From a virus (Duplodnaviria > Caudoviricetes), in the IMG/VR virus record IMGVR_UViG_3300050821_001527, positions 96,001 through 160,000 of that record: DNA of 64,000 nucleotides. One strand, 5' to 3'. The notes beneath the pieces were generated by a model. That model worked only from the letters and a program-made list of their open reading frames with translations, searched no databases and had not been told where the DNA came from. Shown one piece after another: positions 1 through 64,000 of the stretch; within the stretch, counting starts at the first letter, position 1, and each line of letters begins with the position of its first letter. The position numbers were made by a program, and so were the translations under genes.

Positions 1-55
1 AACCCTGAGAAAGTCGCAGCGGTTGAATGTCGGAAGAACCGCAGATATGAGTCCC

Positions 56-691
56 TTAGTATTCATGCACGAATTTGAATTCAACCGGATGTTCGGAAAG
101 GAATCTTTCCATCGTCAGGAAGGTCTGCTTGATTCCATTATCACAAACGTTCCATGTGTGTCCGTGGCCGACTATAACATCTGCTTCCGGCGCAGCTTCG
201 TCTTTCAGGTTCCAGTTATAGATGACGCTTTTGATTTTTGATTCAGATGGAATAAACCCCTTGAACATTTCATGTGTGTAGAAATGGGAGTATCCAAGAG
301 ACTCCAAGGCTGGGTAGATTGTTCTGTTGCAAGTCCACTGTGGACAGCGGAATGCTTTGACGAAAGGAAGCCCAGCGTTACCAAATTCCCTCTCAGCCGC
401 GCCAATCGTATCCCTTGATTCGGCGTAGCTCTTATCCTTAAACTCCTCGGTAGAATGAAAAAGTCCATGAACCGCCAAACAGATATTGCCAGAAGATATG
501 AAACTTCGGATTGCATCGCACCATTTCCTGTTCCTAGACAACGGAAGGTAACTGTGCATTGGAGTGCAGAAAAAAGACATCTTGATACTTGGATACCTGC
601 TGACTGCCTTCTCAATAACATCGAGGCAGTTCTCCGGGCTTTTCCAATGCAAGTCGTCGTATTCGAGTATTAGGGTTTTCTTACCAGACAT
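56..691 (-). CDS. Polysaccharide deacetylase-like protein (NodB/DUF2334-type)
   Basis: N-terminal YDD motif, SFFCTP strand, AVHGLFH and GHGH metal motifs; in glycan operon. Confidence 0.65.
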   Translation of the reverse strand: MSGKKTLILEYDDLHWKSPENCLDVIEKAVSRYPSIKMSFFCTPMHSYLPLSRNRKWCDAIRSFISSGNICLAVHGLFHSTEEFKDKSYAESRDTIGAAEREFGNAGLPFVKAFRCPQWTCNRTIYPALESLGYSHFYTHEMFKGFIPSESKIKSVIYNWNLKDEAAPEADVIVGHGHTWNVCDNGIKQTFLTMERFLSEHPVEFKFVHEY

Positions 692-1173
692 GATGTTAGG
701 TTGTCGGTTGATGTAACATGAAGGATGTCAAAATACGGGCTAAACAGTTCTCGCATTCCGTCCTTGCTGATTCTCCAATAATCTCCGAATCCGGGTTCTG
801 CATGGTATGGATATAACCAAGGTGTGTCAACAATGGCATATCCTCCCCTGCATAGAATCCTGTTGATTTCTTTGGGGGCTGTCCAGATGGACTTTACATG
901 TTCCAAAACCTGAACACACACCACTACCCCCCATTCTCCGTCCTCAAACGCGGTTTGCGTTATGTCTCCAACAATGTCTGGGCGAAAGGAGGCATTAACG
1001 TCGAACGTCTTAACCTGAAAGTCTCCCCTGAACAAAGGTGTGTATTCGCCTCCGGGCGGGTCGCCAGCGATGCCCACATAGAGCATGTTCTTTTTCTCTG
1101 GTGGGTTCTTCTTTATTTCCTTCGTGTAGAAGGCCACGGCGTTGTCACAATCAATTCTGGTTTTGCTTCTCAT
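670..1173 (-). CDS. Class I SAM-dependent methyltransferase
   Basis: LYVG motif I variant, DIVGDI and CVQVLEHV motifs, L.RGG. Confidence 0.75.
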   Translation of the reverse strand: MRSKTRIDCDNAVAFYTKEIKKNPPEKKNMLYVGIAGDPPGGEYTPLFRGDFQVKTFDVNASFRPDIVGDITQTAFEDGEWGVVVCVQVLEHVKSIWTAPKEINRILCRGGYAIVDTPWLYPYHAEPGFGDYWRISKDGMRELFSPYFDILHVTSTDNLTSCLVRKP

Positions 1174-1853
1174 TAAAATCGTCCTTTGAAATAGGCTTCC
1201 CCGTATCGGGCGTGTTGACCCAAAGTGCTTTCCTGATGCTCTACAATTAGGGCGTTCTCCAAGTAATACATCGGGATGTTATTCCTGCCGCAGAACTGGG
1301 AAGTCTCCGTGTCCTCCATCCTGCCATCCGAGAAATTAACCTGCTGCAAGAGATTGGTGGGGATGATTTTGGCAAAGCCCCCTATGTGGTGGACTTTTCT
1401 GAATATGTAATACGTGTCCGTGTCCGGGGAGTATTTGACGGAATGGTCTTTGGATAACACTCCACCGGGGTTATTGATTAACCCAACTGGATACGGGCTA
1501 AACATGGCATTGGGAACCAGCTTGTTAATGGCCAGCACATGATTGAAGTAATCAGGGCTTCTCATTACCGCATCGTCGTCCATCTTCATGGTTAGCGGGA
1601 ACACGCACTTCTTTTTGAGGATGTTCATTGCTGCCCCGTCTTGCTTGACATCCTCCCAATGTTCAGTAGTTATCTTACTGGCGAAGCTAAGATTACTGAT
1701 GAACTTCTCCATATCCGGCGTTGGTCGCGCACCCATGAAAATCAAAAGGTGTTGGAAATCGCAGGCGGTAACATTGCCAAGCTGCTCCATAGACAGTAAC
1801 AGCTTTTTCAGGTAGTATTCCCTACTTATCGTTTTGGTAATAATGCTTATCAT
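1173..1853 (-). CDS. Glycosyltransferase, GT-A fold (GT2-like)
   Basis: MISIITKT..R start, MDDD DxD motif, EDTE; start moved to ATG 1853. Confidence 0.65.
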   Translation of the reverse strand: MISIITKTISREYYLKKLLLSMEQLGNVTACDFQHLLIFMGARPTPDMEKFISNLSFASKITTEHWEDVKQDGAAMNILKKKCVFPLTMKMDDDAVMRSPDYFNHVLAINKLVPNAMFSPYPVGLINNPGGVLSKDHSVKYSPDTDTYYIFRKVHHIGGFAKIIPTNLLQQVNFSDGRMEDTETSQFCGRNNIPMYYLENALIVEHQESTLGQHARYGEAYFKGRF

Positions 1854-2545
1854 ATAACAGACCAATCAATTACTGGCGACACCCAAGGCTCGTCAGCGTG
1901 AGTTGAATAACCCGGAATCGGGGTGTATAACTTTCTCCCCATTCTTGCCAACTCAAGAAATTTGTCATGGTCGCGTGTTATCGGCCCCATAGTGGAAAAT
2001 CTCTTATGAATTTCCATGTCCTTCATCAGAGTCCCAAAGCGACACGCGTATGTATTAGTGGTTGACGGCGTAGTTCTCCAATGGGAACTCTTTGTCACCC
2101 TAACCTCGGACAAAATCGGCGGATAATACAGAGCCTCGCTGTATTTGTCCGCATGGTCAAACAACGATATATAGTCGGCCTTTAGCTCGTCAATGCCTTC
2201 CAGCAGAATCGTGGGCCATCCGGGTCTATGCAGATAATCGTCTTCAACGATGTAGATTATTGTATCGTCAGGGAACTTAAACGACTTAACAAAATCCAAT
2301 AAAGATAGGAAGGCCGAGGCTTCGGTTCCGCAATTAGCAATCATGTTGGCTTTTCCGTTAAGGAAGTGCCCTTCGATTCCTCCCGCCGCCTCGTCGTAGA
2401 AAAAGTGCAAATCTGTCACCGACCTGTCCGCGCTCTTGAGCAGATTTTCAAAGCATCTCTCCCTGCTAAACCACGCAGGCTTTTCCTTGCTGGCCCCAAC
2501 ATCGGAGAAGTAGCAATGTCTGTTAAATACTTGTAGTCTTTTCAT
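1850..2545 (-). CDS. Glycosyltransferase, GT-A fold (GT2-like)
   Basis: IYIVEDDYLH DxD motif; start moved to MKRLQV at 2545. Confidence 0.65.
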   Translation of the reverse strand: MKRLQVFNRHCYFSDVGASKEKPAWFSRERCFENLLKSADRSVTDLHFFYDEAAGGIEGHFLNGKANMIANCGTEASAFLSLLDFVKSFKFPDDTIIYIVEDDYLHRPGWPTILLEGIDELKADYISLFDHADKYSEALYYPPILSEVRVTKSSHWRTTPSTTNTYACRFGTLMKDMEIHKRFSTMGPITRDHDKFLELARMGRKLYTPIPGYSTHADEPWVSPVIDWSVI

Positions 2546-3179
2546 GCAGCATGGATAGGTATTCTTTGTGCCAAGGCAAATGCCTGCCGTGGAACCCGAA
2601 TGAGTTTTTTGGCTGGTTTTCCTCCACATCATTCTCCAAAGCAAAGCGAGCGGCCACTTCAACAGGGGCGAATTTTATTCCATTTTTTTGTAAATAAATT
2701 CGGTTATGCAAACACAGAATGTTATCCTCTGGTTCCTTGTAGTCGAAAGTCGCGGGAACATTTTGGTTCAGGAGTTTCTTGCTCCTTAATGAAAACCCAC
2801 CATTGCCGACTCTGGCTATGCGGTTGGGCCATTGCCTCGGCCAAGGCGCACCGATGTAATCGTATTTGAGAAATTCCTTGTCCCACAGATGGGGATTGAC
2901 GATAAAACCATCCCACTGGACGAGAAGAACAAAGTCAGCCCCAACGTAACTCCCCAACTCACAGAGCATGAACTTGTTATATCCCACCAAATCCAATGGC
3001 TTTATTTTAACATGTAGAATTCTCGGGTCACGTAAGGGGTCAATGGGGGAAAGCAATCTGACGGAATTGAAGGTCATGCCCTGAGTCGAATGAATTAAGG
3101 CTCTGGATGAAGCGGCGACTTTATCGTCCTCGCTCCTTCCGTCCACGCAGATAAGGTCAACGTTGGTTAGGTCTTGCAT
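2523..3179 (-). CDS. DUF5672-family glycosyltransferase-like protein
   Basis: QWDGFIVNP, YDYIGAPW, VGNGGFSLRSKK, ED, FGFH motifs. Confidence 0.75.
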   Translation of the reverse strand: MQDLTNVDLICVDGRSEDDKVAASSRALIHSTQGMTFNSVRLLSPIDPLRDPRILHVKIKPLDLVGYNKFMLCELGSYVGADFVLLVQWDGFIVNPHLWDKEFLKYDYIGAPWPRQWPNRIARVGNGGFSLRSKKLLNQNVPATFDYKEPEDNILCLHNRIYLQKNGIKFAPVEVAARFALENDVEENQPKNSFGFHGRHLPWHKEYLSMLHEKTTSI

Positions 3180-3919
3180 GGCTTCATATTTGCCCTGACA
3201 ACATCCAAGGAGTAGTTCGGGTGCCAAGAGGCTGTCCCGTATTCTTGGGTGGCGTCGTTCATAGTTATGATTTCGACTTCCGCCTCGGGGCTGGCTAACG
3301 CTCCAATCCAAAATGAATATGAACCAAGGGACAAAACCATCTTGCGGTGGGAGGCTCCTATGACCAAGGTTTCGGAGGCGTTGTTGTATTTTAGTGTCTT
3401 GAACCCATATTTCTTCACCAGAGCGCGGGTGATGTCGTCATTCTCGTCGTGGCTGGCTATTACCCCGTTCTTAAAATCCATCAACGATAATCTGCGGTCA
3501 TAGTATTCAAACGGAAGGACACATGACTTTGGGACGGGGGCGGCAGGGCAACTATTCCTAATATGGATGAACACTGTCTCCGGGTCTGTATCCACCTTCT
3601 TGAAGGAAAACAGGTCGGCTAAATGCTCACCAAAGGCTCGGTGATTAACAACGGAAGGTTGTTGGCAATACGAGAGAATCATGGCTCCTCCATTCAGTTT
3701 CCTATCCATGAACTCGCCAGCGTTGTTTTCGTCTATTCGGTGGACTATCGAAAGCTTTCTTCCGAGTCTCAAGAATTTTGAACGCGCCAGATTGAAGGAC
3801 TGTTCGATGTCGCAATCCCAATACAGGTCGTTATTCTTGGATAGAAAACTAGCGTAGGCGTGGCGAAAAAGCTTGTTGCCTAAGTTAGTGTTCCATATCC
3901 CGAATGGGACGGTAATCAT
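3167..3919 (-). CDS. GT11 (alpha-1,2-fucosyltransferase)-like protein
   Basis: NLGNKLFRHA, FIHIR, GSYSFWIGAL motifs. Confidence 0.7.
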   Translation of the reverse strand: MITVPFGIWNTNLGNKLFRHAYASFLSKNNDLYWDCDIEQSFNLARSKFLRLGRKLSIVHRIDENNAGEFMDRKLNGGAMILSYCQQPSVVNHRAFGEHLADLFSFKKVDTDPETVFIHIRNSCPAAPVPKSCVLPFEYYDRRLSLMDFKNGVIASHDENDDITRALVKKYGFKTLKYNNASETLVIGASHRKMVLSLGSYSFWIGALASPEAEVEIITMNDATQEYGTASWHPNYSLDVVRANMKPCKT

Positions 3920-4260
3920 TACGGGCCTTTCGCTTGAGGGTGTGGCTTCTTCGTTCTCTTGGAATAGTCCGACTTGGCCTTTTCCTTGATTGGGTCATTG
4001 CCTAAAACACGCGCCCTCTTTTCGGACATTTCCGCACTCTTATCCCACATATCCCCTATCGTGTAATTCTTCTTGGAGGTTTTATCCGTGAAGTCTTTTT
4101 GGGAATGAGGATTGATTTTAGTGTCAATGGAGGCGTTGGGAATTGTGAAAATCCTATTCCATTTCACTCCGTTCTCCTCAAAGGTATGCGACTCGTTCAC
4201 TCTTTGAACGATTTCTCTGACCTCTTTCGAGGATGGGTGCTGGAATATGTAGATTGGCAT
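3919..4260 (-). CDS. FmdB-like (MPIY.F) small protein
   Basis: MPIYIFQH start typical of FmdB zinc-ribbon family but Cys ligands missing. Confidence 0.45.
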   Translation of the reverse strand: MPIYIFQHPSSKEVREIVQRVNESHTFEENGVKWNRIFTIPNASIDTKINPHSQKDFTDKTSKKNYTIGDMWDKSAEMSEKRARVLGNDPIKEKAKSDYSKRTKKPHPQAKGP

Positions 4261-4445
4261 TAGTTAGCCCAAATGAACTTCACCTTTTCAAGCGGGACGG
4301 TCACCCACTTGTTTTCCTTGTTCAAGACTTCCACGGTGACCTGTTCGGTTTTTCCGATAATCTTAGGCTCGCTGCAAGCCAGTTGATTGACCAAAATACC
4401 GGCGACTTCCGCCCCGGTTAGTTCTGCGCTAATGTTGAGTTTCAT
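4260..4445 (-). CDS. Hypothetical protein
   Basis: Fills operon gap, abuts neighbours. Confidence 0.55.
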   Translation of the reverse strand: MKLNISAELTGAEVAGILVNQLACSEPKIIGKTEQVTVEVLNKENKWVTVPLEKVKFIWAN

Positions 4446-4446
4446 G

Positions 4447-4755
4447 TTATTTTAGATGCTTCCCTTCGACGCCACGTTGCTGACGCTCATACGTCCTCGA
4501 TTGCTGGGCATATAATGCCGACTTGAGATGACCGATAGAGCAAAGAGTTTCCTCGGACGGGAACTTGTTGTAGAGACTCTGCATACGGTCAATCAACATT
4601 TTGAGGACTTCCTCGTTGGTTGTCCCGTCGTTGAGGGTGACAAGCTCGCCGGGATTGGCCGTAGGAGTCTTCTCGATAAACTGGATGGTCTGTCCAGCTT
4701 CCTTGTTCTCGAAATTCTCAAGAACGTATTTGTGTCCGGGTGTTAGGATTTTCAT
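4447..4755 (-). CDS. Tad1-like anti-defence (signal sponge) protein
   Basis: GH.Y..., I.F, G.TNEEVL..LIDR, FP..E, R..R..RGVEG pattern recalls Tad1/Acb2-hairpin family. Confidence 0.65.
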   Translation of the reverse strand: MKILTPGHKYVLENFENKEAGQTIQFIEKTPTANPGELVTLNDGTTNEEVLKMLIDRMQSLYNKFPSEETLCSIGHLKSALYAQQSRTYERQQRGVEGKHLK

Positions 4756-4758
4756 AAA

Positions 4759-5100
4759 TTAGTCAACCTTGAAGTGCATCAGTTCTCCGATGGGAGCCTT
4801 TGCTTCGGTTTCTACTGCAAGTTCCGATAAACGTGCGGGTGCGCCGTTTTGCTCCATGCAGGCGACGGCGATTCCGGCAATTTTTCTGATATTGTCCAGA
4901 CTTGGCCTTTCCGCTACCGGGCCTGAATCTGACTCCTTGATATACGCATCCTCCGCTTTTCGCAGGTAGGCGCGAAGGATGGTCAGATACTCACCGACAC
5001 GCTTGGGGTCAATCCAACCGTTTTCCTTGATAAGAGCGTCCTGATAATCCCTTTCGCCGTCAATCAGGGAGTAAACTTGCTGTCTAGTTAGAGGGTTCAT
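4759..5100 (-). CDS. Hypothetical helical protein (possibly MazG-like NTP-PPase fold)
   Basis: ERDYQD and IRKIAGIAVACME helices. Confidence 0.5.
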   Translation of the reverse strand: MNPLTRQQVYSLIDGERDYQDALIKENGWIDPKRVGEYLTILRAYLRKAEDAYIKESDSGPVAERPSLDNIRKIAGIAVACMEQNGAPARLSELAVETEAKAPIGELMHFKVD

Positions 5101-5818
5101 AATTTCTTGATTTCAAATCTTCCACGTCAAATGCGTCCGTCAGTTTATTCTTTGAGAAAAATCCCAAGAATCCAAAATTTTGTCCCTTGTCTTTCAGTTC
5201 AAGAACAAGGTTATCGGAGAATCCAATGGACGCCAGCTTGGACTTCAAATATTTAAGCTCGTTCGGGGAGTGTGGAATTTCAAAACATACGTTCTCCACG
5301 TTCCCAAAAGCCTGCTCATTCAACGATACGAAATCAAACAGGTAGGCACCAATGTTGATTTTTAAAAGATTGATACGCTGCTCGGTTATTAGTCCTTGTA
5401 GTATCTCAATCATGGACAGGGACAGAACATTCTCTCCGCTATCCGACGGCTGGATAGTCCCGTAGTCGAGGACGTGTTGGGAATTGATTTTTGGTTCAGG
5501 AAGCTTGAACGTGGTGTGTCTGTGAAACGCGGCAATCTGGTAAGGCGAAACTGCGTCAGTGAATACTTCCGTATTCTTCAACAGCATCCTGTAATTGTCC
5601 GCGAAAGGCTCGAAGGCGTAGCATTTCGTGTAATTCGCGGCCAAAGCAGCCAGAACAAAATACCCGCAATGTGCCCCAATATCAACAGCCACTATCCTGC
5701 TTCCGGCTTGGGGGTCAACATCCAATTTCTTGAGGCGATAAAAATTGGAATAAAATACCTTGTCCAAGTAATACTGGTCAGTGGAGTAGCTGCGGATATG
5801 GATGTTAGGCGTTTGCAT
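5084..5818 (-). CDS. FkbM-family methyltransferase
   Basis: VDIGAHCG, YAFEP, LLKINIG, CFEI motifs. Confidence 0.8.
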   Translation of the reverse strand: MQTPNIHIRSYSTDQYYLDKVFYSNFYRLKKLDVDPQAGSRIVAVDIGAHCGYFVLAALAANYTKCYAFEPFADNYRMLLKNTEVFTDAVSPYQIAAFHRHTTFKLPEPKINSQHVLDYGTIQPSDSGENVLSLSMIEILQGLITEQRINLLKINIGAYLFDFVSLNEQAFGNVENVCFEIPHSPNELKYLKSKLASIGFSDNLVLELKDKGQNFGFLGFFSKNKLTDAFDVEDLKSRNYEPSN

Positions 5819-6914
5819 CGAAGGTCTTGATTATGGATTCAGCGAGCTTCTCCTTGGAGAATTGGGTTTGTAACTTGAGTCCGGGAGAATTGAGTCTGCT
5901 CTGACCGACTCGCGCAATCACCTTTTCACATGCCGCGATAAAGGCTTCCTCGTCCCAAGTGAAGATGGAGCCTTGGTTGAATGGCTGTCCCTTTTGGAAG
6001 AACATTCCGTCGTATGCTTCTTCCTTGCCGTTAGTAGGAACGATAACAGAGTTTGACTCGTTTGACCAATCCGAATATCCGGGGCCGTCGAGGATTACCG
6101 CGTGTTTTCCGAGGGCGACAGATTGGAACTCTGGTAGCCCCCAGCCTTCGCCACCAGACATGCCAAGCACAATATCTCCCGAGTTGAGGAACTCGTTATA
6201 CGAGGCGTTTTCCTGCATGGAAGGAAGGAAAGTAACGTTGAACGGCTTTGGCTTTCCTTCAAGAATCAGATTGGCCGCGATATGGTTATTCTGTTGAGCG
6301 TTGATGAAGGGGTTGTAGATGGCACATTGCAGGGCGTAGCGGGAGTTGTTCCCATATTTCTTAATCCAAGCCTTAATCATCTTCAAGTGCTGCTTGCGCT
6401 TTTCAAACTTTCCGCAAATATTGAACACGATTCTCCCGTCGGGGAAGTATGTCTTGTTCGTGTTTTGGAAGTTATAAGAGTCGAACGCCAGCGGCATGTG
6501 CGACGTTTCAACCCCGAATTTCTTGAAGACTTCGCAGGTAAACTTGCTTGAGAAGAACGTCTTGTTATTTCTGGCGATGTTAAGCTCGACTGGCGTGGGA
6601 GCATCAAGTTCATAGAATGATAACAGGGTTTGCTTCTCCGAGAACGACTCCATTGAGCCATTAAGATGCCACAGCTTGAAAATGGGATTCGAGCGTTCGT
6701 GCATGTTGTAGGCTGCGTGAATACAGTCCTCCAACCATTTGAGAAATTCAGGGTCTTGCTTTTGAGAGGCGAGGTCGTATCCGCCACCCACCGGGAAAAG
6801 CCTGACATCATAATCTGCGCCCGTCTTTATCAGGTCATAGATAGTCCTGAGAATCAATACGGATGTTTGTCCGAACGATACTCCATTAACGGGTAGATTG
6901 AATGTCAGAATCAT
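5805..6914 (-). CDS. Glycosyltransferase family 4 (GT-B)
   Basis: GKFEKRK, SGGEGWGLPEFQSVALGK (Ex7E-like) motif. Confidence 0.8.
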   Translation of the reverse strand: MILTFNLPVNGVSFGQTSVLILRTIYDLIKTGADYDVRLFPVGGGYDLASQKQDPEFLKWLEDCIHAAYNMHERSNPIFKLWHLNGSMESFSEKQTLLSFYELDAPTPVELNIARNNKTFFSSKFTCEVFKKFGVETSHMPLAFDSYNFQNTNKTYFPDGRIVFNICGKFEKRKQHLKMIKAWIKKYGNNSRYALQCAIYNPFINAQQNNHIAANLILEGKPKPFNVTFLPSMQENASYNEFLNSGDIVLGMSGGEGWGLPEFQSVALGKHAVILDGPGYSDWSNESNSVIVPTNGKEEAYDGMFFQKGQPFNQGSIFTWDEEAFIAACEKVIARVGQSRLNSPGLKLQTQFSKEKLAESIIKTFDANA

Positions 6915-7116
6915 TTTTTCTTTGTTCGAGCGTTGATTTTATCTCGGCCCATAGGGTTTCCCATCGCTCCTTGAAGATTCCGCCTTTCGCATATCCATCT
7001 TCTCGGATTTTATCCACTCTCCAATAGCATGGAGAGCAGTAAAGGGCGTCCGTTGGTATCCTACACGGACATAGTAGGCAAACTTTCATAAGCGAAACGG
7101 GCGGCGGGATTGCCAC
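6886..7116 (-). CDS. Small Cys-rich hypothetical protein
   Basis: CxxC..CxxC, operon position. Confidence 0.4.
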   Translation of the reverse strand: MAIPPPVSLMKVCLLCPCRIPTDALYCSPCYWRVDKIREDGYAKGGIFKERWETLWAEIKSTLEQRKNDSDIQSTR

Positions 7117-7133
7117 CGCCCGTCACGAAGACA

Positions 7134-7451
7134 TTAAATGTCCAGTTCGGTCGGTTCGAGGACGGGCGCGGCAGCAGGCTTCGCGGCTGGTGCCTGAGCC
7201 TTCGGAGCCGGGGATGCGGCGGCAGGAGCGGGCTGACCGTTCCCTTCGCGGTTGGACAGGTAAATCTTGAAGTCCGGGTGCTTTGGTTCCTTCTTACCCT
7301 TGTTCTTGAATGCAACAAGGTTTACCTTCTGGTTGATTCCCCACTGATTGAGGTCAATGGAGAGAGAGATGAACTGTGCGCCGGATGCGGCCTTCTTGAC
7401 CCATACTGCGCCCAAGTCCTTCTCGAACTGCTTTTCATTTGGATTTTCCAT
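7134..7451 (-). CDS. DUF736-like (PC4/SSB-like) protein
   Basis: LGAVW.K..SG..FISL, K.P.HPDF.IY, Pro/Ala-rich tail with acidic end. Confidence 0.6.
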   Translation of the reverse strand: MENPNEKQFEKDLGAVWVKKAASGAQFISLSIDLNQWGINQKVNLVAFKNKGKKEPKHPDFKIYLSNREGNGQPAPAAASPAPKAQAPAAKPAAAPVLEPTELDI

Positions 7452-7467
7452 GTTATTTAGTTTCGGT

Positions 7468-8070
7468 TTATACTATGTCAGCGAAGTCCGTGCTACGGAG
7501 CTTCGTGCGAAGAAAATTCATTCCTCGCTCATGTAGATTGATTACCGTCTGAGACGAAATATTCATTTTTTCTGCAATTTGTTTCCACTCCTTCTTTTCC
7601 GGGGACAAATGGCGCATTTCAATGATTTGCGGGATTCTCTTATCCTTCATTTGGGACAGTAGATTTTTCAGGAAGTCGTAAGTCTCTTTGTTTTCCTCTT
7701 TCTCCCTTGAGCCGTGCATGGAGTCTGCATTATCCAGCATTTCCCTCATTTCGTCAGTGTCAACACTTATCAGACACTTCCTCTTGGTTATCGAATTCAG
7801 ACACAGAAATCTCGCGTAGTTGCAGATGTGGGTGGACAATTTCGCGCCCCTTTTAGGGTCGTATGTTTTAATGCAGTTAAATATAATGATATTTTTCTCA
7901 TTAAATATGTCCGTCGGACTGATACCTGAGTTGATTAACGCCGGGGTAAATTTGTGGCACATCTTGTAAAAGACGTTTTCATACCTTCGGCATAGTTCGA
8001 GGAAACTGTCATTACAACCGTCCTTCTTGACTCTACGAATCAAGGTTTTATCGGGGATATTGGTCATCAA
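7468..8070 (-). CDS. Sigma-70 family RNA polymerase sigma factor
   Basis: Region 2 YDPKRGAKLSTH; region 4 HTH WKQIAEKMNISSQTV. Confidence 0.85.
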   Translation of the reverse strand: MMTNIPDKTLIRRVKKDGCNDSFLELCRRYENVFYKMCHKFTPALINSGISPTDIFNEKNIIIFNCIKTYDPKRGAKLSTHICNYARFLCLNSITKRKCLISVDTDEMREMLDNADSMHGSREKEENKETYDFLKNLLSQMKDKRIPQIIEMRHLSPEKKEWKQIAEKMNISSQTVINLHERGMNFLRTKLRSTDFADIV

Positions 8071-8519
8071 TAAGGATAGACCATTTTTTTGAAATAAAAT
8101 TCACGAACGCACGGGACTGCCCCTGTATGATGTTTCTTAGCAAATATAGGCAGACATCCCCTTACCGGAGTAATGGTTACACTACTCTAGTAAGGAGATT
8201 CTGTATGCCGTTTCTTGAGGGCTTGAAATATTTAATGTGGTAAGCCACTCCACGCAGCATTGAAACTTTGTTAGTCAGCAGCTACCGGAAGTCCGGGGAT
8301 GCGAAAGGTCTTAAAACGCATTTACGCTGCCGTCCCCGTGCTTACGCACAACGGCGGGTGAGCCTCTACGATTTCTCGTAGCCTTTTTATTTTCTCGTCA
8401 AATCGAGAGCCTAGCCCTTGTTGCGTCTGTTTGGCTTCAGCGCGTCCGCGATGGAGCAACGTGGGAAAACCTTACTGTTTGTTCTCAGCAGGCTGAAAAT
8501 GGATACAACCATTTGTTCT

Positions 8520-8548
8520 ATACTACGGAAAGTTTACAAAGGAGTCAA
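8520..8548 (-). promoter_or_regulatory. Sigma70-type promoter of the minus-strand operon
   Basis: TTGACT-17-TAGTAT on minus strand. Confidence 0.6.
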
Positions 8549-8598
8549 GGATAAAATTCCGCTTGACAAAACTTCTGGTTATCAATTACACTTGAAAG

Positions 8599-8679
8599 GT
8601 GAACATTGGCCCTTTAATATTCTTCGGTTTGATTTTCTTGTATGCGGCTATTTTCTTCGCTAATATAAGGAAGACATGA
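8599..8679 (+). CDS. 26-aa membrane micropeptide
   Basis: GTG start 6 nt after TTGACA-18-TACACT; hydrophobic; ATGA overlap with next gene. Confidence 0.45.
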   Translation: MNIGPLIFFGLIFLYAAIFFANIRKT

Positions 8680-9029
8680 TAGACCAATTTCTAATTTGGG
8701 CGGTAGCTCTGGTGATGATTTTCATTTGGCTGGACACGGACGCGGTTGTGGAATATGCGGTTTTGCTCAATATTCCGCTGCCCCTCATCGTGGATTATCT
8801 GGCTTACAAGCAAACCCAAAACGTAACTTACCCCGATTTCCTAGCGTTTCACATGAATTCGTTCGGAACCCGCCTGCTGACGTGCCCATATTGCCTCACC
8901 GTGGTCTTGAACGCCATGTTCTACAGCATCTACGCGGGACTGCATTATACTTTCAACCCCATCGTCCTGTGTGTAAACATTGTAGTAGGGTGGGCGGTTT
9001 ACCCGTTCTTGTCCAAGGTCAGCAAGTAA
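8676..9029 (+). CDS. Membrane protein (DUF1360-like CPYC motif)
   Basis: Hydrophobic segments, LLTCPYC. Confidence 0.6.
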   Translation: MIDQFLIWAVALVMIFIWLDTDAVVEYAVLLNIPLPLIVDYLAYKQTQNVTYPDFLAFHMNSFGTRLLTCPYCLTVVLNAMFYSIYAGLHYTFNPIVLCVNIVVGWAVYPFLSKVSK

Positions 9030-9030
9030 A

Positions 9031-9507
9031 ATGCAGAGATTCATTAACAGGCTTAACGCCCAAAAGAGGGCGAATATAGGAGAACCTGTTGCAGCAAAGC
9101 AGACCGGGCTGGACGATACCTGTGCCTCCCAAACGGTTCTCGATGAGCCGCTATCAGCAAAAGAGATTGAATTTTATTTAAAAAAATTGGACACGCAAGC
9201 CAACACTTTACCGGAGAATACGGTTGTTTTTGACTCAATACAGGCTTTCGCGTCTTGGTATGAGGGTAATAAGCATAGCTTTAACGATAAACAGAACGTG
9301 GCCTTGGGAACGCTCGTCACCGTAAGGAACCAAATCAACCTCGGGTGTTCGTGCCGACTGCATATTCGTCAAAACATGGGCAACGATTACTTCAAGCACT
9401 TCTTCATTAAGAACGCTAATACCGACATTATTCCCTCCATCAAACAGGCGTTCGCAGGTCAAAACGTCATCTTGAAAGTCGGAGACGTTGAGTTCATGCG
9501 AATCTGA
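9031..9507 (+). CDS. Hypothetical protein
   Basis: 158-aa ORF in operon. Confidence 0.65.
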   Translation: MQRFINRLNAQKRANIGEPVAAKQTGLDDTCASQTVLDEPLSAKEIEFYLKKLDTQANTLPENTVVFDSIQAFASWYEGNKHSFNDKQNVALGTLVTVRNQINLGCSCRLHIRQNMGNDYFKHFFIKNANTDIIPSIKQAFAGQNVILKVGDVEFMRI

Positions 9508-9586
9508 TACACCTAATTCCAACAGTGGGAGTTGCTACGAAACAATTCTTTACACTCATGGAAAAATGCTGTAATATCTTCTTGCA

Positions 9587-12166
9587 ATGGATAATAAATT
9601 TGGTTACGAAGAATCTCTGGAAGCCTCGATTTCTTACTTTAACGGCGATGAACTGGCCGCGAAAGTCTTTCTCGACAAATACGCCCTGAAAAACGAGCAG
9701 TCCGAAATCTTGGAGAAGTCGCCGTATATGATGCACAGCAGACTGGCGAAGGAGTTTGCCCGCATCGAGAAAAACAAATTCAAGGTCGCCCTCACCGAAG
9801 CTGAAATATTTTCGTTCTTCGACAGGTTCAAATACATCGTCCCTCAAGGGTCGCCGATGTTCGGCATCGGTAACAATTTCCAAATCATTTCGCTGTCCAA
9901 CTGCTACGTTGTGGAAACGCCGAGTGACAGCATCGGCGGCATTCTAAAGACCGACCAGCAGCTTGCTCAGATTTCCAAGCGCAGGGGCGGCAATGGAGCA
10001 TCACTCAATTCACTTCGCCCTTCCGGTGCGCCGACCAAAAACTCCTCCCGTTCTTCAACCGGAGTTCCGTCTTTCGCAGAAAGATACTCCAACACGATTC
10101 GTGAGATTGGACAGTCTGGTCGTCGTGGAGCCTTGATGCTTACCTTGTCAGTTCATCACCCGGACTGCTGCAAGATTGACGACGCCCAATGGGAATCTCC
10201 TAAGAAAATCGTTCTCAAGGGTGACGCCGAAAAACAGGAGCGCGACATTGTTACCGACTCCCGATTCTACGACGAGAACAACGTTGACTTTTGCTCAATG
10301 AAGTTAAACAGAAAGAAAGTCACGGGAGCAAATATCTCCATCCAGCTTTCGGACGAGTTTCTCAACGCCGTTAAGAAGGGCACAAAATACGAGCAGCGTT
10401 TCCCTCTCGACTATAAGGAGAAGGGTGTCAAGCCGATGGTATCGAAGATGGTTGACGCCCGCAAGGTGTGGCAAAAAATCATTCATTGCGCGTGGCAGTC
10501 TGCCGAACCCGGATTGCTTTTTTGGGATTTGATTAGACAGTTCAACGCGGTTGACTGCTATGCAAAACATGGGTTCGCCACGGAGTCCACAAACCCTTGT
10601 TCCGAATTGCCGCTCTGCATACTCGACTCTTGCAGGCTGATGGTGCAGAACCTATACTCTTACGTTCTCCATCCGTTTTCCAAAGACGCAAGGTTTGACT
10701 ACGACTTGTTCTACGCCCACGCGAAAATCTCGCAGAGGCTCATGGATGATTTGATTGACCTTGAACTCGAAAAGATTTATCAGATTATCGCCAAAATCAA
10801 GTCAGACCCGGAACCCGAAGAAATCAAGAGAGAAGAACTGACGCTGTGGGAAAAGATAGCTGAGAAATGTTCCTCTGGTCGAAGGACTGGGCTTGGCGTT
10901 ACTGGTGAAGGCGATGCCATTGCCGCCGTAGGTCTGAAATACGGTTCCGACGAAAGCATTAAGTTCGTGGAAAAAATCCACAAGACTCAGAAACTTGCCT
11001 CATTCGATTCGTCCTGTGAAATGGCCCAAGAGATTGGGGCTTTCCCTGTTTGGGATTGGGAATTGGAAAAGGATTCGGCGTTTCTTCTTCAAATCAAAAA
11101 GGAGGATGAAGCTCTTTATGAGCGCATCAAGAAATACGGACGCCGTAATATTGCGAACCTGACGATTGCCCCTGCGGGAACAGTTAGCATTATGACGCAG
11201 ACTACTTCCGGCGTAGAGCCGTTGTTCGACATTAAGCCATACGAACGCCGCAAGAAAATCAACCCCAACGACAGTTCCTCTAGGGTGGACTTCACCGATA
11301 CTAACGGAGACAAGTGGCAGAAGTTCGAGGTTAAACATCCCAAGCTCCAAATATGGATGGATGTAACCGGGGAGAAGGACTGGAAGAAGTCCCCTTGGTA
11401 TGGTTCCTGCGCTCCTGATATTGACTGGAAGCAGCGCGTCAAACTGCAAGCCGCCGCGCAGAGGCACATTGACCACGCCATTAGCAGCACCATCAATCTC
11501 CCGGCAGAAGTCACCGAAGAAAAGGTAGCCGAGATTTATCTTGAGGCTTGGGAGAGTGGGTGCAAGGGGATTACGGTTTATCGTGAAGGATGCCGTAGTG
11601 GAGTCCTTATCCGCAAGGACAAGGAAGAAGGCCCGAAGATTACCAAGACCGTAGCTCCTAAAAGGCCAAAGAGTCTGGAAGGAAAGCTTCACTTCTTCAA
11701 TTTCCGTGGCGACAAGTATTTCGTTGCCGTGGGGTTATTGGGTGGAACACCGTATGAAATCTTCACCGGATTCAACAGCGAGAAAAAGCGCGACTTTATC
11801 CCGAAAGACTGTAATACTGGGCAAATCAAAAAGCACCGCAGAGGGCATTATGTATTCGAGTCCGCAACGGATGGCGAGACGTATGCTCTTAACAATGGTC
11901 ACTCCGACGACAACGCCGACGCTTTGACCCGCATGATTTCTTGCAGTCTTCGCCACGGCAGCGACATTGCCTTCGTCATTCACCAGCTTGAAAAAACTTC
12001 CGGCGACTTGTCCTCGTTCTCGAAGTGCTTGGCTAGAACGCTAAAGTGCTACGTCGAAAACGGTAAAGAGGTTTCCGGCGAAGAATGTTCGGAATGCGGA
12101 AGCAAGCTCCACAGGGAGAACGGCTGCATTATTTGCAAGAACTGCGGAAACTCAAAATGTGGATAA
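9587..12166 (+). CDS. nrdJ: Class II (adenosylcobalamin-dependent) ribonucleotide reductase with C-terminal TSCPD and Zn-ribbon
   Basis: SNCYV, RRGA, TNPCSE catalytic motif, IAPAGT, TSGVEP, CKGITVYR, C-terminal CxxC pairs. Confidence 0.95.
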   Translation: MDNKFGYEESLEASISYFNGDELAAKVFLDKYALKNEQSEILEKSPYMMHSRLAKEFARIEKNKFKVALTEAEIFSFFDRFKYIVPQGSPMFGIGNNFQIISLSNCYVVETPSDSIGGILKTDQQLAQISKRRGGNGASLNSLRPSGAPTKNSSRSSTGVPSFAERYSNTIREIGQSGRRGALMLTLSVHHPDCCKIDDAQWESPKKIVLKGDAEKQERDIVTDSRFYDENNVDFCSMKLNRKKVTGANISIQLSDEFLNAVKKGTKYEQRFPLDYKEKGVKPMVSKMVDARKVWQKIIHCAWQSAEPGLLFWDLIRQFNAVDCYAKHGFATESTNPCSELPLCILDSCRLMVQNLYSYVLHPFSKDARFDYDLFYAHAKISQRLMDDLIDLELEKIYQIIAKIKSDPEPEEIKREELTLWEKIAEKCSSGRRTGLGVTGEGDAIAAVGLKYGSDESIKFVEKIHKTQKLASFDSSCEMAQEIGAFPVWDWELEKDSAFLLQIKKEDEALYERIKKYGRRNIANLTIAPAGTVSIMTQTTSGVEPLFDIKPYERRKKINPNDSSSRVDFTDTNGDKWQKFEVKHPKLQIWMDVTGEKDWKKSPWYGSCAPDIDWKQRVKLQAAAQRHIDHAISSTINLPAEVTEEKVAEIYLEAWESGCKGITVYREGCRSGVLIRKDKEEGPKITKTVAPKRPKSLEGKLHFFNFRGDKYFVAVGLLGGTPYEIFTGFNSEKKRDFIPKDCNTGQIKKHRRGHYVFESATDGETYALNNGHSDDNADALTRMISCSLRHGSDIAFVIHQLEKTSGDLSSFSKCLARTLKCYVENGKEVSGEECSECGSKLHRENGCIICKNCGNSKCG

Positions 12167-12168
12167 TT

Positions 12169-12372
12169 ATGGACGAGCAACTTACATTTCCCTTCGATAA
12201 AAAGGTATTCGCCACGCAATTCCTTAGTGGGCTTGATATAAAATGCAATTTATCGAAAGCACTTGGCAAGGCTTACTGCCCCAAATGCGTCATCAGGCAG
12301 GTAGGAACCTGTAGTTGCCGTTTCTGCATGATTTGCCCAAAGTGCGGCGGGCACATGGAAGAAATTACTTGA
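12169..12372 (+). CDS. Small Cys-rich (Zn-finger) protein
   Basis: CPKC, CSCRFC, CPKC. Confidence 0.55.
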   Translation: MDEQLTFPFDKKVFATQFLSGLDIKCNLSKALGKAYCPKCVIRQVGTCSCRFCMICPKCGGHMEEIT

Positions 12373-12401
12373 CTTAAACCGCAATCCGTGTAGAATAGTA
12401 T

Positions 12402-12602
12402 ATGAAGAAGTCATTTGATTACGCCATCGGCGAGACAGTGGAATGGAACGGCATGACGTTGGTAAAGACCGTTCAAGGCACGGGTGAATTGACCAACCAA
12501 GAATCGGAAGAAATTTGGAAGTGCAAGAAGTCGGGGAAGAAGTATTCCCCCGCACTCCGATTCGAGCAGGGGTTGAGTGGCCCTGACTTCGAGAGTTACT
12601 AA
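12402..12602 (+). CDS. Hypothetical protein
   Basis: ATG 5 nt after TTGACT-16-TAGAAT. Confidence 0.55.
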   Translation: MKKSFDYAIGETVEWNGMTLVKTVQGTGELTNQESEEIWKCKKSGKKYSPALRFEQGLSGPDFESY

Positions 12603-12617
12603 TTTGTTCTTTGTAAT

Positions 12618-13001
12618 GGGGACGTAATGGTTTCGACATTTATTGTTGAAAGCCGAACGCAAGCACGGGATGATTGTTGGCCCGTTAAAAATTCAATCAA
12701 AACATAAATGCTAACAAAGTAGCACTTAGAAATGCAGTTGACTGCGGAGTAGTTCGCGGTTTTGCAGCATTTGCGATGGCTTAATGCCGTCCCGTCCACC
12801 ACTCCGATTCTCGCTACGAGTGAATGGGCGTAAAAACAGCGGGAAAAAACCCTAGAGCCGGTTCGAGGGTAACGGAACCGGATATTGATGGTGAGTTTTG
12901 CTGCCAGTGTAGCCAATCAAGAATATCAAAGGCTGATAAGCTTGTAGTGTTTTTCTTGCAAACGTAAGTGGACGCGGGTTCAACTCCCGCCGTCTCCACC
13001 A
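12618..13001 (+). ncRNA. ssrA: tmRNA; tag ANKVALRNAVDCGVVRGFAAFAMA* (12710-12784)
   Basis: GGGGACG..TGGTTTCGAC 5' end, T-arm GCGGG-TTCAACT-CCCGC, G3:U70, ACCA end, 384 nt, Ala-Asn-initiated tag. Confidence 0.95.
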
Positions 13002-13006
13002 TTTTC

Positions 13007-13122
13007 GGGGCTACTGGTCAGACTTGATGAACGAAAGCTAATACCGACAAACCGGATTGCTAGAGAATAGCATTTACGCAGGCCGTCATTGAGGCACGGT
13101 TTAACTCCGTGTAGCTCCACCA
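13007..13122 (+). ncRNA. Mini-tmRNA-like RNA (116 nt) with short frame ANTDKPDC*
   Basis: GGGGCTA/TAGCTCC acceptor with G3:U70 and ACCA, stemless D loop CTGGTCAGAC, P2-like helix, T-arm CACGG-TTTAACT-CCGTG. Confidence 0.75.
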
Positions 13123-13123
13123 A

Positions 13124-13504
13124 TTACGCCTGCTGGTTTACTTCGACATTGACTCCCAATGCCTTCAAACGGCTGACGAGAGAATCAACTTCCGCGCTTG
13201 CGGCATCAGCGGCAGTCTTAACGGCTTGTTGGGCGGTTGCTTGAGCAGTCTGGATGGCATCCTTGGCCACCTGAACCGGCTGATACTTTTCCTGAAACTT
13301 GGTCAACTGGTGACTGGCAATGCCGATTAACAGCAGCTTCCAATTCGCCTGAGTCAAATCAGCCCCGCTGGATTCGATAGCCGCCTTCACTTGAGGGAAC
13401 AGCGCGGTCAAGGTCGTGAGCAAAGCAATAACACGGCCCATTGAAATGTTGCCTTCCCCGTCCCCAAGGCCAAGGGTGTGCAGAAAATTCTGGAGTGCTT
13501 TCAT
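13124..13504 (-). CDS. Holin-like membrane protein
   Basis: Two hydrophobic helices, ISMGRVIAL motif, GTGTAATA promoter 6 nt upstream. Confidence 0.5.
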   Translation of the reverse strand: MKALQNFLHTLGLGDGEGNISMGRVIALLTTLTALFPQVKAAIESSGADLTQANWKLLLIGIASHQLTKFQEKYQPVQVAKDAIQTAQATAQQAVKTAADAASAEVDSLVSRLKALGVNVEVNQQA

Positions 13505-13510
13505 ACCTTT

Positions 13511-13518
13511 TATTACAC
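13511..13518 (-). promoter_or_regulatory. Phage GTGTAATA promoter motif
   Basis: 6 nt upstream of ATG 13504. Confidence 0.65.
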
Positions 13519-13543
13519 TAAAAGTAAATAAAAATTCAATTTA

Positions 13544-13831
13544 ATGGGTCTATTAGGTATGGAACTTGATAAATCATCGGTGGCCGAGAAGGATATATTT
13601 AACACCTTGCTCGCGCTGAAAAGTGTGACGTTTTTGGAGGAAGAATCCGCAAAGCTTCTCCGAAAGATGGACAGGCTTGAAGTGAGGCGTTCACTGAGCC
13701 GAGATTATGCGGAAAGGGAGCGTCTCTTGGCGCAGATAGAATCCCACCTACCCCAGTTGAGAGTCCTCAAGGCCAGATGTGACGTGGAGTATAGAAATAT
13801 TACCAACCTGTCTCGCCGCAAGATACAATAG
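13544..13831 (+). CDS. Coiled-coil hypothetical protein
   Basis: ORF, operon position. Confidence 0.55.
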   Translation: MGLLGMELDKSSVAEKDIFNTLLALKSVTFLEEESAKLLRKMDRLEVRRSLSRDYAERERLLAQIESHLPQLRVLKARCDVEYRNITNLSRRKIQ

Positions 13832-13978
13832 TCGTGAAAGACTATATTCTGGTTCTTGAAAAGAAAAAGCGTTACCAATACGGAGCCTTCCCCCGCACGA
13901 AGGCCGGTAGGGAGAACGCGAAGAAATACGTGAAGAAGCTTAAAAAGGAACACAATATGGACTTCGTTTTGAAGTAAC

Positions 13979-14164
13979 ATGAAAGACCTTGACGACATTA
14001 TTGCCCTTTTGAACGACATCATTCTGGTAAGCCGCGTCCAAGATGCGAAGCTTGACCCCATGAGGCCGGGGGAGGGTTTCGTGACTTTTCATATCAAGCT
14101 GGTGCGAGACAGATTACAGGAGATGAACGCCGGTTCGGGCAATCAGGAGACGAAAACATGCTAA
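13979..14164 (+). CDS. Hypothetical protein
   Basis: ORF, operon position. Confidence 0.55.
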   Translation: MKDLDDIIALLNDIILVSRVQDAKLDPMRPGEGFVTFHIKLVRDRLQEMNAGSGNQETKTC

Positions 14165-14439
14165 CGGTTGGGGTAATCAGGGAGTTGAATTTCATGTCAG
14201 AGTTGACCAGCCTGCCGCTCAAGGCGGATTTGTGCCTTTCTGACGTTTTGTGCCTGACGGTCAATATATCGAATAAAATTCTGACCGTCCATCACGAAGG
14301 GGAACTCATTTGGGAGGAGTCCTTGGATGATGAATTTGGGAACTTTGGCATCGAATCCTGCCACCGTATCGCTCAAATTCTGCAAGCCAAACACTCCAAA
14401 AGTGACTATAAACACCTGATTTACAGAGAAAAATCTTGA
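14158..14439 (+). CDS. Hypothetical protein
   Basis: Overlaps previous stop. Confidence 0.5.
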   Translation: MLTVGVIRELNFMSELTSLPLKADLCLSDVLCLTVNISNKILTVHHEGELIWEESLDDEFGNFGIESCHRIAQILQAKHSKSDYKHLIYREKS

Positions 14440-14473
14440 CCGTAACGGAAAACTCGTATATGCTGGTATTACG

Positions 14474-15061
14474 ATGTCGTGTGAAAAAACTCTGATTGAA
14501 AGAATCCAGACTGGGAAAGATGAAAAAGCGTTTGAAGAACTTATGGAGTTACATAGGGAAAGAACGCTTGGCTCCATAAAAAGCCAATGCCGTTTCTCTC
14601 CGGTTGACCCAAATGAAGTCTGGAATATCGCGCTCGTCAAGGTCTGGAACTCAATCGGGGCTTTTCGAGGCGACAGCAAATTCAGCACATGGCTGTATCA
14701 TATTGTCCGAAACGTCATTTATAATGAGTGGGCCAAACTGAATCGAATTTCCCGCAACGAGGTTCATCTTGAAAATATTGACACTCAGACCAGCGAATTT
14801 TCCACGTCAGAAACCCCGTTGTCAACAATTTCCAAGGAGGAATTTCAAGCCGAACTGGGTAATAGAATTTGCGGGTTGAAAATGGAGTTGGGGGAAAAGC
14901 ACAGGAAGGTTTTTGAATTAGTGTTTGAACAGGGCAAGTCTTACTCCGAAGTCGCGCAGTTGCTTGATTGCCCGCGTGGAACCGTAATGAGTCGAGTCTT
15001 TGCTGTCAGGAGAAAACTCCAAGCCGCCCTTGAAAAATATGAACATATTACAGCTAACTAA
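14474..15061 (+). CDS. ECF-type sigma factor (RpoE-like)
   Basis: AFEELM, FRGDSKFSTWLY.I..N, GKSYSEVAQLLDCPRGTVMSR. Confidence 0.9.
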   Translation: MSCEKTLIERIQTGKDEKAFEELMELHRERTLGSIKSQCRFSPVDPNEVWNIALVKVWNSIGAFRGDSKFSTWLYHIVRNVIYNEWAKLNRISRNEVHLENIDTQTSEFSTSETPLSTISKEEFQAELGNRICGLKMELGEKHRKVFELVFEQGKSYSEVAQLLDCPRGTVMSRVFAVRRKLQAALEKYEHITAN

Positions 15062-15587
15062 CAGCCCCAGCCGAATCGTGGTTGATTACGCGCTTCCCAA
15101 TCTTCCCGAGGAAGTCAAGGCTGCGGTTGCCGCCCCGGAATACTGCTTCTATGTCATGGGGTTCTTGGAGGCGAATACTATGTATGATTTCTCCGCTCAA
15201 CAGCTTTACAAGAAAAAAAAGGACGGCATCGAGGCCACGTATCACACCGGGATAATATTCTTCGGCGACACGTTCTACCTTGAAGGAGCCAAAGACCTGA
15301 ACCTTATCTACCGCGCTGTTTTTCACAAGGGAGTCCTTGAAGAAATTGAATTGCATTCGGCGGAATGGTATGACAATTCGGAACGAAAGCGCACGATGAA
15401 AAAGGTCATCGCCCGAATCGAGAACAAGGGCAAGCTGGAAAAGAACTGTCTCTATCGCTGGCTCTACGTTCCCTATAAGGTTTGCGCGGACGTTGTGCTG
15501 AAACTTGTCAGAACCTTGTTGTTCCTGATTTTTAGCTGGATTGATTATGGGTTTCTGTGGCTGCACAATCTTTTGACTCCGCTGTGA
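15039..15587 (+). CDS. Hypothetical protein with C-terminal hydrophobic helix
   Basis: Start MNILQ at 15039. Confidence 0.6.
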   Translation: MNILQLTNSPSRIVVDYALPNLPEEVKAAVAAPEYCFYVMGFLEANTMYDFSAQQLYKKKKDGIEATYHTGIIFFGDTFYLEGAKDLNLIYRAVFHKGVLEEIELHSAEWYDNSERKRTMKKVIARIENKGKLEKNCLYRWLYVPYKVCADVVLKLVRTLLFLIFSWIDYGFLWLHNLLTPL

Positions 15588-15605
15588 AAATCCGTATGAT
15601 AGACT

Positions 15606-15830
15606 ATGGAAACCGCTCCTAAAATTAAACTCGATGAAATGGAAGAATTGAACTGTGGCTCTTGCGGCCATAACCGATTTGTCCAGAAGATTACCATGCG
15701 CCGAATCAGCCCGCTTCAAATGACCGCCCTGACCGGGGGCGCGACGGACGCGAAGATTCAACCCTTCGGAATCATCTGCTGCGACAAGTGCGGAGCCATC
15801 TACGAAGCTCCCAAAATCATCACGAAATAA
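15606..15830 (+). CDS. Zn-ribbon protein
   Basis: CGSC and CDKC. Confidence 0.65.
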   Translation: METAPKIKLDEMEELNCGSCGHNRFVQKITMRRISPLQMTALTGGATDAKIQPFGIICCDKCGAIYEAPKIITK

Positions 15831-15840
15831 GGGCAATCTG

Positions 15841-15848
15841 GTGTAATA
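15841..15848 (+). promoter_or_regulatory. Phage GTGTAATA promoter motif
   Basis: 6 nt upstream of ATG 15855. Confidence 0.65.
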
Positions 15849-15854
15849 GATAGT

Positions 15855-16442
15855 ATGCCCATCCCAACACCTAGAACCGGCGAGCAGCAAAAGGACTTCA
15901 TCAACCGATGTATGTCGGACAAGACCATGATGGGGGATTTTACTCAGAACGACCAGCGTTTCGCCGTGTGCATCAACAAATGGGAAAAGTCGCATCTGAA
16001 AGAAAACTCCACCGCTGGACTCAGCATTGACGCTACCCAGCCCTTCAAAGTCCAGTTTTCCATCGAAGCCTCAACAGGAACCGAGGTACTCGGAAACGTT
16101 CTTACCAACATCATCCAGATGCAGGAACAGTTCCGCCTTTTTCGTTACAACCATAAGGCCAACGCAAGTGTTCTGGCCGCTTACGACAAGATGGACAAGG
16201 AGCTTGGAAGCATGGTTGACTATTTCATTGATACCTTTGGCAAAAGTCTGAAAGACTCCGAAGTCGAAATCAATGTGCTGGATTTCAAAAGCGGCCTTGC
16301 TCGTCAAGCCGTTGCCCGTCAATACAAGGACTACATGGTAAATATTCCCCAATTCCTGTCCGTGGGGTATGCCGAAGTCTTAGCGTTCAGGGATAGGGTC
16401 GTGGATGACCTTAGCGAGCTACAAACACTTTTAAGCGCGTGA
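15855..16442 (+). CDS. Phage protein: MPIP.P..E...FI.RCM...QR.AVC N-terminal motif plus ferritin-like helical domain
   Basis: N-terminal motif recurrent in phage head-associated proteins. Confidence 0.55.
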   Translation: MPIPTPRTGEQQKDFINRCMSDKTMMGDFTQNDQRFAVCINKWEKSHLKENSTAGLSIDATQPFKVQFSIEASTGTEVLGNVLTNIIQMQEQFRLFRYNHKANASVLAAYDKMDKELGSMVDYFIDTFGKSLKDSEVEINVLDFKSGLARQAVARQYKDYMVNIPQFLSVGYAEVLAFRDRVVDDLSELQTLLSA

Positions 16443-16984
16443 AACTAACCGCAAAGCTTTGCACTATCCTTCTGCTATTTTTGGCCTGCCAGTCTTTCGC
16501 CGGGACAAACTCTTGGTTCACCACGTTTAAGCAAAGGGTTCTTCTCTCCACCAACCAGTTCTATGCCGCGAAGGAGATGACTTATGAAATCACTCCTACG
16601 ATTTCCGCCCCCTCTTTCTTAGGCAAGCCCAATTACACCATTGGTATGTCTATGGAATATGAGTATTGGCAGACCCCAAGCATGGGCACGGGAATGGAAA
16701 TCGGCACCTACGACTACAAGCACTTCGTTGACCATATTTCTGTGATGGAAGATTACCGTATCGTTCCGTTCATTTCCCCGATTTGGAACCGCGTGGCTTT
16801 GGAGGGCAAGATTGCCACCGAACACTTCTTCGTGGACAACTCCCACGACATTGGATTCGGCCTTGGAGTGGACTTTGCTTTCACCAGAAGGATTCGAGGG
16901 GAGTTCGATTTCATGCAGCATTACCGCCTAGATAGCTCGAAAAACGGGGCTACTTTAAGGGTGGGACTGCAATGGGTATTTTAA
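16439..16984 (+). CDS. Secreted outer-membrane beta-barrel-like protein
   Basis: Signal peptide, alternating strands, terminal GLQWVF. Confidence 0.65.
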   Translation: MKLTAKLCTILLLFLACQSFAGTNSWFTTFKQRVLLSTNQFYAAKEMTYEITPTISAPSFLGKPNYTIGMSMEYEYWQTPSMGTGMEIGTYDYKHFVDHISVMEDYRIVPFISPIWNRVALEGKIATEHFFVDNSHDIGFGLGVDFAFTRRIRGEFDFMQHYRLDSSKNGATLRVGLQWVF

Positions 16985-17006
16985 TTTGGATTTTGGATAG
17001 GAGGTT

Positions 17007-17014
17007 GTGTAATA
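17007..17014 (+). promoter_or_regulatory. Phage GTGTAATA promoter motif
   Basis: 6 nt upstream of ATG 17021. Confidence 0.65.
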
Positions 17015-17020
17015 TAGGTT

Positions 17021-17518
17021 ATGAAATATTTCAATAAATTCATTCTCGGTTTGGCCTTGGTTGCCTCGCTGTTCCTTGGTGTTGGCTGTGCCACTGGCCC
17101 TCAAATCAACCCAGCCTTGGAACAGGCCGGTATCACCACGGCTGCTGCCGTTGGAACGCAAATCGCCATTACCCCGCCAACGGGTAACGCTGCAAATATC
17201 CCTTATTTCAAGGCCGGGGAAAGCGCCCTGAACGTCCTTTCGGGCGAAACCAACCAGCTTTCCATCGCGGATATTACTGCCGCCTTGGATAAGGCCATCG
17301 GCAACAACCAATATGCGAATCTAATTGCCCCATTGGTTTTGAACATCCTGAACGCTGACTTGCAGAACACTGGCACCAACTCTGTCGTCCAGAACCAGCA
17401 ATTACGCGATGCCTGCGGTTGGATTGCCACGGGTATTGGTGAAGGTTTGGGCAACGCCAATCTGCCACCGGCTTCCGTCGCGCTCAAGTTGAGCCTCGTC
17501 AAGCCGAACAAGAAGTAA
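17021..17518 (+). CDS. Lipoprotein
   Basis: Basic N-terminus, hydrophobic core, lipobox LGVGC. Confidence 0.7.
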   Translation: MKYFNKFILGLALVASLFLGVGCATGPQINPALEQAGITTAAAVGTQIAITPPTGNAANIPYFKAGESALNVLSGETNQLSIADITAALDKAIGNNQYANLIAPLVLNILNADLQNTGTNSVVQNQQLRDACGWIATGIGEGLGNANLPPASVALKLSLVKPNKK

Positions 17519-18426
17519 TGAAAGCGTTGTGCTTGCAGGGTGGCGGTATCCTCGGATACGGCCAGTCTGTGATGTTGAGCGAGCTAGAGTCGGGGCTTAA
17601 CAGCCCTAGCTCTGGCTTGTTTGACATTATAGGGGGCACATCTGTTGGTTCTATCGTCGGAGCGCACCTAGCTCTTGGCATCCCCGCCTCTACCTGCAAG
17701 CAGTTCTTTACTACTCACTCTCCGCTTATCTTCAAGAAAAACTGGCTTTCGCTTATCTCGGTGTTATGGGGAGCTAAATACAATTCCTCAATTATCGAAG
17801 CAAAGCTTCAAGAATGTTTGGGTGATGCAACCCTTGCAGATTGCAAGACCAGATTTATCGCCACGTCCTACGATTGGGCAACCGACAGGCCGGTCTATTT
17901 CAAGTCGTTCGAGAAGTCTTCTGAAACGAAAGATTGGGTGGTCTTGGGCTACGATAGCCCGATAAAGCTTTGGCAGGTTTGCCGAGCGTCGTCAGCCGCC
18001 CAAACCTATTTCCCGGCCTACAAGTATCAAGATATGATTTTGATGGACGGCGGGAACATCGGGGATAACGCCTGTGACATGCTCGTTATCTCAGAGTGCG
18101 CTCAAATCGCGCCATTGACCGAATGGCAGGTTTTGTCGCTTGGGGCGGGTGATACCGTCTGGAAGGAGCGTCCGAGCCTCATGGTCAATCCTAGTGCGGC
18201 TGTAGCGGGTTTGGCAACCATCAAAATTATCTTTTCAGCCGGGGAGTCCTCGGACGTTTACAAAGCTTACCAAATACTTGGGGATAAAAATTACTTGAGG
18301 GTGTCGCCTGACTTGGGGAATGGCTATGCTATTGACGACGCTTCCGTGAAAACCTTGAACGCTCTCGGTGCCGCTGCTGACAAAGCAGGAATCTTGAAAC
18401 TGTTCAAAGACTCGTTCGGGGCTTAA
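17518..18426 (+). CDS. Patatin-like phospholipase
   Basis: GGG oxyanion loop, GTSVG nucleophile elbow, SSAA, DGG. Confidence 0.9.
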   Translation: MKALCLQGGGILGYGQSVMLSELESGLNSPSSGLFDIIGGTSVGSIVGAHLALGIPASTCKQFFTTHSPLIFKKNWLSLISVLWGAKYNSSIIEAKLQECLGDATLADCKTRFIATSYDWATDRPVYFKSFEKSSETKDWVVLGYDSPIKLWQVCRASSAAQTYFPAYKYQDMILMDGGNIGDNACDMLVISECAQIAPLTEWQVLSLGAGDTVWKERPSLMVNPSAAVAGLATIKIIFSAGESSDVYKAYQILGDKNYLRVSPDLGNGYAIDDASVKTLNALGAAADKAGILKLFKDSFGA

Positions 18427-19004
18427 TCCAGCCTCAAAATCGAACCAATATAGCCCCCCTGCGTCTTGTTGGCTATAACCTTCACCTTGACTACCCTGTC
18501 CTTTGCCAGAACCCTGAACGTATCTTCTGCGTCAATCCCATCCCTAATACACTCGTTCCAATGAGCCTCTACGCGCTCTCGGTCATCCGGGTGAATAATG
18601 TTCTTCCATCCGTTCCCTAAAAACACCGTCGAACTTTTGCCAAAGAACTGGGCATACTTCTCATTGACCCAAGTGCAGAAACCTGTGGGGTCGCTTTCAA
18701 AAATCGGGATTTCTTGGTTTTCCATAATCCAACGCTGGCGATAGAAGATTTTTTCAGTAAGCTCGTTGTTACGGGTAATGTCTTTCTCCATTTTGGAGAT
18801 TTTATCTTTCAGGGAGGAGCCGTGGTTCGGGGTAAGTTCAGTAAATACAACCATCAGCCTTTCTCTATCCTGCTTGAGAGATACCACAGTTTTTCGCAGC
18901 CACCTAATCATAACATGGCCCGTTTTCCACAGAAAGCCTAGTCCAGCTATGGCAGCAGCGATAGTATAGTAGATATTCTCCGGTGATGTCAAGTGAAAAG
19001 TCAT
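18423..19004 (-). CDS. Membrane protein with C-terminal PAS domain
   Basis: One TM helix, ELTPNHGSSLKD motif, PAS (WVNE, LGNGWKNIIHPDD). Confidence 0.8.
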   Translation of the reverse strand: MTFHLTSPENIYYTIAAAIAGLGFLWKTGHVMIRWLRKTVVSLKQDRERLMVVFTELTPNHGSSLKDKISKMEKDITRNNELTEKIFYRQRWIMENQEIPIFESDPTGFCTWVNEKYAQFFGKSSTVFLGNGWKNIIHPDDRERVEAHWNECIRDGIDAEDTFRVLAKDRVVKVKVIANKTQGGYIGSILRLD

Positions 19005-19167
19005 ATTGTTCCTGCCAATAATTACACACATTGATTGGATAAGAGACATTTGTAGGGTAAATACGGACAAATTTTTTGAATAAAACACCCGTTCCGTGTA
19101 TCATATACTTGAAGGCGGAACTGTGTTCCCCTTCGTAAAAGTCGCCCAAGGGCGCAGAAAGGCAAAA

Positions 19168-20028
19168 ATGTATCGCTACGATACCGAAGTAGAAATACTG
19201 GTCAATGGGAAACCAGTCCGCAAATACTCCCACGAAGGCAAAACCTTCATTCAGGCCAACCGAGGCACTCCCTACGCAATCAGAGTCAAGAACAACTCCC
19301 CAAACAGGCGCATGTTCAATGTTTCTGTTGACGGGGTAAATGTCGTCAACGGTCAGCCCGCAGGTTCCTCGAACCTTGGATACGTCATTCCCGGTTATTC
19401 GTCTTACGAAGTCGTCGGTTTCCGCACGTCCAACGAGGAAGTCCACCCGTTCAAATTCAACATCAAGGAGCGCAGCTATGCCGCGAAATCCGATGAAACC
19501 CAAGGTGATACGTCGAATTGTGGCGTGATTGGGGTTGAGGTTTACGAGGAAAAAGAGAAGCCACAGCCTGTCGTTAAGCACGTTCACCACTACCACAAGG
19601 AGAAGGAATACATTCCTTACGACCCATATCCGTGGCGTTCAAGACCTTGGCGTCCTTGGAGCGAGCCTATCTGGACGTGTAATTTGGGCGACTCTGGTGC
19701 TGGGGAAATGCTCCGCAGTTCTTCCGCGACACGCGGCCTGAGTGCGGGAAACATCACCGCCAAGTGTGCGAACATGAGCTTCTCGGCGGAATCCGCTAAT
19801 CTGGCCGGTGCCGAATCATGGAGTGCCGGGACAGAATTCTCGAAAGATGCTGTGGAAGACCGTGTTACCACAACCAGTTTCGAGATTGGAAGCCTGTTGA
19901 CGACCTTTGAAATCTTCTACGACTTCAAGGAAGGCTTGCTCAAGACTGGCGTTCCTATCACGAAGGAGGCTAAAGTCGCAGCCCCTTCCGCGTTCCCGAG
20001 CCGCTTCTGCAAGCCGCCAAGGGATTAA
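19168..20028 (+). CDS. Conserved phage hypothetical protein
   Basis: VSVDGVNV, GYV, GFRTSN, GVIGVEVYEE motifs. Confidence 0.7.
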   Translation: MYRYDTEVEILVNGKPVRKYSHEGKTFIQANRGTPYAIRVKNNSPNRRMFNVSVDGVNVVNGQPAGSSNLGYVIPGYSSYEVVGFRTSNEEVHPFKFNIKERSYAAKSDETQGDTSNCGVIGVEVYEEKEKPQPVVKHVHHYHKEKEYIPYDPYPWRSRPWRPWSEPIWTCNLGDSGAGEMLRSSSATRGLSAGNITAKCANMSFSAESANLAGAESWSAGTEFSKDAVEDRVTTTSFEIGSLLTTFEIFYDFKEGLLKTGVPITKEAKVAAPSAFPSRFCKPPRD

Positions 20029-20045
20029 AATTCAATAAATATGCA

Positions 20046-20080
20046 GCCCGCCCTTAGAGATGGGGGCGGGTTTTTTCTTT
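20046..20080 (+). terminator. Intrinsic terminator
   Basis: CCCGCCC/GGGCGGG stem then T-run. Confidence 0.8.
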
Positions 20081-20362
20081 TCAGAAAGCCCTTGACACAA
20101 ACAGAAAACTCGCGTAATCTTAGTAAAGATGAGCGAAGTTCGAGAGTCGAAAAAGATTCTTGAAAAAAGTTCAAAAAAGATTTGACATTAGGTGAAAATC
20201 TGTGTAATATAGTTTTGAAGATGAAATTTAGTTCGACAATTAGTAAACAGCGTAGAGGCGAGAGCCTCGATAGGGCTTTGTGCCCCGTGCTGCAAACTAA
20301 TTATGCGTGGACGGGGGAAACTATGGGCGGCTAATCGAACCCTAAAAAGGTAAGAAAGGTCG

Positions 20363-20392
20363 CCCGAGAGAGAAATCTTTCGGGTTTTTTGT
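20363..20392 (+). terminator. Intrinsic terminator after a 37-codon ORF (20221-20334)
   Basis: CCCGA..TCGGG stem then TTTTTT. Confidence 0.65.
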
Positions 20393-20432
20393 TTTGTCGG
20401 TAAGTCGGAAAGTCAGGCAGAAAAGAAAAAGC

Positions 20433-20461
20433 TTGACAAGGTTAGAAAAGTCGGATACAAT
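20433..20461 (+). promoter_or_regulatory. Sigma70-type promoter of the tRNA array
   Basis: TTGACA-17-TACAAT. Confidence 0.75.
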
Positions 20462-20681
20462 GGGTTGAGCGGTGAGTGAAGCTCCCCAAAAAGAATTTAG
20501 GCTTAGACCAGTAGATGTGCCTTAAACATCATGCTGCGTTCGGTATCGCCAGCAGGGTTGTCCCTGAACAGATATTTGAGCGACTGAAACAGGTGTTCTC
20601 CTTGTATCGTTTACCCGAGCAAGTCGAGATACTGTTAAGTGTTATGGGATTCATCAGTCTAGCAGAAAAATCCCAATATTT

Positions 20682-20755
20682 GCGGTAGTGGTGAAATAGT
20701 ATCACACGACGTTGCCAACGTTGAAGCGTCGGGGCAGAACCGACTTACCGCACCA
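20682..20755 (+). tRNA. tRNA-Gly(GCC)
   Basis: Cloverleaf, loop TTGCCAA, T-loop GGCAGAA, CCA. Confidence 0.85.
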
Positions 20756-20833
20756 ATTACTTCTCGCAGGAGTGCGATGGGCCAATCCAAAAGGTTCGCC
20801 CGCTAAAAACTCCCCGTCCAACGACGGGCATAC

Positions 20834-20905
20834 ATCCAGTTGTTCAAGAGAACAATGCGAACTCCAAATCCGCAGAGCAGGGCGCGATACCTTGACTGGA
20901 TGCCA
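20834..20905 (+). tRNA. tRNA-Trp(CCA)
   Basis: Loop CTCCAAA, G73, T-loop CGCGATA, tiny D loop. Confidence 0.75.
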
Positions 20906-20906
20906 T

Positions 20907-21386
20907 TTAATGAGGGTTGTGTTTGACGACCCTTTCGCATAGAGCGATAAACTCGTCAACCGAAAGGTCTTGTTTAGCGTAGTTCACTTCGCTAGTAACC
21001 AAGCCACAGTTCGCCAGAGATGATTCGCCGCCTTTTGAAACTGCGACGATATGGTCTAGGGAATAGGTTTCCGGCTTGGAAATGTCAATTCTTTCACCAG
21101 TAAGATAGCAGCGTGGCTCACTTCCGATTTTATCCTTGAGTTGTTGAACGGTGAATTTGACGACTTTTGGGCGCACAGAACTTCTTCGATTGCCCCTGTA
21201 AAACGTCGCAATCTTAGAAACGAGAGGATTAGTTTCTCGGTAGTTTTTGGTGTTCTTTTGCATAGAAAGCTTTCTGTTCGGGCTGAAACGGTAGATAAGA
21301 GTCCATTTTGAGATTCCGGTTTCCTTGGCAACCGCGTCATAGCTCATTCCGTCAGTAAGCATTTTTTGAATTTTTTCATCGTTCAT
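20907..21386 (-). CDS. HNH homing endonuclease with N-terminal HTH
   Basis: CYLTG, SLDHIVAVSKGG..SLANC, N.AK; GTGTAATA 6 nt upstream. Confidence 0.85.
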   Translation of the reverse strand: MNDEKIQKMLTDGMSYDAVAKETGISKWTLIYRFSPNRKLSMQKNTKNYRETNPLVSKIATFYRGNRRSSVRPKVVKFTVQQLKDKIGSEPRCYLTGERIDISKPETYSLDHIVAVSKGGESSLANCGLVTSEVNYAKQDLSVDEFIALCERVVKHNPH

Positions 21387-21392
21387 ACAAGA

Positions 21393-21400
21393 TATTACAC
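21393..21400 (-). promoter_or_regulatory. Phage GTGTAATA promoter motif
   Basis: 6 nt upstream of ATG 21386. Confidence 0.65.
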
Positions 21401-21437
21401 TTGCAAATTGCCAGTGGGAACTTGCAATGACGATTTT

Positions 21438-21509
21438 GGGCGTGTGTAGAAGGCTACTGGTTTGCTTTGCAAGCAAATTGTCGGGGAGCGTTACCCCGCA
21501 TGTCCACCA
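21438..21509 (+). tRNA. tRNA-Ala(TGC)
   Basis: G3:U70, loop TTTGCAA, T-loop AGCGTTA. Confidence 0.85.
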
Positions 21510-21515
21510 ATTTTA

Positions 21516-21678
21516 CGGGTGTTGGCGAAAGTCAGTCAAGCTGACAGCGGAACCGTTAGAAAACCCGCCAAACGCAACCTCAAGTGTGGAGAATACTGGC
21601 TCATATAATTGCCTGAAAAGGCGATACAATGGGGGTTTTTAATGTCTCCTTGTGGGTATAACTCCCACACACCCGCCA
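21516..21678 (+). ncRNA. tRNA-like RNA with ~110-nt insert replacing the anticodon loop
   Basis: CGGGTGT/ACACCCG-CCA, T-arm GTGGG-TATAACT-CCCAC, inner TAGAAAACCC/GGGTTTTTA helix. Confidence 0.55.
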
Positions 21679-21679
21679 A

Positions 21680-21875
21680 TTTCAGTAGCATTAGCGGTTA
21701 AGGCAATACGATTAGTTACGTGAGCCTCCGTCCACAAGGTAGTGGGTATAATCAAGAAACAAGTGACTCGGTGCCTAAAAGGAGTCATCCCAATGAGCGG
21801 GCGAAAGCTTGTCGCGTTCACCGATTACAAGGTGCATTGGTGCGATAAATGCAGGGTGCGAATCCCAAGCTGAAA
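21680..21875 (+). ncRNA. Structured RNA ending in a T-arm-like hairpin
   Basis: TTTCAG/CTGAAA closing stem, GGG-TGCGAAT-CCC, internal hairpins. Confidence 0.4.
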
Positions 21876-21997
21876 GTATTTCTATCGGCATCAACACAAT
21901 GAACACACCGGCTTAAATGAGTTTCATAACTATGTTGAGTTAGCCGCGTGGTGCTGGTGAGTCGGCGGGTAATCAATCCCGTATGGAGAAAAGTTTC

Positions 21998-22071
21998 GGG
22001 GTTGTGGTTCAATAGCAGAACGGCGGATTCGCAATTCGCAGACGACGGCGCGATACCGTCCTACTCCACCA
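21998..22071 (+). tRNA. tRNA-Ala(CGC)
   Basis: G3:U70, loop TTCGCAA, T-loop CGCGATA. Confidence 0.85.
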
Positions 22072-22081
22072 ATTTCAATTT

Positions 22082-22158
22082 CCGGCCTGCCGTTTGGGTG
22101 CGAGTCCCAAGTTTAAGCAAGTGAAAGCGGCTAACTAGCATAGGTCAATGGTCGGCCA
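22082..22158 (+). ncRNA. Circularly permuted tRNA-like (Y-RNA-like) RNA 1
   Basis: CCGGCC/GGTCGG closing stem; T-arm TTGGG-TGCGAGT-CCCAA precedes D-arm-like TAGCATAGGTCAATG. Confidence 0.5.
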
Positions 22159-22162
22159 ATTT

Positions 22163-22236
22163 GGGGTCATAGTTCAATAGTAGAACGCGAGGCTGGCAGT
22201 CTTGTAATCAGAGTGCGATTCTCTGTGGCTCCACCA
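22163..22236 (+). tRNA. tRNA-Ala(GGC)
   Basis: G3:U70, loop CTGGCAG, T-loop TGCGATT. Confidence 0.85.
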
Positions 22237-22343
22237 ATTTCTGAAACGTTCGGGATGGTGTAACGCGCTTTGGCGGTTCATTCGCCATTGCGAACTTCCG
22301 TTGTATCGAGAGAAGCGAAACGGCGTTTCGGGCAAACTTTAAT

Positions 22344-22437
22344 GGCCGGTGTCCCCATCGGGAGTCTGTAAAACTTCTATGCTTACAAATGTGATGGGAA
22401 GTTGCACCGAAGGAGCGTTACCTTCACCGCGCCACCA
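22344..22437 (+). tRNA. D-armless tRNA-Tyr(GTA)-like RNA
   Basis: Loop CTGTAAA, 10-nt D replacement, 31-nt variable region, T-loop AGCGTTA, ACCA. Confidence 0.6.
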
Positions 22438-22449
22438 ATTTCTTCTTGA

Positions 22450-22648
22450 CCGAAAACCAGACCTGTAAACCGAATGTCCCGGTAGGTTGCACGTATTGGT
22501 GAGTAAGAGGACACAGGAAGGAAAATTTTCATCCACTGGCGCACTGGCGCTAGTGCGAGATTCGGGGTGGGTGGCAATGAAGACCGAAGCCCCGACAACG
22601 CGAAACCTGCAAAAAGTGGTTTAACTACCGAGAGAGAGGACTCGGCGT
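22450..22648 (+). ncRNA. Unknown pseudoknotted structured RNA
   Basis: Crossing pairings CCGAA/TTCGG and GTAGGTT/AACCTGC, nested CCTG/CAGG and TGTCC/GGACA. Confidence 0.4.
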
Positions 22649-22651
22649 AAT

Positions 22652-22727
22652 GGTGGTATTGATGTAATAGTTAGCATCTTCCCCTGTGAAGGGAACTGTG
22701 CGGGTGCGAATCCCGTATATCACCCCA
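22652..22727 (+). tRNA. tRNA-His(GTG)
   Basis: G-1:C73, loop CTGTGAA, T-loop TGCGAAT. Confidence 0.9.
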
Positions 22728-22753
22728 ATTTCATTCACGTAGAACATGAAAGT

Positions 22754-22761
22754 GTGTAATA
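22754..22761 (+). promoter_or_regulatory. Phage GTGTAATA promoter motif
   Basis: 6 nt upstream of ATG 22768. Confidence 0.65.
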
Positions 22762-22767
22762 AAAGTT

Positions 22768-23214
22768 ATGAGCAGCGTTGACTCACTCGAAAACCACGAC
22801 CAGTTCCATTTGGAACAACTGCACAAGCTTTCCTGTCAAAGCGGCTCGAAGGACATTCTCGTTATTGACGATAGCACGGGCGACTTGATGGACATTCAGA
22901 AGATTATGAACCTCAAGTATGCAGACCAATTTCACGTAAGGTATTGTCTGGACGCTGAAAAGGGGATTGAGATTCTCAAGGAAAACAATTTCTTTTTGGT
23001 TTTGCTCGATTTCAAGATGCCGAAGTTGAACGGTCTTGAAGTAATCGAGACGGTAAACAAGATGAAGCAGAACGTTCCGTTCGTAGTTTTGACGGGATAC
23101 GGCGACCCATCCATGCGCGAAGCATTGACAAGATTGGGCGTAATGCTCCTGTTGGACAAGCCAATCACGGAGAAGAAGCTGGACATGCTCCTGACTTTGA
23201 CTCACGCGAAATAA
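22768..23214 (+). CDS. Stand-alone response-regulator receiver (CheY-like)
   Basis: ILVIDD, LLD.KMP..NG, VVLTG, DKP. Confidence 0.9.
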   Translation: MSSVDSLENHDQFHLEQLHKLSCQSGSKDILVIDDSTGDLMDIQKIMNLKYADQFHVRYCLDAEKGIEILKENNFFLVLLDFKMPKLNGLEVIETVNKMKQNVPFVVLTGYGDPSMREALTRLGVMLLLDKPITEKKLDMLLTLTHAK

Positions 23215-23219
23215 TTTCT

Positions 23220-23296
23220 GGCCGCATAGCTCAAATAGATAGAGCAGCACCCCGCGAAGGTGAAGGTTGTAGGTGCGACTCCTACTGTGGCTACCA
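23220..23296 (+). tRNA. tRNA-Arg(GCG)-like with 6-nt anticodon loop
   Basis: CACC-CGCGAA-GGTG lacks U33; rest of cloverleaf intact. Confidence 0.6.
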
Positions 23297-23493
23297 TTTT
23301 CCCGCATAGTCCGTTGAGCAGCCCCGTAGCAACGAGGAAACAAAAGCTTGATGGTTCAGCCAAGCCGTGCGCCAGCGCGGTATTTGCGTGGTGCGAGTCC
23401 ACGGGGAACGATTTATCCCCCTGCTGGTATAGTCCAGCGAAGTAGGTGAGGCTAACCTATGAGTGGTTCGTAACGCACAAGAGGGAATTTTAT

Positions 23494-23576
23494 GGGCATG
23501 TAACCGAAGCAGTCCTCGAAACTGATTAACCGTAATTATGTTGCAAATGTGGGTGAGATTCCCTCCATGCCTACCA
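23494..23576 (+). tRNA. D-armless tRNA-Arg(TCG)-like RNA
   Basis: GGGCATG/CATGCCT-ACCA, CAGT-CCTCGAA-ACTG, long variable region. Confidence 0.55.
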
Positions 23577-23662
23577 ATTTCTCTGTTTGACAATCGAGCC
23601 TAAATAGTCTGCACAGACGGCGCGGGTTCGTAGATGTTGTGCGAAACGGAGGATTCATTTCT

Positions 23663-23755
23663 GTTCCCGTAGCTGAAAGACAGCCGGTGCCCTTATAAAG
23701 CACTTAATCGCTAGATTGGCGTAAGACTCAGGAGCGTTACCTGACGGGAATACCA
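23663..23755 (+). tRNA. tRNA with TAT (Ile) anticodon and long variable arm
   Basis: Loop CTTATAA, D arm GCTG-AAAGA-CAGC, V hairpin TAATC/GATTG; 7/5 or 8/4 fold possible. Confidence 0.7.
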
Positions 23756-23762
23756 AATTTTA

Positions 23763-23846
23763 CGCATCGTGACATAAGCGCGAATAGCACAGCCACACGT
23801 CTCAAAAATGTGAGTTTTAAGGGTGCGAGTCCCTTCGATGCGACCA
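23763..23846 (+). tRNA. tRNA-Leu(CAA), short V, expanded D region
   Basis: Loop CTCAAAA, T-loop TGCGAGT. Confidence 0.7.
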
Positions 23847-23852
23847 ATTTAT

Positions 23853-23928
23853 GTGCCTATGATGGAATAGCATACATACCAGCCTCAGAAGTTGGGTTTT
23901 GCAGGTGCGAGTCCTGCTAGGCATACCA
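23853..23928 (+). tRNA. tRNA-Leu(CAG), short variable loop
   Basis: Loop CTCAGAA, V=GTTTT. Confidence 0.8.
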
Positions 23929-23933
23929 TTTCC

Positions 23934-24017
23934 CGCTCCGTGACCTTGTAGCGAACAGCACAGCTTGCCGTCTTAGACACGGTGGTTTTGCAGGTGCGAG
24001 TCCTGTCGGAGCGACCA
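23934..24017 (+). tRNA. tRNA-Leu(TAG), short V, expanded D region
   Basis: Loop CTTAGAC, T-loop TGCGAGT. Confidence 0.75.
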
Positions 24018-24022
24018 ATTTA

Positions 24023-24110
24023 GCCAGTGTGGTGAAAGAGCAGACACACCATCTTGAGAAGGTGGCGCGAATAAAGTAGCGTGTAGGTGCGAATCCTATC
24101 ACTGGCACCA
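24023..24110 (+). tRNA. tRNA-Leu(GAG)
   Basis: Loop TTGAGAA, long V arm. Confidence 0.9.
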
Positions 24111-24192
24111 ATTTCCTAATGGAAGGTCTGTTAGGACACAGTAGCAGTCGAGATTCTAACCGCCTCGCCGGGGCGTTGCTACACGGCATTAC

Positions 24193-24267
24193 GGTCTATT
24201 GTTGAATGAGTTATCATAGTTCCCTGTCACGGAGCAATAACGGGTGCGAGTCCCGTATAGACCGCCA
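24193..24267 (+). tRNA. tRNA-Asp(GTC)
   Basis: Loop CTGTCAC, G73. Confidence 0.9.
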
Positions 24268-24345
24268 TTTTACGGCTGAGTTAGCGATTCCTGCGCGTGG
24301 GAACGAGACGATTCACTTCGTTTAACTGATGAAGCCGCCAATTTT

Positions 24346-24422
24346 GGGATAGAAGGTAAAGTAGTGGAACCGTTCCGTTGTCTGCGGAAAAAAAGTGGGT
24401 GCGACTCCCATCTATCTCGCCA
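24346..24422 (+). tRNA. tRNA-Asp(GTC), atypical loop TTGTCTG
   Basis: Cloverleaf, G73, U37. Confidence 0.75.
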
Positions 24423-24517
24423 TTTTGTCAGAGAAGTCCGTCAACCATGCGGTTGACCCGTATGGAGAACGTCGAGTTCAGACATATTGTATAGCTGGCC
24501 ACTTAGGACTTCCGTTC

Positions 24518-24595
24518 AGTCAGTGAGGGAGTAAGATAACCCCGACGCCTGCAAAGCGTTTCGTATAGTCGGAGCATTACCGACACTGACTTCCA
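24518..24595 (+). tRNA. tRNA-Cys(GCA)
   Basis: Loop CTGCAAA, U73, T-loop AGCATTA. Confidence 0.85.
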
Positions 24596-24599
24596 TTTC

Positions 24600-24676
24600 G
24601 TCCTAATGGTGTAAGGGAATTACAACACGGTAGTCTTCGGACTACAGATGCAAGCCAACTATTGCAAGGGACTCCA
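24600..24676 (+). pseudogene. Degenerate tRNA-like gene with anticodon arm capped by C-TTCG-G
   Basis: D arm and CCA present; GTAGTC-TTCG-GACTAC; 8-nt T-loop. Confidence 0.45.
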
Positions 24677-24680
24677 ATTT

Positions 24681-24757
24681 CGGTTTGTCGCCTAGTGTTC
24701 ATGGCACTCGCCTTGGGAGCGAGCATAACGCGGGTTAAAATCCCGCCAAGCCGACCA
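24681..24757 (+). tRNA. tRNA-Pro(TGG)
   Basis: CGG start, loop CTTGGGA, T-loop TTAAAAT. Confidence 0.85.
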
Positions 24758-24765
24758 TTTTTTAG

Positions 24766-24843
24766 ACGGGGTATAATGTCAGCAGCTAGACGGCTCCCTT
24801 CGGAGGGGAGAGGCCGTGGGTGCGAATCCCACTACCCCGACCA
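24766..24843 (+). tRNA. tRNA-Pro(CGG)
   Basis: Loop TTCGGAG, T-loop TGCGAAT. Confidence 0.9.
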
Positions 24844-24847
24844 TTTA

Positions 24848-24919
24848 TGCAGGAAGAATGAGATTCAAGCGGGCCTCATAAGCCTACCCCCGTGGACGCG
24901 ACTTCCACTCCTGCTTCCA
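24848..24919 (+). tRNA. tRNA(CAT)-like, reduced D arm
   Basis: Loop CTCATAA, T-loop CGCGACT. Confidence 0.55.
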
Positions 24920-24963
24920 TTTTTTATCGAACAGAAACCGTTCTCCGATATAATAGATATTTA

Positions 24964-25041
24964 CGCGGGGTGGACAAGTAGTAAGTCGTTGGCCTCATAA
25001 GCCAAATATCGTCAGGTGCGATTCCTGACCTCACGCAACCA
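24964..25041 (+). tRNA. Initiator-type tRNA-fMet(CAT)
   Basis: CGCGGGG start, C1:A72 mismatch, loop CTCATAA. Confidence 0.8.
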
Positions 25042-25044
25042 TTT

Positions 25045-25461
25045 ATGGAAGACGCCGTTCTCAACACGCAAAAAGCCTTGGACACCGCATTGGCATCATT
25101 GAATGCGCTGGCTAAAAAAGATTACGTTCCTCCGACAACCCCCGACATTGACCCCGAAACTGAAATGCCGATTAAAGGGAATGGCACGGAAGAATATGAT
25201 ACCGAAGACGCTTACGAGGATGGGGAAGAAGCAGTCCGTCTGTGCATTGAAATTGCCCAGTTGAGGCTAGAGGTCGAGGGCCAGCCCCGCCGTGCTATCG
25301 TCAACACGGAAAAGGCGGCAGAAATCCGAGCAAGGGGAGCGATTGACAAGGTAAGACCAGAGCGTCACCTGAGCGTTTCTCCCGAACTTATCAAGAGTAT
25401 CGAACATTCCGTAGCTAAACCGGAAATGATGTTCTTCGTTTTGGAAGAACCCAAGGAATAA
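25045..25461 (+). CDS. Acidic hypothetical protein
   Basis: 138-aa ORF between tRNAs. Confidence 0.65.
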   Translation: MEDAVLNTQKALDTALASLNALAKKDYVPPTTPDIDPETEMPIKGNGTEEYDTEDAYEDGEEAVRLCIEIAQLRLEVEGQPRRAIVNTEKAAEIRARGAIDKVRPERHLSVSPELIKSIEHSVAKPEMMFFVLEEPKE

Positions 25462-25467
25462 GATTTC

Positions 25468-25542
25468 GCGTTGTTGGCAGAGAAGTGATGCGCTTGCCTT
25501 CCAAGCAAGTTTAAGTGGGAGCATTACCCACACAACGCTCCA
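25468..25542 (+). tRNA. tRNA-Gly(TCC)
   Basis: Loop CTTCCAA, U73. Confidence 0.9.
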
Positions 25543-25545
25543 ATT

Positions 25546-25970
25546 TGTCCGAAGCTATAATCCCCGTGCGTAATAGCACTAAGCGCAAGTAGGCCGAAAG
25601 GCAGAACCGTGATGGTGGATGAACTGCTCGTCTAAAATATCGGCTACATAATTTAGTCAGGTCGTCGGTCTGTCGTTGCGGTGAGCAATCACCAAGCCTA
25701 TGGGACGGCGGCTCGAAAAGGTATCCGTAAGCTGGCAGGAATCGCTTGTGCAAGATTCCACTACCGAAGGAGAATGCGGCGAAAGCCAAGTTCGTTCGCA
25801 CTTGTAGTAGGTCAGTCATCTCAGCCGAGGCAGGCATTTTCAAAATCGTTAGGGTTAGTCCAACCACGGTAAAACGTGAGAGGGGTCATAAAAGACTGCA
25901 AGCGTCACCCTGCCTAAAACCCCCTGTTGGTGAGTGGATAGTTGAAAACGAGGTCAGCGATGACCTGACT
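25546..25970 (+). ncRNA. Candidate large (~425 nt) structured ncRNA
   Basis: No credible ORF or tRNA; GNRA-capped hairpins at 25593, 25680, 25778, 25952. Confidence 0.55.
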
Positions 25971-25973
25971 TTT

Positions 25974-26049
25974 AGCCGCATGGTGAAATTACAATCACAC
26001 AATCCTGCGAAGATTGAAGTCCCGGTGAGATTCCGGGTGCTGGCTACCA
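25974..26049 (+). tRNA. tRNA-Arg(GCG)
   Basis: Loop CTGCGAA, T-loop TGAGATT. Confidence 0.85.
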
Positions 26050-26053
26050 TTTT

Positions 26054-26128
26054 GCGACATAGGTGTTTATAGATACACGCGAGTCTTCCAAACTTGAGTA
26101 GTGAGTGCGATACTCACACGTCGCTCCA
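26054..26128 (+). tRNA. tRNA-Gly(TCC)
   Basis: Loop CTTCCAA, U73. Confidence 0.85.
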
Positions 26129-26192
26129 ATTTATGCACCCAAAACTTGCAAGTTACTCGACCCATGAATCGAGTGTGGTGCAACCAATTTAT

Positions 26193-26267
26193 TCCCTAGT
26201 AGTGTCAAAGTAGCACGTCTCCCTGTTAAGGAGTTTAGTGTTGGTGCGAGTCCAACCTTCGGAACCA
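26193..26267 (+). tRNA. tRNA-Asn(GTT), mismatched acceptor
   Basis: Loop CTGTTAA. Confidence 0.7.
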
Positions 26268-26279
26268 TTTAGTCAGCAT

Positions 26280-26364
26280 TCCAGAGTAGGAGAATTGGTA
26301 AACCCAGCGGACTGTTAATCCGCCGCGAAAGCAACTGCTCGTTCAAGTCGAGCCTCTGGAGCCA
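26280..26364 (+). tRNA. tRNA-Asn(GTT) with long variable arm
   Basis: Loop CTGTTAA, V hairpin GC-GAAA-GC, canonical GG/TTC elbow, G73. Confidence 0.85.
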
Positions 26365-26474
26365 TTTTCAAGACATTTCCCCTGACGAAAGCTCTACGAT
26401 GTAGAACATCGCACCAGCAAGTCATGGTTACATGACGTGTCCGTGGACGCACGGAAGCGGGGAGTTTGAATTTT

Positions 26475-26552
26475 GCATCCGTCAACCAAACGCGTAAATG
26501 ACTCGGGCTTTTAACCCAAAGGATGTGGTCACGCAAGCCACCGGATGCACCA
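26475..26552 (+). tRNA. tRNA-Lys(TTT)
   Basis: Loop CTTTTAA, T-loop CACGCAA. Confidence 0.75.
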
Positions 26553-26670
26553 ATTTCTACCTGAACACAAGTGCTATGTCATCGAGCCAAGTCACGGTTA
26601 TTGTGTATCGTGAAAATTCCGTTGACAATGTAGCAATGCGCGAGAAAGACGCGCACGGGTTCCTTTTCAT

Positions 26671-26744
26671 AGGGATATAGTATAAAAGTAGAACGGCACC
26701 CTGACACGGTGAAGGCGAAGGAGCGTTACCTTCTATCCCTACCA
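26671..26744 (+). tRNA. tRNA-Val(GAC)
   Basis: Loop CTGACAC, T-loop AGCGTTA. Confidence 0.9.
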
Positions 26745-26750
26745 TTTTAT

Positions 26751-26831
26751 GAGAATCGAGACGCGGGTGCATATCCCGCCTGCCTGTTTAAATACTTGCA
26801 GTAGCTTAGTAGCAGAGCGCGATTCGTCTCC
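26751..26831 (+). ncRNA. Circularly permuted tRNA-like (Y-RNA-like) RNA 2
   Basis: GAATCG/CGATTC closing stem; T-arm, loop-closed CTGC/GCAG acceptor, then D arm TAGCTTAGTAGCAGAGC. Confidence 0.75.
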
Positions 26832-26838
26832 CTTTTAC

Positions 26839-26917
26839 GGAACGGTAACTCAAATGGGTCAAGAGTGTTCGCCCGATTAGCGAAAGGTTGTGGACTCCCA
26901 AGCCACTCGTTCTACCA
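26839..26917 (+). tRNA. tRNA-Ile(GAT), loop CCGATTA
   Basis: Cloverleaf with irregular T-loop. Confidence 0.65.
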
Positions 26918-26922
26918 ATCAC

Positions 26923-26995
26923 GGTTCCATACGATAAAGCAGTCCCCATGCCCGATTAGCGTGGTGTCTTGGTGCGAGTCCAAGTGGAACTACCA
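26923..26995 (+). tRNA. tRNA-Ile(GAT), loop CCGATTA
   Basis: GGTTCCA/TGGAACT, T-loop TGCGAGT. Confidence 0.7.
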
Positions 26996-27000
26996 TTTAC

Positions 27001-27076
27001 TGCCCTTTAGCTCATTCAGCAGAGCGGCGTCTTGATAAGGCGAAGGTGGTCGGGGCAGAGCCGACAAGGGCAACCA
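27001..27076 (+). tRNA. tRNA-Ile(GAT)
   Basis: Loop TTGATAA, T-loop GGCAGAG. Confidence 0.9.
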
Positions 27077-27079
27077 ATT

Positions 27080-27244
27080 ATGAAACCATACGGATTGACA
27101 AAGAAAATCCTACACAACCATCCCGATGTTCACCCGCCGAAGGGCTGGGTCAACTGGTGGGAAAGCGAAACGAGGGACTGTCTCCGCAAGAAAGCAGAAC
27201 GCCAACAGGCGAAAAAACAGATTTTACAAGATTTGGCTTCGTAG
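27080..27244 (+). CDS. Small basic hypothetical protein
   Basis: MKPYG start; stop TAG is nt 8-10 of tRNA-Lys. Confidence 0.6.
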   Translation: MKPYGLTKKILHNHPDVHPPKGWVNWWESETRDCLRKKAERQQAKKQILQDLAS

Positions 27245-27311
27245 CTCAAGCGTCAAGAGCAGCCGCCTTTTAAGCGGAAGCGTCCGGGCAGTCAATCCGG
27301 TGGGGCCACCA
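27235..27311 (+). tRNA. tRNA-Lys(TTT)
   Basis: Loop CTTTTAA, T-loop CAGTCAA. Confidence 0.85.
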
Positions 27312-27457
27312 ATTTATAAACACCTAGACCGTGTGCGATACCGGCATGGTTTCGTGAGTCGGCTATGTCGAAGCCGAAGAAGATTCGCGGGACTTGGAGT
27401 GTGAAAGAAGCACGGGTGTATTTTTTTGAATAAAAAGCGGATTCGTTTATCATAGGT

Positions 27458-27835
27458 ATGCAAAACGTTTATCTGAACCGCGACGAACTCCTGCCGATTG
27501 TCAAGGAGAACAAGCAAAAGCACGACAACATTTTTTCCACAGCCGTTTCCGGCTATTGGGTCAAGGCCGAAGAAATCCTGAACGGCAAACTGAACAAGGT
27601 CAAAGCCAAGCAGCAAGTTGACAATTACCTTGGACTCAGCTATCCCGAAGACCATTCTGATGAATATGACCGAGTAATCAGGATGCTGGAACTTTCGTCT
27701 GATGACAAGATTCAGCTTACGTCTTCCGAGTTTGATTGCTATGTTCGCAATCAATGGAACTGGCGCAAGGCGTTCTTGACGGTCAATTCAACATACATTT
27801 CGGACTGGAACCCCATTTCCGGGGCTTCATTCTAA
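27458..27835 (+). CDS. Conserved-looking phage hypothetical protein
   Basis: P.DHSDEYDRVIRMLE motif. Confidence 0.7.
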   Translation: MQNVYLNRDELLPIVKENKQKHDNIFSTAVSGYWVKAEEILNGKLNKVKAKQQVDNYLGLSYPEDHSDEYDRVIRMLELSSDDKIQLTSSEFDCYVRNQWNWRKAFLTVNSTYISDWNPISGASF

Positions 27836-27915
27836 CAGTCTTGGTCGAGGCGTGGGTTCGATTCCGCCGTGTGGCTCCATGCCGCACGTAGCTTAGTGGC
27901 AGAGCGCGACCTGTT
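27834..27915 (+). ncRNA. Circularly permuted tRNA-like (Y-RNA-like) RNA 3, Thr/Gly-type acceptor
   Basis: 3' half (GGTCG, TTCGATT T-loop, CGTGTGGC-TCCA), 1 nt, then 5' half (GCCGCACG, D arm, CGACC); ends pair AACAG/CTGTT. Confidence 0.8.
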
Positions 27916-27916
27916 C

Positions 27917-27991
27917 GGGGCTATGGTGCAGAAGTAAGCACGTTAGGTTCTCAACCTGAAAACGTCGGAGCGTTACCGACTAGCCCTACCA
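27917..27991 (+). tRNA. tRNA-Glu(CTC)
   Basis: Loop TTCTCAA, T-loop AGCGTTA. Confidence 0.85.
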
Positions 27992-27997
27992 ATTTAC

Positions 27998-28073
27998 GGG
28001 GGAGTGGTGCATAAGTAAGCACGGTTGGCTTTCACCCAGCAGAAGCTCGGAGCGTTACCGGCCTCCCCTACCA
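27998..28073 (+). tRNA. tRNA-Glu(TTC)
   Basis: Loop CTTTCAC. Confidence 0.85.
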
Positions 28074-28078
28074 TTTCT

Positions 28079-28156
28079 GTAGCTGACCAGTAAGTCGTCG
28101 TCTGCTCTGGCTTTCAACCAGATGTGTAGTGGGTGCGAGTCCCACCAGCTATGCCA
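28079..28156 (+). tRNA. tRNA-Glu(TTC)
   Basis: Loop CTTTCAA, irregular D arm. Confidence 0.75.
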
Positions 28157-28219
28157 TTTCCGGGGTGCGCCTCGTCAATTCGTTGATAGGACGGCGAATA
28201 TATCACCCCACTTTTTCTC

Positions 28220-28297
28220 GGTTCCGTGGTGTAAATGGATTAAGCACAAGAGACTTTGACCCTCTTAGCTCCGGGTGCCAGCCGGACGGAACTGCCA
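28220..28297 (+). tRNA. tRNA-Gln(TTG)
   Basis: Loop CTTTGAC. Confidence 0.8.
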
Positions 28298-28304
28298 TTT
28301 TTAT

Positions 28305-28380
28305 TCCCTCTTGGATTGTAATAGTAGCAACTCGGGCTTTGAACCCGAAAGCGGTGGGGCAGAACCATCAGAGGGAGCCA
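28305..28380 (+). tRNA. tRNA-Gln(TTG)
   Basis: U1:A72, loop CTTTGAA, G73. Confidence 0.9.
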
Positions 28381-28465
28381 TTTATCGGGGTAAGGGTGTA
28401 TTCGTGTAACGACCACTCGGAAGGAGTCTGGAAGCTTACGGACAAACTTCGTCCCCATCTATTTT

Positions 28466-28541
28466 CGGAGTGTATTGTCAACAGCAGACGGCCCGCCTTG
28501 GAAGTGGGAGGTAGTTGGGGCAGCACCAACCATTCCGACCA
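28466..28541 (+). tRNA. tRNA-Pro(TGG)
   Basis: Loop CTTGGAA, T-loop GGCAGCA. Confidence 0.9.
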
Positions 28542-28545
28542 ATTT

Positions 28546-28728
28546 ATGAACACTGAAAAAATCGTAGGTCAAGAATATCCAGCCGAATGTCTCGTTGATT
28601 CCAAGACGGGTCTGCCGGTGATGATTCGTCATACCGAAGATTCGGACAGGATTCGTCAGTTGGCGAAGGCCAGCGCGGAGAACCTTCTGAGGGCTTTGCG
28701 AGACGAAACGGGGCTGACGCCCATTTAA
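28546..28728 (+). CDS. Hypothetical protein (60 aa)
   Basis: ATG just after tRNA-Pro. Confidence 0.55.
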   Translation: MNTEKIVGQEYPAECLVDSKTGLPVMIRHTEDSDRIRQLAKASAENLLRALRDETGLTPI

Positions 28729-28733
28729 TTTAC

Positions 28734-28809
28734 GGGTCTATAACTCAAATAGATAGAGCCTCGCCTTCTAAGCGATGGGATTCAGGTGCGACTCCTGATA
28801 GACCTACCA
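28734..28809 (+). tRNA. tRNA-Arg(TCT)
   Basis: Loop CTTCTAA, T-loop TGCGACT. Confidence 0.9.
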
Positions 28810-28852
28810 TTTCTAGTATAGCCACATGGCGTTTCACAAGTGCTTCAACTAG

Positions 28853-28860
28853 GTGTAATT
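28853..28860 (+). promoter_or_regulatory. Phage GTGTAATT promoter motif
   Basis: 6 nt upstream of ATG 28867. Confidence 0.6.
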
Positions 28861-28866
28861 CTAGGT

Positions 28867-29343
28867 ATGGGCCACAAAGCTACAAACGAACAACTGGCGG
28901 TTATTATCGCAGAGTCTATTTCCTTCTCTGAGGCAATGAGAAAATGCGATATGAAGCCAAGGGGAGCGTCTTACCAATGGTTTCAAAAACGAGTTAAGAA
29001 GCTCGGATTAGACACGTCTCATTTTAAGGGATACTCGGCTGGTGGTCTGGAAAGGGCCAAGCAGATAAAGAAGCATTGGTCGGAGATTCTTGTTTTAGGA
29101 GACGGTTCGGGCAGAGAAAGGTCAGAGCCTCTTAGGAGGGCTTTTAAAGAATACTGCTTAGAGCAGGCAGTCCCACATATTTGCAACGTCTGCAACGTCT
29201 GCAAGATGGAACCAATTTGGAATGGCCAGCCAATGATATTTCAAATTGACCACATCAATTCAATCAATTTCGATAACAGACCGCTGAACCTTCAATGGAT
29301 TTGCGGCAACTGTCATCAACAGAAAAATTCTAACGGCTACTAA
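28867..29343 (+). CDS. HNH homing endonuclease
   Basis: LGLDTSHF.G N-terminus, CxxC, QIDHINSI..DNR..NL..ICGNCH. Confidence 0.9.
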   Translation: MGHKATNEQLAVIIAESISFSEAMRKCDMKPRGASYQWFQKRVKKLGLDTSHFKGYSAGGLERAKQIKKHWSEILVLGDGSGRERSEPLRRAFKEYCLEQAVPHICNVCNVCKMEPIWNGQPMIFQIDHINSINFDNRPLNLQWICGNCHQQKNSNGY

Positions 29344-29410
29344 GCTAATCAAGTGAAAGCAGCGGACTGAAAATCCGTGGAGTTTGGCGCGATACCAAAA
29401 GTAGCCACCA
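29335..29410 (+). tRNA. tRNA-Phe(GAA)
   Basis: Loop CTGAAAA, T-loop CGCGATA. Confidence 0.9.
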
Positions 29411-29415
29411 ATTTT

Positions 29416-29563
29416 GGGTATATGTTGTAATGGCAGCAAAAAGGGCGGGAGAGTCGAGGGAATAGCAGACCAACTATAGCTCTGTAAGCCTAGTAGCTCG
29501 ATTTGAAAACCTGAATACTCGTCTATACGAGTGGCCTCGGTTCGATTCCGGGTATATCCACCA
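29416..29563 (+). tRNA. tRNA with ~52-nt hairpin insert in the anticodon loop, long V arm, G3:U70
   Basis: GGGTATA/TATATCC-ACCA, D arm with GG, ACTCGT/ACGAGT V arm, TTCGATT T-loop; identity unresolved. Confidence 0.65.
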
Positions 29564-29567
29564 ATCT

Positions 29568-29646
29568 CCGTCAGTAGCTCAAATGTGGTAAGAGCGTTGG
29601 TTTGAAACACCAAAGGTTGTCGTTCCCCAAACGACTTGACGGGCCA
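29568..29646 (+). tRNA. tRNA-Phe(GAA)
   Basis: Loop TTGAAAC, T-loop TCCCCAA. Confidence 0.75.
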
Positions 29647-29666
29647 TTTTAAGTGTATAATTCTGT

Positions 29667-29921
29667 GTGGAAGCACTAGCAAAACAGACCCTTCAATGTG
29701 ATGACTGCAAGAAAGTCATTGACACCCGCCGCGATACTGACCTTGAGGACAGCATCCAAGCGAAGTTGAAGAACCTCAAGGGCGACCCGCAGGTTTATCA
29801 TTTCTGCGCGGAAAGCTGCCTTGCCTCCTTTTTGCAGAAGCGCATCAAGAAAAAGAACGCCCGCGCCTCATACGACGCTTTCGCCTACGAGATTGATTTG
29901 TCCGGGGCAAAGGTTAAATAA
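29667..29921 (+). CDS. Small Cys-containing hypothetical protein
   Basis: CDDC, FC..SC. Confidence 0.6.
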   Translation: MEALAKQTLQCDDCKKVIDTRRDTDLEDSIQAKLKNLKGDPQVYHFCAESCLASFLQKRIKKKNARASYDAFAYEIDLSGAKVK

Positions 29922-30130
29922 TGAAATTTTCATCTTTCGCCAAGCTTGTGTTGATTTTCGGGGCAGCGATTATGCTCCTTGATGGTTGCGCTCTCGTTGG
30001 TTGTAATCACGCATTCCCGCAAGTCGAATGGTATTGGTCAGCCGATGCTAAAGCCTGTCGCAAGGAACACGCGATGGAAGCCCAGTGGCGACAGTCCGCA
30101 ACAAACAATTTAAGGCAGTCGTTCAAGTGA
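29921..30130 (+). CDS. Small lipoprotein-like protein
   Basis: Signal peptide with LDGC; stop lies in next tRNA. Confidence 0.55.
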   Translation: MKFSSFAKLVLIFGAAIMLLDGCALVGCNHAFPQVEWYWSADAKACRKEHAMEAQWRQSATNNLRQSFK

Positions 30131-30184
30131 ACAAGATGCTCTCATAAGGCGTCAAGGATGGAGCGTTACCATCGTCTGCTACCA
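30114..30184 (+). tRNA. tRNA(CAT) elongator Met or Ile2
   Basis: Loop CTCATAA, 4-nt D loop. Confidence 0.75.
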
Positions 30185-30189
30185 ATTTC

Positions 30190-30266
30190 GGATTCGTAGC
30201 TCAAATGCTAAGAGCAGCCGGTTCTTACCCGGAAGGTTGTGGCTCGTCAAGCCACCGAGTCCACCA
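30190..30266 (+). tRNA. tRNA-Lys(CTT)
   Basis: Loop TTCTTAC, T-loop TCGTCAA. Confidence 0.85.
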
Positions 30267-30344
30267 TTTATGGCCGTCAGCCTGAACCCCATCAGGCTAG
30301 TCCACCAAGGACGATGCAGAGGGTTATGCAACGGCATCCATTTC

Positions 30345-30416
30345 GCCAGTGCCGTCAGCACGGATTCGAGTTTTGTAAACTTGAAGCAGTCGGGGCAGCA
30401 CCGACCTCTGGCTCCA
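30345..30416 (+). tRNA. tRNA-Thr(TGT)
   Basis: Loop TTTGTAA, CAGC D tetraloop, U73. Confidence 0.8.
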
Positions 30417-30420
30417 TTTC

Positions 30421-30556
30421 GCCGTTCTAGTTCAATGTAGAACACGTCTCTCGAAAAGCCGATAGGCTCCCTGAACGGAGCAGTTAGTGGGGTGTTTGCC
30501 CTGCGATGTAATAAGGCCAGATGAACTGCTGGTGCCAAGTCCAGCGAACGGCTCCA
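30421..30556 (+). tRNA. Thr-type tRNA body with ~62-nt insert in the anticodon loop
   Basis: GCCGTTC/GAACGGC-TCCA, D arm GTTC/GAAC, anticodon stem CGTCT/AGATG. Confidence 0.7.
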
Positions 30557-30626
30557 AACTAGGCTGCGCGTGGTAGCCTCAGAGGGGTGAAAGTCCCTAA
30601 CCACGACAAATTTAATTCAATTTAAT

Positions 30627-30701
30627 CGCCCGTTCTGAATAATAGTAGTTCGTCGCGCTCTGAACGCGAAGGCGGTGGGGCAGAACCATCACGGGTGGCC
30701 A
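30627..30701 (+). tRNA. tRNA-Gln(CTG)
   Basis: Loop CTCTGAA, G73. Confidence 0.85.
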
Positions 30702-30706
30702 TTTAC

Positions 30707-30780
30707 GCGGGATTAGCTCAAAAGTAGAGCGAGTCGTTTACACCGACAGGACGAGGGAGCATTACCTTCATTCCGCACCA
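30707..30780 (+). tRNA. tRNA-Val(TAC)
   Basis: Loop TTTACAC. Confidence 0.9.
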
Positions 30781-30785
30781 TTTAC

Positions 30786-30862
30786 GCAATCGAAGCTACA
30801 GCAGACCGGCTCCCGGCTCTTAACCGGATTTGGTGAGGTTGCAACTACCTCCGATTGCACCA
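30786..30862 (+). tRNA. tRNA-Lys(CTT)
   Basis: Loop CTCTTAA, T-loop TGCAACT. Confidence 0.8.
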
Positions 30863-30866
30863 TTTC

Positions 30867-30946
30867 GCGGTCTTAGCTTAAACGGATAAAAGCCCTTCGC
30901 TCTTAACGAATGAGATGTCGCCCTCCAAGCAGGACAGACCGCACCA
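30867..30946 (+). tRNA. tRNA-Lys(CTT), aberrant T arm
   Basis: Loop CTCTTAA, 3-bp T stem with large loop. Confidence 0.65.
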
Positions 30947-31006
30947 ATTTGATTACACCCCTGCCGCCTCTTGACAATGCGTAATCGCAGGGGTTTTTCC
31001 ATTTAT

Positions 31007-31092
31007 GGCCGTGTGTAGCGTAAGGGAAAAGCAGAACCGATAGACTTAAAATCTGTTGCTACTTGAGGGTGCAAGACCGTCCACGGCTACCA
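31007..31092 (+). tRNA. tRNA-Leu(TAA), expanded D region, 8-nt V
   Basis: Loop CTTAAAA, T-loop TGCAAGA. Confidence 0.75.
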
Positions 31093-31111
31093 ATTTAGTG
31101 TAATGTTTGTC

Positions 31112-31189
31112 ATGGACAACTCAAAGCCTTGGTGGAAAGAAGAATGGTTTGAAACTTGGCTGAAAATTGCCCGCCGTCAGTTCTCGTAA
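31112..31189 (+). CDS. 25-aa Trp-rich micropeptide
   Basis: ATG 6 nt after GTGTAATG (31098-31105). Confidence 0.45.
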   Translation: MDNSKPWWKEEWFETWLKIARRQFS

Positions 31190-31193
31190 ATGC

Positions 31194-31201
31194 GTGTAAT
31201 A
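31194..31201 (+). promoter_or_regulatory. Phage GTGTAATA promoter motif
   Basis: 6 nt upstream of ATG 31208. Confidence 0.65.
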
Positions 31202-31207
31202 AGAAGT

Positions 31208-31966
31208 ATGGGAAAGTTACTAAGACTCGGAAGAAAGCAAGCCCGCTTCGACAAGCGCACTTTGAAGCTGGAAGACTACATTTCTGCTGATTTACAGTTC
31301 CCCCGCAAGGTTGTTTGGCAGAACAAGATTCCAAATTGGGGCATGATGCTTAACGACCAGTTGGGAGATTGCACCTGTGCCGCTGCCGGTCACATGATTA
31401 TGAACTGGACGGCCAATGCGGGCGTCCTCGTCACCCCAAACGACAACCAAATTCTTTCCGCTTACGAAGCCGTTGGGGGATACAACCCAAATGCCGCTCC
31501 CGACGCCAATGGAAACAACCCAACCGATAACGGTGCCGTTGAACTTGACGTTTTGAAGTATTGGCAGGGAACCGGAATCGCCGGTCACAAAATCGGGGCT
31601 TACGTCAGCATTGACCCGAAGAACAGACGCCACTTGAAGTTGGCTATCTGGCTGTTTGGGGGAATTTACACAGGTGTCAACCTCACGCAAGCGGACATGG
31701 ACGCCACCAACGCAAACCAGCCTTGGAAATACACCACCGGTTCCTCGATTGGCGGTCACGCCATTCCTGCCTTGGGATTCAACCAGCACGGCTTTCAATT
31801 CATTACATGGGGAGCCGTTCAAACGGCCACTCCTGAATGGGTCGCCAACCAAACCGAAGAAGTTTACGCCTTGATTTCCGCAGATTGGCTTGAAAACAAT
31901 GGCAATGCTCCCTCTGGTTTTGATGCTCAACAACTTGCCGCCGACTTAAAAAGCGTCCAAAACTAA
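31208..31966 (+). CDS. Papain-like (C1-type) cysteine peptidase
   Basis: DQLGDCTCAA catalytic Cys, GGHAI catalytic His, ITWG. Confidence 0.8.
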   Translation: MGKLLRLGRKQARFDKRTLKLEDYISADLQFPRKVVWQNKIPNWGMMLNDQLGDCTCAAAGHMIMNWTANAGVLVTPNDNQILSAYEAVGGYNPNAAPDANGNNPTDNGAVELDVLKYWQGTGIAGHKIGAYVSIDPKNRRHLKLAIWLFGGIYTGVNLTQADMDATNANQPWKYTTGSSIGGHAIPALGFNQHGFQFITWGAVQTATPEWVANQTEEVYALISADWLENNGNAPSGFDAQQLAADLKSVQN

Positions 31967-32010
31967 TTCAAAATATTTGCTTGGGCCAAGCCATCCGGGT
32001 ATAATATGGC

Positions 32011-33357
32011 ATGAGTCCGTCGTCTAATGCCGTTCAGCCGCTCAAGGTAGTTTTTTGCACTACCTGCAAGGGCCGCGTAAGTCACATCAAGAAAACCCTC
32101 CCCAAGAATTTGGCCGATAATCCCGGCGCGACCTTTATCCTTCTGGATTACAATGATAGTGGTGAATTAGCTTACCACGTCCGCAACGCCTGCCAGTCCG
32201 AAATTAAAGAGGGCAGGCTGGTGTATTATCAATACCGAGACAATGTTCCCTTCCGCATGGCTCACGCCAAAAACATGGCGCACAGGCTCGGAATCATGGA
32301 AGGCGCGGATATTCTGGTGAACTTGGACGCCGACAATCGCACGGGCGAAGGCTTCGCTGAATACATCGCGGAAAACTTCACCCGCACCCGCAACGACCCG
32401 CAGGAAATTTTCATGTGGAGCAGGATGATTAAAGGGGTTCTGAAACGCGGAATCACCGGGCGCATTGTGGTCAGCAAAAACGCTTTTCTTCTCGCTGGCG
32501 GATACGACGAACAGTATGCCACTTACTCCCCGGACGATAAAGATTTTGAAGCCCGCTTACGCAGACTGGGATTCTGTGCCCAAGAGATTGACAGCAAGTA
32601 TCTGGACGCGGTATATCACGACGACAACGTAAGATTCAAGGAATACGCCCATTTGCTTGAGACGAGCGCAGCATACGAAACCCCCTGCATCTCTCCGCAC
32701 AACCGCGTAGTCAATAACGGTAAATTTGGTTGCGGGGTTGTTTACAAGAATTTCGACGAGACTCCAATCACGCTTGCTCCGGTTCCTACCCGTATTTTTG
32801 GCATCGGGATGCACAAGACCGCAACGACCTCTTTAAGCGAAGCCCTGACCATCCTTGGGCTAAAGTCGGGTCATTGGGAACACCCGCGCTGGGCTAGACA
32901 AGTCTGGTCTGACATGAAGAATGTCGGTAGCTCTCCATCCGTGGAAAAGTATTATGCGCTTAGTGATTTGCCAATCGGAATTCTGTTTAGAGAATTGGAC
33001 GTGGCTTATCCGGGGTCGAAGTTCATCCTGACTGTCCGCGATGAATATGAATGGTTGAAGTCGGTTGAGAAACACTTTGATAGAAACATCAATCCCTACC
33101 GTAATTCATGGGACAACGATGCCTTTACCCACAGACTACACAACGAAATCTATGGACAGAGAAAATTCTCTTACCGTGTGTTCGTGGAGAGATACAGGAA
33201 GCACAACGCGGAAGTCTTGGAGTATTTCAAGGACAGACCGAATGATTTGCTGGTTATGAACGTTGACGATAAGACTGGATGGACAGAGCTATGCGCCTTT
33301 TTGGGCCAGCCAGTTCCTTCTATGAGCTATCCGAGAAAGTTCGTGACCAAGAAATAA
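32011..33357 (+). CDS. Glycosyltransferase (GT2/GT7-like) fused to P-loop sulfotransferase
   Basis: N-terminal LDAD, GGYDE..DD.DF..RL; C-terminal IFGIGMHKTATTSL, P.SKFILTVR, W..LC.FL. Confidence 0.85.
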   Translation: MSPSSNAVQPLKVVFCTTCKGRVSHIKKTLPKNLADNPGATFILLDYNDSGELAYHVRNACQSEIKEGRLVYYQYRDNVPFRMAHAKNMAHRLGIMEGADILVNLDADNRTGEGFAEYIAENFTRTRNDPQEIFMWSRMIKGVLKRGITGRIVVSKNAFLLAGGYDEQYATYSPDDKDFEARLRRLGFCAQEIDSKYLDAVYHDDNVRFKEYAHLLETSAAYETPCISPHNRVVNNGKFGCGVVYKNFDETPITLAPVPTRIFGIGMHKTATTSLSEALTILGLKSGHWEHPRWARQVWSDMKNVGSSPSVEKYYALSDLPIGILFRELDVAYPGSKFILTVRDEYEWLKSVEKHFDRNINPYRNSWDNDAFTHRLHNEIYGQRKFSYRVFVERYRKHNAEVLEYFKDRPNDLLVMNVDDKTGWTELCAFLGQPVPSMSYPRKFVTKK

Positions 33358-33370
33358 ATTGAATTTTATT

Positions 33371-33460
33371 GGAAGATAAAGTAGTGAGGCAGCTACAACG
33401 CGGTGCTAACGCGATTGCCCCTCTAAAGGGGGTGGGGTTCGAGTCCTCTATCTTCCGCCA
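33371..33460 (+). tRNA. tRNA-Ser(GCT)
   Basis: Loop GTGCTAA, long V, TTC T-loop, G73. Confidence 0.9.
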
Positions 33461-33465
33461 AATTT

Positions 33466-33678
33466 ATGACCACTAACGAAAAAATACTAGCGACACTCGG
33501 CGAGATGCCAGCGGGCGCGAAAATCATGTATTTCGCATTTGACGGCGACACGGGAGAGCTTTTGTCTGCTGTATATTTCAACAAGACGTATTTCCTGAAT
33601 GGACGAGAGGACGTGGCCGAAAAAGCTGCCGAACGCTTGGGTTCGGAAGTCTGCTCCAAGATGCCAGAAGCTCCATAA
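33466..33678 (+). CDS. Hypothetical protein
   Basis: ATG right after tRNA-Ser. Confidence 0.6.
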   Translation: MTTNEKILATLGEMPAGAKIMYFAFDGDTGELLSAVYFNKTYFLNGREDVAEKAAERLGSEVCSKMPEAP

Positions 33679-33718
33679 ATTTCTTGACTTCCCATGAAAA
33701 TTTTCATAGGATAATGGG

Positions 33719-34432
33719 GTGTTAATCAAGACTTACAAGGCCAGCGATGAAGTAAAAATCGTTACGATAAACGTGACGAAATTTCCACTGGTCATAATCA
33801 CAGACAGCCATACGAACGTAGCCAACGTCCGTCAACTCAAGGAGTTGTATCCAGACAGTCCGTTCGTTAGTCTCGGAGACATTACTTTTCTCTTTGCCAA
33901 ACCGGGCGAAAAATACAACGCAAGGTCTGTCCAGTATTTCATTGACAACAAAATCCCCTGCCTCAAGGGAAACCATGAAGAACACCTTGTCTCCTGCGCG
34001 GCCTCTGATAACGGGGACAGTCTGGTGATTTTCAAGGCCATCCCGCGATTCGACGAGCATTCCAGCCTGTATGACAAATACGACCTGTCGCAGCAGCATA
34101 CGGATTATCTCAAGGGTCTGCCAATGGGCTTCAAGCTGGTTTTGCCGAATAAGGACGAGTATCTTTGCTTCCATAACCGTCCGTCCGATTTGTGGAGTTT
34201 CACAGAGGAAGCCTTTACACAAGAAGCCTTTGAAAAGACCTACCCGCTTTCGGAGCGAACCAAGTCGGTTATCATTGGCCACAATCATCGCCATTTTGTC
34301 AAGCAATATCCTTCCGGCAAGAGCCTGACGTGTATCGGCAGGTTGAGCGTTGACGGCGATTATGCGCTCTTGACCGAGCGAGGGATTGAGCAAAAAAGGC
34401 TCCCGAAGTCCTTGACTTACTTAGAAAAGTAA
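33719..34432 (+). CDS. Calcineurin-like metallophosphoesterase
   Basis: DSH, GD, GNHE, FH, GHNH motifs. Confidence 0.85.
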   Translation: MLIKTYKASDEVKIVTINVTKFPLVIITDSHTNVANVRQLKELYPDSPFVSLGDITFLFAKPGEKYNARSVQYFIDNKIPCLKGNHEEHLVSCAASDNGDSLVIFKAIPRFDEHSSLYDKYDLSQQHTDYLKGLPMGFKLVLPNKDEYLCFHNRPSDLWSFTEEAFTQEAFEKTYPLSERTKSVIIGHNHRHFVKQYPSGKSLTCIGRLSVDGDYALLTERGIEQKRLPKSLTYLEK

Positions 34433-34448
34433 CGTAGTATCATTTTAC

Positions 34449-34526
34449 GCATCAGTATTGGCACTCTTTCCTAAAGAGGACGCGCATAATTGGACGATGT
34501 GGGTTCGACTCCCTCCTGATGCACCA
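34449..34526 (+). tRNA. D-armless tRNA-Arg(CCT)-like RNA
   Basis: GCATCAG/CTGATGC-ACCA, CTCT-TTCCTAA-AGAG, 8-nt D replacement, 20-nt V. Confidence 0.6.
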
Positions 34527-34532
34527 ATCTAC

Positions 34533-35006
34533 ATGAAAGAAACCATTTGCCCATCTTGCGAGAACGAGATAGACCCCGAGGTTTGTCATTGCGGAGACGC
34601 AATCAAGAATCACTCGTTTCTCAACAGTAACCACGGCCCAATCCCTATGGGATGCACCTGTGGATACGCAGAACCGCCGCCGAAGCCGCTCAAGATGTAT
34701 ATTTTGGTCAAGGCGTCCCTGCCGTCTCACAAGATGATTGTGGTCGCCCACGGGGTTCTAATGGCTCACAAAGCCTTCTCTCACCTGATGTTCGAGAACA
34801 CGAAGACCTACCACGAATGGTTGGAAAAATCCTTCCGCAAGGTGGTCTGCGAAGTGAGCGATGGAGATTTTGAAAGGTTCAAGCAGTTCGATGACAAGGT
34901 GATTGTCACCGAATCCGGCTTGGATAACATGGAAGTCGGGATGGTGTTTTGCCCCCGACAGGAATGGCCGAAAGCCTTCAAGTTCCTCTCCATGAGCAAA
35001 TACTGA
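34533..35006 (+). CDS. Peptidyl-tRNA hydrolase 2-like protein with N-terminal Cys/His finger
   Basis: KMYILVK, VAH, W....RKVVC, terminal P..F..L pattern of Pth2. Confidence 0.7.
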   Translation: MKETICPSCENEIDPEVCHCGDAIKNHSFLNSNHGPIPMGCTCGYAEPPPKPLKMYILVKASLPSHKMIVVAHGVLMAHKAFSHLMFENTKTYHEWLEKSFRKVVCEVSDGDFERFKQFDDKVIVTESGLDNMEVGMVFCPRQEWPKAFKFLSMSKY

Positions 35007-35078
35007 TTTACGATAGCCGTCACACGCCCGCTGGCGGTCAATCCAGATTGCGGGCTTTAGAGTTCTCTGGAATTGTAT

Positions 35079-35153
35079 GCCTTGTTCGTCTAAAAGTAAA
35101 GACACGTCATTGGTAATGATGAAACGACGGAGCGTTACCGTCACTCGGCTCCA
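35079..35153 (+). tRNA. tRNA-Thr(GGT)
   Basis: Loop TTGGTAA, U73. Confidence 0.85.
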
Positions 35154-35157
35154 TTTT

Positions 35158-35603
35158 ATGAAACTCTTATCCCAAGAGGAAGCGGACGAGCAGAAAGCCC
35201 AAGAAAACTTTGAGAACCAAATCAGAGATACTTGCAGGGCGTTCTGTCGCGGTTTGCTAGACCGTCAGAAGCTCGCTGGTTATCACGGCTGGAATTTGAG
35301 CAACACAACACTCGAAACCGCTTACAGTATCGGCTGGAACTATGATTTCTCCAAGCCGTTATGAAAAAACTTTGCCCGAAATGCAAGGTCGAACTGGAAT
35401 TAGTTCCGGCCTGCCCGACTGGTTGGAGCGACGAGCATCTAGCCTGTCCGAAATGCGACGGGACATTCAATCTCGGTGATGGGACGTATATGCTCATGCC
35501 CGATGACGAGTGGGAATGGCTTAAAAAAGTGAGGGCGCAATGGAAAGCTTCCGCCGAATTTGGTTGGAAGGGCACCTACGACGATGTTGATTACATCCGT
35601 TAA
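35158..35603 (+). other. Two small hypothetical CDS (35158-35364; 35361-35603, the second Cys-rich)
   Basis: ATGA-coupled ORFs. Confidence 0.55.
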
Positions 35604-35643
35604 AAGACTTGACAATCCCTGAAAATACCCCTAATATCAGAAG

Positions 35644-36183
35644 ATGACAGGAATCCTTAGTAAAACTAAAGTCTATACCATCGGAGCGATGCAGTATGAG
35701 AATGGCGAAGGTTGGCGCAACAGGGTGAAGGAAGTCCTTTACCCAATGGGAGTCACGGTTTTCGACCCCTATCACAAGCCGTTCATCAACGAAGTCAAAG
35801 AGGACGAGGAAGCCCGCTCCTGCCTTAAAGAGTGGATGGAGAACGGCGAGTTCGACAAGGTGGCCGGAAGGATGAAGGCCGTTCGTCGTGATGATTTACG
35901 CTTGGTTGACTTGAGCGATTTTTTCATCGTTTACATCAACCCGACGATTGCCTCTTGGGGCAGCGCCGAGGAACTGTATTGGGCGAACCGCTTGAAGAAA
36001 CCCATCTTCATTTGCATCGAAGGCGGAAAGAAAAAGACGCCTTACTGGTTGATGGGCACAGTCCCGCACAAGTATATCTATGATGACTTGGAAGATATTT
36101 TGACAGTCCTCACCAAAATCAACGACGGTGAGAAGGTCATTGATAATGACAGATGGCGTTTGCTCAAGCCGGAATACCGATAA
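35644..36183 (+). CDS. Nucleoside 2-deoxyribosyltransferase-like protein
   Basis: VYTIGAM, WR, FDPY, DL..VD.SD, GSAEEL. Confidence 0.75.
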   Translation: MTGILSKTKVYTIGAMQYENGEGWRNRVKEVLYPMGVTVFDPYHKPFINEVKEDEEARSCLKEWMENGEFDKVAGRMKAVRRDDLRLVDLSDFFIVYINPTIASWGSAEELYWANRLKKPIFICIEGGKKKTPYWLMGTVPHKYIYDDLEDILTVLTKINDGEKVIDNDRWRLLKPEYR

Positions 36184-36186
36184 TTT

Positions 36187-36468
36187 ATGCCATACATTGA
36201 GAAGAAAGACCGAGAAAAACTCGATTCCGAAATCGAGGACGTTATTGACGCTCTCACCAACCACGGGTTTAAAACCGCAGTCGTGGGGGACGTGAACTAC
36301 GTTTTCTCCAAAATCATCTGGACGTTGTTCCAGAAAAACCGCAGCTACACGAACGGTAACAACCTAGTCGGGGTGCTGGAATGTGTGAAGCAAGAGTTTA
36401 TCCGCCGTCAGCTTAATCCCTACGAGAACGAGAAGATTGCTCAAAACGGGGACATTTGTGAAGCTTAA
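36187..36468 (+). CDS. Conserved phage protein (MPYI...R; GDVNY; PYE..K...NGD)
   Basis: Recurrent motif family usually next to NDT-like genes. Confidence 0.7.
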   Translation: MPYIEKKDREKLDSEIEDVIDALTNHGFKTAVVGDVNYVFSKIIWTLFQKNRSYTNGNNLVGVLECVKQEFIRRQLNPYENEKIAQNGDICEA

Positions 36469-36623
36469 ATGCGACAGATGTAAAAAACCCATTAAGCACC
36501 CCGGCGCGTTGGTTTTCAGTCCACCAAAGGGAAAAAACTGTCAGAAGTTCCACATTTGCGAATATTGCTGGTTTGAATTGAATCTTTGGGTTCAAGGAAT
36601 CCAATACCGCAGGATAATTTAAC

Positions 36624-36695
36624 GCCTTTGCCTTCAGCAAGGCCACCGCTTTCGTAAAGCGGCGGAAGTCGGGGCAGCACCGACCATTGGCTCCA
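36624..36695 (+). tRNA. tRNA-Thr(CGT)
   Basis: Loop TTCGTAA, CAGC D tetraloop, U73. Confidence 0.85.
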
Positions 36696-36698
36696 TTT

Positions 36699-36899
36699 AT
36701 GTTCTGGTTCACCAAAAAGACAATATGCCCAAGCTGCATCAAGGATAAAACCGTGCCAGCCGACGCCCGACTGCAACTCTGCAAGTCCTGCGCGAAAGAC
36801 TCCGAGTATTTCGTATTCCGCCTGCCGGGAGACAAGTATATCGTCATCGTGGCTCTCAAGGCAAGGAAGCAAGCCTTTACCGTCAAGAAGGTGAATTAA
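36699..36899 (+). CDS. Small Zn-finger hypothetical protein
   Basis: CPSC, CKSC. Confidence 0.55.
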   Translation: MFWFTKKTICPSCIKDKTVPADARLQLCKSCAKDSEYFVFRLPGDKYIVIVALKARKQAFTVKKVN

Positions 36900-37024
36900 A
36901 ATTCAATTTATACCCGTTCCGAATGAGAGAGACGAGAATTCCGTCTCATGGCAGAAAGGTCGCCCCTTACGAGTCATAATCTTGGCAGCGGACAGAGATG
37001 GTGCGATGCCCGTCTCCGGGGTTT

Positions 37025-37115
37025 GGATAGTCAACCAGTCAGGGCTACTGGAACCGTCTCGAAAGCGGATTGTCCCCGATGAGGGGATGGGTTTCGATTA
37101 CTCGGCTATCCGCCA
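37025..37115 (+). tRNA. tRNA-Ser(CGA)
   Basis: Loop CTCGAAA, long V, G73. Confidence 0.85.
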
Positions 37116-37261
37116 TTTATGCACCCGGAAATTCGTTGCGACAAGTGCAAGCATTGGACATTAACCAAGCCAGAGGTCAAACACGGCTGGTGCAACGTGT
37201 TCCAATACCAAACTGAAGCCGGTGCGGGAGTCAGGTTGAGCAGCCCGAGAAAATTCATCCC

Positions 37262-37582
37262 ATGTCCGTCATTCCAGAAACTAAAGTCGTAAATATCCGT
37301 TTCGAGCCTTACGACGTTTACGTTGGCCGCGCCGGGATGGGACTGTCAGGAGAGTTTGGGAACTCGCATCCCGTGGACAAATATTGCTGGCTCTGTAAAA
37401 AGGTGCATAACCGAAAAGAGTCCATCGAGGCTTTCCGAAAAGATTTTCAGAAACAAATCCAAGACCCGGTATTTCGAGCGCGAGTATTGACGCTGAAAGG
37501 GAAAAAGCTTGGTTGTTTCTGCCACCCGGCCCCGTGTCACGCAGGCGTTTACAAAGAGTGGCTTGATAATTTGGTAGAGTAA
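37262..37582 (+). CDS. DUF4326-family protein
   Basis: YDVYVGR, FGN, L.GKKLGCFCHP.PCH. Confidence 0.85.
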   Translation: MSVIPETKVVNIRFEPYDVYVGRAGMGLSGEFGNSHPVDKYCWLCKKVHNRKESIEAFRKDFQKQIQDPVFRARVLTLKGKKLGCFCHPAPCHAGVYKEWLDNLVE

Positions 37583-37666
37583 ATAATCCGGCGATTATCA
37601 CCGCCTTGAAAGCGGCTGGAACGTGCTAATACCACGTTTGGGGGTCGGCACCTCACTTTACCGCCA
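37573..37666 (+). tRNA. tRNA-Ser(TGA)
   Basis: Loop CTTGAAA, long V, G73. Confidence 0.85.
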
Positions 37667-37731
37667 ATTTGGATTACGTCCGATATATGTTACATAATGT
37701 CGCTTAACGACTCATATATAAGACGTTATCT

Positions 37732-37825
37732 GGAACAGACAAGCCGTGGAGAACGGTCTGTGATTGGAAATCACAAGGCTCGCGCTTATACCGCGAGTTC
37801 GGAGCGTAACCGAGTTGTTCCGCCA
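37732..37825 (+). tRNA. tRNA-Ser(GGA)
   Basis: Loop TTGGAAA, long V, G73. Confidence 0.85.
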
Positions 37826-37830
37826 TTTTA

Positions 37831-37864
37831 GCCCTTACCCCTTGACCGGGGTAGGGGCTTTTTT
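37831..37864 (+). terminator. Intrinsic terminator closing the tRNA array
   Basis: GCCCTTACCCC/GGGGTAGGGGC stem then T-run. Confidence 0.85.
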
Positions 37865-37907
37865 ATTGCCTTGACACCAACAGAAAACGCGGCTATTATT
37901 GATAATA

Positions 37908-38435
37908 ATGAGCCACGAAAGACGTTCAGTATTGCAGGACTGGGTGATGGAATTGCCGTTCATGCAGCAGTCGGTATTGATTGCCGCCATGCGCGGAGCC
38001 GACGGCGTGAACAAGATGCACCCTTCAAAGTATTTGGGCCGCTGGCTTCGACGCTGCATTGTTATTTCAGCTTTTGACCGCAAAGCCTTGGATGACCCTT
38101 ACTATCCCGGTGGAGGCTCCTATACCGGCCCTAGCGTGACTGGTGACGAACTGGGTGCCTCTACGGATTGGGAAAAGCCCATGAATAAAAAGGTCAAGGC
38201 TTACATGGACAGCATGGATGAAATTCCGCTCCATTATCACTTGCACCTGCTTCACGCGGTTGAAATTTTGGGATACAAGCATTCCAACGAGCGAGTCAGG
38301 GCTTGGTGGTTACAGACTTACAAGGCTCTCGCGCACGACATGCACTTGGCGGTGGAAACCGAAGAACAACTCAATGCCCGCCTGAACGATAACGAGTCCG
38401 ACTGGCGCAAGGACGAAACCAGATTTAAGAAATGA
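37908..38435 (+). CDS. Conserved phage hypothetical protein
   Basis: QQSVL..A.RG.DG, P.HY..HL.HA..ILGY. Confidence 0.7.
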   Translation: MSHERRSVLQDWVMELPFMQQSVLIAAMRGADGVNKMHPSKYLGRWLRRCIVISAFDRKALDDPYYPGGGSYTGPSVTGDELGASTDWEKPMNKKVKAYMDSMDEIPLHYHLHLLHAVEILGYKHSNERVRAWWLQTYKALAHDMHLAVETEEQLNARLNDNESDWRKDETRFKK

Positions 38436-38861
38436 ACCTCCCACACAAAACCGCCCTGCACGAAATTTCGCTTAACCTTTCTACCCCCAATATGGGAGAG
38501 CGCGAGAAGTCGTGGCGCAAATTCGCCGCAGGCATGGAGAATTTTATCATGGGACTCCGCAAGCCCTGCGAATACGCGGTTCCATGCAAGTTTTGCGATA
38601 CGTGTAAAACCAATAGCGAGATTGAATCATTTCTGGCCAAGTAAAATGCACCTATGGGAAATATATTGGTTGTGTGCCGCGCTCCTGACTTGGATGTTTG
38701 AGTTAAGGGCTTACCTTGCTGGTGAATACGGCCAGCAGAGGGATATGTTCAATATTGACTACGAGAAGGTAGGGATAATGGGTGTGTGCCTGTTCTTCTT
38801 TTGCTTGGTGTTTTGGTGGACTTTTTGGTTGGCGATGATTTTCGGTAGGATTAAGCGATGA
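38432..38861 (+). other. Two small CDS (38432-38644; 38646-38861 membrane)
   Basis: Coupled ORFs. Confidence 0.55.
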
Positions 38862-39676
38862 AAACGAAATGGATAATTGAAAACTTCACGGATTCCGAAG
38901 ACTACCGCGAGCTTATTCAGGCGGTGAAAGATTCGGGACGCTCCTGCTTTGTCATTGATAAAAACAATCATTTTGACTTTGACCCGTCCGGGTTCGCAGA
39001 GAACGACAGGGTTATTGTCCAAGGCTCTATCCAGATGACAAAGAACATCGGAAGTCGTCTGCCCAAAGGTTGTTTTCCTGTCGCTTTTTCTTCGTGGGAG
39101 AACTATCTATGCACGTCCTATTACCCGCATTTCCGCAGATTTTTGTTCAACGATAATCATGCGGTTACGACTGTAGCCAATCTGAAAGAGGACAAGTTCT
39201 ACTTTTACAAGACATTCGGCAAGGACGCCCTTATCTTTATTCGTCCCGACAGCGGGGAAAAAAGCTTTTCTGGCCAGCTTCTCGACCTGCAAGATTTTGA
39301 TAGGTTTTGGAAGGGCGCGGTTCATGGCGGCGGAAACTGTGCCGACAATGACACTATTTTCGTTTCAACCCCCAAGAATATCAACGGGGAATGGAGATTC
39401 GTGTGCGCTCCGGGTGAGATTATCGCTTACTCGACTTATCAATACCAAGGCCAACGCACTCTTATTCCTTCCGCTCCAACCGGGGCCATTGATAAGTGCA
39501 AGGAAATTTTGGCCGTGGGCTACTATCCCGACCCGATTTTTTGCGTGGATATTTGCGAGGACGCGGACGGTAATTTCTGGCTGCTTGAACTTACGTCGTT
39601 CTCGTCTGCCGGACTATATGCTTCCGACAAAAGAAAAATTGTCGCTAAGGTCAATGAAATCGTAGAATCATTATGA
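38858..39676 (+). CDS. ATP-grasp protein (R2K/DUF4343-like)
   Basis: FIRPDSG.K.F.G, EWRF, CVDI, LLE..SFS.AGLY. Confidence 0.8.
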   Translation: MKTKWIIENFTDSEDYRELIQAVKDSGRSCFVIDKNNHFDFDPSGFAENDRVIVQGSIQMTKNIGSRLPKGCFPVAFSSWENYLCTSYYPHFRRFLFNDNHAVTTVANLKEDKFYFYKTFGKDALIFIRPDSGEKSFSGQLLDLQDFDRFWKGAVHGGGNCADNDTIFVSTPKNINGEWRFVCAPGEIIAYSTYQYQGQRTLIPSAPTGAIDKCKEILAVGYYPDPIFCVDICEDADGNFWLLELTSFSSAGLYASDKRKIVAKVNEIVESL

Positions 39677-40110
39677 GCCGTGATATACGCTGCCGAGTAT
39701 GGCACCCCGAGCATGACAGGATGATTTACTTTCATCCCCTCTATATGATTTTTGAGGGAGAGAGGCACATACTTACTGCCGACGCGGTTAAAGACCTACC
39801 ACACACTTTCATGGCCGAAGATGCCCCGGTGATGCTCTCTACTGGTCTGAAAGACAAGAACGACAAGGAAGTTTTCGCCGGGGATATTGTCGTGCTGGAC
39901 GAGGAATACGAAGGTAGGGAAGCCTGCTCTCCGACCATCCCCGGAAAGAGTCAGGCGATGGAAGTCTATTACGACGAAGAATTTTCGATGTTCAAGCTTC
40001 GTCGCGGGGCCGAAAGGAACTATCTGCCGATTTCTTGGCGCAGTAAATACGTCGTTGAAGTTATCGGCAATGTTTACGAGAACCCCAAGCTTTTGAAGGA
40101 GACTAAATAA
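39673..40110 (+). CDS. YopX-family protein
   Basis: TGLKDKN.KEVF.GDIV, EVIGNVYENP.LL. Confidence 0.85.
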   Translation: MSRDIRCRVWHPEHDRMIYFHPLYMIFEGERHILTADAVKDLPHTFMAEDAPVMLSTGLKDKNDKEVFAGDIVVLDEEYEGREACSPTIPGKSQAMEVYYDEEFSMFKLRRGAERNYLPISWRSKYVVEVIGNVYENPKLLKETK

Positions 40111-40394
40111 TGTTCGATATATTGAAATTTTTTAAGCCGAAGGTAGGACAAAAGACTTCCTACAATCCAAGTAGCCGCCGCGCCTTTTTCAGAAAACTGG
40201 GCGGGGCCGCAATCGTTGCAACGGTGGCTCCGAAGTTGATTGCCACGCAGAAAATCACCCCTGAGAATTACGAGTCAACGTTTAAGGCCAATTCCCGTCC
40301 CGCCTTGGATGGCATTTATTGCTCAGGCGTATCATCGGGGGTATCTGGCCGATACTATATTACGGGCATGGGCGGCTTTCCGTTTTCGGGATAA
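40110..40394 (+). CDS. Small protein with twin-arginine-like signal
   Basis: SRRAFFRKLGGAAIVA. Confidence 0.55.
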   Translation: MFDILKFFKPKVGQKTSYNPSSRRAFFRKLGGAAIVATVAPKLIATQKITPENYESTFKANSRPALDGIYCSGVSSGVSGRYYITGMGGFPFSG

Positions 40395-40397
40395 TCT

Positions 40398-41260
40398 ATG
40401 CAAGACTGGATTTTCAAAGTCGGCAACTCCATCAATCGAATCGCCACTCACGATTCCAGTGACGGCGGGACGTGGAACGACGGCACCATATTGACGGAAT
40501 ATGGCATGGTAGATTGTATGGCCCAAGGTTCAAGCAATTTTACGCCGCACAGCCGATTTGATTTCGTCCACAAGGGTAAATGCTACAGCCGTTCTTACGA
40601 CAGGCGTTTTACCAAGCGTGGCCTGTCCATGATTGCAAAACGCTTTGCCAAGGAAATTTCGGAAACAAGATAACATGAAACTCACCAAAAAACTCATATC
40701 GCGCTGTGCCCCCATCATCAAATACAACGAAGCGGGGGAACGCCTGCTCGTCGGATACCGCCGCAAGTCCTCGGTGTCCAAAAAGGCCCGCGATACCTAC
40801 ATGCTTTCGATGCCGCAGGTTTTACCGCCAGTCATTGCACCGGACGGAAACCCGCTCTCGAAAATCGTAAGGGATTTGGTCGAGAAGGCCCAATCGGAAA
40901 TTGACAAGGAAAAACTGGAACAAGCCCTAAAGGAAGCCGAAGCCAATGAAAAAGCATCTTAACAAGATTATCGCCCTGTTCGCGGCGGGAGGGCTAGTGA
41001 TAGGTGGCTATCATTTCGGCTCTCAAAGCAAACCTCGCCCGCGCATAATGCTCTATTGGACGAATCCCATGTCGGCCAATACGAATGCGTTCGTCGAGAT
41101 ATGGGCGACCACCAACCTGCATAACTGGAACCTCAAGACTACCATCCCGTCCAGTCAAACCAATATCTACTTCCCGACCACGGAGATTGCGGAATTTTTC
41201 CGACTCAGAAATGCCTTGGTTTCTGGAAGTGTGACGCAGTATTCGGGCTGGAACCAATAA
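40398..41260 (+). other. Three hypothetical CDS (40398-40673; 40675-40962; 40946-41260 membrane-anchored)
   Basis: Contiguous same-strand ORFs. Confidence 0.55.
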
Positions 41261-41838
41261 TGAAAATCACCCCCAACAGTTTCTTCGACGGGGATTTCTA
41301 TAAGATAAATCTCAACGTTTATCTGTCGAACGGAGGCTTCAAGGATTGCCAGAAGCCCGAAGTCGCGCAAAGGCTGATAAACAAGTTGGGGCGTTTGACG
41401 TGGGGCGGATACGGGGAAAACCGCAAGGATATTTTTCAAAACAGTTATCTGGCCAAGACGGGGAACTTTTATCACTTGGGGGTTGACATTAACGTTCCAA
41501 AGGGAACGCCGGTTAAGGCTCCATTCGATTGCGAAGTCCTGCAAGCGTGGCCCGACCCCGATACCGACATTGGTTGGGGCGGAAGGGTCATCCTCAAGGC
41601 AAGCGATTGGCTACCGTTGCTTGTTCTCGGTCATTTGCACCCAAAGAAACTGCCCTTTTGCCGAGCCTACAAACAGGGAGAAGTTCTTGGGGAAGTCGGG
41701 ACATGGCCGCTCAACGGGAACACGTTTGAACATCTGCATGTCCAATGTATCAAGCATAATAAATTCGATAAATTTGACGGCTACGGAAGTCTTGCCCAGT
41801 TGAGGCACAACCCCGACCCGATGGAAGTAGATTTTTAG
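41260..41838 (+). CDS. M23-family peptidase-like protein
   Basis: HLGVDI...GTPV.AP, GH, G.VG..NG...HLH. Confidence 0.8.
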   Translation: MKITPNSFFDGDFYKINLNVYLSNGGFKDCQKPEVAQRLINKLGRLTWGGYGENRKDIFQNSYLAKTGNFYHLGVDINVPKGTPVKAPFDCEVLQAWPDPDTDIGWGGRVILKASDWLPLLVLGHLHPKKLPFCRAYKQGEVLGEVGTWPLNGNTFEHLHVQCIKHNKFDKFDGYGSLAQLRHNPDPMEVDF

Positions 41839-41840
41839 GC

Positions 41841-41869
41841 TTGACAACAACCGAATGATTTGATAGATT
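41841..41869 (+). promoter_or_regulatory. Sigma70-type promoter of rnpB
   Basis: TTGACA-17-TAGATT. Confidence 0.7.
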
Positions 41870-41871
41870 GA

Positions 41872-42140
41872 GGGTTCTGTTTTAAGAGCAAGTCCTACGC
41901 TGTGACGGGTGTAAGCCCCGGCATAGAGGACAAGTTCTCGGCTCTACAGCAGCCGTGGGAGGGAAAACCCGCTATTCACCACATGGTATGAGCAATCCTA
42001 AAGTCCCAAAGGCTAGTGCTGGCCGTAGTAAAGGGAAGGTTGGAGCAGCGACTATTAGCACGTCGCCACCGTAAGGTGAGAAAAATGTAGGACACCCGCA
42101 AGGGAACATAACCGAGGCCATTGCTCTTAAAACAGAATCT
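41872..42140 (+). ncRNA. rnpB: RNase P RNA, reduced (~269 nt)
   Basis: 19-bp P1, P2 GTCCTAC/GTAGGAC, GAGGACAAGTTCTCGG / AACATAACCGAGGC P4, P18 GTAA loop, J18/2 AGAAAAAT, P19 GCAA loop. Confidence 0.9.
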
Positions 42141-42161
42141 TTGGTAGCGAGTTGGTTTTTG

Positions 42162-42169
42162 GTGTAATA
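42162..42169 (+). promoter_or_regulatory. Phage GTGTAATA promoter motif
   Basis: 6 nt upstream of ATG 42176. Confidence 0.65.
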
Positions 42170-42175
42170 TCAGGT

Positions 42176-42787
42176 ATGAACAGTGGTATCTACTTGATAA
42201 CCAACATAATCAACGGCAAGAAATACATCGGGTCTTCGTCAAGATTGCATAGGCGTTGGCGCGAACACGTTAGAGATTTGGAGAGGGGAGTTCATCAAAA
42301 CCCCTATTTTCAAAAGGCATGGGACAAACATGGCCTTGCGAGCTTCCAATATTCCGTGCTTGAGGAATGTGATAGGACTCAACTCCTTGCGAGAGAGTCA
42401 TTTTGGATAGAAGCCCACCAGAGCTTTCAGAGGGAATTGGGATATAACCTATGCCGATTCCCTCAACATTATGCCCTTGGCCTCAAACGCCGTCCTGAAA
42501 CGATTGCCCGTATGAGCAAAGCTCTTAGCGGCCAAAACCATCCCGGTTGGGGCAAGAAGCTCCCCAAGTCTCAAGTTAAAAAAATGGCAGATGCTCAACG
42601 AGGGGTTTCTAAACCTACTTCCGGCAGCGAAAGGAAGATATTTGAATTGCTGTCGCCCGAAGGCAAACTCTTGAGAATAAAGGGATTAAGAGTATTTTGT
42701 CGTGAGCAAGACCTTAGCCCTTCCATGATTTGTCGGGTTCTCAGTGGGAAACAGGCCGTTCATAAAGGGTGGTCACTATCTTCTTAA
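42176..42787 (+). CDS. GIY-YIG homing endonuclease with NUMOD3-like repeats
   Basis: SGIY.I.N..NGKKYIGSS, R..H, GYN, N.P.WGKK. Confidence 0.9.
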   Translation: MNSGIYLITNIINGKKYIGSSSRLHRRWREHVRDLERGVHQNPYFQKAWDKHGLASFQYSVLEECDRTQLLARESFWIEAHQSFQRELGYNLCRFPQHYALGLKRRPETIARMSKALSGQNHPGWGKKLPKSQVKKMADAQRGVSKPTSGSERKIFELLSPEGKLLRIKGLRVFCREQDLSPSMICRVLSGKQAVHKGWSLSS

Positions 42788-42811
42788 AACAGTGTAATAA
42801 AAGGTAATAAT

Positions 42812-43477
42812 ATGAAATATTTTACCTTATTGGTGTTGGCCCTTTGTTTGGGATTCGGGTTTCAATCCTATGCGGGTTTTTCGTTTTCGGTCAAGCCACG
42901 TCATTCCATTTTCGCGCCTGCCGCAGCCCCAACGACTGCTTTGCAGCTTCAATTACTGGCTTTACAGCAACAGTTTAACACCCAAAGCCGCAAACTGGAT
43001 TTGGTCAATCAGGCTAAAAACCTCGTAAATGGCAACGCTTTAGACAAGGTTGACCTCATGTGCCTCGAATTGGAAGCCGTGAGCCGTATTGAGAAACTTC
43101 CTTATATCAAGGACGGGCCGAGTGATACTTTGGCTGATTTGCCGAACTGGACTGTCCATGTCATGTCTTTTCTCCCGCCGCCCATTTCCTCGACCAACCC
43201 GCCAGTCGGAACCGCTGCCCAATTACAGGCTCAAATCAGCAGCCTCGAAATCCAAGTAACCATTCAGGAACAACAACTTCTGGAGATTCAGGCGTCGGCC
43301 AACAACCCGTCTCAAATCGTCAATGACGCTTGGTGGCAGAGCCAAGTGGACTGGGCAGCTTGGACGATGGCGTCTGTGGCTCAAACCCTTGCATTGCCGG
43401 TCAGCACCCCCATTTCTAACCTTCCTGCTTGGGCAGCTTCCGTCATGCTTCGTTTGCCACCCAATACCAAACTCTAA
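42812..43477 (+). CDS. Secreted protein with repeated LP.W motif
   Basis: Signal peptide; two similar coiled-coil halves. Confidence 0.6.
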   Translation: MKYFTLLVLALCLGFGFQSYAGFSFSVKPRHSIFAPAAAPTTALQLQLLALQQQFNTQSRKLDLVNQAKNLVNGNALDKVDLMCLELEAVSRIEKLPYIKDGPSDTLADLPNWTVHVMSFLPPPISSTNPPVGTAAQLQAQISSLEIQVTIQEQQLLEIQASANNPSQIVNDAWWQSQVDWAAWTMASVAQTLALPVSTPISNLPAWAASVMLRLPPNTKL

Positions 43478-43482
43478 AACGT

Positions 43483-43653
43483 ATGAGGGTTATCCTTCTC
43501 TTGATAGCCTTGCTAACGTGTTCTGGTTGCGAGAGTTACTCTCATACCGGAAAGTGGGCACCTGACGGCTTTAATTTCACCGAATATCACGCCCTTGGCA
43601 CACCATTTAGGGGAGACACCCTTGCTGCCGGTTTTAGTTGGAGCCTCAAGTAA
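43483..43653 (+). CDS. Small lipoprotein
   Basis: MRVILLLIALLTCSGC. Confidence 0.55.
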   Translation: MRVILLLIALLTCSGCESYSHTGKWAPDGFNFTEYHALGTPFRGDTLAAGFSWSLK

Positions 43654-43695
43654 CTTCTCCTTGACAATCCCTGAAAATCTCCCTAGTATTTAGGG

Positions 43696-44331
43696 ATGAC
43701 TGATTTCTTAGACAGAAGCACCGTTTTGGTTCTGAACTCGCTCTATCAACCGATAGGGACGATTTCTCCCAAGAAGGCGCTGGTTGCCCTTAATTCGGCC
43801 TCAGACCAATGTGATATAGCCGCCAAAGCTATTGACATTCAGTATGCTGTAGGCGAAGACGGCAAGTATGACCTCGAAACCGTGGAGACGTTTACTCCAT
43901 GTTCTTTTGAGGAATGGCTGAACGTTACTGTTCGTCCGGGGCTTGACCAGATTATTCACACGTCGAAGATGCAGATTCGCTGCCCGACTGTGGTAATCAC
44001 GAACTACAGCAAGATTCCCATGCGTCGTTTCAGGGCCACGAAGTCCGTCCTTTACGAAATGCAGAAGGGCATCTGCGGTTATTCGGGCGTCAAGTGCAAC
44101 CCGAAGCAACTCAACATCGAACACAAGCTTCCGCGCAGCAAGGGCGGGAAGGACACGTTCGAGAACCTGATGCTCGTCAAGAAGGAAATCAACTTCGCTC
44201 GCGGCAACAAGCCGATGAAGGAACTTGGCCTCAAGCCGCTGTTCCGCCACCAAGAGCCGAAGCCGATTCCGGCGAGCTTCACAATCAAGACGGCTGTGCA
44301 TCCTGATTGGGGTTATTTTATTCAAAAATAA
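43696..44331 (+). CDS. HNH endonuclease (McrA-like)
   Basis: VLVLN..Y.PI, CGYSG, NIEH.LPRSKGG.DTFENL, N..RGN. Confidence 0.85.
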   Translation: MTDFLDRSTVLVLNSLYQPIGTISPKKALVALNSASDQCDIAAKAIDIQYAVGEDGKYDLETVETFTPCSFEEWLNVTVRPGLDQIIHTSKMQIRCPTVVITNYSKIPMRRFRATKSVLYEMQKGICGYSGVKCNPKQLNIEHKLPRSKGGKDTFENLMLVKKEINFARGNKPMKELGLKPLFRHQEPKPIPASFTIKTAVHPDWGYFIQK

Positions 44332-44410
44332 CCAATAAAATTCAGAGCGGGGTCATCGAAAGGTGGCCCCGCTTTTTTGTTAGTATGGGCGGGGACGAGA
44401 TAGAATAGGT

Positions 44411-45011
44411 ATGGAAATTAAGCATACGGACGGCAAAGTCACGGATACCAGTGACATGGATGACATTACGGCGATGATTTTGGAGAAGGCCGAGGAATTT
44501 CGCATTATGTGCAATGAAAACGGGCGTCCTTTCGTGCTTATCGTCGAAGCCAACCCCAAGAAAGTCCACCACAATATGTTTTGGGGCTTGAACCGCGCCG
44601 GTCTGCATCCCGGCAAGAACGAGAAAGACAGCCAAACCTGTTTTAACAACATGATGGAAATGGTCAATGGCTTCGTCAGGCACATTTCCAACGGGGTATT
44701 CACAATCGGCAGACCGCAGCAATAATTTACTTGACTTTGCCCGAACAAGGGTATATCATCAGGTAATGAAACTTAAATTTATCCTATCCTTGGTCGTCCT
44801 TGCCTTTTACGCCCTCGGACTCAAATTGGTGGACTTCTTCTACTCCCCGATTACCGGCACACTTTCCGCACAGCAAGTGAATGACTCCACCACCGATTAC
44901 GCATTAGCCAAGTTTGTCCGTGACGGGCATCTTCAAGGCTCCATGCTCATTCTCACGGTGCTGGCCATCGTCCTGATTTGGCTTATCGTCCCCAACCGCA
45001 AAACCGTTTAA
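44411..45011 (+). other. Two CDS (44411-44725; 44766-45011 two-TM protein)
   Basis: ORFs with promoter-proximal starts. Confidence 0.55.
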
Positions 45012-45039
45012 CTGTCCCTAATCAAAAAAAACAAAAACA

Positions 45040-46059
45040 ATGAAAACACTAAAGTCCCTGCTCATGCTCGCAATGCTCGGCGGTCTGTTGACCGTCACGG
45101 GCTGTATCAAACCCCCGAAGGTGCCAACCTGCGTCGAAATCAAGCCGAATGCTACGGCATGGGTTATCCCGCTGGACGGGAACTCCCAATCAGGACAGGC
45201 TCAGTTCAACTCCGTTGCCTTCTTGGAGGCCAAGAAAGTCGCCACCAAGCGCATCTGGATTGACAAGGTGGAACAGCCCATTGGCCGTTTCAGTTGGGAA
45301 ATTCAATGGATTGATGCCGTCAGGGTTATCGCTGTTGACCGCTCCCTCGTTACCCGCGAATGGACTGCCGATGCCGAAACCGGGACTGCTCAAGCCGACC
45401 AGAGCATCCACGTTAATACCAAGGACAACATCGGTTTGAAAATCGGCATTAACATCACTGTCAGCATTGACGAAAGTGACGCCTCGACGTATCTGTATTA
45501 CCACGGCGAACGCCCTTTGGCTGACGTGACCGACCAGAACCTACGTGGTTTCGTCCTGACAACCTTGAGTGGCGAAGTGGCATCCATGAATCTTGTGGAC
45601 TTCCAAGAAAATCAGGCGGTTATCTACAAAAAATTGTCTGACGTTGTGACCGCCGAATGCAAGAGCAAGGGTATCACCGTGCAGAGTATCGGCAACGCGA
45701 AGGGCTGGCAGTTCATTGACCCGAAGATTCAGGAGTCAATCAACAAGAGTTACATCGCTCAACAGGACAACAAGACGGCGGAAATGGAACAGAACGCCAC
45801 CAAGACGCGCAACGCCACCGCCGTCCTCGTCAATGCGAACGAGAACTCCATCAAGGTCGCTACCGCGCAGGCCCAAGCTGACGCAGCTATCAAGCTCGCG
45901 TCTGCCAAGGAAGCCGCCTCGTTCCAGAACGAGTTGCAAATCAACCTGCTGCTCGCGCAAGCGAAAATGGCGATGGCTACCAAGTGGAACGGCTCGATGC
46001 CCGCGAGCATCCTACCAAGCACGTCACCGCTGCTGTTGAACCTTGGCGACGGCAAGTAA
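45040..46059 (+). CDS. SPFH/Band-7 domain lipoprotein
   Basis: Lipobox VTGC, TKDNIGL.I.I, DP.IQESI, Ala-rich coiled coil. Confidence 0.75.
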   Translation: MKTLKSLLMLAMLGGLLTVTGCIKPPKVPTCVEIKPNATAWVIPLDGNSQSGQAQFNSVAFLEAKKVATKRIWIDKVEQPIGRFSWEIQWIDAVRVIAVDRSLVTREWTADAETGTAQADQSIHVNTKDNIGLKIGINITVSIDESDASTYLYYHGERPLADVTDQNLRGFVLTTLSGEVASMNLVDFQENQAVIYKKLSDVVTAECKSKGITVQSIGNAKGWQFIDPKIQESINKSYIAQQDNKTAEMEQNATKTRNATAVLVNANENSIKVATAQAQADAAIKLASAKEAASFQNELQINLLLAQAKMAMATKWNGSMPASILPSTSPLLLNLGDGK

Positions 46060-46158
46060 AGTTTATCAGCCAATACCCGAGACGCCCGCCAGCGAAAGTT
46101 GGTGGGCGTTTCCTATTTTTACTTGACATTTATTGCCATTTATCGTATTATTTTGAAT

Positions 46159-47151
46159 ATGGAAACCAACGAACGAATCTCTACGCCCAAACTCGAATCC
46201 CTTATGGAATATCTGGAATACCAGTATCCGGCCACCAAGGGGGATATTAAATTGAAACACTTGTGCGCGGAAATTTCGTGCCTCGCCGGGGAGCGCGACA
46301 CCTACAAGGAAGTTTACGAAAGCGCGGTGAAGGACTTGAGCGACCTGCGAGTATTTTTGAGTGGGGGAACGCCGGAAACTTATTCCCTGCACATCAAAAT
46401 CTTGGCAGACACGCTGCTCAAACAGGCAAGAGATTTATTATTCACCAAAAGGCTTATCGCCACCCAAGCCCTTTGGAATTGGCAGACGGGCGACCTTGTG
46501 CATGTGGTCAGTTCCAATAGGACGTATGTGCAAGCCTGCGTTGACCGCTATAACGACAATTTGGGGGCGAGCAATCGCCTCCGCGCCACGGTTGTCCCCG
46601 CCAACGACGCTGCAAGGGTCATTTGGATGCTTGAAAATGAGTCTTGAGGAACTAATTTGGAGAAAATACCACGAATACTTCCATGAGCTTGGGGTCGCTC
46701 CAAAGACCCTTTCCCTTAGCTATCAAACGTATTACAGGGAATTCCATCAGACTCTCGCCCTACATGACTGGATTGGGCTTGGGTGTCATAGAGGACAGGA
46801 ATTTAGAGGCATGAAAATCAAATGGGTGCAGAAAAAGGGCCATATTCAATGCCTTCCGCGCCCGAAAAAGTATTTGACTTATGCAGAAACGTCAGCTAGT
46901 ATGAATGTATGACTAGATACTCTGGAAAAGCTTGGGCCGAAATCCTCAAGGTCGAGATTCTCGAACCGACGGGATGGGATAACGCCACGCACTATGAAAA
47001 CGGCTTGATTGGCAAGCTGGAATTCTGCAATCGCGCTTCCAACAGCAAGCTCAAGACCCAAACCGCCTCGACCCGCCGCGAAGCTTCTGAGAAGCTCCAA
47101 CAGCACTTCAAGAATAATGAGTTGCTGAGAAAATCCGCCGAATCGAAATGA
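46159..47151 (+). other. Three hypothetical CDS (46159-46647; 46637-46912; 46909-47151)
   Basis: Coupled ORFs. Confidence 0.55.
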
Positions 47152-47498
47152 TTAGGCTGGCAATCATAGGCGGGAGGGATTTTGAGGACTGGGACTCTGC
47201 CAAGCTGTTTTTTGACCGTTGGTTTTTCGGTCGAAAGCTGGAATGTATCGTCTCTGGCGGGGCCGTGGGTGCTGACGCCATTGGTGCGCGACTGGCGAAG
47301 TTATATGATATTCCGCTAGTCGAATACCTTCCCGATTGGGCGACCTACGGTAAACGTGCTGGCTTCATGCGTAACGAGACAATCATCAGAGATTGCACCC
47401 ACGTCCTCGCCTTTTGGGACGGCGTGAGCAAGGGCACGAAGAACAGCCTCGGATGGGCGAAACTTCTCAAGAAGCCTACATTTATTTCATTTTATTGA
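47148..47498 (+). CDS. SLOG-superfamily (YspA/DUF2493-like) protein
   Basis: AIIGGRDF, IVSGGA.GAD, W..YGKRAG..RN, AFWDG.SKGT. Confidence 0.85.
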   Translation: MIRLAIIGGRDFEDWDSAKLFFDRWFFGRKLECIVSGGAVGADAIGARLAKLYDIPLVEYLPDWATYGKRAGFMRNETIIRDCTHVLAFWDGVSKGTKNSLGWAKLLKKPTFISFY

Positions 47499-47503
47499 AT
47501 TTT

Positions 47504-48549
47504 ATGTTTAAACAAGCATACTACTTTTTCGACAGGGAAGTCTTTAGCAAGCTCCCGTATGGCACCACGACCAAGACAAGCAAGCTCTTTGAAAGGGCGG
47601 AAATGGTCATTGGGGAGGACGGGAAGATTCTCAAGGGTGGGGTTGGCCTTATCGGTTGGCTGGCTCCCGAAGCCCTTGGGATATTGAGGAAAAGCTATCG
47701 CGGGCAAATCGTGTTGACGGCGGCACCTTTATGAAAAAATTTAAAGGTGTGCCGGTCAAAGTTCTTCGCCCTCTGGTTGTAAAACAGCCTTACGTCGCCG
47801 GTAAGCCCCAACAAGGGACTCCCATCGTGGACAAGGAAGGCACTTGGGTTCAAGTCGAAATACTCCGTGGTGTTGATAAAGGAAATCGCAGGCCGCTAAC
47901 TTTGGAACAACTAACATGAAACAATCACCCTTTCAAAAATGGTATGTAAAAAACATCAAGGGCACCAGTATGGATTTGGGCGTGGGTGACGGAGCAACCC
48001 GAGGATGGAACGGGGCCATTCTGAAAATCCTTCGTCGCATCCAATACCGAAATCGTATTTTCGAGGGAAACTGGCAGCACGAAGATATTGACACCCTAAT
48101 ATCCGAATTGAAAGAAATGCTTGAAGAATGAGTAAAACCTACGCCATTTCCGAGGAACACTACGAGGCAATCAAGAAATTTGCCCGTAATTTCGCCTACC
48201 ATGACAGGGATTGCGGAATGCACCCGAGTAACATGATGTCCCTAGAGGACTATTGCACTTGCGGATATTCCGACTGGATTGCCTATTTGAAGAAAAAGGA
48301 AGCCACCTTAAAGGAAATTGACCCTTCCAAAATTCTCGCATGATACCCGACCATCTACAAGCCCTTCTGGACAAGCTCTCATTAGATAAACTTGATTACA
48401 GGGAGGAGGGTAACTTTTATCACCACCTTGCGGAAGTGACCGGCGCGGCTGATGCCGAGTGTCTGGACAAGTGCGTGGAAAGAATTTTGGGAGCCTCCCA
48501 CGCCGACTTTAGAAAGGCGTTCGACCTGACTATCGGTAAAACTCCTTGA
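47504..48549 (+). other. Five small hypothetical CDS
   Basis: 47504-47734, 47731-47919, 47916-48131, 48128-48343, 48340-48549, ATGA-coupled. Confidence 0.55.
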
Positions 48550-48608
48550 CTTATACCGCATTTTCCTCTATCATAAAAGAAAAAGAAAAAGAATAAAAGA
48601 GGAAAAAG

Positions 48609-49247
48609 ATGAGAACATTTTTTACATCGGATACACACTTTCACCATGCCAATATTATCAAGTATTGCAATCGTCCATTCAGGGACACGGCTGAAATGAA
48701 CAACACCATTATCACCAACTGGAACGCAAAAGTTGGGGGGAATGACCTGATTTACCATTTGGGAGATTTCGCCTTCGGGCGCGAGGACTGGCATCTGACC
48801 ATGCTCCTTGAAAAGCTGAAAGGCAAGATTATCTTCCTCAAGGGGAACCACGACAGACTCGCTTGGCGCAACCGTCAGCGTTTCTTCGCCTGCTCTGACT
48901 CGTATCGAGAGATTGAAGTCAACGGCCAAGAGATTACCCTGTGTCATTACGCTTTGCGCGTTTGGAACAAGAGCCATCATGGAGCATGGCACCTTTACGG
49001 GCACAGCCACGGCACCCTGCCCGATGACCCGCATTCCCGCAGCTTCGATTGTGGAGTGGACAGCCATAACTTCACGCCATTATCGTTCGAGGAAGTCAAG
49101 GTTATCATGGATAAGAAACTTTGGAAGCCGATTGACCACCACGGCGAAAGACAGGAAGGCGGCGGGGTTGGTCTAAGCGCAGAAGATTACGCGAAGGCAG
49201 ACCGTAAACGCCAGTATGAACAACTGAAAAAGGAATTTGAATTATGA
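48609..49247 (+). CDS. Metallophosphoesterase
   Basis: FTSDTHF.H, HLGDF, GNHD, LCHY, LYGHSH, DCGVD. Confidence 0.9.
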   Translation: MRTFFTSDTHFHHANIIKYCNRPFRDTAEMNNTIITNWNAKVGGNDLIYHLGDFAFGREDWHLTMLLEKLKGKIIFLKGNHDRLAWRNRQRFFACSDSYREIEVNGQEITLCHYALRVWNKSHHGAWHLYGHSHGTLPDDPHSRSFDCGVDSHNFTPLSFEEVKVIMDKKLWKPIDHHGERQEGGGVGLSAEDYAKADRKRQYEQLKKEFEL

Positions 49248-49660
49248 GTTGGAAATTTTGGAAGAAAAAAGTCACACCAGCACCAAAGCCAGAGCCGGTA
49301 ATTCCCGTGCCCGAGCCTCGTTGTTACGTTAAGGCTATCTTGAAAGACCTTGACGACAAGGTTAATTGGGAAGCAAAATACGAGGGCGATTCGAGATTTC
49401 TGTCCTACTCGAACAAGTCCCCAAACCAATACAGACTCCATATCTCAAATAGCGGTTGGTATAGCGGCTGCTACGTCTATGTCAGCTTGGAAGGAATTTC
49501 TTCCAGCGAAATGCAATTCACCGCTCACGAAAGGGAGCTTGTTGGGGAAAAAGCCGCCAAGTTACTCAAATGGATGGACGAAAAACTTTCCCAGTCCAAG
49601 GTGGAGGCAGACGAGAAAAAGTTGAAGAAGCTGTTCCCCGAATGCTATCCGCGCAAATGA
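49244..49660 (+). CDS. Hypothetical protein
   Basis: Coupled ORF. Confidence 0.55.
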   Translation: MSWKFWKKKVTPAPKPEPVIPVPEPRCYVKAILKDLDDKVNWEAKYEGDSRFLSYSNKSPNQYRLHISNSGWYSGCYVYVSLEGISSSEMQFTAHERELVGEKAAKLLKWMDEKLSQSKVEADEKKLKKLFPECYPRK

Positions 49661-50052
49661 TTTACTACCTATTCTTAGACGACGTTCGTAAGCCGTTCCA
49701 AGTCACATGGGAGGAACTCCCCTTGGTGAACTGGACTGTCGCCAGAAGCTATGACGACTTCGTAAAGCTTGTAACTTTGATGGGCGTCCCGTCCTGCGTG
49801 TCCTTCGACCACGACTTAGCGGACGAACATTACGAGGATTACCGCGCCGTGGCCCCAAACGAGGCGAGAATCATTGACCCCCTCAAATTAAATTACAAAA
49901 AATATAAAGTCAAAAGTGGATACCACGCCGCCAAGTGGCTCGCGGCCTACTGCGCCAAGCATAAGCAACCCATCCCCGAATACCATATCCACACACTCAA
50001 TCACATAGGCCGACGCAATATCAGCAACCTTCTGGAAGGGGCCAAGAAATGA
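49657..50052 (+). CDS. Cyclic-phosphate-processing receiver-like domain protein
   Basis: LFLDD.R, ARSYDDF, SFDHDL, GY..A.WL, H..N..GR.NI. Confidence 0.75.
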   Translation: MIYYLFLDDVRKPFQVTWEELPLVNWTVARSYDDFVKLVTLMGVPSCVSFDHDLADEHYEDYRAVAPNEARIIDPLKLNYKKYKVKSGYHAAKWLAAYCAKHKQPIPEYHIHTLNHIGRRNISNLLEGAKK

Positions 50053-50270
50053 AATACGTCTGCTACATGAATTACTACGGGTGGGCGAAGTTCGATGAAT
50101 ACAATGTCTTGATGTTTACTGACAGGGATATTGACCACGCCACCGAATTCAACAATGAGGATGCCGCGTATGCAGCACTCTGGAAGAATTCCGGTTACGA
50201 AGGCCACGTCCTGCAAAAGACTGAAAGCACCCGCATGATTGGACTTGACAGCCCGGAATATAAGAGGTAA
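50049..50270 (+). CDS. Hypothetical protein
   Basis: Coupled ORF. Confidence 0.5.
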   Translation: MKYVCYMNYYGWAKFDEYNVLMFTDRDIDHATEFNNEDAAYAALWKNSGYEGHVLQKTESTRMIGLDSPEYKR

Positions 50271-50279
50271 TATTGGTAT

Positions 50280-51056
50280 ATGATTGAACAGCTTTCGAGC
50301 AAGAATCAGCGCATCCTTGTTTTCGCCGACCCGCATCAGGAGATTGACAAGGTGAGCAACATTCTGAAAAGGGAACAGGCCGACAAGGTGGTTTGTTTGG
50401 GTGACTGGTTTGACAGTTTTCATCTTGAGAACGTCCGCTACAGCATCAAGACCGCCGCCTATCTTCAAAAGCTGGTCTTCCAACCCAACTTCCTTACCCT
50501 GTTCGGGAACCACGACGTTCATTACTTTTGGGGCAAGAACGAACACGCGCTTTGCAGCGGGTGGACGAAGGATAAGGACAAGGCCATCATAGGCGCGTTC
50601 GAGGGCAAGATGGCGGAAGTCAGGGACAAATTTCAGTGGTTCGTCTGGATTGACGACTATCTTTGCACCCACGCCGGGGTTCATCCTTACCACTTCCCTC
50701 CCATGCTTGAAGCCGACAAGAAAGGCATCAGCACATGGTTGAAGAAAGCCGGTGAACACGCAGAATTGAGTCTCGCCAGTGGAGGCTCGCATTGGTTCTT
50801 CCGTGCCGGGGAAGCCAGAGGCGGCAGTCAAAGAATCGGCGGAATCGTTTGGGCGGATTTTGATGACGAGTTTGAACCGATTGACGGGGTTAAGCAGTTG
50901 GTGGGCCACACCTATCATCGCCGCGCCGTCACGCATTACTCGAACAGGAATCTCGCCCGTGCCGAAGCGAACGATTTGGACATTGACTGCAATCTAACGG
51001 AGTATCTAATCATTCACAACGGCAAACTCGAAATCAAATCCTACTACGATTTATGA
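50280..51056 (+). CDS. Metallophosphoesterase
   Basis: D.H, LGDWFD, GNHD, THAG, QLVGHT, DIDC. Confidence 0.85.
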   Translation: MIEQLSSKNQRILVFADPHQEIDKVSNILKREQADKVVCLGDWFDSFHLENVRYSIKTAAYLQKLVFQPNFLTLFGNHDVHYFWGKNEHALCSGWTKDKDKAIIGAFEGKMAEVRDKFQWFVWIDDYLCTHAGVHPYHFPPMLEADKKGISTWLKKAGEHAELSLASGGSHWFFRAGEARGGSQRIGGIVWADFDDEFEPIDGVKQLVGHTYHRRAVTHYSNRNLARAEANDLDIDCNLTEYLIIHNGKLEIKSYYDL

Positions 51057-51318
51057 TGGCAACCCTGAAAAAGTCCGTAGAAGTCGAAGGCCAGAAACTC
51101 GAAAAGGGAGCATTCGGGAAAGTCCTTGGTCATTGCTGGAATGAGGCCCATGAGGATTCTGTCTATGTCGAATTCCCAGCGGGAAAATTTCCTGTGGATA
51201 AAGCCTTGGTTGACTTAAAATAATCATGGGCAGAATCTTGGAATACTTTTCTGAACCACCGAATGAGAATGATTTCTTCGGAGTAAATTTACGCGAAACA
51301 ATACAAACACTTCCTAAA

Positions 51319-53711
51319 ATGAGCAAAGCAACAAAAATCCTACTCGTTCTGTCCCTTCTAACGGTCATTTGGACAGCAGACGTAATCGTCGGCCACTACC
51401 ACCACCCTGTCGCCCCGGCCCCTTCACAAAGGTCGCTGGTTTATGGTGTGAGCAATTACATCAAGGACGCCAACCACATTATCCTTCTTGGCAACCGCAT
51501 TGGAGTCGTGGGAACGAACAACCTGTTCATTTTGGGAGGATGGGACGCCAGCCTGCCGGTTATCTCCACCAAGATTAGCGAAAGCGAGTTTCAGACAATC
51601 AGCAACGTTATTGTGAGGGCGGCAATCGAAAAAAGCAAGCAACCACGCCCGCAAGCCAAGGTTGTTCCCGCGCCCGCAGCCCCAACCAACGCTCCAAACC
51701 CACTCGACCACCCCTAATGAAGCTCTATGTAGTCCAAAATCGTGAAGGTAAGTTCTTCCGTTCGGTAGGCTACAACGGAGGACATACGGGCGGTGTCAAG
51801 GGGAACTGGGTTGACACTCTCGACAAGGCGAAATTCTATGCCAAAATCGGTCAGGCCAAAAGCCGAGTCACTTTCTTCTACAAGGCGTGGCCATCGTTCG
51901 GATGCCCCGATATTCTCGAATTTGAGATAGACGTGGCGATGGCGAAAGTCCTCGACATGAAGGCTGCTACTGACAAGAAAATTGCCAAGGCCCGCAAGGT
52001 TGAAGCAGAAAAACAGAGCGAACGCGCCGAAAGACACAGGCAATATCTGGAAAGTGAGCAGGCCAGAATCGCCAGCGAGCTTAAAAAATTGAATTAAATA
52101 TGGACAAGGAAATAGCTCTTGACCTTCTCAAAGATACCTTTGACGAGGAAATTGCCCATTTGAGGTTGCGTATCATTCGTGACGCGCAGGCTCCGCGTTT
52201 TGAGGCTTTACGTGCCACGCACCCGGAAATCCACGCGGATTTTGTGAAGGCGCGAACCGGCCCGCATGAAGTGCTGCTGCAAGCCCGCAGAAAACGCATA
52301 CAAGTTCTCACCAAGCTTATCGAAAATGGATAAACCCACACAATCAGGCGCGGGTAAAGGAGACAAACCCCGCCCAACCAATCCAAAAGTTTTCGCGGAG
52401 AATTTTGATGCGATTGATTGGGGACATGCCCCCAAAATCACGGATGCCGCGCTCCATCAGTTTTATAAGAACACCTGTAACACCCGACAGGTTTCATTCG
52501 CGGAATTCAAAAGGAACTATTATGCTACTAGCAGCCCTAACAGGTAGGGAGATTTTTGCGGTGCTGTTTTGGGCCATGCTGATTGTTTCCGCATTTATGT
52601 GTGGAAAGGAAAGCTCTTGACAACCAAAGAGTAATGGGATAATATTAGGTATGACTTTTCTTAATGTCGAACAAGTAATGGACGGGCAGAACGGGACTAT
52701 TACAAGAGCCATCATCTGCACCGCAGTCGTCGCGGAAACCTTCGTGGAAGCGATTCAGAAGTTGAAGGACAACGCTGCCAGGATAAATCTCAAATGGGAA
52801 GTCGAGAAGGAGGACGACCAAGACTTTGAATACGTCATTAAGCAGGCGTATCCGGTCTATGGCTCCATGAAGAATCGCCAGTTGAGGATTATATGATATT
52901 AATTCTTACCGAGCAGCCCATGAATGGCTCGAAATCAATGGCCGTTTACACAACGGGCGTCGAGGCTGACTCTTTCAAGGAGGCTGTGGCGCGTGTTAAA
53001 AACGCCGGGGCGGAAAAGAATCTCAAGCCTGTAATCCATTCGGATAACGATGCGGAATTTTCATTTACCATTCCGTCCGATATGTTTCCGATATTTGGGG
53101 TCATGCGTAACTCGGCTCTGAAAATGCTATGAGCAAGCTCAATAACACCGTGGTCTGTAAACATTGTCAGGCCGAAATGAAGGCAATTTACGCGGTCTGC
53201 CCGGTTTGCGGCATGAGACAGGACGGCAAGAATACAACCGAGCTATGTCAGAAGTGCGGGACGCAATATCTCAAGGGCGGCTCCTGCGATTGCGAGGGCG
53301 AGACACGATTGTTCTTTGGTCGCCCGATTAGGAAAGATACCACGGCGCAGTTTTTCCAAGACCCGTTGACCATCGAAGAATTTAAGGCGACCATCGCAGG
53401 CAGCTTCGACGCTTTCGCGCAGAACATGAAAACTATCGGTCATGCCGGGGACAAACACGTCGAGCTATGGGCCGAGCAATACCTTGCGTGGCTGGAAATT
53501 GAACAGGAACGATAATATGGACTGGTGCTGCGAAGATTTGAAAAGAAATTTCACGCTGTCTGTGGATTACCAAGACATTCGTGAACTCTATAATGGCAAG
53601 TGTCCGTATTGCAAATCCGTAGCGAAGATTGGAGCGGAAAGGCCGGTTGGCAGAGTCATCCCCATGTCCGAGTTAAAGGCTTGGGCCGAAAAAACGTGGA
53701 GTCCTCTATGA
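51319..53711 (+). other. Run of small hypothetical CDS (51319-51717, 51717-52097, 52100-52333, 52651-52896, 52893-53132, 53129-53515 and shorter)
   Basis: Contiguous coupled ORFs; 52651 and 52893 products resemble each other. Confidence 0.5.
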
Positions 53712-54094
53712 GAGAGATAAGATTCCGCGTTTGGGACAAAAAGTATCAGCGATTCGTCAGCATCGAACCATTTGATACTGACCTGAACGACACGTTCGCC
53801 AACGACTCTTTCATCTTCCAGCAATGGACTGGCCTGCAAGACAGGAATGGCAAGGATATTTACGAAGGCGACATAGTTAGTGTCTATGACCCGGACAACA
53901 AGTTCGTGGTATCTTTTGGGAAAACGGAAAGGCAAGTTCTTTCCTATGATGGGCACACGATATTGCCCATTGAAATCGTTGGGTTCTATTTCAAGGCTCT
54001 GGATAACGGTCAGCCTTACTATAGCATCACCAATAATACCTTGGGCGAACACGACCTTAAAGGCACAATAGTCGTAGGACACGTTTTAAGCTAA
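53708..54094 (+). CDS. YopX-family protein
   Basis: MREIRFRVWD, QWTGLQDRNGKDIYEGDIV. Confidence 0.9.
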   Translation: MREIRFRVWDKKYQRFVSIEPFDTDLNDTFANDSFIFQQWTGLQDRNGKDIYEGDIVSVYDPDNKFVVSFGKTERQVLSYDGHTILPIEIVGFYFKALDNGQPYYSITNNTLGEHDLKGTIVVGHVLS

Positions 54095-54100
54095 CACAAT

Positions 54101-55192
54101 ATGAACAACACCGACCAAGAATACTTCCGTCTCCTGCGCCTTATCCTCGATAATGGCCGCACGAAAGTCAATCGAACCGGCGTGGATACCATCGGCGTTT
54201 TCGGCGCACAGGCGCGTTTCAATCTCGCCGAAGGCTTCCCACTTCTAACTACCAAGAAAGTCTTTCTCAAGGCCATCATCCACGAACTGCTCTGGTTCAT
54301 CAAGGGCGACACGAATATCAAGTATCTGGTTGATAACGACGTTCACATTTGGGACGAGTGGGCCTACAAGCGTTTCTGCGATGCTCAAAAAGGGACGGAC
54401 GGAGTTATTACGAAAGCCCTTATTGACCAAAAGCAATTCATTCAGAATATCAAGGAATTTCCTGAATTTGCCGCTAGATGGGGCGACCTTGGAGAAGGCA
54501 CCTACGGAGGCATGTGGAGGGCGTTTCCTTACTACCGCGAATACGATGACGGCGAGGATGGTTCCGACTGCGCTACTATACAACGCGCCCATGAAACGAT
54601 TGACCAACTCAAAAAAGTCGTGGATAAGCTGAAAACCAATCCCGATGACCGTCGCATGATTGTCAGCGCGTGGCATCCTTACTGGGTTGACCATTGTGCC
54701 CTACCGCCGTGTCATTGTCTTTTCCACTTCAACACGGAAGAACTAACCGTCTCTGAGCGACTGGACGTGTATCACAAGGGAGGCTACAACTTGCTTCCGA
54801 AGTATCTTGGCGCGGACGATGCCACGGCGCACAAGAATCTGGATGATATTGGCGTTCCCAAACGCAGGCTTAACTGCTTGCTCTATCAACGCTCCTGTGA
54901 CACGTTCTTAGGCGTTCCATTCAATATCGCCAGCTACGCGCTCTTGACGAGCATGATTGCCAAGGTGGTCAACATGGTTCCCGGCGAGTTTGTCCACACC
55001 TACGGCGACTTGCACATTTACAAGAACCATCTGGAACAGGTCAAGGAACAGCTTTCGCGCAAACCGTTCGACAAGCTTCCTACCTTGAAACTGAACCCCG
55101 CCGTCACCGATTTATTTCAATATAAATACGAGGACATTTCAGTCATGGGATATGAATGTCATCCCGCCATCAAAGCCCCCATCGCTGTCTAA
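54101..55192 (+). CDS. thyA: Thymidylate synthase
   Basis: [46 protein letters not shown]. Confidence 0.97.
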
Positions 55193-55193
55193 T

Positions 55194-55648
55194 ATGAAAA
55201 CCAACGAACGTAAAGACGCGGAAGAAATCGTCAGAAGGCTGCGCGAGCGCAATCCCGCAGCTTTCAATGGACTCATAGACGAGAACATTACATTGGAGGA
55301 CTTCGCTGAAATAGTCATTGTCCAATACAAGGCTTTCAACGCGGGAGCCAAAGAGTTGAGGCCCGACAAGAACGTAAAGGTTCCAGATTACGTTTGGTCA
55401 ACCGAAGGCTACGACCCAAGCAGATTGCCAAAATGAAATTCGACCACGAACATTGCGATAAGTGCGAGAAAGTAACCCCGCACTACAACGGGAAGTGCGG
55501 CCCCTGTGAAACGGCAGCGGGAAACAAGGCCCGCCGCCTGCACTTTGCTTCCCTAAAGGGCTTGACAGTTGAGGAAAGGCTTGATAGGATTGAAAAGTGG
55601 CAATACGAAATGCAAATCAGTCCCCCGTGGATTGAGCCAACCTACTAA
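55194..55648 (+). other. Two small hypothetical CDS (55194-55436; 55433-55648)
   Basis: Coupled ORFs. Confidence 0.5.
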
Positions 55649-55857
55649 ACCATGAACTACCGAAACGAAATACCTGCTGGAATCCCCCGAAATAAGACCG
55701 AACTGCGAGAAATGCAAGCCGCCCAAGTCAAGACCCCTCCGCTTACGGCTGGATTGGTTATTTTGGGTGCGGCGTTCGTCATTTTACTGGGCGTTTTGAC
55801 GATTATCCACATGGTTCGCTAATACGAATCAATAAAATTCAATAAATTGAAATAAAT

Positions 55858-56361
55858 ATGGCAACTTTTCGCGCAATCGTGGCAATGGGTGAAAATCGTG
55901 AAATCGGCGAGGGAGACAAGATTCCTTGGCGTCTCAAGGCCGATATGCAGCACTTTAAACGCACCACCATGAACGGCCATGTCCTTTTTGGCCGCAAGAC
56001 GTTTGATTGCCTGCCCAATAAGACCCTCGTAAACCGCACCATTTGGGTTCTGACGCGCCGTAACCCTGACGGATGGACTAAGACGACCAACCACGGTCTG
56101 ACGCTCTCCTGCGCCACCAACGTCGTGGAATCGCTATCCCAGCTTCCCGACGGACAGGACTATTGGGTTTGTGGAGGTTCTCAAATCTATTCCCTGCTCT
56201 TGGACAAGCTGGACGAGGTAGTCTGCACCCATGTTTCGGGTAAATTTTCCCAAGCGGACGCCCACATGTCTGCATTCGAGCATCTTTTCGCCCGAAAAGA
56301 CATCTTGACTACCGGCGAAGGATACAGTATCGTCAGGTATTATGATAAGATTACTGGTTAG
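55858..56361 (+). CDS. folA: Dihydrofolate reductase
   Basis: IG..IPW.L..DM.HFK..T, GRKTF, LP..R, GG.QIY. Confidence 0.93.
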   Translation: MATFRAIVAMGENREIGEGDKIPWRLKADMQHFKRTTMNGHVLFGRKTFDCLPNKTLVNRTIWVLTRRNPDGWTKTTNHGLTLSCATNVVESLSQLPDGQDYWVCGGSQIYSLLLDKLDEVVCTHVSGKFSQADAHMSAFEHLFARKDILTTGEGYSIVRYYDKITG

Positions 56362-56636
56362 AATTTTCTGCGCTTTAGTTTTTGGGAAGCAGCCCCATTT
56401 TCATACGTGGGGCAAATGGGAAACTGAATGCCGCAGCACTTGGTCAAGACAGCATCGCCAATGTCGCACCTGTGGCAAGGAACAATCTAGGATATTTTAA
56501 GTGTTGAAGATGGCCCTGCCGATGCCTTTGACGAAGAACCAAAGGTTATTCCAGCGCAGGACGAGAATGCTCAATAGGAAGCATTGAACATTGAGTAGCA
56601 AACTTTCGAGACGTTCGTTCACTTATTATATTACAC

Positions 56637-57227
56637 ATGGATGGCCTGAAAAACAGAACTGGTTGGCAGAATGCCAGCAGCCTCAAAGCTTCCGCGACTG
56701 AAAGCAGCTTCGCACAGGCCATGAGCGCGGCTTTCGTGGGAACGGATTTTCGTTTGAGGCATAAGCCAAGGGAGTTCCGAAACATCTATCTACAAATTCC
56801 CTTGGATGCAGCCATCGCCGCCTCCATTTATCAGCCGATTAAGCCTTACAAGCACGGTGTTATTCCCGACTATGCCATTGACAACATTGTCACTGGGAAA
56901 ACGCTCTACGTCGAAGTCAAACGTCAGGATGGCTGGGTGGAGGGAAAGACCAGTTCGGCAGGGAGAGGAAACGCCCATGAAAGGTCTTGTAAATTCTTTA
57001 CGCCCGGATTGCTGCAAATTTTAAGGGCCAAAGGGAAGCTGGATGATTCAGTTTTGCCGTTTTGGGCCGTATATCAGGGAGATATTGCGCGTGACCCGAA
57101 GCGTGTCCGTGAAATCCATTGCTGGTTCAGCGGGTATTCCAACCACTTCTTTCTGTGGCAGGACATAAATATCTCGCATCCTTTAGTTACCCATTTTCAA
57201 ACCAAACTGAAACAAATCCTCGAATGA
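56637..57227 (+). CDS. MunI-like type II restriction endonuclease
   Basis: PD..EVKRQDGWVEGK..SAGRGNAHERSCK.FTPGLL, PFW.V..GDI.RDPKRVREI as recalled for MunI. Confidence 0.85.
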   Translation: MDGLKNRTGWQNASSLKASATESSFAQAMSAAFVGTDFRLRHKPREFRNIYLQIPLDAAIAASIYQPIKPYKHGVIPDYAIDNIVTGKTLYVEVKRQDGWVEGKTSSAGRGNAHERSCKFFTPGLLQILRAKGKLDDSVLPFWAVYQGDIARDPKRVREIHCWFSGYSNHFFLWQDINISHPLVTHFQTKLKQILE

Positions 57228-58798
57228 ATCCCATCCCTCTAATCCCGTTCGACAAACCCGAGTGGCGCGTGGTCAAAGAAAAGCACGTCCGCTACAAGAT
57301 TGTCAACTACAAGAAATATTACCAGCGTTCGCCCGGAACACCGCGCAACGGCAAGACGATTTTCGTTTATGACTTCGGTGACGGGTTGAACGTCATTCGC
57401 ATGAGCTATTCCGCCTCCAAGGGTGCAACCGGAGTGGAATTCGCCCGCCAAGGAGCCGACACGTTTCGTTTGCGTGTCAGGAACGGCAGGCTGGTCATTT
57501 GGAAAACCCAACTTACCCCGGACAGGGGCCGCATCGTCCGCAATGTTTCCAACCGCATTGACGACCTGAAAAGAATTTTGCTGAACTTTGGCAATAAGAA
57601 TACCTATTCCAAACCTTTCCAGAAGCCTGAACCAAAGCCTAAGCAGGAACAGTCCGATGAAATCCCCCTGAGCCACAGAATCTCCGAGCTTATGGACAGT
57701 AGTAGCGACTGGCCAGAAGTTACGAAAACCCAAGTGCGTGTGATTAAGTCTGTAAACGCACGTCTGAACAAGATTTTGATTCACTTCCTCAAGCGTCACG
57801 GAATCAAGTTCAAATACGGCAGGGACTTCTTCGAGAATCTGCGTGTCGCCTGCTATCCCTTCACGGAAGGTTTCGCCCTCAAGAGCAATTCGCTCAACGC
57901 GGTTTACTCGCGCCATTTTATTCACGGGGACATTAAGCATGTAGTCAAGAAATGCTTCGGCACGGACGGCGGAAAGCTTACCCGCATGGTCTGCGAACGA
58001 ATCCGTAAAGACCAAAACTTCGATGTTCTGTGTCTAGGCGCGGTCATCAAGGGACTCATGCCCGTGGATTATGTCTATCAGGCTTTGGAGAAGGCCAACG
58101 TCACCAAAATCAAGGACGTTGACAAAAATCGAGTAGGCGTCAAATTGAACGTCGTCAGGGCATTACTCAAGAACTACAACGCCTCCCGCGTTTTGAAGCT
58201 CGTTCTCGACGAGAATTTCGGAGAATGGTATTTCAACGACTCCATCATCATTTACGGCCAGCGTAAAGCCGAGCCTGACTTCCAGATTATCGAAAAGCCG
58301 AAAAGCTGGCAGGAAATACACGACTATCTCGCGCCCCGCCGTCTAGCAGCTTCCGTCAAGACCGAAGAAATGGAACTGCCCGTCTCGCCGAAATACAAGG
58401 AGATAGACGGATTGGAATACGAAGGATTCAAGATAGAAGTCCCCAAGCACACGAACGACCTTGTTTCCTACGCCAACCAGATGCAGAACTGTATTCGCTG
58501 GTATGGCTCACAGGTAGTCGCCAAGCAATGCAACATCCTTGGTATCTACAAGGAGGATAAGCTGGTTTACAACATTTCGATTCGCAGCAAGGTCATTGAC
58601 CAGTTCAGGGGTAAGTGTAATTCCGAACCAGACCCGGAGGATAAGTCAAAGATTCTCAAGGCTCTCTTGGAGAAGGGAATCATTTCCTCGCTACCCGACG
58701 ACAGACGAGACTCTTTGGCTCTGGCCCGCGCAGTTATCGCCCCGCCCGTCCCGGTTCCCCTTGTAGTGGCAAACGACGACGGAGGCGTTCCATTCTAA
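57224..58798 (+). CDS. Large protein with C-terminal PcfJ-like domain
   Basis: P....DL..YA.QM.NCI..Y, I.QFRG..N. Confidence 0.75.
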   Translation: MNPIPLIPFDKPEWRVVKEKHVRYKIVNYKKYYQRSPGTPRNGKTIFVYDFGDGLNVIRMSYSASKGATGVEFARQGADTFRLRVRNGRLVIWKTQLTPDRGRIVRNVSNRIDDLKRILLNFGNKNTYSKPFQKPEPKPKQEQSDEIPLSHRISELMDSSSDWPEVTKTQVRVIKSVNARLNKILIHFLKRHGIKFKYGRDFFENLRVACYPFTEGFALKSNSLNAVYSRHFIHGDIKHVVKKCFGTDGGKLTRMVCERIRKDQNFDVLCLGAVIKGLMPVDYVYQALEKANVTKIKDVDKNRVGVKLNVVRALLKNYNASRVLKLVLDENFGEWYFNDSIIIYGQRKAEPDFQIIEKPKSWQEIHDYLAPRRLAASVKTEEMELPVSPKYKEIDGLEYEGFKIEVPKHTNDLVSYANQMQNCIRWYGSQVVAKQCNILGIYKEDKLVYNISIRSKVIDQFRGKCNSEPDPEDKSKILKALLEKGIISSLPDDRRDSLALARAVIAPPVPVPLVVANDDGGVPF

Positions 58799-59265
58799 TG
58801 CAAAACAAAACATTCGGTTTCCAAACCCAAATGGCGATAGGCGACAAGGGAGAGCAGGACTTCAAACAATACTACGCTCATCTAGGCCCGGTCAAAAGCG
58901 AGGATAGGGCGATTGACTTCATTCTGGCCGATGGCACGACTGTCGAACTAAAATCCGACAGCTACCCGATGGAAAAGACCGAGAACTTTTTCATGGAAAC
59001 TTTGAGCGATACCAAGTCCGGCAAGCTTGGGGGTGTCTTTAGGGCAAGGAATGATAAAATTCATTTTTTTGTATATTATTACCCCGCCAACAAGACGTTC
59101 TTCTGGTTCGAGGTTGAAAAACTTTGTGCCGAAGTCGAAAGGCTGATTGGCACCGGAAAATACAGGGTCAAGTCCATCAAAAACAGGTCATGGACTACCG
59201 AGGGTTACGCCCTGTCCCGCAGCCTGTTCGAGAAGGTCATGCTGAGAAAAGACGTTTTTCCTTGA
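58798..59265 (+). CDS. PD-(D/E)XK nuclease-like protein
   Basis: GE..F, DF...VELKSD, N.F.E. Confidence 0.6.
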   Translation: MQNKTFGFQTQMAIGDKGEQDFKQYYAHLGPVKSEDRAIDFILADGTTVELKSDSYPMEKTENFFMETLSDTKSGKLGGVFRARNDKIHFFVYYYPANKTFFWFEVEKLCAEVERLIGTGKYRVKSIKNRSWTTEGYALSRSLFEKVMLRKDVFP

Positions 59266-59296
59266 CTTTAGGCGTAAATACTGTCAATATCAGTAA

Positions 59297-60466
59297 ATGA
59301 AAATCTACGCCGAAAACACTCGCGTCCCAATCAAGTCTTGGTGTGAAAACCCGGAAGCCGGGGCTATCAAGCAGGCCGAGAACATGGCCAACCTGCCATT
59401 CACTTTCAGACACGTCGCCCTCATGCCCGACACCCATCAAGGCTTTGGTATGCCTATCGGTGGAGTTCTGGCTACCGATAACGTCATCATTCCGAACGCT
59501 GTCGGAGTTGACATTGGGTGCGGTATGTGTTCCATCGAATCCAACATCCAAACTTGGGACAGGGAACTGTTGACGGAAGCCATCAAGGAAATCCGCTACA
59601 ACGTTCCTGTCGGATTCAGCCGCCATCTTACCGCGAAGCCTGTGGACAAGCTGCCCGCCAGCACGTCCCCGAACGCCTACTATGAGAAGTTCCTTGAGCC
59701 GTCCCTGTTCCAACTCGGAACCTTGGGCGGCGGGAATCACTTCATCGAATTACAGAAGAACCCGAACGGAAATCTGTGCGTGATGATTCACTCTGGTAGC
59801 CGCAACATCGGGAAGCAGGTTGCCGACTATTACAACAAGCTCGCCCTCGCTCTGAACCAGCGTTATTTCAGTCAGGTCACGAAGGAAACCGACTTGGCGT
59901 TCCTGCCGCTTGACTCTGCCGAGGGTCAGGCTTACTTGGCGGAAATGACTTACTGTGTCGCGTTTGCCTTGGCGAACCGCATGGAAATGATGAACGCTTG
60001 CCAGCAAGCCATCTACAAGGTTTTCAAGCCTTTGCAACAGGTCGAGTTCACGAACTTCATCAACATTCCGCACAATTATGCGAAGGTTGAAAAGCACTTC
60101 GGCAAGGAAGTCGTCGTCCACCGCAAGGGCGCGACGAATGCCAGCGAGGGCGTCATTGGGCTAATCCCCGGCTCGCAGGGCACCAAGAGCTACGTGGTGC
60201 GCGGCAAGGGTAATCGTGAGAGCTTCGAGAGTTGCTCCCACGGCGCAGGCCGCAAGATGGGCCGCATGGTCGCCAAACGCACTCTGAACATCGAAGACGA
60301 GCAACGCAAGCTGGACGAACTTGGAGTCATTCATGCCGTCCGCGCCAACTCTGACTTGGACGAGGCTCCGGGTTCCTATAAGGACATTGACGTGGTTATG
60401 AGCGAGCAAACCGACCTGATTGACGTTATCGAAGAACGCACTCCTTTGGGAGTCGTGAAGGGGTAA
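59297..60466 (+). CDS. rtcB: RtcB RNA 3'-phosphate/5'-OH ligase
   Basis: MPDTH.G.G.PIG, GVDIGCG, GTLGGGNHFIE, HSGSR, HN, HRKGA, SHGAGR, DEAP.SYK. Confidence 0.97.
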   Translation: MKIYAENTRVPIKSWCENPEAGAIKQAENMANLPFTFRHVALMPDTHQGFGMPIGGVLATDNVIIPNAVGVDIGCGMCSIESNIQTWDRELLTEAIKEIRYNVPVGFSRHLTAKPVDKLPASTSPNAYYEKFLEPSLFQLGTLGGGNHFIELQKNPNGNLCVMIHSGSRNIGKQVADYYNKLALALNQRYFSQVTKETDLAFLPLDSAEGQAYLAEMTYCVAFALANRMEMMNACQQAIYKVFKPLQQVEFTNFINIPHNYAKVEKHFGKEVVVHRKGATNASEGVIGLIPGSQGTKSYVVRGKGNRESFESCSHGAGRKMGRMVAKRTLNIEDEQRKLDELGVIHAVRANSDLDEAPGSYKDIDVVMSEQTDLIDVIEERTPLGVVKG

Positions 60467-60823
60467 GGGGGCTATCCCCCATTTACGTTATGGGCTAATC
60501 GTGCTATGATGGAGTATGAAGTCAAAAATGAAAAAATTAGTCCATCAATGTTCAGCCGCAATATACGCGGCGACCAGCATTAAACCCGAGTTCACTGAAC
60601 TTGGGGAGTTCGTGTTATGGCAAATCGCGGTGGGTGTCGGCGATAAGGAGTCTTATCTCGACGCCCCGCGACCATGCCACAAAGACAGATAAATATGAGC
60701 AGACGATACAAGCAAGACGACGATACGACCCTGATGGGGATTGGGATGTTTTTCTTGTTCGTGGTTATCTCCTGAGTAGAAACCCTTGACACCAACCGAA
60801 AGCTGGGCTATTATTATAGAACG

Positions 60824-61243
60824 ATGAAAATACAGCAAAAATCTCCCCCTCCCGAAAAGCGAATTCTCGACAGCGGTTCCCGCCAGCAGTTTAAAACCGG
60901 CTCAGTCCGTGACACTTCCGAGGGTAAGGGGCGATTCGATTTGCTCCCGTTTTACGCTCTTTTGAAGGTCGCGCAGCACTTTGAGGAAGGTGCGAAGAAA
61001 TACGCGGAAGACAACTGGCGCAAGGGCCAGCCCGCTTCCCGCCTGTTTGATAGCTGCCAACGTCATTTGGCGAAATACGCAATGGGGTTCGAGGACGAGC
61101 CGCATTTGACCGCTGCCGCGTGGAATCTGCTTGCGCTTATCGAAACGCTCAAGCGAGTTGAGCTTGGTCAACTTCCGGCTGAACTAAACGATTTCCCGCG
61201 TGTCAAGATGGAATTTGACACCAAAGAGGACAAGAAAATCTAA
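60824..61243 (+). CDS. dATP/dGTP diphosphohydrolase-like (DUF5664-type) protein
   Basis: GK.RFDLLP, GAKKY..DNW.KG, RHL, HL.AAAWN. Confidence 0.85.
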   Translation: MKIQQKSPPPEKRILDSGSRQQFKTGSVRDTSEGKGRFDLLPFYALLKVAQHFEEGAKKYAEDNWRKGQPASRLFDSCQRHLAKYAMGFEDEPHLTAAAWNLLALIETLKRVELGQLPAELNDFPRVKMEFDTKEDKKI

Positions 61244-61458
61244 TGGAAAAGCATGGTTTAATGGCGCGATACCCGAGGGACACAGGACACCACTCTTGGG
61301 CGAGCCGTGACTATGAGGATGTGGATTGCAAGGCGGTTGGATGCCTTTTCAATCTACAAGAGAAATGTTCCGTTCCGTCCAGATGCAAGATAAATAGCGA
61401 AGGAAGATGCGAGGGATTTATGGCGCGTCCGACGCCCAAAAAAATTGACGGAGATTAA
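61243..61458 (+). CDS. Small Cys-rich protein
   Basis: C....C, C, C, C spacing. Confidence 0.5.
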   Translation: MEKHGLMARYPRDTGHHSWASRDYEDVDCKAVGCLFNLQEKCSVPSRCKINSEGRCEGFMARPTPKKIDGD

Positions 61459-61625
61459 CATGCCCAAGACACAAGAACGTCCCAGTAAGAAAAAGGTGGA
61501 GAAATCCAGCCAACCCAAATCCGCGCCCGCAACGGAGCGCACGTCTCCGCGTCATTTGGGGTTTGGGCTTTACGATACGAGTGGCGGGCATTTAGGCTTT
61601 GGACTCTACAAGGTGGACAGATAAC

Positions 61626-62258
61626 ATGACAGACCGAGAACGCATCCTTTCAGCCGTGGTTTCCGAACTGGCAACGACACAACTTTTGTGTCGTGGCGGG
61701 TATTCGGAGCAGGATTTTAAGGGGCGTGGCTTGGGTGATACAGATGCTCCTTACGTTCATTTTGCGTATTATCGTGAGCCTGTCGCGGGTGATTTGGTCT
61801 TAGCTAAGACCGGCCATAACAGCGAGTGGAAAATTGGCTGGTATGTTCGCCGTCTTGATGCAGCTTTGGGTGGAGCAGTTATCCGCGAAATTGGTTCTGA
61901 AAGACTTTGTAACTACAGTAACGAGGGATTTGTCCCTATCGTTGGCATGTATAAGTCGGAAATACTGGAAGGGTTGCAATATAAGATTTCCAGACTCGTT
62001 CAGATGGCCTTTAAGAAGGGTGACGAATATTCCTACAGGTTTGCGGGAGTAGAATTCGTTGAAGGAAATAAGGCGATTATTTGGGTGCGTGAAGTTTGGG
62101 GCGGTTTATCCAAGCCTTCAAAACCGTTCTCAATCGAACTGATTTACGACAAGAAGACGACTATCAAGAAGATTCTGGAAGTCCTCCGCGCTGGCGGATA
62201 CGGAACAAGAAAATTCGAGTTGGTGAATCCCGACCCGTCCCCAAATTTAATTCAATAA
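61626..62258 (+). CDS. Hypothetical protein
   Basis: 210-aa ORF. Confidence 0.65.
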   Translation: MTDRERILSAVVSELATTQLLCRGGYSEQDFKGRGLGDTDAPYVHFAYYREPVAGDLVLAKTGHNSEWKIGWYVRRLDAALGGAVIREIGSERLCNYSNEGFVPIVGMYKSEILEGLQYKISRLVQMAFKKGDEYSYRFAGVEFVEGNKAIIWVREVWGGLSKPSKPFSIELIYDKKTTIKKILEVLRAGGYGTRKFELVNPDPSPNLIQ

Positions 62259-62260
62259 AT

Positions 62261-62881
62261 ATGAGAATGCAAACAGTAAGATACAAGGCGTTTAATCCCG
62301 AGCTTCCCGTCATCGCCCCCAAGCGTGGGACTGCGAGTGCTGCCGGTTATGATTTGACCTACGTGGGCTATCCGGTCATTCTTGAACCGGGCAAGCGTTA
62401 TGCCTTTCCCACGAATCTCATTCTTGAAATACCTGAGTCGTTTTACGGACGCATCGCCCCTCGTTCCGGCCTCGCCTTCAAACAGGGCATTGATGTTCTC
62501 GCCGGGGTCATAGACTCTGACTACAGGGGCGAAGTCAAGGTAATCCTCGTTAATTTGGGGGACAAGTCAGCTTCGTTTTTGAACGGGGACAAGATTGCTC
62601 AAATAATCTTTGAGCGTTATTACGACTTCGTGGTTGAGCCTGCCGACCAGCTTGAGGAATCCGAGCGCGGCGAAGGCGGTTTCGGAAGCACCGACAAGAA
62701 AAGCAAGGTAGAGTTACTCTGCAAAATCTGCGGAGGCTCATGGGATAAAGCGCACAGTGATACGGTGGGGTGTCCTGTCAAGAATGAGGAAGTAGTCTGC
62801 GCGACTTGCGGGGCACCCCCGGCATTTCCTACGGCTGTCAAAACGCCTTATTACTGCTCGTCTTGTCAAGGAATGGCCTAA
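62261..62881 (+). CDS. dut: Trimeric dUTPase with Cys-rich C-terminal extension
   Basis: AGYDL, APRSGLA, GVIDSDYRGE, IAQ, RGEGGFGST. Confidence 0.95.
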   Translation: MRMQTVRYKAFNPELPVIAPKRGTASAAGYDLTYVGYPVILEPGKRYAFPTNLILEIPESFYGRIAPRSGLAFKQGIDVLAGVIDSDYRGEVKVILVNLGDKSASFLNGDKIAQIIFERYYDFVVEPADQLEESERGEGGFGSTDKKSKVELLCKICGGSWDKAHSDTVGCPVKNEEVVCATCGAPPAFPTAVKTPYYCSSCQGMA

Positions 62882-62884
62882 TTT

Positions 62885-63739
62885 ATGAATACGACAGTCA
62901 TCTATCATCGTGCTGACTATGACGGGATTTTCTCCCGCGAAGTAGCCAAGCGTTTCCTTCCGGCCACGACCAATTACATTGGTTGGGACTACGGCGACCC
63001 CGTGCCGGAAATTCCGCTGGATACTAAGTTGTATATGATTGACCTGTCTATTGACGCCTTAATGACCTTTCCGGGGCTTATCTGGATTGACCATCACAAG
63101 TCGGCGATTGAAAAGTTTCCCGCCGCGCTCAAGGGCTATCGCATTGACGGGGTGGCGGCTTGTCGTTTGGCCTATCAATGGTTCCTGAAAGAACAACGCG
63201 ACCTTGCCGGGATGGTTTGGATGCTCCCCGACAAGCTGGAATTTGATGAACGCAGGGTTGAAGAACCCCTTGCACTTACTCTGGCGGGTGAATACGATGT
63301 TTGGGTGCATAAGGGTGATGGCGCGGTAGAGTTCCAATTTGGCCTTGACGCCCAACCGGAACTTGATTGGGACGAGCTATTCGACTCAGCCGATTACGTC
63401 AACAAGCTTGTCGGCGAAGGAGCGATTGCCATGCGTTGTTACACCAAGCGTGACGCCGTGAATGTCACGGAGCGCGGGTTCATTCACCAATGGGAAGGTC
63501 TGAATTTCCTCACGTTGAATACCGTTCGCAGCAACTCGAACAGCTTCGCCGCAAGGGACGTTCCTGAAACCGGCCACGACGCTTTGATGACCTACTTCTG
63601 GAATGGCAAGGTCTGGACATTCTCGCTCTATCACGCGAAGCACAACAAGGAAATTGACCTTTCCGCCATCGCCTCGAAATACAAGGGTGGCGGGCACAAA
63701 GGAGCCTGTGGATTCCAGTTGGCCCAACTCCCGTTCTAA
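62885..63739 (+). CDS. DHH/DHHA1 phosphoesterase
   Basis: IYH.AD.DG, D.S, IDHH.S, GGGH.GA.GF. Confidence 0.88.
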   Translation: MNTTVIYHRADYDGIFSREVAKRFLPATTNYIGWDYGDPVPEIPLDTKLYMIDLSIDALMTFPGLIWIDHHKSAIEKFPAALKGYRIDGVAACRLAYQWFLKEQRDLAGMVWMLPDKLEFDERRVEEPLALTLAGEYDVWVHKGDGAVEFQFGLDAQPELDWDELFDSADYVNKLVGEGAIAMRCYTKRDAVNVTERGFIHQWEGLNFLTLNTVRSNSNSFAARDVPETGHDALMTYFWNGKVWTFSLYHAKHNKEIDLSAIASKYKGGGHKGACGFQLAQLPF

Positions 63740-63740
63740 C

Positions 63741-64000
63741 ATGAAATTTTTCAAAAATCTGTTCGCCAAACGTCCACCATCCGAAAAACCCTCACCACCG
63801 AAGGCCGGGGACAGATTCGTGGACAAGGTTTGGGGCGATACCATTCTCGCCATTACCCAAATAAGCGATAAGGGCGACCTGATTCGCTACAGGTTCGACC
63901 AGATTGATGGCAAGAACTACGAAGGCTTGAAATATCGCAGCCTATGCACTATGCCCGTTTGGTTGCTGAAAAGTCAATATAAGTTCCTTGACAGGAAGTA
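63741..64000 (+). CDS. Hypothetical protein, truncated by window edge
   Basis: Open frame from ATG 63741 to end. Confidence 0.5.
   Translation, partial: MKFFKNLFAKRPPSEKPSPPKAGDRFVDKVWGDTILAITQISDKGDLIRYRFDQIDGKNYEGLKYRSLCTMPVWLLKSQYKFLDRK

What the first reader, a model, noticed from the sequence alone, without database searches (positions are those of the whole stretch)
22344..34526. D-armless tRNAs with long variable regions, including the only clear Tyr tRNA
Seen: Tyr(GTA) 22344-22437, Arg(TCG) 23494-23576 and Arg(CCT) 34449-34526 have an acceptor, 7-nt anticodon loop, T-arm and CCA, but only 8-10 nt in place of the D arm and a 20-31-nt variable region. The two Arg copies share the T stem GTGGG/CCCTC. 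In Tyr the D remnant pairs with the V region (CCCATC/GATGGG). D-armless tRNAs are established in mitochondria, not in bacteria or phages. ArgRS normally needs A20, which is absent here.
Basis: partly seen in the sequence, partly recalled or inferred. Interest (0 to 1): 0.75.

Follow-up and report, generated by a model that had tools for sequence, protein, structure and literature searches.

The report
Three phage tRNAs with rewired D-arm
Three odd tRNA genes (one Tyr, two Arg) in this soil jumbo phage belong to two widespread phage tRNA families in which the D-loop and one D-stem strand lie behind the anticodon arm; gene finders miss this non-cloverleaf layout and I found no paper on it, though this scan has met it before in other phages.

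Summary
"D-armless" is the wrong word. The two Arg genes belong to a large phage family (about 137 distinct genes on about 100 loci; Arg, Ile, rarely Lys). In it, the few bases after U8 pair with two segments of the long "variable" region. These segments flank a D-loop-like motif, TAAYNGG-N. The helix covaries as strongly as the classical stems (10-52: AU 34, GC 34). The base after GG is A in Arg and U/C in Ile, as expected for position 20. So A20 is present in Arg(CCT) and unclear in Arg(TCG).

The Tyr gene is a divergent member of a second family. There the 5' strand pairs with a strand inside the variable-arm loop, forming a pseudoknot. A model built without the window ranks it first in the 64 kb (27.4 bits).

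The phage encodes no ArgRS or TyrRS. The three genes fill anticodon slots that no other gene in the array fills (GTA, TCG, CCT). Their D-like motifs match their own T-loop types. Arg(TCG) is the weakest (C33, no GG). Function is inferred, not shown.

This scan found both families earlier on other DNA (70 or more genomes). I found no publication describing them.

The parts
22344..22437 (+). tRNA-Tyr(GTA) gene, 94 nt with encoded CCA; divergent member of the rewired, pseudoknotted Tyr family
   Evidence: Best hit in the window of model R2, which was built from 13 homologs without the window: 27.4 bits, E about 5e-5, full length, no non-standard pair. Aligned in A3.
22354..22359 (+). Tyr strand X (CCCATC), in place of the D arm; pairs with 22393-22398
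   Evidence: 6 standard pairs. In the family the same helix reads ACGGCA/TGTCGT with compensatory variants. Helix 2: 5 of 6 pairs change on both sides.
22360..22378 (+). Tyr anticodon arm GGGAGT-CTGTAAA-ACTTCT; anticodon GTA at 22368-22370
   Evidence: The loop TCTGTAAAA is invariant in the family alignment.
22380..22406 (+). Tyr variable arm. Stem TGC (22380-22382) pairs with GCA (22404-22406). It encloses spacer TTACAAATGT, strand Y GATGGG (22393-22398) and the D-loop-like AAGTT (22399-22403). X/Y crosses this stem, which makes a pseudoknot.
   Evidence: Family stem CYGC/GCRG: column 37-69 reads UA 11, CG 3. The ACAAAT spacer is shared. AAGT is the D-loop core of the array's other tRNAs with T loop AGCGTTA.
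22409..22434 (+). Tyr T arm GAAGG-AGCGTTA-CCTTC, acceptor 3' strand with bulged C at 22430, and A73
   Evidence: The T arm is identical to that of tRNA-Val(GAC) at 26671.
23494..23576 (+). tRNA-Arg(TCG) gene, 83 nt with CCA; rewired Arg/Ile family; the most deviant copy
   Evidence: R1 68.1 bits, but it is one of R1's training sequences. RF00005 22.2 bits. Deviations: C33, G.A at 27-43, no GG in the D-like loop, T loop TGAGATT.
23502..23506 (+). Arg(TCG) strand X: AAC (9-11) pairs with GTT at 23540-23542; CG (12-13) pairs with CG at 23531-23532
   Evidence: All 5 pairs are standard. The same columns covary in 71 homologs.
23533..23539 (+). Arg(TCG) D-loop-like bulge TAATTAT (family: TAAYNGGA)
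   Evidence: Alignment A4.
34449..34526 (+). tRNA-Arg(CCT) gene, 78 nt with CCA; rewired Arg/Ile family, short-X subtype
   Evidence: R1 69.2 bits, but it is one of R1's training sequences. RF00005 26.5 bits. Closest to L016 and L081.
34459..34462 (+). Arg(CCT) strand X (TGGC); T11-A38 and G12-C37 pair with GCA at 34484-34486; the third pair is G.G, or C14-G36 with a bulged G
   Evidence: In 55 short-X homologs positions 11-13 pair with the 3 nt 5' of TA[AG] in 92% of cells, against 59% in shuffles. In this copy only 2-3 pairs form.
34487..34494 (+). Arg(CCT) D-loop-like motif TAATTGGA, with G18 G19 and A20 equivalents
   Evidence: Invariant TAA and GGA in the family. It goes with a canonical T loop TTCGACT, as in the array's other GG/TTC tRNAs.

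Best explanation
The three genes encode tRNAs with a rewired core.

Arg layout (shared with Ile and rare Lys genes in other phages): the chain runs acceptor, U8, 5-6 nt (strand X), anticodon arm, short spacer, Y1, a 7-9 nt D-loop-like bulge (TAAYNGG-N), Y2, linker, T arm. X pairs with Y2 (a 3-bp D-stem equivalent) and with Y1 (a 2-3 bp extension of the anticodon stem). The anticodon arm therefore branches out of the D arm instead of following it.

Tyr layout: X pairs with a 6-nt strand inside the loop of the variable arm. A D-loop-like stretch follows. The fold is a pseudoknot.

Inferred, not shown:
- The stacked X/Y and anticodon helices have about the length of the D stem plus anticodon stem.
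- The relocated GG (or this phage's own AG) still docks on the T loop, so an L-like shape and position 20 are kept.
- Host ArgRS and TyrRS charge these tRNAs, since the phage has neither enzyme.
- The tRNAs supply the array's only Tyr, Arg-CCU (AGG is 9.1 per 1000 codons) and Arg-UCG decoders.
- Arg(TCG) may be impaired.
- Why the layout is kept is open. Escape from host nucleases that read the normal D arm is a guess.
For: Family membership:
- A T-arm pattern taken from the window hits 85 viral stretches, of which 22 are the same layout, all with Arg anticodons.
- Model R1 then finds Ile (GAT, TAT, CAT) members in the same phages.
- 137 distinct genes on about 100 loci were parsed.

Structure of the Arg/Ile family:
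- In 71 aligned genes, 10-52 reads AU 34, GC 34, UA 1.
- 11-51 reads CG 50, UA 9, UG 7, AU 3.
- 13-39 reads GC 62, CG 5, AU 4.
- Over all 22 pairs of the tested structure, classical stems included, 97.2% of cells pair. Shuffles give 66.8% (0 of 500 reach the observed value); slid partners give 40-49%. Helix 9-11/51-53 alone is 97.2% paired and helix 12-13/39-40 is 100%.
- My fixed-offset counts agree.

Identity:
- GGA occurs in 25-27 of 30 Arg members and 0 of 11 Ile members (these have GGU/GGC), p about 1e-6.
- This matches A20 for bacterial Arg identity and U20 for Ile identity (PMC9976931).

Tyr family:
- 13 homologs show compensatory changes in X/Y and in the variable stem.
- R2, built without the window, ranks 22344-22434 first.

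Elbow:
- Across about 44 ordinary tRNAs of the array, T loops reading NGC go with D loops holding AG, and T loops reading .TC go with GG.
- The rewired genes follow the same rule.

Unique slots and enzymes:
- The whole 203-kb record has no other Tyr tRNA. The finders give only Arg GCG (twice) and TCT.
- There is no ArgRS or TyrRS.

Plausibility: E. coli HisRS, EF-Tu and the ribosome accept an artificial tRNA without a D arm (PMC11551756).
Against: - No direct evidence of expression, processing, charging or decoding exists. The RNA-library contigs that cover the array have about the depth of a DNA run and may be DNA carry-over.
- Single-sequence folding does not favour the proposed Tyr fold. 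The minimum free energy is -29.0 kcal/mol against -26.1 for the proposed nested part, and the z-score is -1.09.
- The Tyr acceptor has a bulged C. Its variable stem is only 3 bp.
- The R2 E-value comes from a shortened calibration and is rough.
- Arg(TCG) has C33, a mismatch closing the anticodon stem and no GG.
- Arg(CCT) forms only 2-3 X/Y1 pairs and has no clear Y2.
- Part of the family set was retrieved with patterns that fix CGTAA, GGA or ACAAAT, so those letters cannot count as conservation.
- The 3D reading is inference only.
Confidence: 0.72

Rival explanations
1. They are decaying tRNA pseudogenes: leftovers of duplications in a fast-evolving array that lost the D arm and picked up junk in the variable region.
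For: Arg(TCG) has C33, a G.A at 27-43, no GG and an odd T loop. Tyr has a bulged acceptor and no finder calls it. The Tyr T arm is a copy of the Val T arm. No close relative of this phage could be fetched to test conservation at these exact places.
Against: The same layout, with covarying helices, recurs in more than 100 unrelated viral contigs, so it is selected. The three genes fill anticodon slots that no other gene of the array fills. Their D-like motifs match their own T-loop class. All three keep 7-bp acceptors and an encoded CCA.
Confidence: 0.1
2. They are tRNA mimics that do not serve translation. They could be decoys or sponges for host anticodon nucleases or other tRNA-targeting defences, or regulators.
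For: Arg, Ile, Lys and Tyr tRNAs are classes that known tRNA-targeting toxins attack (my own knowledge, not tested here). Notes from other first-stage readers, which I did not check, say that this phage also carries permuted tRNA mimics. A changed core could alter recognition.
Against: Anticodon loops, position-20 identity, discriminator plus CCA and T loops are kept as a synthetase, EF-Tu and the ribosome would need. The genes complete the anticodon set rather than duplicate it. A decoy would be expected to copy the host tRNA's normal shape.
Confidence: 0.1
3. One reading: truly D-armless, flexible tRNAs of the mitochondrial kind, with an unstructured connector and no D-loop/T-loop elbow.
For: There is no hairpin between positions 9 and 26. 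Arg(TCG) has lost both the GG and the UUC of the T loop.
Against: The connector is base-paired with the variable region, with strong covariation. A D-loop-like motif with GG and a class-specific base at 20 is conserved. T loops are canonical in nearly all family members. The genes are 78-94 nt long, not miniaturised.
Confidence: 0.06

Closest known systems
Canonical bacterial and phage tRNA-Arg and tRNA-Ile (class I cloverleaf, Rfam RF00005)
   Same: 7-bp acceptor, anticodon arm with a CU-NNN-AA loop, T arm with UUCGA, U8, a GG motif, A20 (Arg) or U20 (Ile), and NCCA. Ordinary Arg tRNAs with the same T arm occur in the same pattern search (L009, L015, L082).
   Different: The D loop and the 3' strand of the D stem lie after the anticodon arm. 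There is no position 26 and no 5-nt variable loop. The genes score below Rfam's gathering score. ARAGORN misses them or gives a wrong anticodon, for example ccg instead of ACG in Vibrio phage PG07.
Bacterial class II tRNA-Tyr (E. coli tyrT/tyrU type)
   Same: Anticodon loop CUGUAAA, A73, and a long variable arm with a stem.
   Different: There is no D hairpin. The strand after position 9 pairs with a strand inside the variable-arm loop, giving a pseudoknot, and the D-loop-like stretch sits there too.
Metazoan mitochondrial D-armless tRNA-Ser(AGY) and the artificial mini HisT (PMC11551756)
   Same: No D hairpin between acceptor and anticodon arm. They show that translation can use such tRNAs.
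   Different: Those tRNAs are shortened (about 60 nt), have an unpaired connector and lose the D/T elbow. Here the RNA is as long as or longer than a normal tRNA, the connector is paired, and the elbow motifs are kept.
Allo-tRNAs and tRNA-Sec with 8/4 or 9/3 acceptor/T branches (PMC5389517)
   Same: Natural non-standard tRNA designs found by metagenome mining, some of them in phages.
   Different: Those keep the cloverleaf order of arms and change only stem lengths. Here the order of elements along the chain is changed.
Circularly permuted tRNA genes of red algae and archaea (PMC3218864)
   Same: tRNA elements occur in a non-standard order in the gene.
   Different: There, processing restores a normal cloverleaf. 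Here no circular permutation of the gene gives a cloverleaf, and the 5' and 3' ends are the normal acceptor ends.

Membership tests
tRNA, Rfam RF00005 (cloverleaf) | Score at or above the curated gathering score (29 bits) | tested here: not met
   26.5 bits (34449), 22.2 bits (23494), and no hit at E up to 10 for 22344.
tRNA, Rfam RF00005 (cloverleaf) | D hairpin between positions 9 and 26 | tested here: not met
   The 15 model positions are replaced by 4-5 nt in the cmscan alignments.
tRNA, Rfam RF00005 (cloverleaf) | 7-bp acceptor, anticodon arm with 7-nt loop and U33, T arm, NCCA | tested here: met
   Met in Tyr (with one bulged C) and in Arg(CCT). Arg(TCG) has C33 and a G.A at 27-43.
   Arg(TCG): AAC/GTT, and the family covaries. 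Arg(CCT) belongs to the short-X subtype, where no Y2 pairing is evident.
   Arg(TCG): CG/CG. Arg(CCT): TG/CA plus G.G, so 2 of 3 pairs. The family pairs in 92-100% of cells.
   Arg(CCT) has TAATTGGA: met. Arg(TCG) has TAATTAT: no GG, although it is compatible with A18.G55/U19-A56 given its T loop TGAGATT.
   27.4 bits, E about 5e-5 (rough calibration), the best hit in the window, with all modelled pairs standard.
   CCCATC/GATGGG. The spacer is TTACAAATGT. The stem TGC/GCA has 3 bp against 4 in the family.
   The window has AAGTT and T loop AGCGTTA. This is the phage's own elbow type, seen in six ordinary tRNAs of the array.
Mitochondrial-type D-armless tRNA | Unpaired D-replacement connector, shortened molecule, and loss of the D/T elbow | tested here: not met
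   The connector is paired with covariation, the genes are 78-94 nt long, and the elbow motifs are kept in two of three genes.

The most novel reading that the evidence does not exclude
Phages widely use working tRNAs whose chain threads the L-shaped core in a different order. In the Arg/Ile/Lys type the anticodon arm branches from inside the D arm. In the Tyr type the core is a pseudoknot with the variable arm. These tRNAs are charged by ordinary host synthetases through a relocated position 20 and elbow. This would be the first natural non-cloverleaf tRNAs in a bacterial translation system. In this phage the relocated D-like loops have co-evolved with three different T-loop types, which would be in-genome evidence for the elbow contact.
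Probability: 0.5. Interest if true: 0.85.

Novelty: new variant of a known kind. Interest (0 to 1): 0.68.

Why it matters
If these RNAs work in translation, the cloverleaf order of arms is not a requirement of bacterial synthetases, EF-Tu, RNase P or the ribosome. In that case phage tRNA inventories are systematically undercounted. Here a "Tyr-less" array would in fact be complete. Family members occur in cultured phages, such as the T5-like Vibrio phage vB_VpS_PG07 and Microbacterium phages, so the question can be tested directly. The designs could also serve as scaffolds for orthogonal tRNAs. They may also explain how phage tRNAs escape host tRNA-directed nucleases.

Tried and rejected
- Close relatives of this phage: searches with two array-embedded proteins found none in viral contigs and only distant response regulators (27-40% identity) in metagenomes. 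Orthologs at the exact places could therefore not be compared.
- blastn of 7.9 kb of the array against cultured phages hit only ordinary tRNAs.
- ARAGORN in mitochondrial mode and at 80% thresholds does not find the three genes.
- Single-sequence folding is uninformative. For Tyr the z-score is -1.09. The minimum-free-energy folds of the two Arg genes do not even give the anticodon arm.
- A translocated D hairpin within the variable region was rejected. Y1 and Y2 are not complementary to each other and both covary with X.
- A third X2/Y1 pair (position 14) was rejected, with only 36 of 67 cells paired.
- For the short-X subtype I tested a Y2 next to the T stem. Position 9 pairs with the last variable-region base in 45 of 55 cells and position 10 with the one before it in 29 of 55, with no covariation. 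I left it open.
- RNA-library contigs cover the array at about DNA depth, which is no proof of transcription.
- Four literature searches and two reviews gave no description of the layout.
- No ArgRS or TyrRS domain occurs in the 203-kb record.
- Pfam on seven array-embedded ORFs gave nothing that bears on tRNA charging.


Full report
**Context.** The window is bases 96001-160000 of a 202,882-bp IMG/VR virus record, estimated 91% complete. Soil metagenomes and metatranscriptomes hold it. It carries a tmRNA (12618-13001) and a + strand tRNA array from about 20.7 to 37.8 kb. ARAGORN tRNAs there and Rfam about 29. ARAGORN's mitochondrial mode calls about 50 on the + strand of the array. Most T loops of the array read NGC instead of UUC.

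**Observation.**
- Rfam's tRNA model aligns 34449-34523 (26.5 bits) and 23494-23573 (22.2 bits) end to end. The D arm is deleted and there is a 16-20 nt insert before the T arm. Both scores are below the gathering score of 29.
- No finder sees 22344-22437.
- The shared Arg T stem has a U.U mismatch.
- The Tyr acceptor needs a bulged C.
- Arg(TCG) has C33 and a G.A pair closing the anticodon stem.

**The Arg genes belong to a large family.**
- The T-arm pattern shared by the two genes matches 85 stretches of IMG/VR. Of these, 22 have the same layout, and every one has an Arg anticodon: TCT, CCT, TCG or ACG.
- I built a covariance model from these using only the three classical stems (R1). It finds further copies in all 27 viral records searched, including genes with Ile-type anticodons GAT, TAT and CAT.
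- The same kind of pattern found only 14 places in one genome each of 185,579 prokaryote species. All were in MAGs. Eleven hits in nine loci are real members, several inside 19-27-gene tRNA arrays and one on a 780-kb contig.
- I parsed 137 distinct genes on about 100 loci: Arg 115, Ile 19, CAT 1, Lys 1, Tyr 1.
- Cultured phages carry members too. In the T5-like Vibrio phage vB_VpS_PG07 the gene lies between tRNA-Ile and tRNA-Pro. R1 scores it at 49.6 bits. ARAGORN calls it with a wrong anticodon.

**Structure of the Arg/Ile family.**
- After U8 come 5-6 nt (strand X) and then the anticodon arm.
- After the arm come a short spacer, Y1, the motif TAAYNGG-N, Y2, a linker (often GNAAAU) and the T arm.
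- In 71 aligned long-X genes, positions 9-11 pair with Y2 and positions 12-13 pair with Y1.
- Pair 10-52 reads AU 34, GC 34, UA 1. Pair 11-51 reads CG 50, UA 9, UG 7, AU 3. Pair 13-39 reads GC 62, CG 5, AU 4.
- The whole structure pairs in 97.2% of cells. Shuffles give 66.8% (0 of 500 reach the observed value) and slid partners give 40-49%.
- Counts at fixed offsets, made without fitting, agree: 0.896 against 0.777 in shuffles.
- In 55 short-X genes, positions 11-13 pair with Y1 in 92% of cells against 59% in shuffles.
- The D-like loop is therefore a bulge between two halves of one helix that stacks on the anticodon stem. Put another way, the anticodon arm branches from inside the D arm.
- A hairpin within the variable region is excluded.

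**Identity.**
- In the sets whose retrieval did not fix these letters, the base after GG is A in 25 of 30 Arg genes by script. By eye it is 27, because two script misses are regex artefacts.
- It is never A in the 11 Ile genes, which have U or C (p about 1e-6).
- A20 is the main bacterial Arg determinant and U20 is an Ile determinant (PMC9976931).
- Arg(TCG) has TAATTAT.

**The Tyr gene.**
- The parser turned up one Tyr(GTA) gene of the same kind (L151). Notes from earlier reports of this scan mentioned a pseudoknotted Tyr family.
- A pattern built from the anticodon loop, an ACAAAT spacer and the T loop found 13 homologs.
- Their layout is: acceptor, UA, X (6 nt), anticodon arm, variable stem 5' strand (CYGC), NUYAACAAAU, Y (6 nt), A-N-N-G-G-N, variable stem 3' strand (GCRG), UAR, T arm.
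- X/Y crosses the variable stem.
- Five of six X/Y pairs and one variable-stem pair show changes on both sides. The sample is small.
- The window gene aligns along its whole length: ATGC, TTACAAATGT, GATGGG, AAGTT, GCAC. Its X/Y reads CCCATC/GATGGG where the family has ACGGCA/TGTCGT.
- A model built from the 13 homologs alone (R2) gives 22344-22434 as the best hit of the window: 27.4 bits, E about 5e-5 (rough), no non-standard pair.
- The two rewired Arg genes come next, ahead of every ordinary tRNA.

**Signs of function in this phage.**
1. The whole record has no other Tyr tRNA. The finders give only Arg GCG (twice) and Arg TCT. The three genes therefore fill unique slots.
2. AGG is a common codon, at 9.1 per 1000.
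3. There is no ArgRS or TyrRS domain in the record, so host enzymes would have to charge these tRNAs.
4. In about 44 ordinary tRNAs of the array, T loops reading NGC go with D loops holding AG, and T loops reading .UC go with GG.
5. The rewired genes obey the same rule:
   - Tyr has AAGU with AGCGUUA. Its T arm is identical to that of Val(GAC).
   - Arg(CCT) has UUGGA with UUCGACU.
   - Arg(TCG) has UAAUUAU with UGAGAUU, which is compatible with A18.G55 and U19-A56.

   This is indirect evidence that the relocated loop still meets the T loop.
6. E. coli's translation machinery accepts an artificial tRNA without a D arm (PMC11551756).

**Limits.**
- Nothing here shows expression or charging. 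RNA-library contigs cover the array at about DNA depth.
- Single-sequence folding does not favour the Tyr fold.
- Arg(TCG) is the most deviant and may be impaired.
- Arg(CCT) forms only 2-3 X/Y1 pairs.
- Parts of the family sets were retrieved with patterns that fix some letters.
- No close relative of this phage could be fetched.

**Known or new.**
- I found no paper that describes this layout. A 2024 paper states that all known bacterial tRNAs are cloverleafs.
- This scan has reported both families before on other DNA. 76 notes in at least 70 genomes match the words for the Arg/Ile type, and several match the Tyr type. One note says that part of such a claim fell on a later check, without saying which part. 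For that reason I do not claim "phage-only" or "first".
- What this window adds:
  - three rewired genes of two types in one array;
  - a divergent Tyr member that carries the phage's own elbow type;
  - the elbow rule as in-genome support for the tertiary contact.

**Verdict.** The "D-armless, no A20" reading is partly supported. Best explanation: these are rewired tRNAs, probably working ones for Tyr and Arg(CCU) and doubtful for Arg(UCG).

Noticed in passing
window 25652-25971: A raiA-like RNA: Rfam RF03072 gives 54.9 bits with E 3e-11, below its gathering score of 101.3. In two soil RNA libraries its contig depth is far above that of its surroundings (242 against 0-4, and 70 against about 10). 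One RNA contig joins 25971 back to 25652, which could mean a circular or tandem form.
   Followed up: partly
window 20682-37825: Most tRNAs of the array have T loops reading NGC (G55) together with D loops holding AG instead of GG. A minority keep GG with UUC. The two types covary across about 44 genes.
   Followed up: partly
window 23663-23755: A 93-nt tRNA-Ile(TAT) with a normal D arm and a long, class II-like variable arm. Ile genes with long variable hairpins (GAGAUAAC..UCAAA) also occur in the other phages, both in the normal and in the rewired layout.
   Followed up: no
window 22768-23214: A 148-aa response-regulator receiver domain gene (PF00072, 66.7 bits) sits inside the tRNA array, between the Tyr and Arg(TCG) genes.
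   Followed up: no
window 12618-13001: A phage-encoded tmRNA (Rfam 140.5 bits) with tag peptide ANKVALRNAVDCGVVRGFAAFAMA. Its 3' tRNA-like part weakly matches R1 through ...CGUAAGUGGAC before the T arm.
   Followed up: no
L265:7308-7383 (CAVXNL010000012.1, 780-kb contig of a Planctomycetaceae MAG): A rewired Arg(TCT) family member (R1 68.8 bits) lies on a chromosome-sized contig with no other tRNA within 8 kb. The family may not be confined to phage-sized DNA. I did not check for a prophage.
   Followed up: no
L095:1425-1493 and L102 (- strand), 1425-1493 in reverse-complement coordinates: Another unusual tRNA type with anticodon CAT and a 3-bp D stem with a 4-nt loop (GUUAUUGGAAUAC). ARAGORN misses it. 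It sits next to rewired genes in two phages.
   Followed up: no
L284:1194-1276 (Vibrio phage vB_VpS_PG07, NC_048041.1): The RefSeq record annotates no tRNA in this cluster. ARAGORN calls the rewired Arg(ACG) gene as Arg(ccg), a wrong anticodon caused by forcing a cloverleaf.
   Followed up: partly

Follow-up and report, generated by a model that had tools for sequence, protein, structure and literature searches.

Five-helix leucine tRNA genes, a type I tRNA-Leu and an extra-armed tRNA-Asn in the tRNA array of a soil phage

Leucine tRNAs with a short variable loop (type I) are known, an example being the tRNA-Leu(CAA) of S. coelicolor (Fan et al. 2019, PMC6614811), and annotated 74-nt tRNA-Leu-TAG genes of type I are found in the T5-like Salmonella phage S130 and in Pseudomonas phage phiPsa374. 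The human mitochondrial tRNA-Ser(GCU), which is D-armless, has an anticodon stem extended by pairing between the variable side and the 5′ connector, known as the “D replacement loop” (Kuhle et al. 2022, PMC9427863), and the allo-tRNAs have acceptor branches of 8/4 or 9/3 geometry (Mukai et al. 2017, PMC5389517). A literature search, with most subscription journals outside its reach, returned no description of a fifth tRNA helix or of an extra-armed phage tRNA-Asn. With no paper found on it, the five-helix tRNA shape reported here is apparently undescribed; type I tRNA-Leu and extra-armed tRNA-Asn are already present in sequenced phages.

The genes lie in the 203-kb, 91%-complete genome of a soil phage, within a stretch of 64,000 nucleotides (the window) to which all positions refer. 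From the sequence alone, an earlier reading of the window had proposed that leucine and asparagine tRNAs in this array had swapped arms. We consider a different account probable, in which the array holds a five-helix tRNA-Leu family, a type I tRNA-Leu(CAG), and a separate extra-armed tRNA-Asn, with no exchange of arms between isotypes.

Leucine tRNA genes of the array

The genome encodes one leucine tRNA per anticodon, spread over three designs (five-helix, type I, and class II), and every leucine and asparagine tRNA gene given here for the window lies on the plus strand. The five-helix design is found in tRNA-Leu(CAA) (23763–23846) and tRNA-Leu(TAG) (23934–24017), each 84 nt long with a D region of 26 nt and a variable (V) region of 6 nt, and in tRNA-Leu(TAA) (31007–31092; 86 nt, D region 26 nt, V region 8 nt), which has one G·G mismatch in the T stem. 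tRNA-Leu(CAG) (23853–23928) is a plain type I cloverleaf of 76 nt, with a D region of 19 nt and a V region of 5 nt. tRNA-Leu(GAG) (24023–24110), identified by ARAGORN, by Rfam, and by our own parse, is an ordinary class II tRNA and serves as an internal comparison: its variable arm, at 17 nt, is the only long one (above 10 nt and forming a separate stem-loop) among the leucine tRNAs of the window. The absence of a class II arm from the CAA, CAG, TAG, and TAA genes, which the sequence-only reading had noticed, is borne out by V regions of 6, 5, 6, and 8 nt, respectively, and all four genes have A73 and an encoded CCA in our own parse. Neither ARAGORN nor the Rfam tRNA model (E ≤ 1) detects the CAA, TAG, and TAA genes, and no canonical copy for these three anticodons occurs in the phage genome.

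The fifth helix, which we call helix X, is formed in tRNA-Leu(CAA) by GAC (23771–23773) with GTT (23814–23816), with a D hairpin at 23780–23793; in tRNA-Leu(TAG) by GACC (23942–23945) with GGTT (23984–23987), the D stem there being AGC (23950–23952) with GCT (23963–23965) and its closing G13 (23953) lying opposite A22 (23962); and in tRNA-Leu(TAA) by GTAGC(G) (31015–31020) with (T)GCTAC (31057–31062), with a D hairpin at 31024–31038. The D–V complementarity reported earlier for the TAA gene (GTAGC, 31015–31019, with GCTAC, 31058–31062) and the TAG gene (GACC with GGTT) is present, but it had been attributed to the 5′ strand of the D stem, whereas the strand that pairs with the V region is an insert upstream of a retained D arm; in the CAA gene this helix has 3 bp. 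Similarly, the CAA and TAG genes do share GAAYAGCACAGC, as had been seen, but this is not the expansion it was taken for: it is an ordinary D loop plus the 3′ strand of the D stem and occurs in tRNA-Leu(CAG) too, while the real expansion in the CAA, TAG, and TAA genes consists of 7 extra nucleotides that follow U8 and precede the D stem. The five-helix genes do not belong with D-armless tRNAs, which have no D stem-loop, since they keep a D hairpin whose pairs 11–24 and 12–23 covary. The elbow pairs G18–U55 and G19–C56 are absent from the five-helix copies of the window, whose D loops lack GG and whose T loops read TGCGAGT or TGCAAGA.

The earlier reading had treated the four short-V leucine tRNAs together under an alternative core fold; an alternative core pairing holds for CAA, TAG, and TAA and fails for tRNA-Leu(CAG), an ordinary type I cloverleaf without helix X. 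The latter combines a four-arm cloverleaf, a variable loop within the type I range of 4–5 nt, and a leucine anticodon; the CAA, TAG, and TAA genes fall outside this type, with their 7-nt insert after U8 and V regions of 6–8 nt. tRNA-Leu(CAG) is nonetheless a close paralogue of the CAA and TAG genes, with a 7-nt gap at the insert in the R1 alignment, and would represent the same gene lineage minus the insert. In D region and V loop it differs hardly at all from the tRNA-Leu-TAG of the T5-like Salmonella phage S130.

The earlier reading had also inferred that the fold is shared with a D-armless set. One candidate D-armless tRNA-Tyr(GTA), near 22344–22437, shows by eye 6 bp of complementarity (CCCATC with GATGGG) linking its 5′ connector to its V region. 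No homologues of this candidate were found with a parser for D-armless tRNAs, and the mitochondrial mode of ARAGORN was of no help.

Helix X across phage homologues

The family set, drawn from about 25 viral contigs, has 33 distinct members, the three of the window among them. All have leucine anticodons (13 TAA, 8 CAA, 6 TAG, 3 GAG, and 3 CAG) and A73; U8, G9, A14, A15, and U48 are invariant, and CCA is encoded in 30. The insert, with G9 as its first nucleotide, is conserved at 6–8 nt across the family, the 7/5 acceptor/T geometry is found in all, the T loop is TTCGAAT in 15 of the 33, and inspection by eye found G13·A22 in each member looked at. Among about 60 loci, none combines the five-helix architecture with a non-leucine anticodon.

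When 14 members (9 contigs) are aligned with MAFFT, helix X reaches 84.3% pairing, compared with 64.5 ± 3.8% in shuffles (0/500), and has a covariation score of 0.675, compared with 0.326 when shuffled (0/500), shuffle controls which overstate the significance because the sequences are related and the 33-sequence alignment is model-fitted. Sliding the partners by one to three columns lowers pairing to 31–64%, and RNAalifold, given the 14-member alignment, predicts, without guidance, both the D hairpin and helix X. In the model-aligned set of 33 distinct sequences, the four core pairs of helix X are paired in 100, 100, 100, and 94%, with pair types GC/GU, GC/AU/GU/UA, AU/UG/GC/CG, and UA/CG/GC/UG; the D-stem pairs are paired in 91–97% (types GC/CG/AU/UA), and the acceptor, anticodon, and T stems in 96–100%, with abundant compensatory change. 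Covariation in homologues had been named as a check on the D–V pairing, and this pairing is indeed preserved through compensatory changes. A standard D stem, or homologues lacking the complementarity, had been taken to speak against it: the D stem is present, yet it coexists with the D–V helix, and the homologues do have the complementarity.

Model R2 scores the window genes at 73.4 (CAA), 76.9 (TAG), and 75.9 bits (TAA), and other tRNAs at no more than 61 bits, apart from a further family member (locus L018, 2910–2992) at 60.8 bits. The observed features are confirmed, and as judged from sequence and covariation the CAA, TAG, and TAA genes are members of a phage five-helix tRNA-Leu family. 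In the examined loci of one other phage record, five-helix copies exist for all five leucine anticodons, and in those of a second record for four (TAG, CAA, CAG, and GAG); for neither set of loci does ARAGORN report a class II tRNA-Leu.

Four family members or clusters served as BLAST queries against 50,697 records of cultured phages, a weak test for diverged RNAs of 85 nt, and no five-helix gene was found. No viral contig matched an exact pattern built from the D loop and T arm of the window CAA and TAG genes, and the T-arm pattern alone matched only one locus, L048. Two matches came from a narrow pattern applied to 185,579 species genomes. One is due to chance; the other lies on a 4.1-kb contig of a metagenome-assembled genome, and this contig is nothing but a phage-like tRNA array, three of whose genes are five-helix leucine tRNAs. 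Five matches from a metagenome scan were rejected as chance hits that are not tRNAs. The array contig agrees with a distribution of the five-helix leucine genes mainly among phages, without amounting to proof.

Proposed fold, leucine identity and alternative readings

We propose that the five-helix tRNA-Leu would have kept a class II-type D arm and the leucine marks A73, U8–A14, and A15–U48, and lost the long variable hairpin. The 6–8 nt after U8, beginning with G9, would pair with the variable strand of 6–8 nt to form a helix X of 3–6 bp, followed by 2–3 unpaired nucleotides and then the T stem. As both single-stranded connectors in the cloverleaf would pair with one another, the four-way junction would become two three-way junctions, and helix X may occupy the core space of the variable region and nucleotide 9 and prop the weak D stem of 2–3 bp. 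The tRNAs would presumably be cut out of the array transcript, charged by the host LeuRS, and used to decode leucine codons. Contigs from soil RNA libraries span the entire array with 100% identity and at a depth like that of the flanks, a depth inseparable from DNA carry-over, and so provide no evidence for transcription of these genes.

The leucine marks A73, U8–A14, and A15–U48 can be read in all 33 members, the two pairs being deduced from the nucleotides. E. coli LeuRS requires A73, A15–U48, and the elbow, the long arm being dispensable (PMC9976931), and a type I tRNA-Leu is charged by a bacterial LeuRS (PMC6614811). Charging by the host is nevertheless not to be assumed, since the Streptomyces type I tRNA-Leu is not charged by E. 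coli LeuRS (PMC6614811), and the lack of G18G19 and U55 in the window copies (T loop UGCGAGU), elements that E. coli LeuRS needs, counts against the leucine reading. Pfam searches found no LeuRS/IleRS/ValRS-type or AsnRS/AspRS-type domain in the whole 91%-complete phage genome, which makes a private synthetase unlikely. A more far-reaching idea, which we put forward tentatively and think rather doubtful, is that the five-helix tRNA-Leu constitutes a third class of working elongator tRNA, evolved in phages so as to retain LeuRS recognition and at once remove the long arm, a handle for the toxins and nucleases of host tRNA-targeting defences; its core might depart from the canonical L, with the D arm set aside and helix X stacking on the anticodon stem.

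We regard it as unlikely that the CAA, TAG, and TAA genes are ordinary type I cloverleaves that tolerate the insert as a bulge, the complementarity being without a structural role. Such a view gains from the shortness of helix X and its marginal energy in the CAA and TAG genes (+2.5 and −0.5 kcal/mol by nearest-neighbour values, both rough, with −4.2 kcal/mol for TAA); among the three, only TAA has helix X in its minimum-energy fold, and nearest-neighbour energies fail to single out the five-helix fold. The sister gene tRNA-Leu(CAG) manages without the insert, and chance alone can give short runs: in an anchored test on 262 distinct ordinary short-V tRNAs (related arrays), at least three pairs arise in 14.5%, at least four in 6%, and at least five in 1%, the runs in CAA, TAG, and TAA being 3, 4, and 6. 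A free-register cross-pairing matrix was uninformative because the strands are rich in G and U. A mere bulge is, however, hard to reconcile with two-sided changes that retain pairing at four positions in 33 distinct sequences, with the loss of pairing at partner shifts of one to three columns, and with the conservation of insert length (6–8 nt) and G9. That the genes are decaying class II tRNA-Leu pseudogenes seems extremely improbable: the G·G mismatch in the TAA T stem would suit decay, as would the “Pseudo” flag that annotators gave the related extra-armed tRNA-Asn of phiPsa374, but stems that stay 96–100% paired (acceptor, anticodon, and T) with compensatory change, across 33 members and about 25 contigs, reveal purifying selection.

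Nor do we see much likelihood in non-decoding look-alikes, whether decoys for host defences that cut or modify tRNAs or regulatory RNAs, even though the five-helix copies of the window are invisible to gene finders and toxins that choose tRNAs by their long variable arm exist (MenT3, PMC11541572). The anticodon loops are intact and have leucine anticodons only, the leucine identity marks do not vary, no canonical CAA, TAG, or TAA copy exists in the genome, and in the examined loci of two other phage records five-helix genes cover four or five leucine anticodons with no class II tRNA-Leu found by ARAGORN. Charging with another amino acid, by which the phage would recode leucine codons, is very unlikely. 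The anticodon alone is no proof of identity, because LeuRS does not read it, and the body of these tRNAs is unlike host-type tRNA-Leu; but they lack the G3·U70 of tRNA-Ala and the long arm or G73 of tRNA-Ser, their A73, U8–A14, and A15–U48 agree with the leucine set, and no recoding is seen in the open reading frames of the window, which read normally in table 11 and match Pfam well.

A covariation-supported fifth helix in a complete phage leucine set would be a natural counter-example within a bacterial translation system, and the five-helix tRNA-Leu offers a compact test case for the tolerance of LeuRS, EF-Tu, RNase P, and the ribosome to a rebuilt tRNA core. As ARAGORN and Rfam miss these genes, phage tRNA repertoires and the codon-supply analyses built on them are undercounted. 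Should escape from arm-directed toxins be involved, phage tRNA counter-defence, known to act through the anticodon loop, would gain a structural route, and five-helix scaffolds may be starting points for orthogonal tRNAs.

The extra-armed tRNA-Asn and comparison with known systems

Two tRNA-Asn(GTT) genes stand next to each other in the array. The first (26193–26267; found by ARAGORN and Rfam), directly upstream of the extra-armed copy, is of class I and has the T loop TGCGAGT. The second (26280–26364) does carry the GAAA-capped V arm that had been claimed for it: its V region of 13 nt (26324–26336), CGCGAAAGCAACT, has a minimum-energy fold with a 2-bp stem capped by GAAA (mini-hairpin GC-GAAA-GC, 26325–26332), which sets it apart from class I tRNAs with their variable loop of 4–5 nt. 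It is also detected by ARAGORN, scores 48.6 bits with the Rfam tRNA model, and has a canonical T loop (TTCAAGT) and GG in the D loop.

U1–A72, G73, and the anticodon loop CUGUUAA are typical of bacterial tRNA-Asn, as in the E. coli sequence. All of these, with the GUU anticodon, are kept in the 26280 copy, and GUU, G73, and U1–A72 are found in all extra-armed homologues, which have variable stems of 2–5 bp and fold as five-arm cloverleaves. Compared with SerRS substrates (tRNA-Ser and tRNA-Sec), which combine G73 with a long variable arm whose stem has several base pairs, it has G73, but its variable stem is of only 2 bp and its acceptor pairs U1–A72 and C2–G71 are unlike those of tRNA-Ser. 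By its asparagine marks, we take the 26280 gene for a true tRNA-Asn, from a phage lineage that has gained a variable hairpin (shortened to 2 bp in this copy), and it most likely still carries asparagine identity. The idea of arm swapping does not survive, as no link between the leucine and asparagine tRNAs was found and the extra-armed tRNA-Asn is a separate lineage: it is homologous to the 83-nt tRNA-Asn of phiPsa374 (Otagovirus, KJ409772) and its relatives, with 77.5% identity over 79 nt. The two share the 13-nt variable region, the 2-bp stem, G73, and the loop CUGUUAA; the phiPsa374 gene differs in its tetraloop (TAAC, versus GAAA in the window) and in an acceptor-stem bulge, and is flagged “Pseudo” by its annotators.

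With bacterial class II tRNA-Leu (for instance that of E. coli and the phage tRNA-Leu(GAG)), the five-helix genes share leucine anticodons, A73, U8–A14, A15–U48, a short D stem closed by G13·A22, and a total length of 84–86 nt. They differ in having no variable hairpin; instead, the variable strand forms a helix with an insert of 6–8 nt between U8 and the D stem, and G18G19 and U55 are missing from the window copies. Type I tRNA-Leu shares the leucine anticodon and the short variable loop, and the tRNA-Leu(CAG) of the window is exactly of this kind, but it has neither the insert nor the fifth helix of the CAA, TAG, and TAA genes. The connector–variable helix of mitochondrial tRNA-Ser(GCU) is topologically the same as helix X; that tRNA, however, has lost the D arm and the tertiary core, whereas the phage five-helix tRNAs keep the D arm, A14/A15, and the T loop. 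Allo-tRNAs are likewise non-canonical metagenomic cloverleaves, some with leucine anticodons, and are distinguished by long variable arms and altered acceptor and T lengths, while the phage five-helix tRNAs have the canonical 7/5 geometry and no long arm.

The tRNA array and its leucine genes

The window covers positions 96001–160000 of a single soil viral contig of 202,882 bp (CheckV completeness 91%), for whose phage no close relative was found among cultured phages. On the plus strand at 20680–35200, over 50 tRNA-like genes form a dense array; an encoded CCA with (A)TTT after it closes nearly all of them, and unusual T loops are frequent, for example TGCGAGT, AGCGTTA, and GGCAGAA. ARAGORN reports 17 tRNAs and one tmRNA in the window and the Rfam tRNA model about 27 matches, and both miss Leu(CAA), Leu(TAG), and Leu(TAA), which were located with our own parser, which takes as anchors the CCA end and stems of 7 bp (acceptor), 5 bp (T), and 5 bp (anticodon).

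The array also holds a 148-residue ORF with a response-regulator receiver domain (22768–23214; PF00072, E = 2.5e-18) and a raiA-motif-like RNA (25652–25971; Rfam RF03072, 54.9 bits, below the gathering score of 101.3). A 350-nt contig from one soil RNA library spans exactly 25652–25971 at a depth of 242, other parts of the array having 0–5, and its end rejoins its own start; in two further RNA runs this is the main or sole part of the stretch covered. This RNA may be very abundant; in the assembly graph it is possibly circular or in tandem copies.

The genome has exactly one leucine gene per anticodon, shared among three designs, all on the plus strand and all with A73. Leu(CAA) (23763–23846), Leu(TAG) (23934–24017), and Leu(TAA) (31007–31092) have D regions of 26 nt and variable (V) regions of 6, 6, and 8 nt; Leu(CAG) (23853–23928) has 19 and 5 nt, and Leu(GAG) (24023–24110), with 19 and 17 nt, is an ordinary class II tRNA. 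The sequence-only reading, that Leu(CAG), (CAA), (TAG), and (TAA) lack the class II arm, thus holds (V 5–8 nt); the phage also retains one normal class II gene. The GAAYAGCACAGC shared by CAA and TAG, taken there for an expanded D region, is present, but consists of a normal D loop and the 3′ strand of the D stem, nearly matched in the class I Leu(CAG). The complementarities claimed between D and V are found in Leu(TAA) and Leu(TAG), with a 3-bp version in Leu(CAA); the pairing strand, however, is not the 5′ strand of the D stem, but the extra 7 nt of the long-D tRNAs, inserted between U8 and a retained D stem. Aligned to CAA and TAG, Leu(CAG) has the same T arm and a clean 7-nt gap at this insert. 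In D region and GTTTT variable loop it is almost identical to the annotated 74-nt tRNA-Leu-TAG of the T5-like Salmonella phage S130, and Pseudomonas phage phiPsa374 likewise carries a tRNA-Leu-TAG of 74 nt; because of these annotations and the Streptomyces literature (PMC6614811), type I (short variable loop) tRNA-Leu was already public.

Helix X in the window and its relatives

Scanning IMG/VR for a T arm followed by a CCA(A)TTT tail turned up 58 loci, many of which carry similar arrays; there the long-D/short-V architecture occurred only with leucine anticodons. Enlarged through two covariance models built for the family (R1 and R2), whole-record searches, and two more pattern scans, the set of five-helix tRNA-Leu, in which the insert pairs with the variable strand as helix X, came to 43 matches representing 33 distinct sequences, from about 25 contigs. 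All 33 have leucine anticodons (13 TAA, 8 CAA, 6 TAG, 3 GAG, 3 CAG), and 30 encode CCA. Two other phage records have five-helix copies for all five and for four leucine anticodons, respectively, in the loci examined, where ARAGORN reported no class II tRNA-Leu.

Several members and related genes, named here by locus of the related arrays, have other peculiarities. Genes at L018:2910–2992, L018:3072–3157, L064:204–287, L064:295–378, and L109:2523–2606 lack CCA, ending in CGG, CCG, CTT, CTC, or TCG, beside neighbors that encode it. Position 33 of tRNAs is near-universally U; four related phage contigs carry Leu(GAG) with C33 in the loop TCGAGAR (L021:9158–9240, L072:1501–1584, L108:4657–4740, L042:6857–6939), and such tRNAs have both five-helix and class II bodies. 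Bacterial CUN-reading leucine tRNAs usually have G37, the m1G37 site; those at 23853–24110 and their relatives have A37, as do 30 of the 33 five-helix members. In L157 (CAZGOM010000336.1, 4136 bp), a contig assigned to a Phycisphaeraceae MAG, some 30 closely spaced tRNA genes, three of them five-helix tRNA-Leu, fill nearly the whole length; it appears to be a phage array that ended up in a bacterial bin.

In every member, the nucleotides following U8, from the invariant G9 on, pair with the variable strand, and 2–3 unpaired nucleotides separate helix X from the T stem. Fourteen members were aligned with MAFFT: their helix X is 84.3% paired versus 64.5 ± 3.8% in shuffles, with a covariation score of 0.675 versus 0.326 (0 of 500 shuffles in both cases); the count is conservative because one window sequence is off register. 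Slid partners in this alignment are 31–64% paired, and RNAalifold, unaided, finds the acceptor, X, short D hairpin, anticodon, and T stems. In the model-fitted alignment of the 33 distinct members, core X pairs 1–4 are paired in 100, 100, 100, and 94%, each with two to four pair types, and the fifth in 55%. Since this alignment is biased toward its model and its members are related to one another, the shuffle figures are not to be read as probabilities. Applied as a control for chance to 262 ordinary short-V tRNAs, the anchored pairing test gave runs of at least 3 pairs in 14.5%, at least 4 in 6%, and at least 5 in 1%. Nearest-neighbor energies favor helix X no more than modestly (TAA −4.2, TAG about 0, and CAA +2.5 kcal/mol, the last two being rough). 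Homologs keep the complementarity by compensatory change, and on comparative evidence the fifth helix is real. A literature search found no published description of a five-helix tRNA-Leu.

Leucine marks and charging

The D arm is retained, with G13·A22 in every member inspected by eye; pairs 12–23 and 11–24 covary (GC, CG, AU, UA; 91–97% paired), and the five-helix tRNAs of some phages have a full 4-bp D stem. U8, G9, A14, A15, A35, U48, and A73 are invariant in 33 of 33. Since leucine identity in E. coli lies in A73, the A15–U48 pair, and the elbow, not in the anticodon or long arm (PMC9976931, review), the family has a replacement for the arm but preserves what marks a tRNA for leucine. The canonical T loop TTCGAAT is present in about half of the members, so the fifth helix is independent of this phage's odd elbow.

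No LeuRS-type or AsnRS-type gene was found in the phage, and charging would therefore fall to host enzymes. The window's five-helix copies are without G18G19 and U55, and this, with the precedent of a Streptomyces type I tRNA-Leu charged by Streptomyces but not E. coli LeuRS (PMC6614811, Fan et al.), would count against easy charging by the host. The genes might instead be decoys; that, however, would leave three leucine anticodons without a phage tRNA in a genome with one gene for each, and we infer from their sequences that the five-helix genes are probably working leucine tRNAs.

Other extra arms and the proposed fold

The short-V leucine tRNAs had been tied to a long-V Asn(GTT) as "arm swapping". 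The GAAA-capped arm is indeed there: Asn(GTT) at 26280–26364 (plus strand) has a variable region of 13 nt, folding into a 2-bp stem capped by a GAAA loop, and retains U1–A72, C2–G71, G73, the loop CUGUUAA, and a canonical T loop. Variable regions of 11–24 nt occur in six of about 20 distinct Asn(GTT) genes in the loci collected, with 2–5-bp stems in the long-V genes that were folded; the homolog in the phiPsa374 group also has 13 nt, with another tetraloop. Both that framing and the tie to leucine are unsupported: extra variable arms are also found on Ile(TAT), Lys, Met, Pro, Arg, Cys, and Thr tRNAs in these arrays, so the asparagine arm is one case of a generally loose phage tRNA design, and not the counterpart of the leucine change.

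The annotated phiPsa374 tRNA-Asn (L062:1494–1579), labeled "tRNA-Pseudo-GTT" by its annotators, has a single bulged base in the 5′ strand of its acceptor stem; it is nonetheless conserved across about 18 records of Pseudomonas phages. Ile(TAT) with a 22–24-nt arm occurs at 23663–23755 of the window and in L014, L031, L034, L048, L052, and L054. A D-armless Tyr(GTA) candidate at about 22344–22437 has CCCATC in an 8-nt 5′ connector facing GATGGG in a 31-nt variable region, a 6-bp complementarity with the topology of helix X; its acceptor stem requires a bulge, and a search for homologs found none.

In a normal tRNA, nucleotides 8–9 and 44–48 run antiparallel along the D stem. In a five-helix tRNA both strands would be lengthened and paired together, forming a helix X of 4–5 bp, roughly as tall as the D stem, its top tethered to U8 and U48 and its bottom in direct junction with the anticodon stem (0–1 nt between), with 1–5 nt to the D stem. 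Helix X might stack on the anticodon stem with the D arm beside it, or the D stem might keep its usual place with X in the space of the variable region.

Toxins of defense-related families can choose tRNAs through the long variable arm, as MenT3 does in anchoring on that of tRNA-Ser (PMC11541572); losing the arm while keeping the marks for LeuRS could, speculatively, be an escape from such toxins. The nearest published analog of the helix X pairing is in the D-armless human mitochondrial tRNA-Ser(GCU) (PMC9427863), which, unlike the phage five-helix tRNAs, is without both the D arm and the tertiary core.

Follow-up and report, generated by a model that had tools for sequence, protein, structure and literature searches.

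The raiA motif RNA (RF03072; Weinberg 2017, PMC5737381; Soares 2024, PMC10861870; He 2026, PMC12968392; cryo-EM structure 9ELY in PMC12286853) is a bacterial RNA, known above all from Bacillota and Actinomycetota and frequently encoded in the vicinity of the genes raiA and comFC. It is abundant, acts in trans and is bound by KhpA/KhpB, and its knock-outs show effects on sporulation, aggregation and c-di-GMP levels. Among the bacterial RNAs that still lack an assigned function, it ranks with the most abundant and the best conserved. The published surveys of this RNA covered bacterial genomes only; that of Soares 2024 (PMC10861870), which searched the bacterial genomes of GTDB, argued against horizontal transfer. 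In the literature that we searched, the raiA motif was nowhere tied to phages, viruses or tRNA arrays. GOLLD and ROOL are large structured RNAs that do lie next to tRNA islands in phages and prophages (PMC12286853, PMC5737381). Here we describe a stretch within a phage tRNA array that encodes a real, expressed, structured RNA of ~320 bases.

The locus in a phage tRNA array

The window, by which we mean the whole 64,000-nt stretch of DNA that was analysed, corresponds to bases 96001-160000 of the 202,882-nt IMG/VR virus record IMGVR_UViG_3300050821_001527, a soil jumbo phage with a tmRNA (12618-13001) and several dozen tRNA genes in an array (ARAGORN, Rfam). When the whole window was compared to Rfam at gathering thresholds, tRNAs and the tmRNA were returned and nothing else. 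A previous sequence-only reading had pointed to about 425 nt between a tRNA-Gly and a tRNA-Arg without a tRNA or a credible ORF, and this gap was borne out by ARAGORN, by Rfam and by the lack of a conserved frame in the alignment described below. The gene order is Pro(UGG) - tRNA - Met - ORF - Gly - RNA - Arg(GCG). The tRNA-Arg(GCG)-like gene was called by Rfam and missed by ARAGORN; its anticodon loop, CUGCGAA, is that of Arg(GCG), and its acceptor register as read from the sequence pairs 25974-25980 with 26039-26045, followed by discriminator A26046 and an encoded CCA at 26047-26049. Its acceptor stem has two mismatches and its T loop is non-standard. Just downstream, at 26054-26125, lies a second tRNA missed by ARAGORN (Rfam, 32.3 bits), with a loop that we read as Gly(UCC)-like, a non-standard T loop and an encoded CCA.

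An acidic ORF of 138 aa (25045-25461, + strand) sits in the array with tRNA-Met on one side and tRNA-Gly on the other. A pattern search of IMG/VR revealed no relatives of this ORF, and a related-loci search revealed none for a 448-aa ORF of the array. Clustering of the proteins that neighbour the homologs described below was dominated by stop-to-stop frames running through homologous tRNA genes and was uninformative, and promoter and terminator scans found sites no more frequently than in shuffles. Elsewhere in the window there is an RtcB-type RNA ligase (59297-60463, + strand; PHROG 1075, E 4e-113). The presence of RtcB, a tmRNA and many odd tRNA-like RNAs in one phage suggests a theme of RNA repair or ligation.

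The stretch matches the raiA motif RNA

In a sensitive Rfam scan (25300-26300, E <= 10), raiA (RF03072) was the sole significant match other than tRNAs, extending over 25659-25966 and model positions 1-209 (54.9 bits; E 2.2e-12), a score that falls short of the raiA gathering score of 101.3. Of the 74 columns that are conserved at >=95% in 91 bacterial raiA RNAs, 51 are retained in the window; outside the columns that were fixed by the search pattern, 30 of 46 are retained, and of the columns lost, several are helix positions at which the change is compensated. The raiA-like RNA is present as a single copy in the phage genome, and a blastn search of GenBank phages with the stretch gave no match.

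The sequence-only reading had put forward the stretch as a candidate of the GOLLD/ROOL class, in the form of a short variant or else as a new class, while conceding that it could be matched to neither by eye. The concession agrees with the Rfam scan and the GOLLD/ROOL proposal does not: GOLLD (RF01998), ROOL (RF03087) and OLE (RF01071) gave zero matches at E <= 10 on 25300-26300, and none over the whole window at gathering score. A short relative of one of these three would share the habit of GOLLD and ROOL of residing in phage tRNA arrays (PMC12286853), but given this silence and a fold that raiA accounts for, we leave that proposal next to no chance.

Relatives and their genomic setting

In IMG/VR, four contigs with a raiA-like RNA were retrieved by a pattern built on the 3' end of the raiA consensus (L136, 266 kb, 87.7 bits; L131 and L139, 58.7 bits; L141, 41.4 bits), in every one of which the RNA is within a tRNA array; L144 came from a 5' pattern. 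We then used a 22-base pattern particular to this type, with which 12 loci were obtained from metagenomes, along with two contigs assigned to Planctomycetota MAGs; in IMG/VR it recovered the five contigs already known and no others. Two loose 3'-motif patterns used on IMG/VR were rejected as giving chance hits only (118 loci screened by script, 8 by Rfam and eye). The search for metagenomic homologs thus provided 15 non-redundant relatives (viral, metagenome and two Planctomycetota-MAG contigs), which together with the window form an alignment of 16 sequences (A2). We sought a conserved reading frame among these homologs and found none: distances between conserved blocks take all three values modulo 3, and the most open frame varies relative to the anchors, so a protein-coding reading was rejected.

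tRNA genes are found in the locus in 13 of the 15 relatives. In four of them (L158, L153, L151 and L154) the RNA has tRNA-Pro upstream and tRNA-Arg(CCU) downstream; L131 and L141 have tRNA-Arg(CCU) downstream and an uncalled tRNA-Pro(UGG)-like sequence directly upstream, and an upstream tRNA-Pro is also found in L136, L147 and L156. In several loci the spacers between the RNA and the flanking tRNAs measure 4-10 nt. From this setting we conclude that the raiA-like RNA has long resided in a tRNA-array cassette that these loci share. The link to the array is not absolute, since an 8-kb contig (L155; Ga0187892_10015864) carries a phage-type raiA-like RNA without any tRNA gene. A 1.3-kb contig (L149) likewise has no tRNA gene, and in L136, L151 and L154 the nearest tRNA is 0.6-1.1 kb from the RNA.

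Two further observations concern these contigs. The tRNA-Pro(UGG)-like sequences (approximately L131:4535-4620, - strand, and L141:4915-4990, + strand) occupy ~85 nt between tRNA-Met and the raiA-like RNA and were missed by ARAGORN; the acceptor is CAGGCAC/GUGCCUG, CUUGGAA forms the anticodon loop, and the T loop has the unusual sequence UGCGAGU, an alteration common to many tRNAs of the window's phage. Separately, a canonical raiA RNA (188 bits) was found at the extreme end of a 27-kb contig classed as viral (L140:12-217; IMGVR_UViG_3300014526_000059), and a further contig (L138) shares its 3' end; the raiA RNA of L140 may belong to host DNA flanking a prophage.

A covarying raiA fold

As a single sequence, the stretch has an ordinary folding energy (z = -0.53), and hairpins alone therefore prove nothing; the evidence beyond chance is homology and covariation. 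RNAalifold on the alignment gave 53 pairs, with compensatory changes in 37. We then counted covariation by script over the 16 homologs. The 58 modelled pairs, PK1 included, were paired in 96.3% of cells (79.0 +/- 0.8% in column shuffles, none of 500 of which reached the observed value), and compensatory (double-sided) change was seen in 39 of the 58 (21.4 +/- 2.6 in shuffles). Sliding the partner by +1 or +2 columns dropped the pairing to 40-45%. All modelled pairs in the window are standard pairs. With a covarying structure and no conserved coding frame, the sequence-only reading was upheld in its view that the phage tRNA array harbours a large non-coding RNA with an intricate fold.

Using the published raiA architecture (He 2026, PMC12968392) for helix mapping, we found that the helices of the window map onto it one to one (Table 1). 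The GU and GGU bulges of P1 are those named as conserved in that study, in which P2 is optional and found in 42% of bacterial raiA RNAs. P4 of bacterial raiA RNA is a near-invariant CCAC/GUGG, whereas in the phage type both strands are altered together. P5 forms a three-way junction, a shape seen in single-sequence folds of 9 of the 16 homologs (window counted). The linker carries GU(A/U)AGUCC, which matches the conserved bacterial sequence leading from the linker into P6; upon comparison of UUAGGGUUAGU with UUAGA(C/A)GUAA of the linker, GU(A/U)AGUCC aligns and the 5' half is out of register by one base. Covarying pairs amount to 3/5 in P6, 3/4 in P7 and 4/5 at the base of P8, with 97-100% of cells paired. 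A column scan for PK2 (start of the linker with the P4-P1c strand) gave no clearly supported stack, and the P8 E-loop consensus AGUA/GAA was not evident when read in the window and the alignment. Two homologs carry insertions, one of ~100 nt in the P5 hairpin arm (L152:3706-4155, - strand) and one that makes P2 ~55 nt long (L149:65-438, - strand); we therefore regard the P5 arm and P2 as sites where the fold tolerates additions.

Table 1. Features of the raiA-like RNA and its flanks, in window coordinates.
Feature	Position	Strand	Evidence
tRNA-Gly(UCC), encoded CCA, upstream neighbour	25468-25542	+	ARAGORN; Rfam tRNA 45.4 bits
Leader/spacer, ~110 nt, absent from the stable RNA	25543-25651	+	X2 depth 0; no Rfam match at E <= 10
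Mature raiA-like RNA, ~320 nt; 5' end 25652-25654, 3' end 25971-25973	25652-25973	+	X2 cyclic contig; Rfam raiA
P1a, 13 bp (5' strand first)	25655-25667 with 25958-25970	+	compensatory change in 10/11 aligned pairs, 16 homologs
GU bulge (25668-25669) and 5' strands of P1b/P1c	25668-25677	+	invariant in 16/16 homologs
P1b, CUG/CAG	25670-25672 with 25955-25957	+	invariant in 16/16 homologs
P1c, UCGUU/AACGA	25673-25677 with 25947-25951	+	invariant in 16 homologs, one covarying pair
P2, optional hairpin GGUGA-GCAA-UCACC	25680-25693	+	hairpin at junction in 7/16 homologs, absent in 9/16
P3a/P3b hairpin	25696-25722	+	covarying pairs: P3a 3/4, P3b 3/4
PK1, P3b loop with post-P5 linker	25709-25713 with 25823-25827	+	92% of cells paired; 2/5 covary, others nearly invariant
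P4, AUCCGU/GUGGAU	25723-25728 with 25934-25939	+	4/6 pairs covary
P5 three-way junction (~85 nt): base helix 25731-25736/25811-25816, hairpin, arm	25731-25816	+	base helix 6/6 covary
PK linker: PK1 3' strand 25823-25827, then single strand ending UUAGGGUUAGU (25849-25859)	25817-25859	+	
P6 (25860-25864/25926-25930) enclosing P7 (25865-25878) and P8 (25882-25923)	25860-25930	+	
GGU bulge	25952-25954	+	invariant in 16/16 homologs
tRNA-Arg(GCG)-like gene, encoded CCA, downstream neighbour	25974-26049	+	Rfam tRNA 36.6 bits at 25975-26045

This fold reassigns the four GNRA-capped hairpins on which the sequence-only reading had relied. All four are in the sequence, and not all are hairpins of the RNA. 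The first (GCC-GAAA-GGC, 25593-25602) lies in the leader, outside the stable RNA. The second (GGTGA-GCAA-TCACC) is P2, and the third (GGC-GAAA-GCC, 25778-25787) is the tip of the P5 arm. The fourth (GGTCA-GCGA-TGACC, 25952-25965) was misread, as in the conserved fold its bases make up the 3' strands of P1b and P1a.

Transcripts and ends

We examined four soil metatranscriptome runs (X1-X4) from four studies; the data are contigs, which give neither transcript levels nor true ends. X1 covers the whole stretch at 70x, which may represent DNA or the record's own source. X2 contains a 350-nt contig (depth 242) that maps to 25652-25834 and 25805-25971, with a joint from 25971 to 25652; 2 nt are common to both sides of the joint, leaving a 2-nt ambiguity of the ends. 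In the same run, depth is 0 over the leader and 0-2x beside the RNA, and the tRNAs downstream are uncovered. Contigs of low depth in X3 (25668-25952, 6.4x) and X4 (25706-25924, 2.4x) both fall inside the bounds set by X2, so that contigs of three runs from different studies cover the RNA and exclude its flanks. Since tRNAs are poorly recovered in such libraries, the gaps of X2-X4 over the tRNAs and beyond carry no information. X2 has another contig, of 151 nt (25304-25454; depth ~2), which covers part of the 138-aa ORF upstream of tRNA-Gly.

Because the 242x contig of X2 is a closed 320-nt cycle, we placed the ends of the RNA at the base of P1; this placement comes from one cyclic contig of one run, and the transcript evidence concerns the window's RNA. 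There is good evidence for a discrete RNA of ~320 nt that ends at the base of P1 and from which a leader of ~110 nt is removed, and the stable RNA is thus shorter than the extent of 25546-25970 first proposed, of which the initial ~106 nt belong to the leader. The last bases of the leader, directly preceding P1, are the A/U-rich ACAUAAUUU; in most homologs the 5' flank of P1 is also A/U-rich. At the other end, since the acceptor register of tRNA-Arg starts at A25974, RNase P would be predicted to cut at 25973|25974, which is within the 2-nt ambiguity of the joint.

These coordinates are consistent with the following pathway. The RNA would be transcribed within the tRNA-array transcript of the phage and cut out as a discrete species of ~320 nt, with its two ends held together by P1, the long closing helix. 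Its 3' end would be made by RNase P in the course of 5' processing of the neighbouring tRNA-Arg, its 5' end may come from a cut in the A/U-rich stretch that precedes P1, and the ~110-nt leader would be degraded. The sequence-only reading had supposed that processing of the flanking tRNAs would release the RNA precisely; this is plausible for the 3' end, while at the other side ~110 nt separate tRNA-Gly from the 5' end of the RNA.

The stretch could instead be a structured spacer that has no role of its own and aids the maturation or stability of the tRNA-array transcript, as its position among tRNAs and its short distance from the flanking tRNAs in several loci might suggest. However, very divergent phages preserve the raiA core in full, down to invariant nucleotides in bulges and single strands; the RNA accumulates and the leader does not; and there are the loci, described above, that lack a tRNA gene (L155 and L149) or have the RNA well away from the nearest one (L136, L151 and L154). 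We consider a spacer unlikely.

The form of the X2 contig raises the question of whether the RNA, with its P1-held ends ligated after excision through a UUUU loop closing P1, is covalently circular in vivo. Its 350 nt equal 320 + 30, as an isolated cycle would give at k = 31, and only 2 nt are shared at the joint; a 13-bp helix has the two ends opposite one another at its base; and the phage encodes an RtcB RNA ligase. On the other hand, this is a single contig of a single run, and on a very abundant RNA a few reads with reverse-transcriptase template switches could close an assembly graph. RNase P yields 3'-OH and 5'-P ends, whereas RtcB requires 3'-P and 5'-OH. An Rnl-type ligase was not found (PF09414, none); a search for T4 Rnl1 (PF09511) gave no match and was uninformative, its controls being silent as well. 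The flanks hold no self-cleaving ribozyme (Rfam scan, 25300-26300). The head-to-tail joint is only a hint of circularity, and we hold a circular RNA to be possible though doubtful; if real, the joint would be the first sign of circularisation of such an RNA.

Non-phage relatives and the position of the phage type

raiA RNAs exist outside Bacillota and Actinomycetota. Among 151 sampled Planctomycetota genomes, Rfam raiA matches were found in four, two of them above cut-off. Two of the Planctomycetota MAG RNAs pass the Rfam cut-off (L281, 114 bits; L282, 111 bits) and a third reaches 69 bits (L283); none of these three new RNAs has tRNAs nearby. Two more (L262, from a Blastocatellales MAG, and L206, from an Acidobacteria MAG) were retrieved by the bacterial raiA 3' pattern alone. 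The internal loop of P5 in L281 and L282 (GGGAG ... GACAAACCAC) resembles that of the phage P5 arm, while their P5 is a single arm, in contrast to the three-way junction of the phage type.

A FastTree tree of 200 core columns placed the 16 phage-type RNAs together with L283 in one clade (support 0.957); the next branches are the Blastocatellales MAG (L262) and two Planctomycetota MAGs, with a joint support of 0.988. Since the tree is short and in effect unrooted, we treat it as a lead. By these core columns, the phage type may be nearest to the raiA RNAs of soil Gram-negative lineages, rather than to those of Bacillota or Actinomycetota, and the tree points to Planctomycetota or Acidobacteriota as the putative host.

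The tree also bears on whether the stretch might belong to an unrelated new class of RNA that resembles raiA by chance or convergence. Such a view could appeal to the score below the gathering cut-off and to P4 and parts of PK1, which depart in sequence from a near-invariant bacterial consensus. Yet the match extends over the full model (E 2e-12), the changes of sequence in P4 compensate one another, the gap in score is bridged by L136 and by the Planctomycetota MAG RNAs (69-114 bits), and the phage type nests among raiA RNAs in the tree. Chance or convergence is thus a very improbable source of the likeness.

Discussion

Taken together, we assign a probability of roughly 0.8 to our main reading, namely that the stretch is a gene for a divergent, phage-type raiA-motif RNA which is excised as a species of ~320 nt, adopts the raiA fold and probably acts in trans. 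By analogy to bacterial raiA RNA, the most likely mode of action of the phage RNA is in trans, either as a stable structured RNA or as an RNP. Its target may be the translation machinery of the infected cell, which we infer because the phage RNA is fixed among tRNA genes and bacterial raiA RNA is often beside the ribosome-hibernation gene raiA; this link to translation is one of association only. In a bolder version, the RNA is cut by tRNA-processing enzymes and ligated into a covalently closed 320-nt circle; such a circle would resist nucleases and would mimic a host raiA-type RNP or compete with it, and so reprogram the translation state of the infected cell. We offer this as speculation, with somewhat lower odds than circularity itself.

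The setting of the phage RNA among tRNA genes, in a phage with a tmRNA and RtcB, points to the translation and tRNA-processing machinery. The phage branch also separates the parts of the fold that are indispensable (P1b/c, P3, P4, PK1 and P6) from P5, which can be rebuilt, and indicates that raiA RNAs are a mobile class with members in soil lineages beyond Bacillota and Actinomycetota.

The phage RNA shares with GOLLD and ROOL a place beside tRNA genes in phages, and differs from both in showing no sequence or model similarity to them; they are also far larger and assemble into multimeric cages, whereas cryo-EM shows raiA as a monomer. The likeness to bacterial raiA RNA is extensive: P1a/b/c with GU and GGU bulges, an optional P2, P3a/b, P4, PK1 and a P6-P7-P8 junction; the conserved GUCUGU, GAGAGG, AGGUCAGC and GU(A/U)AGUCC; and one copy per genome that accumulates as a stable RNA. 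Unlike bacterial raiA RNA, the phage type has a P5 of ~85 nt in the form of a three-way junction instead of a hairpin, a total length of ~320 nt compared to ~200 nt, and altered P4 and PK1 sequences, in P4 by compensation. Its gene lies in the tRNA array of a phage, not in Bacillota or Actinomycetota next to raiA or comFC, a context that differs from that of all described raiA RNAs. The raiA-like RNA thus adds to the known raiA class a new variant that is carried by phages and bound to tRNA arrays.
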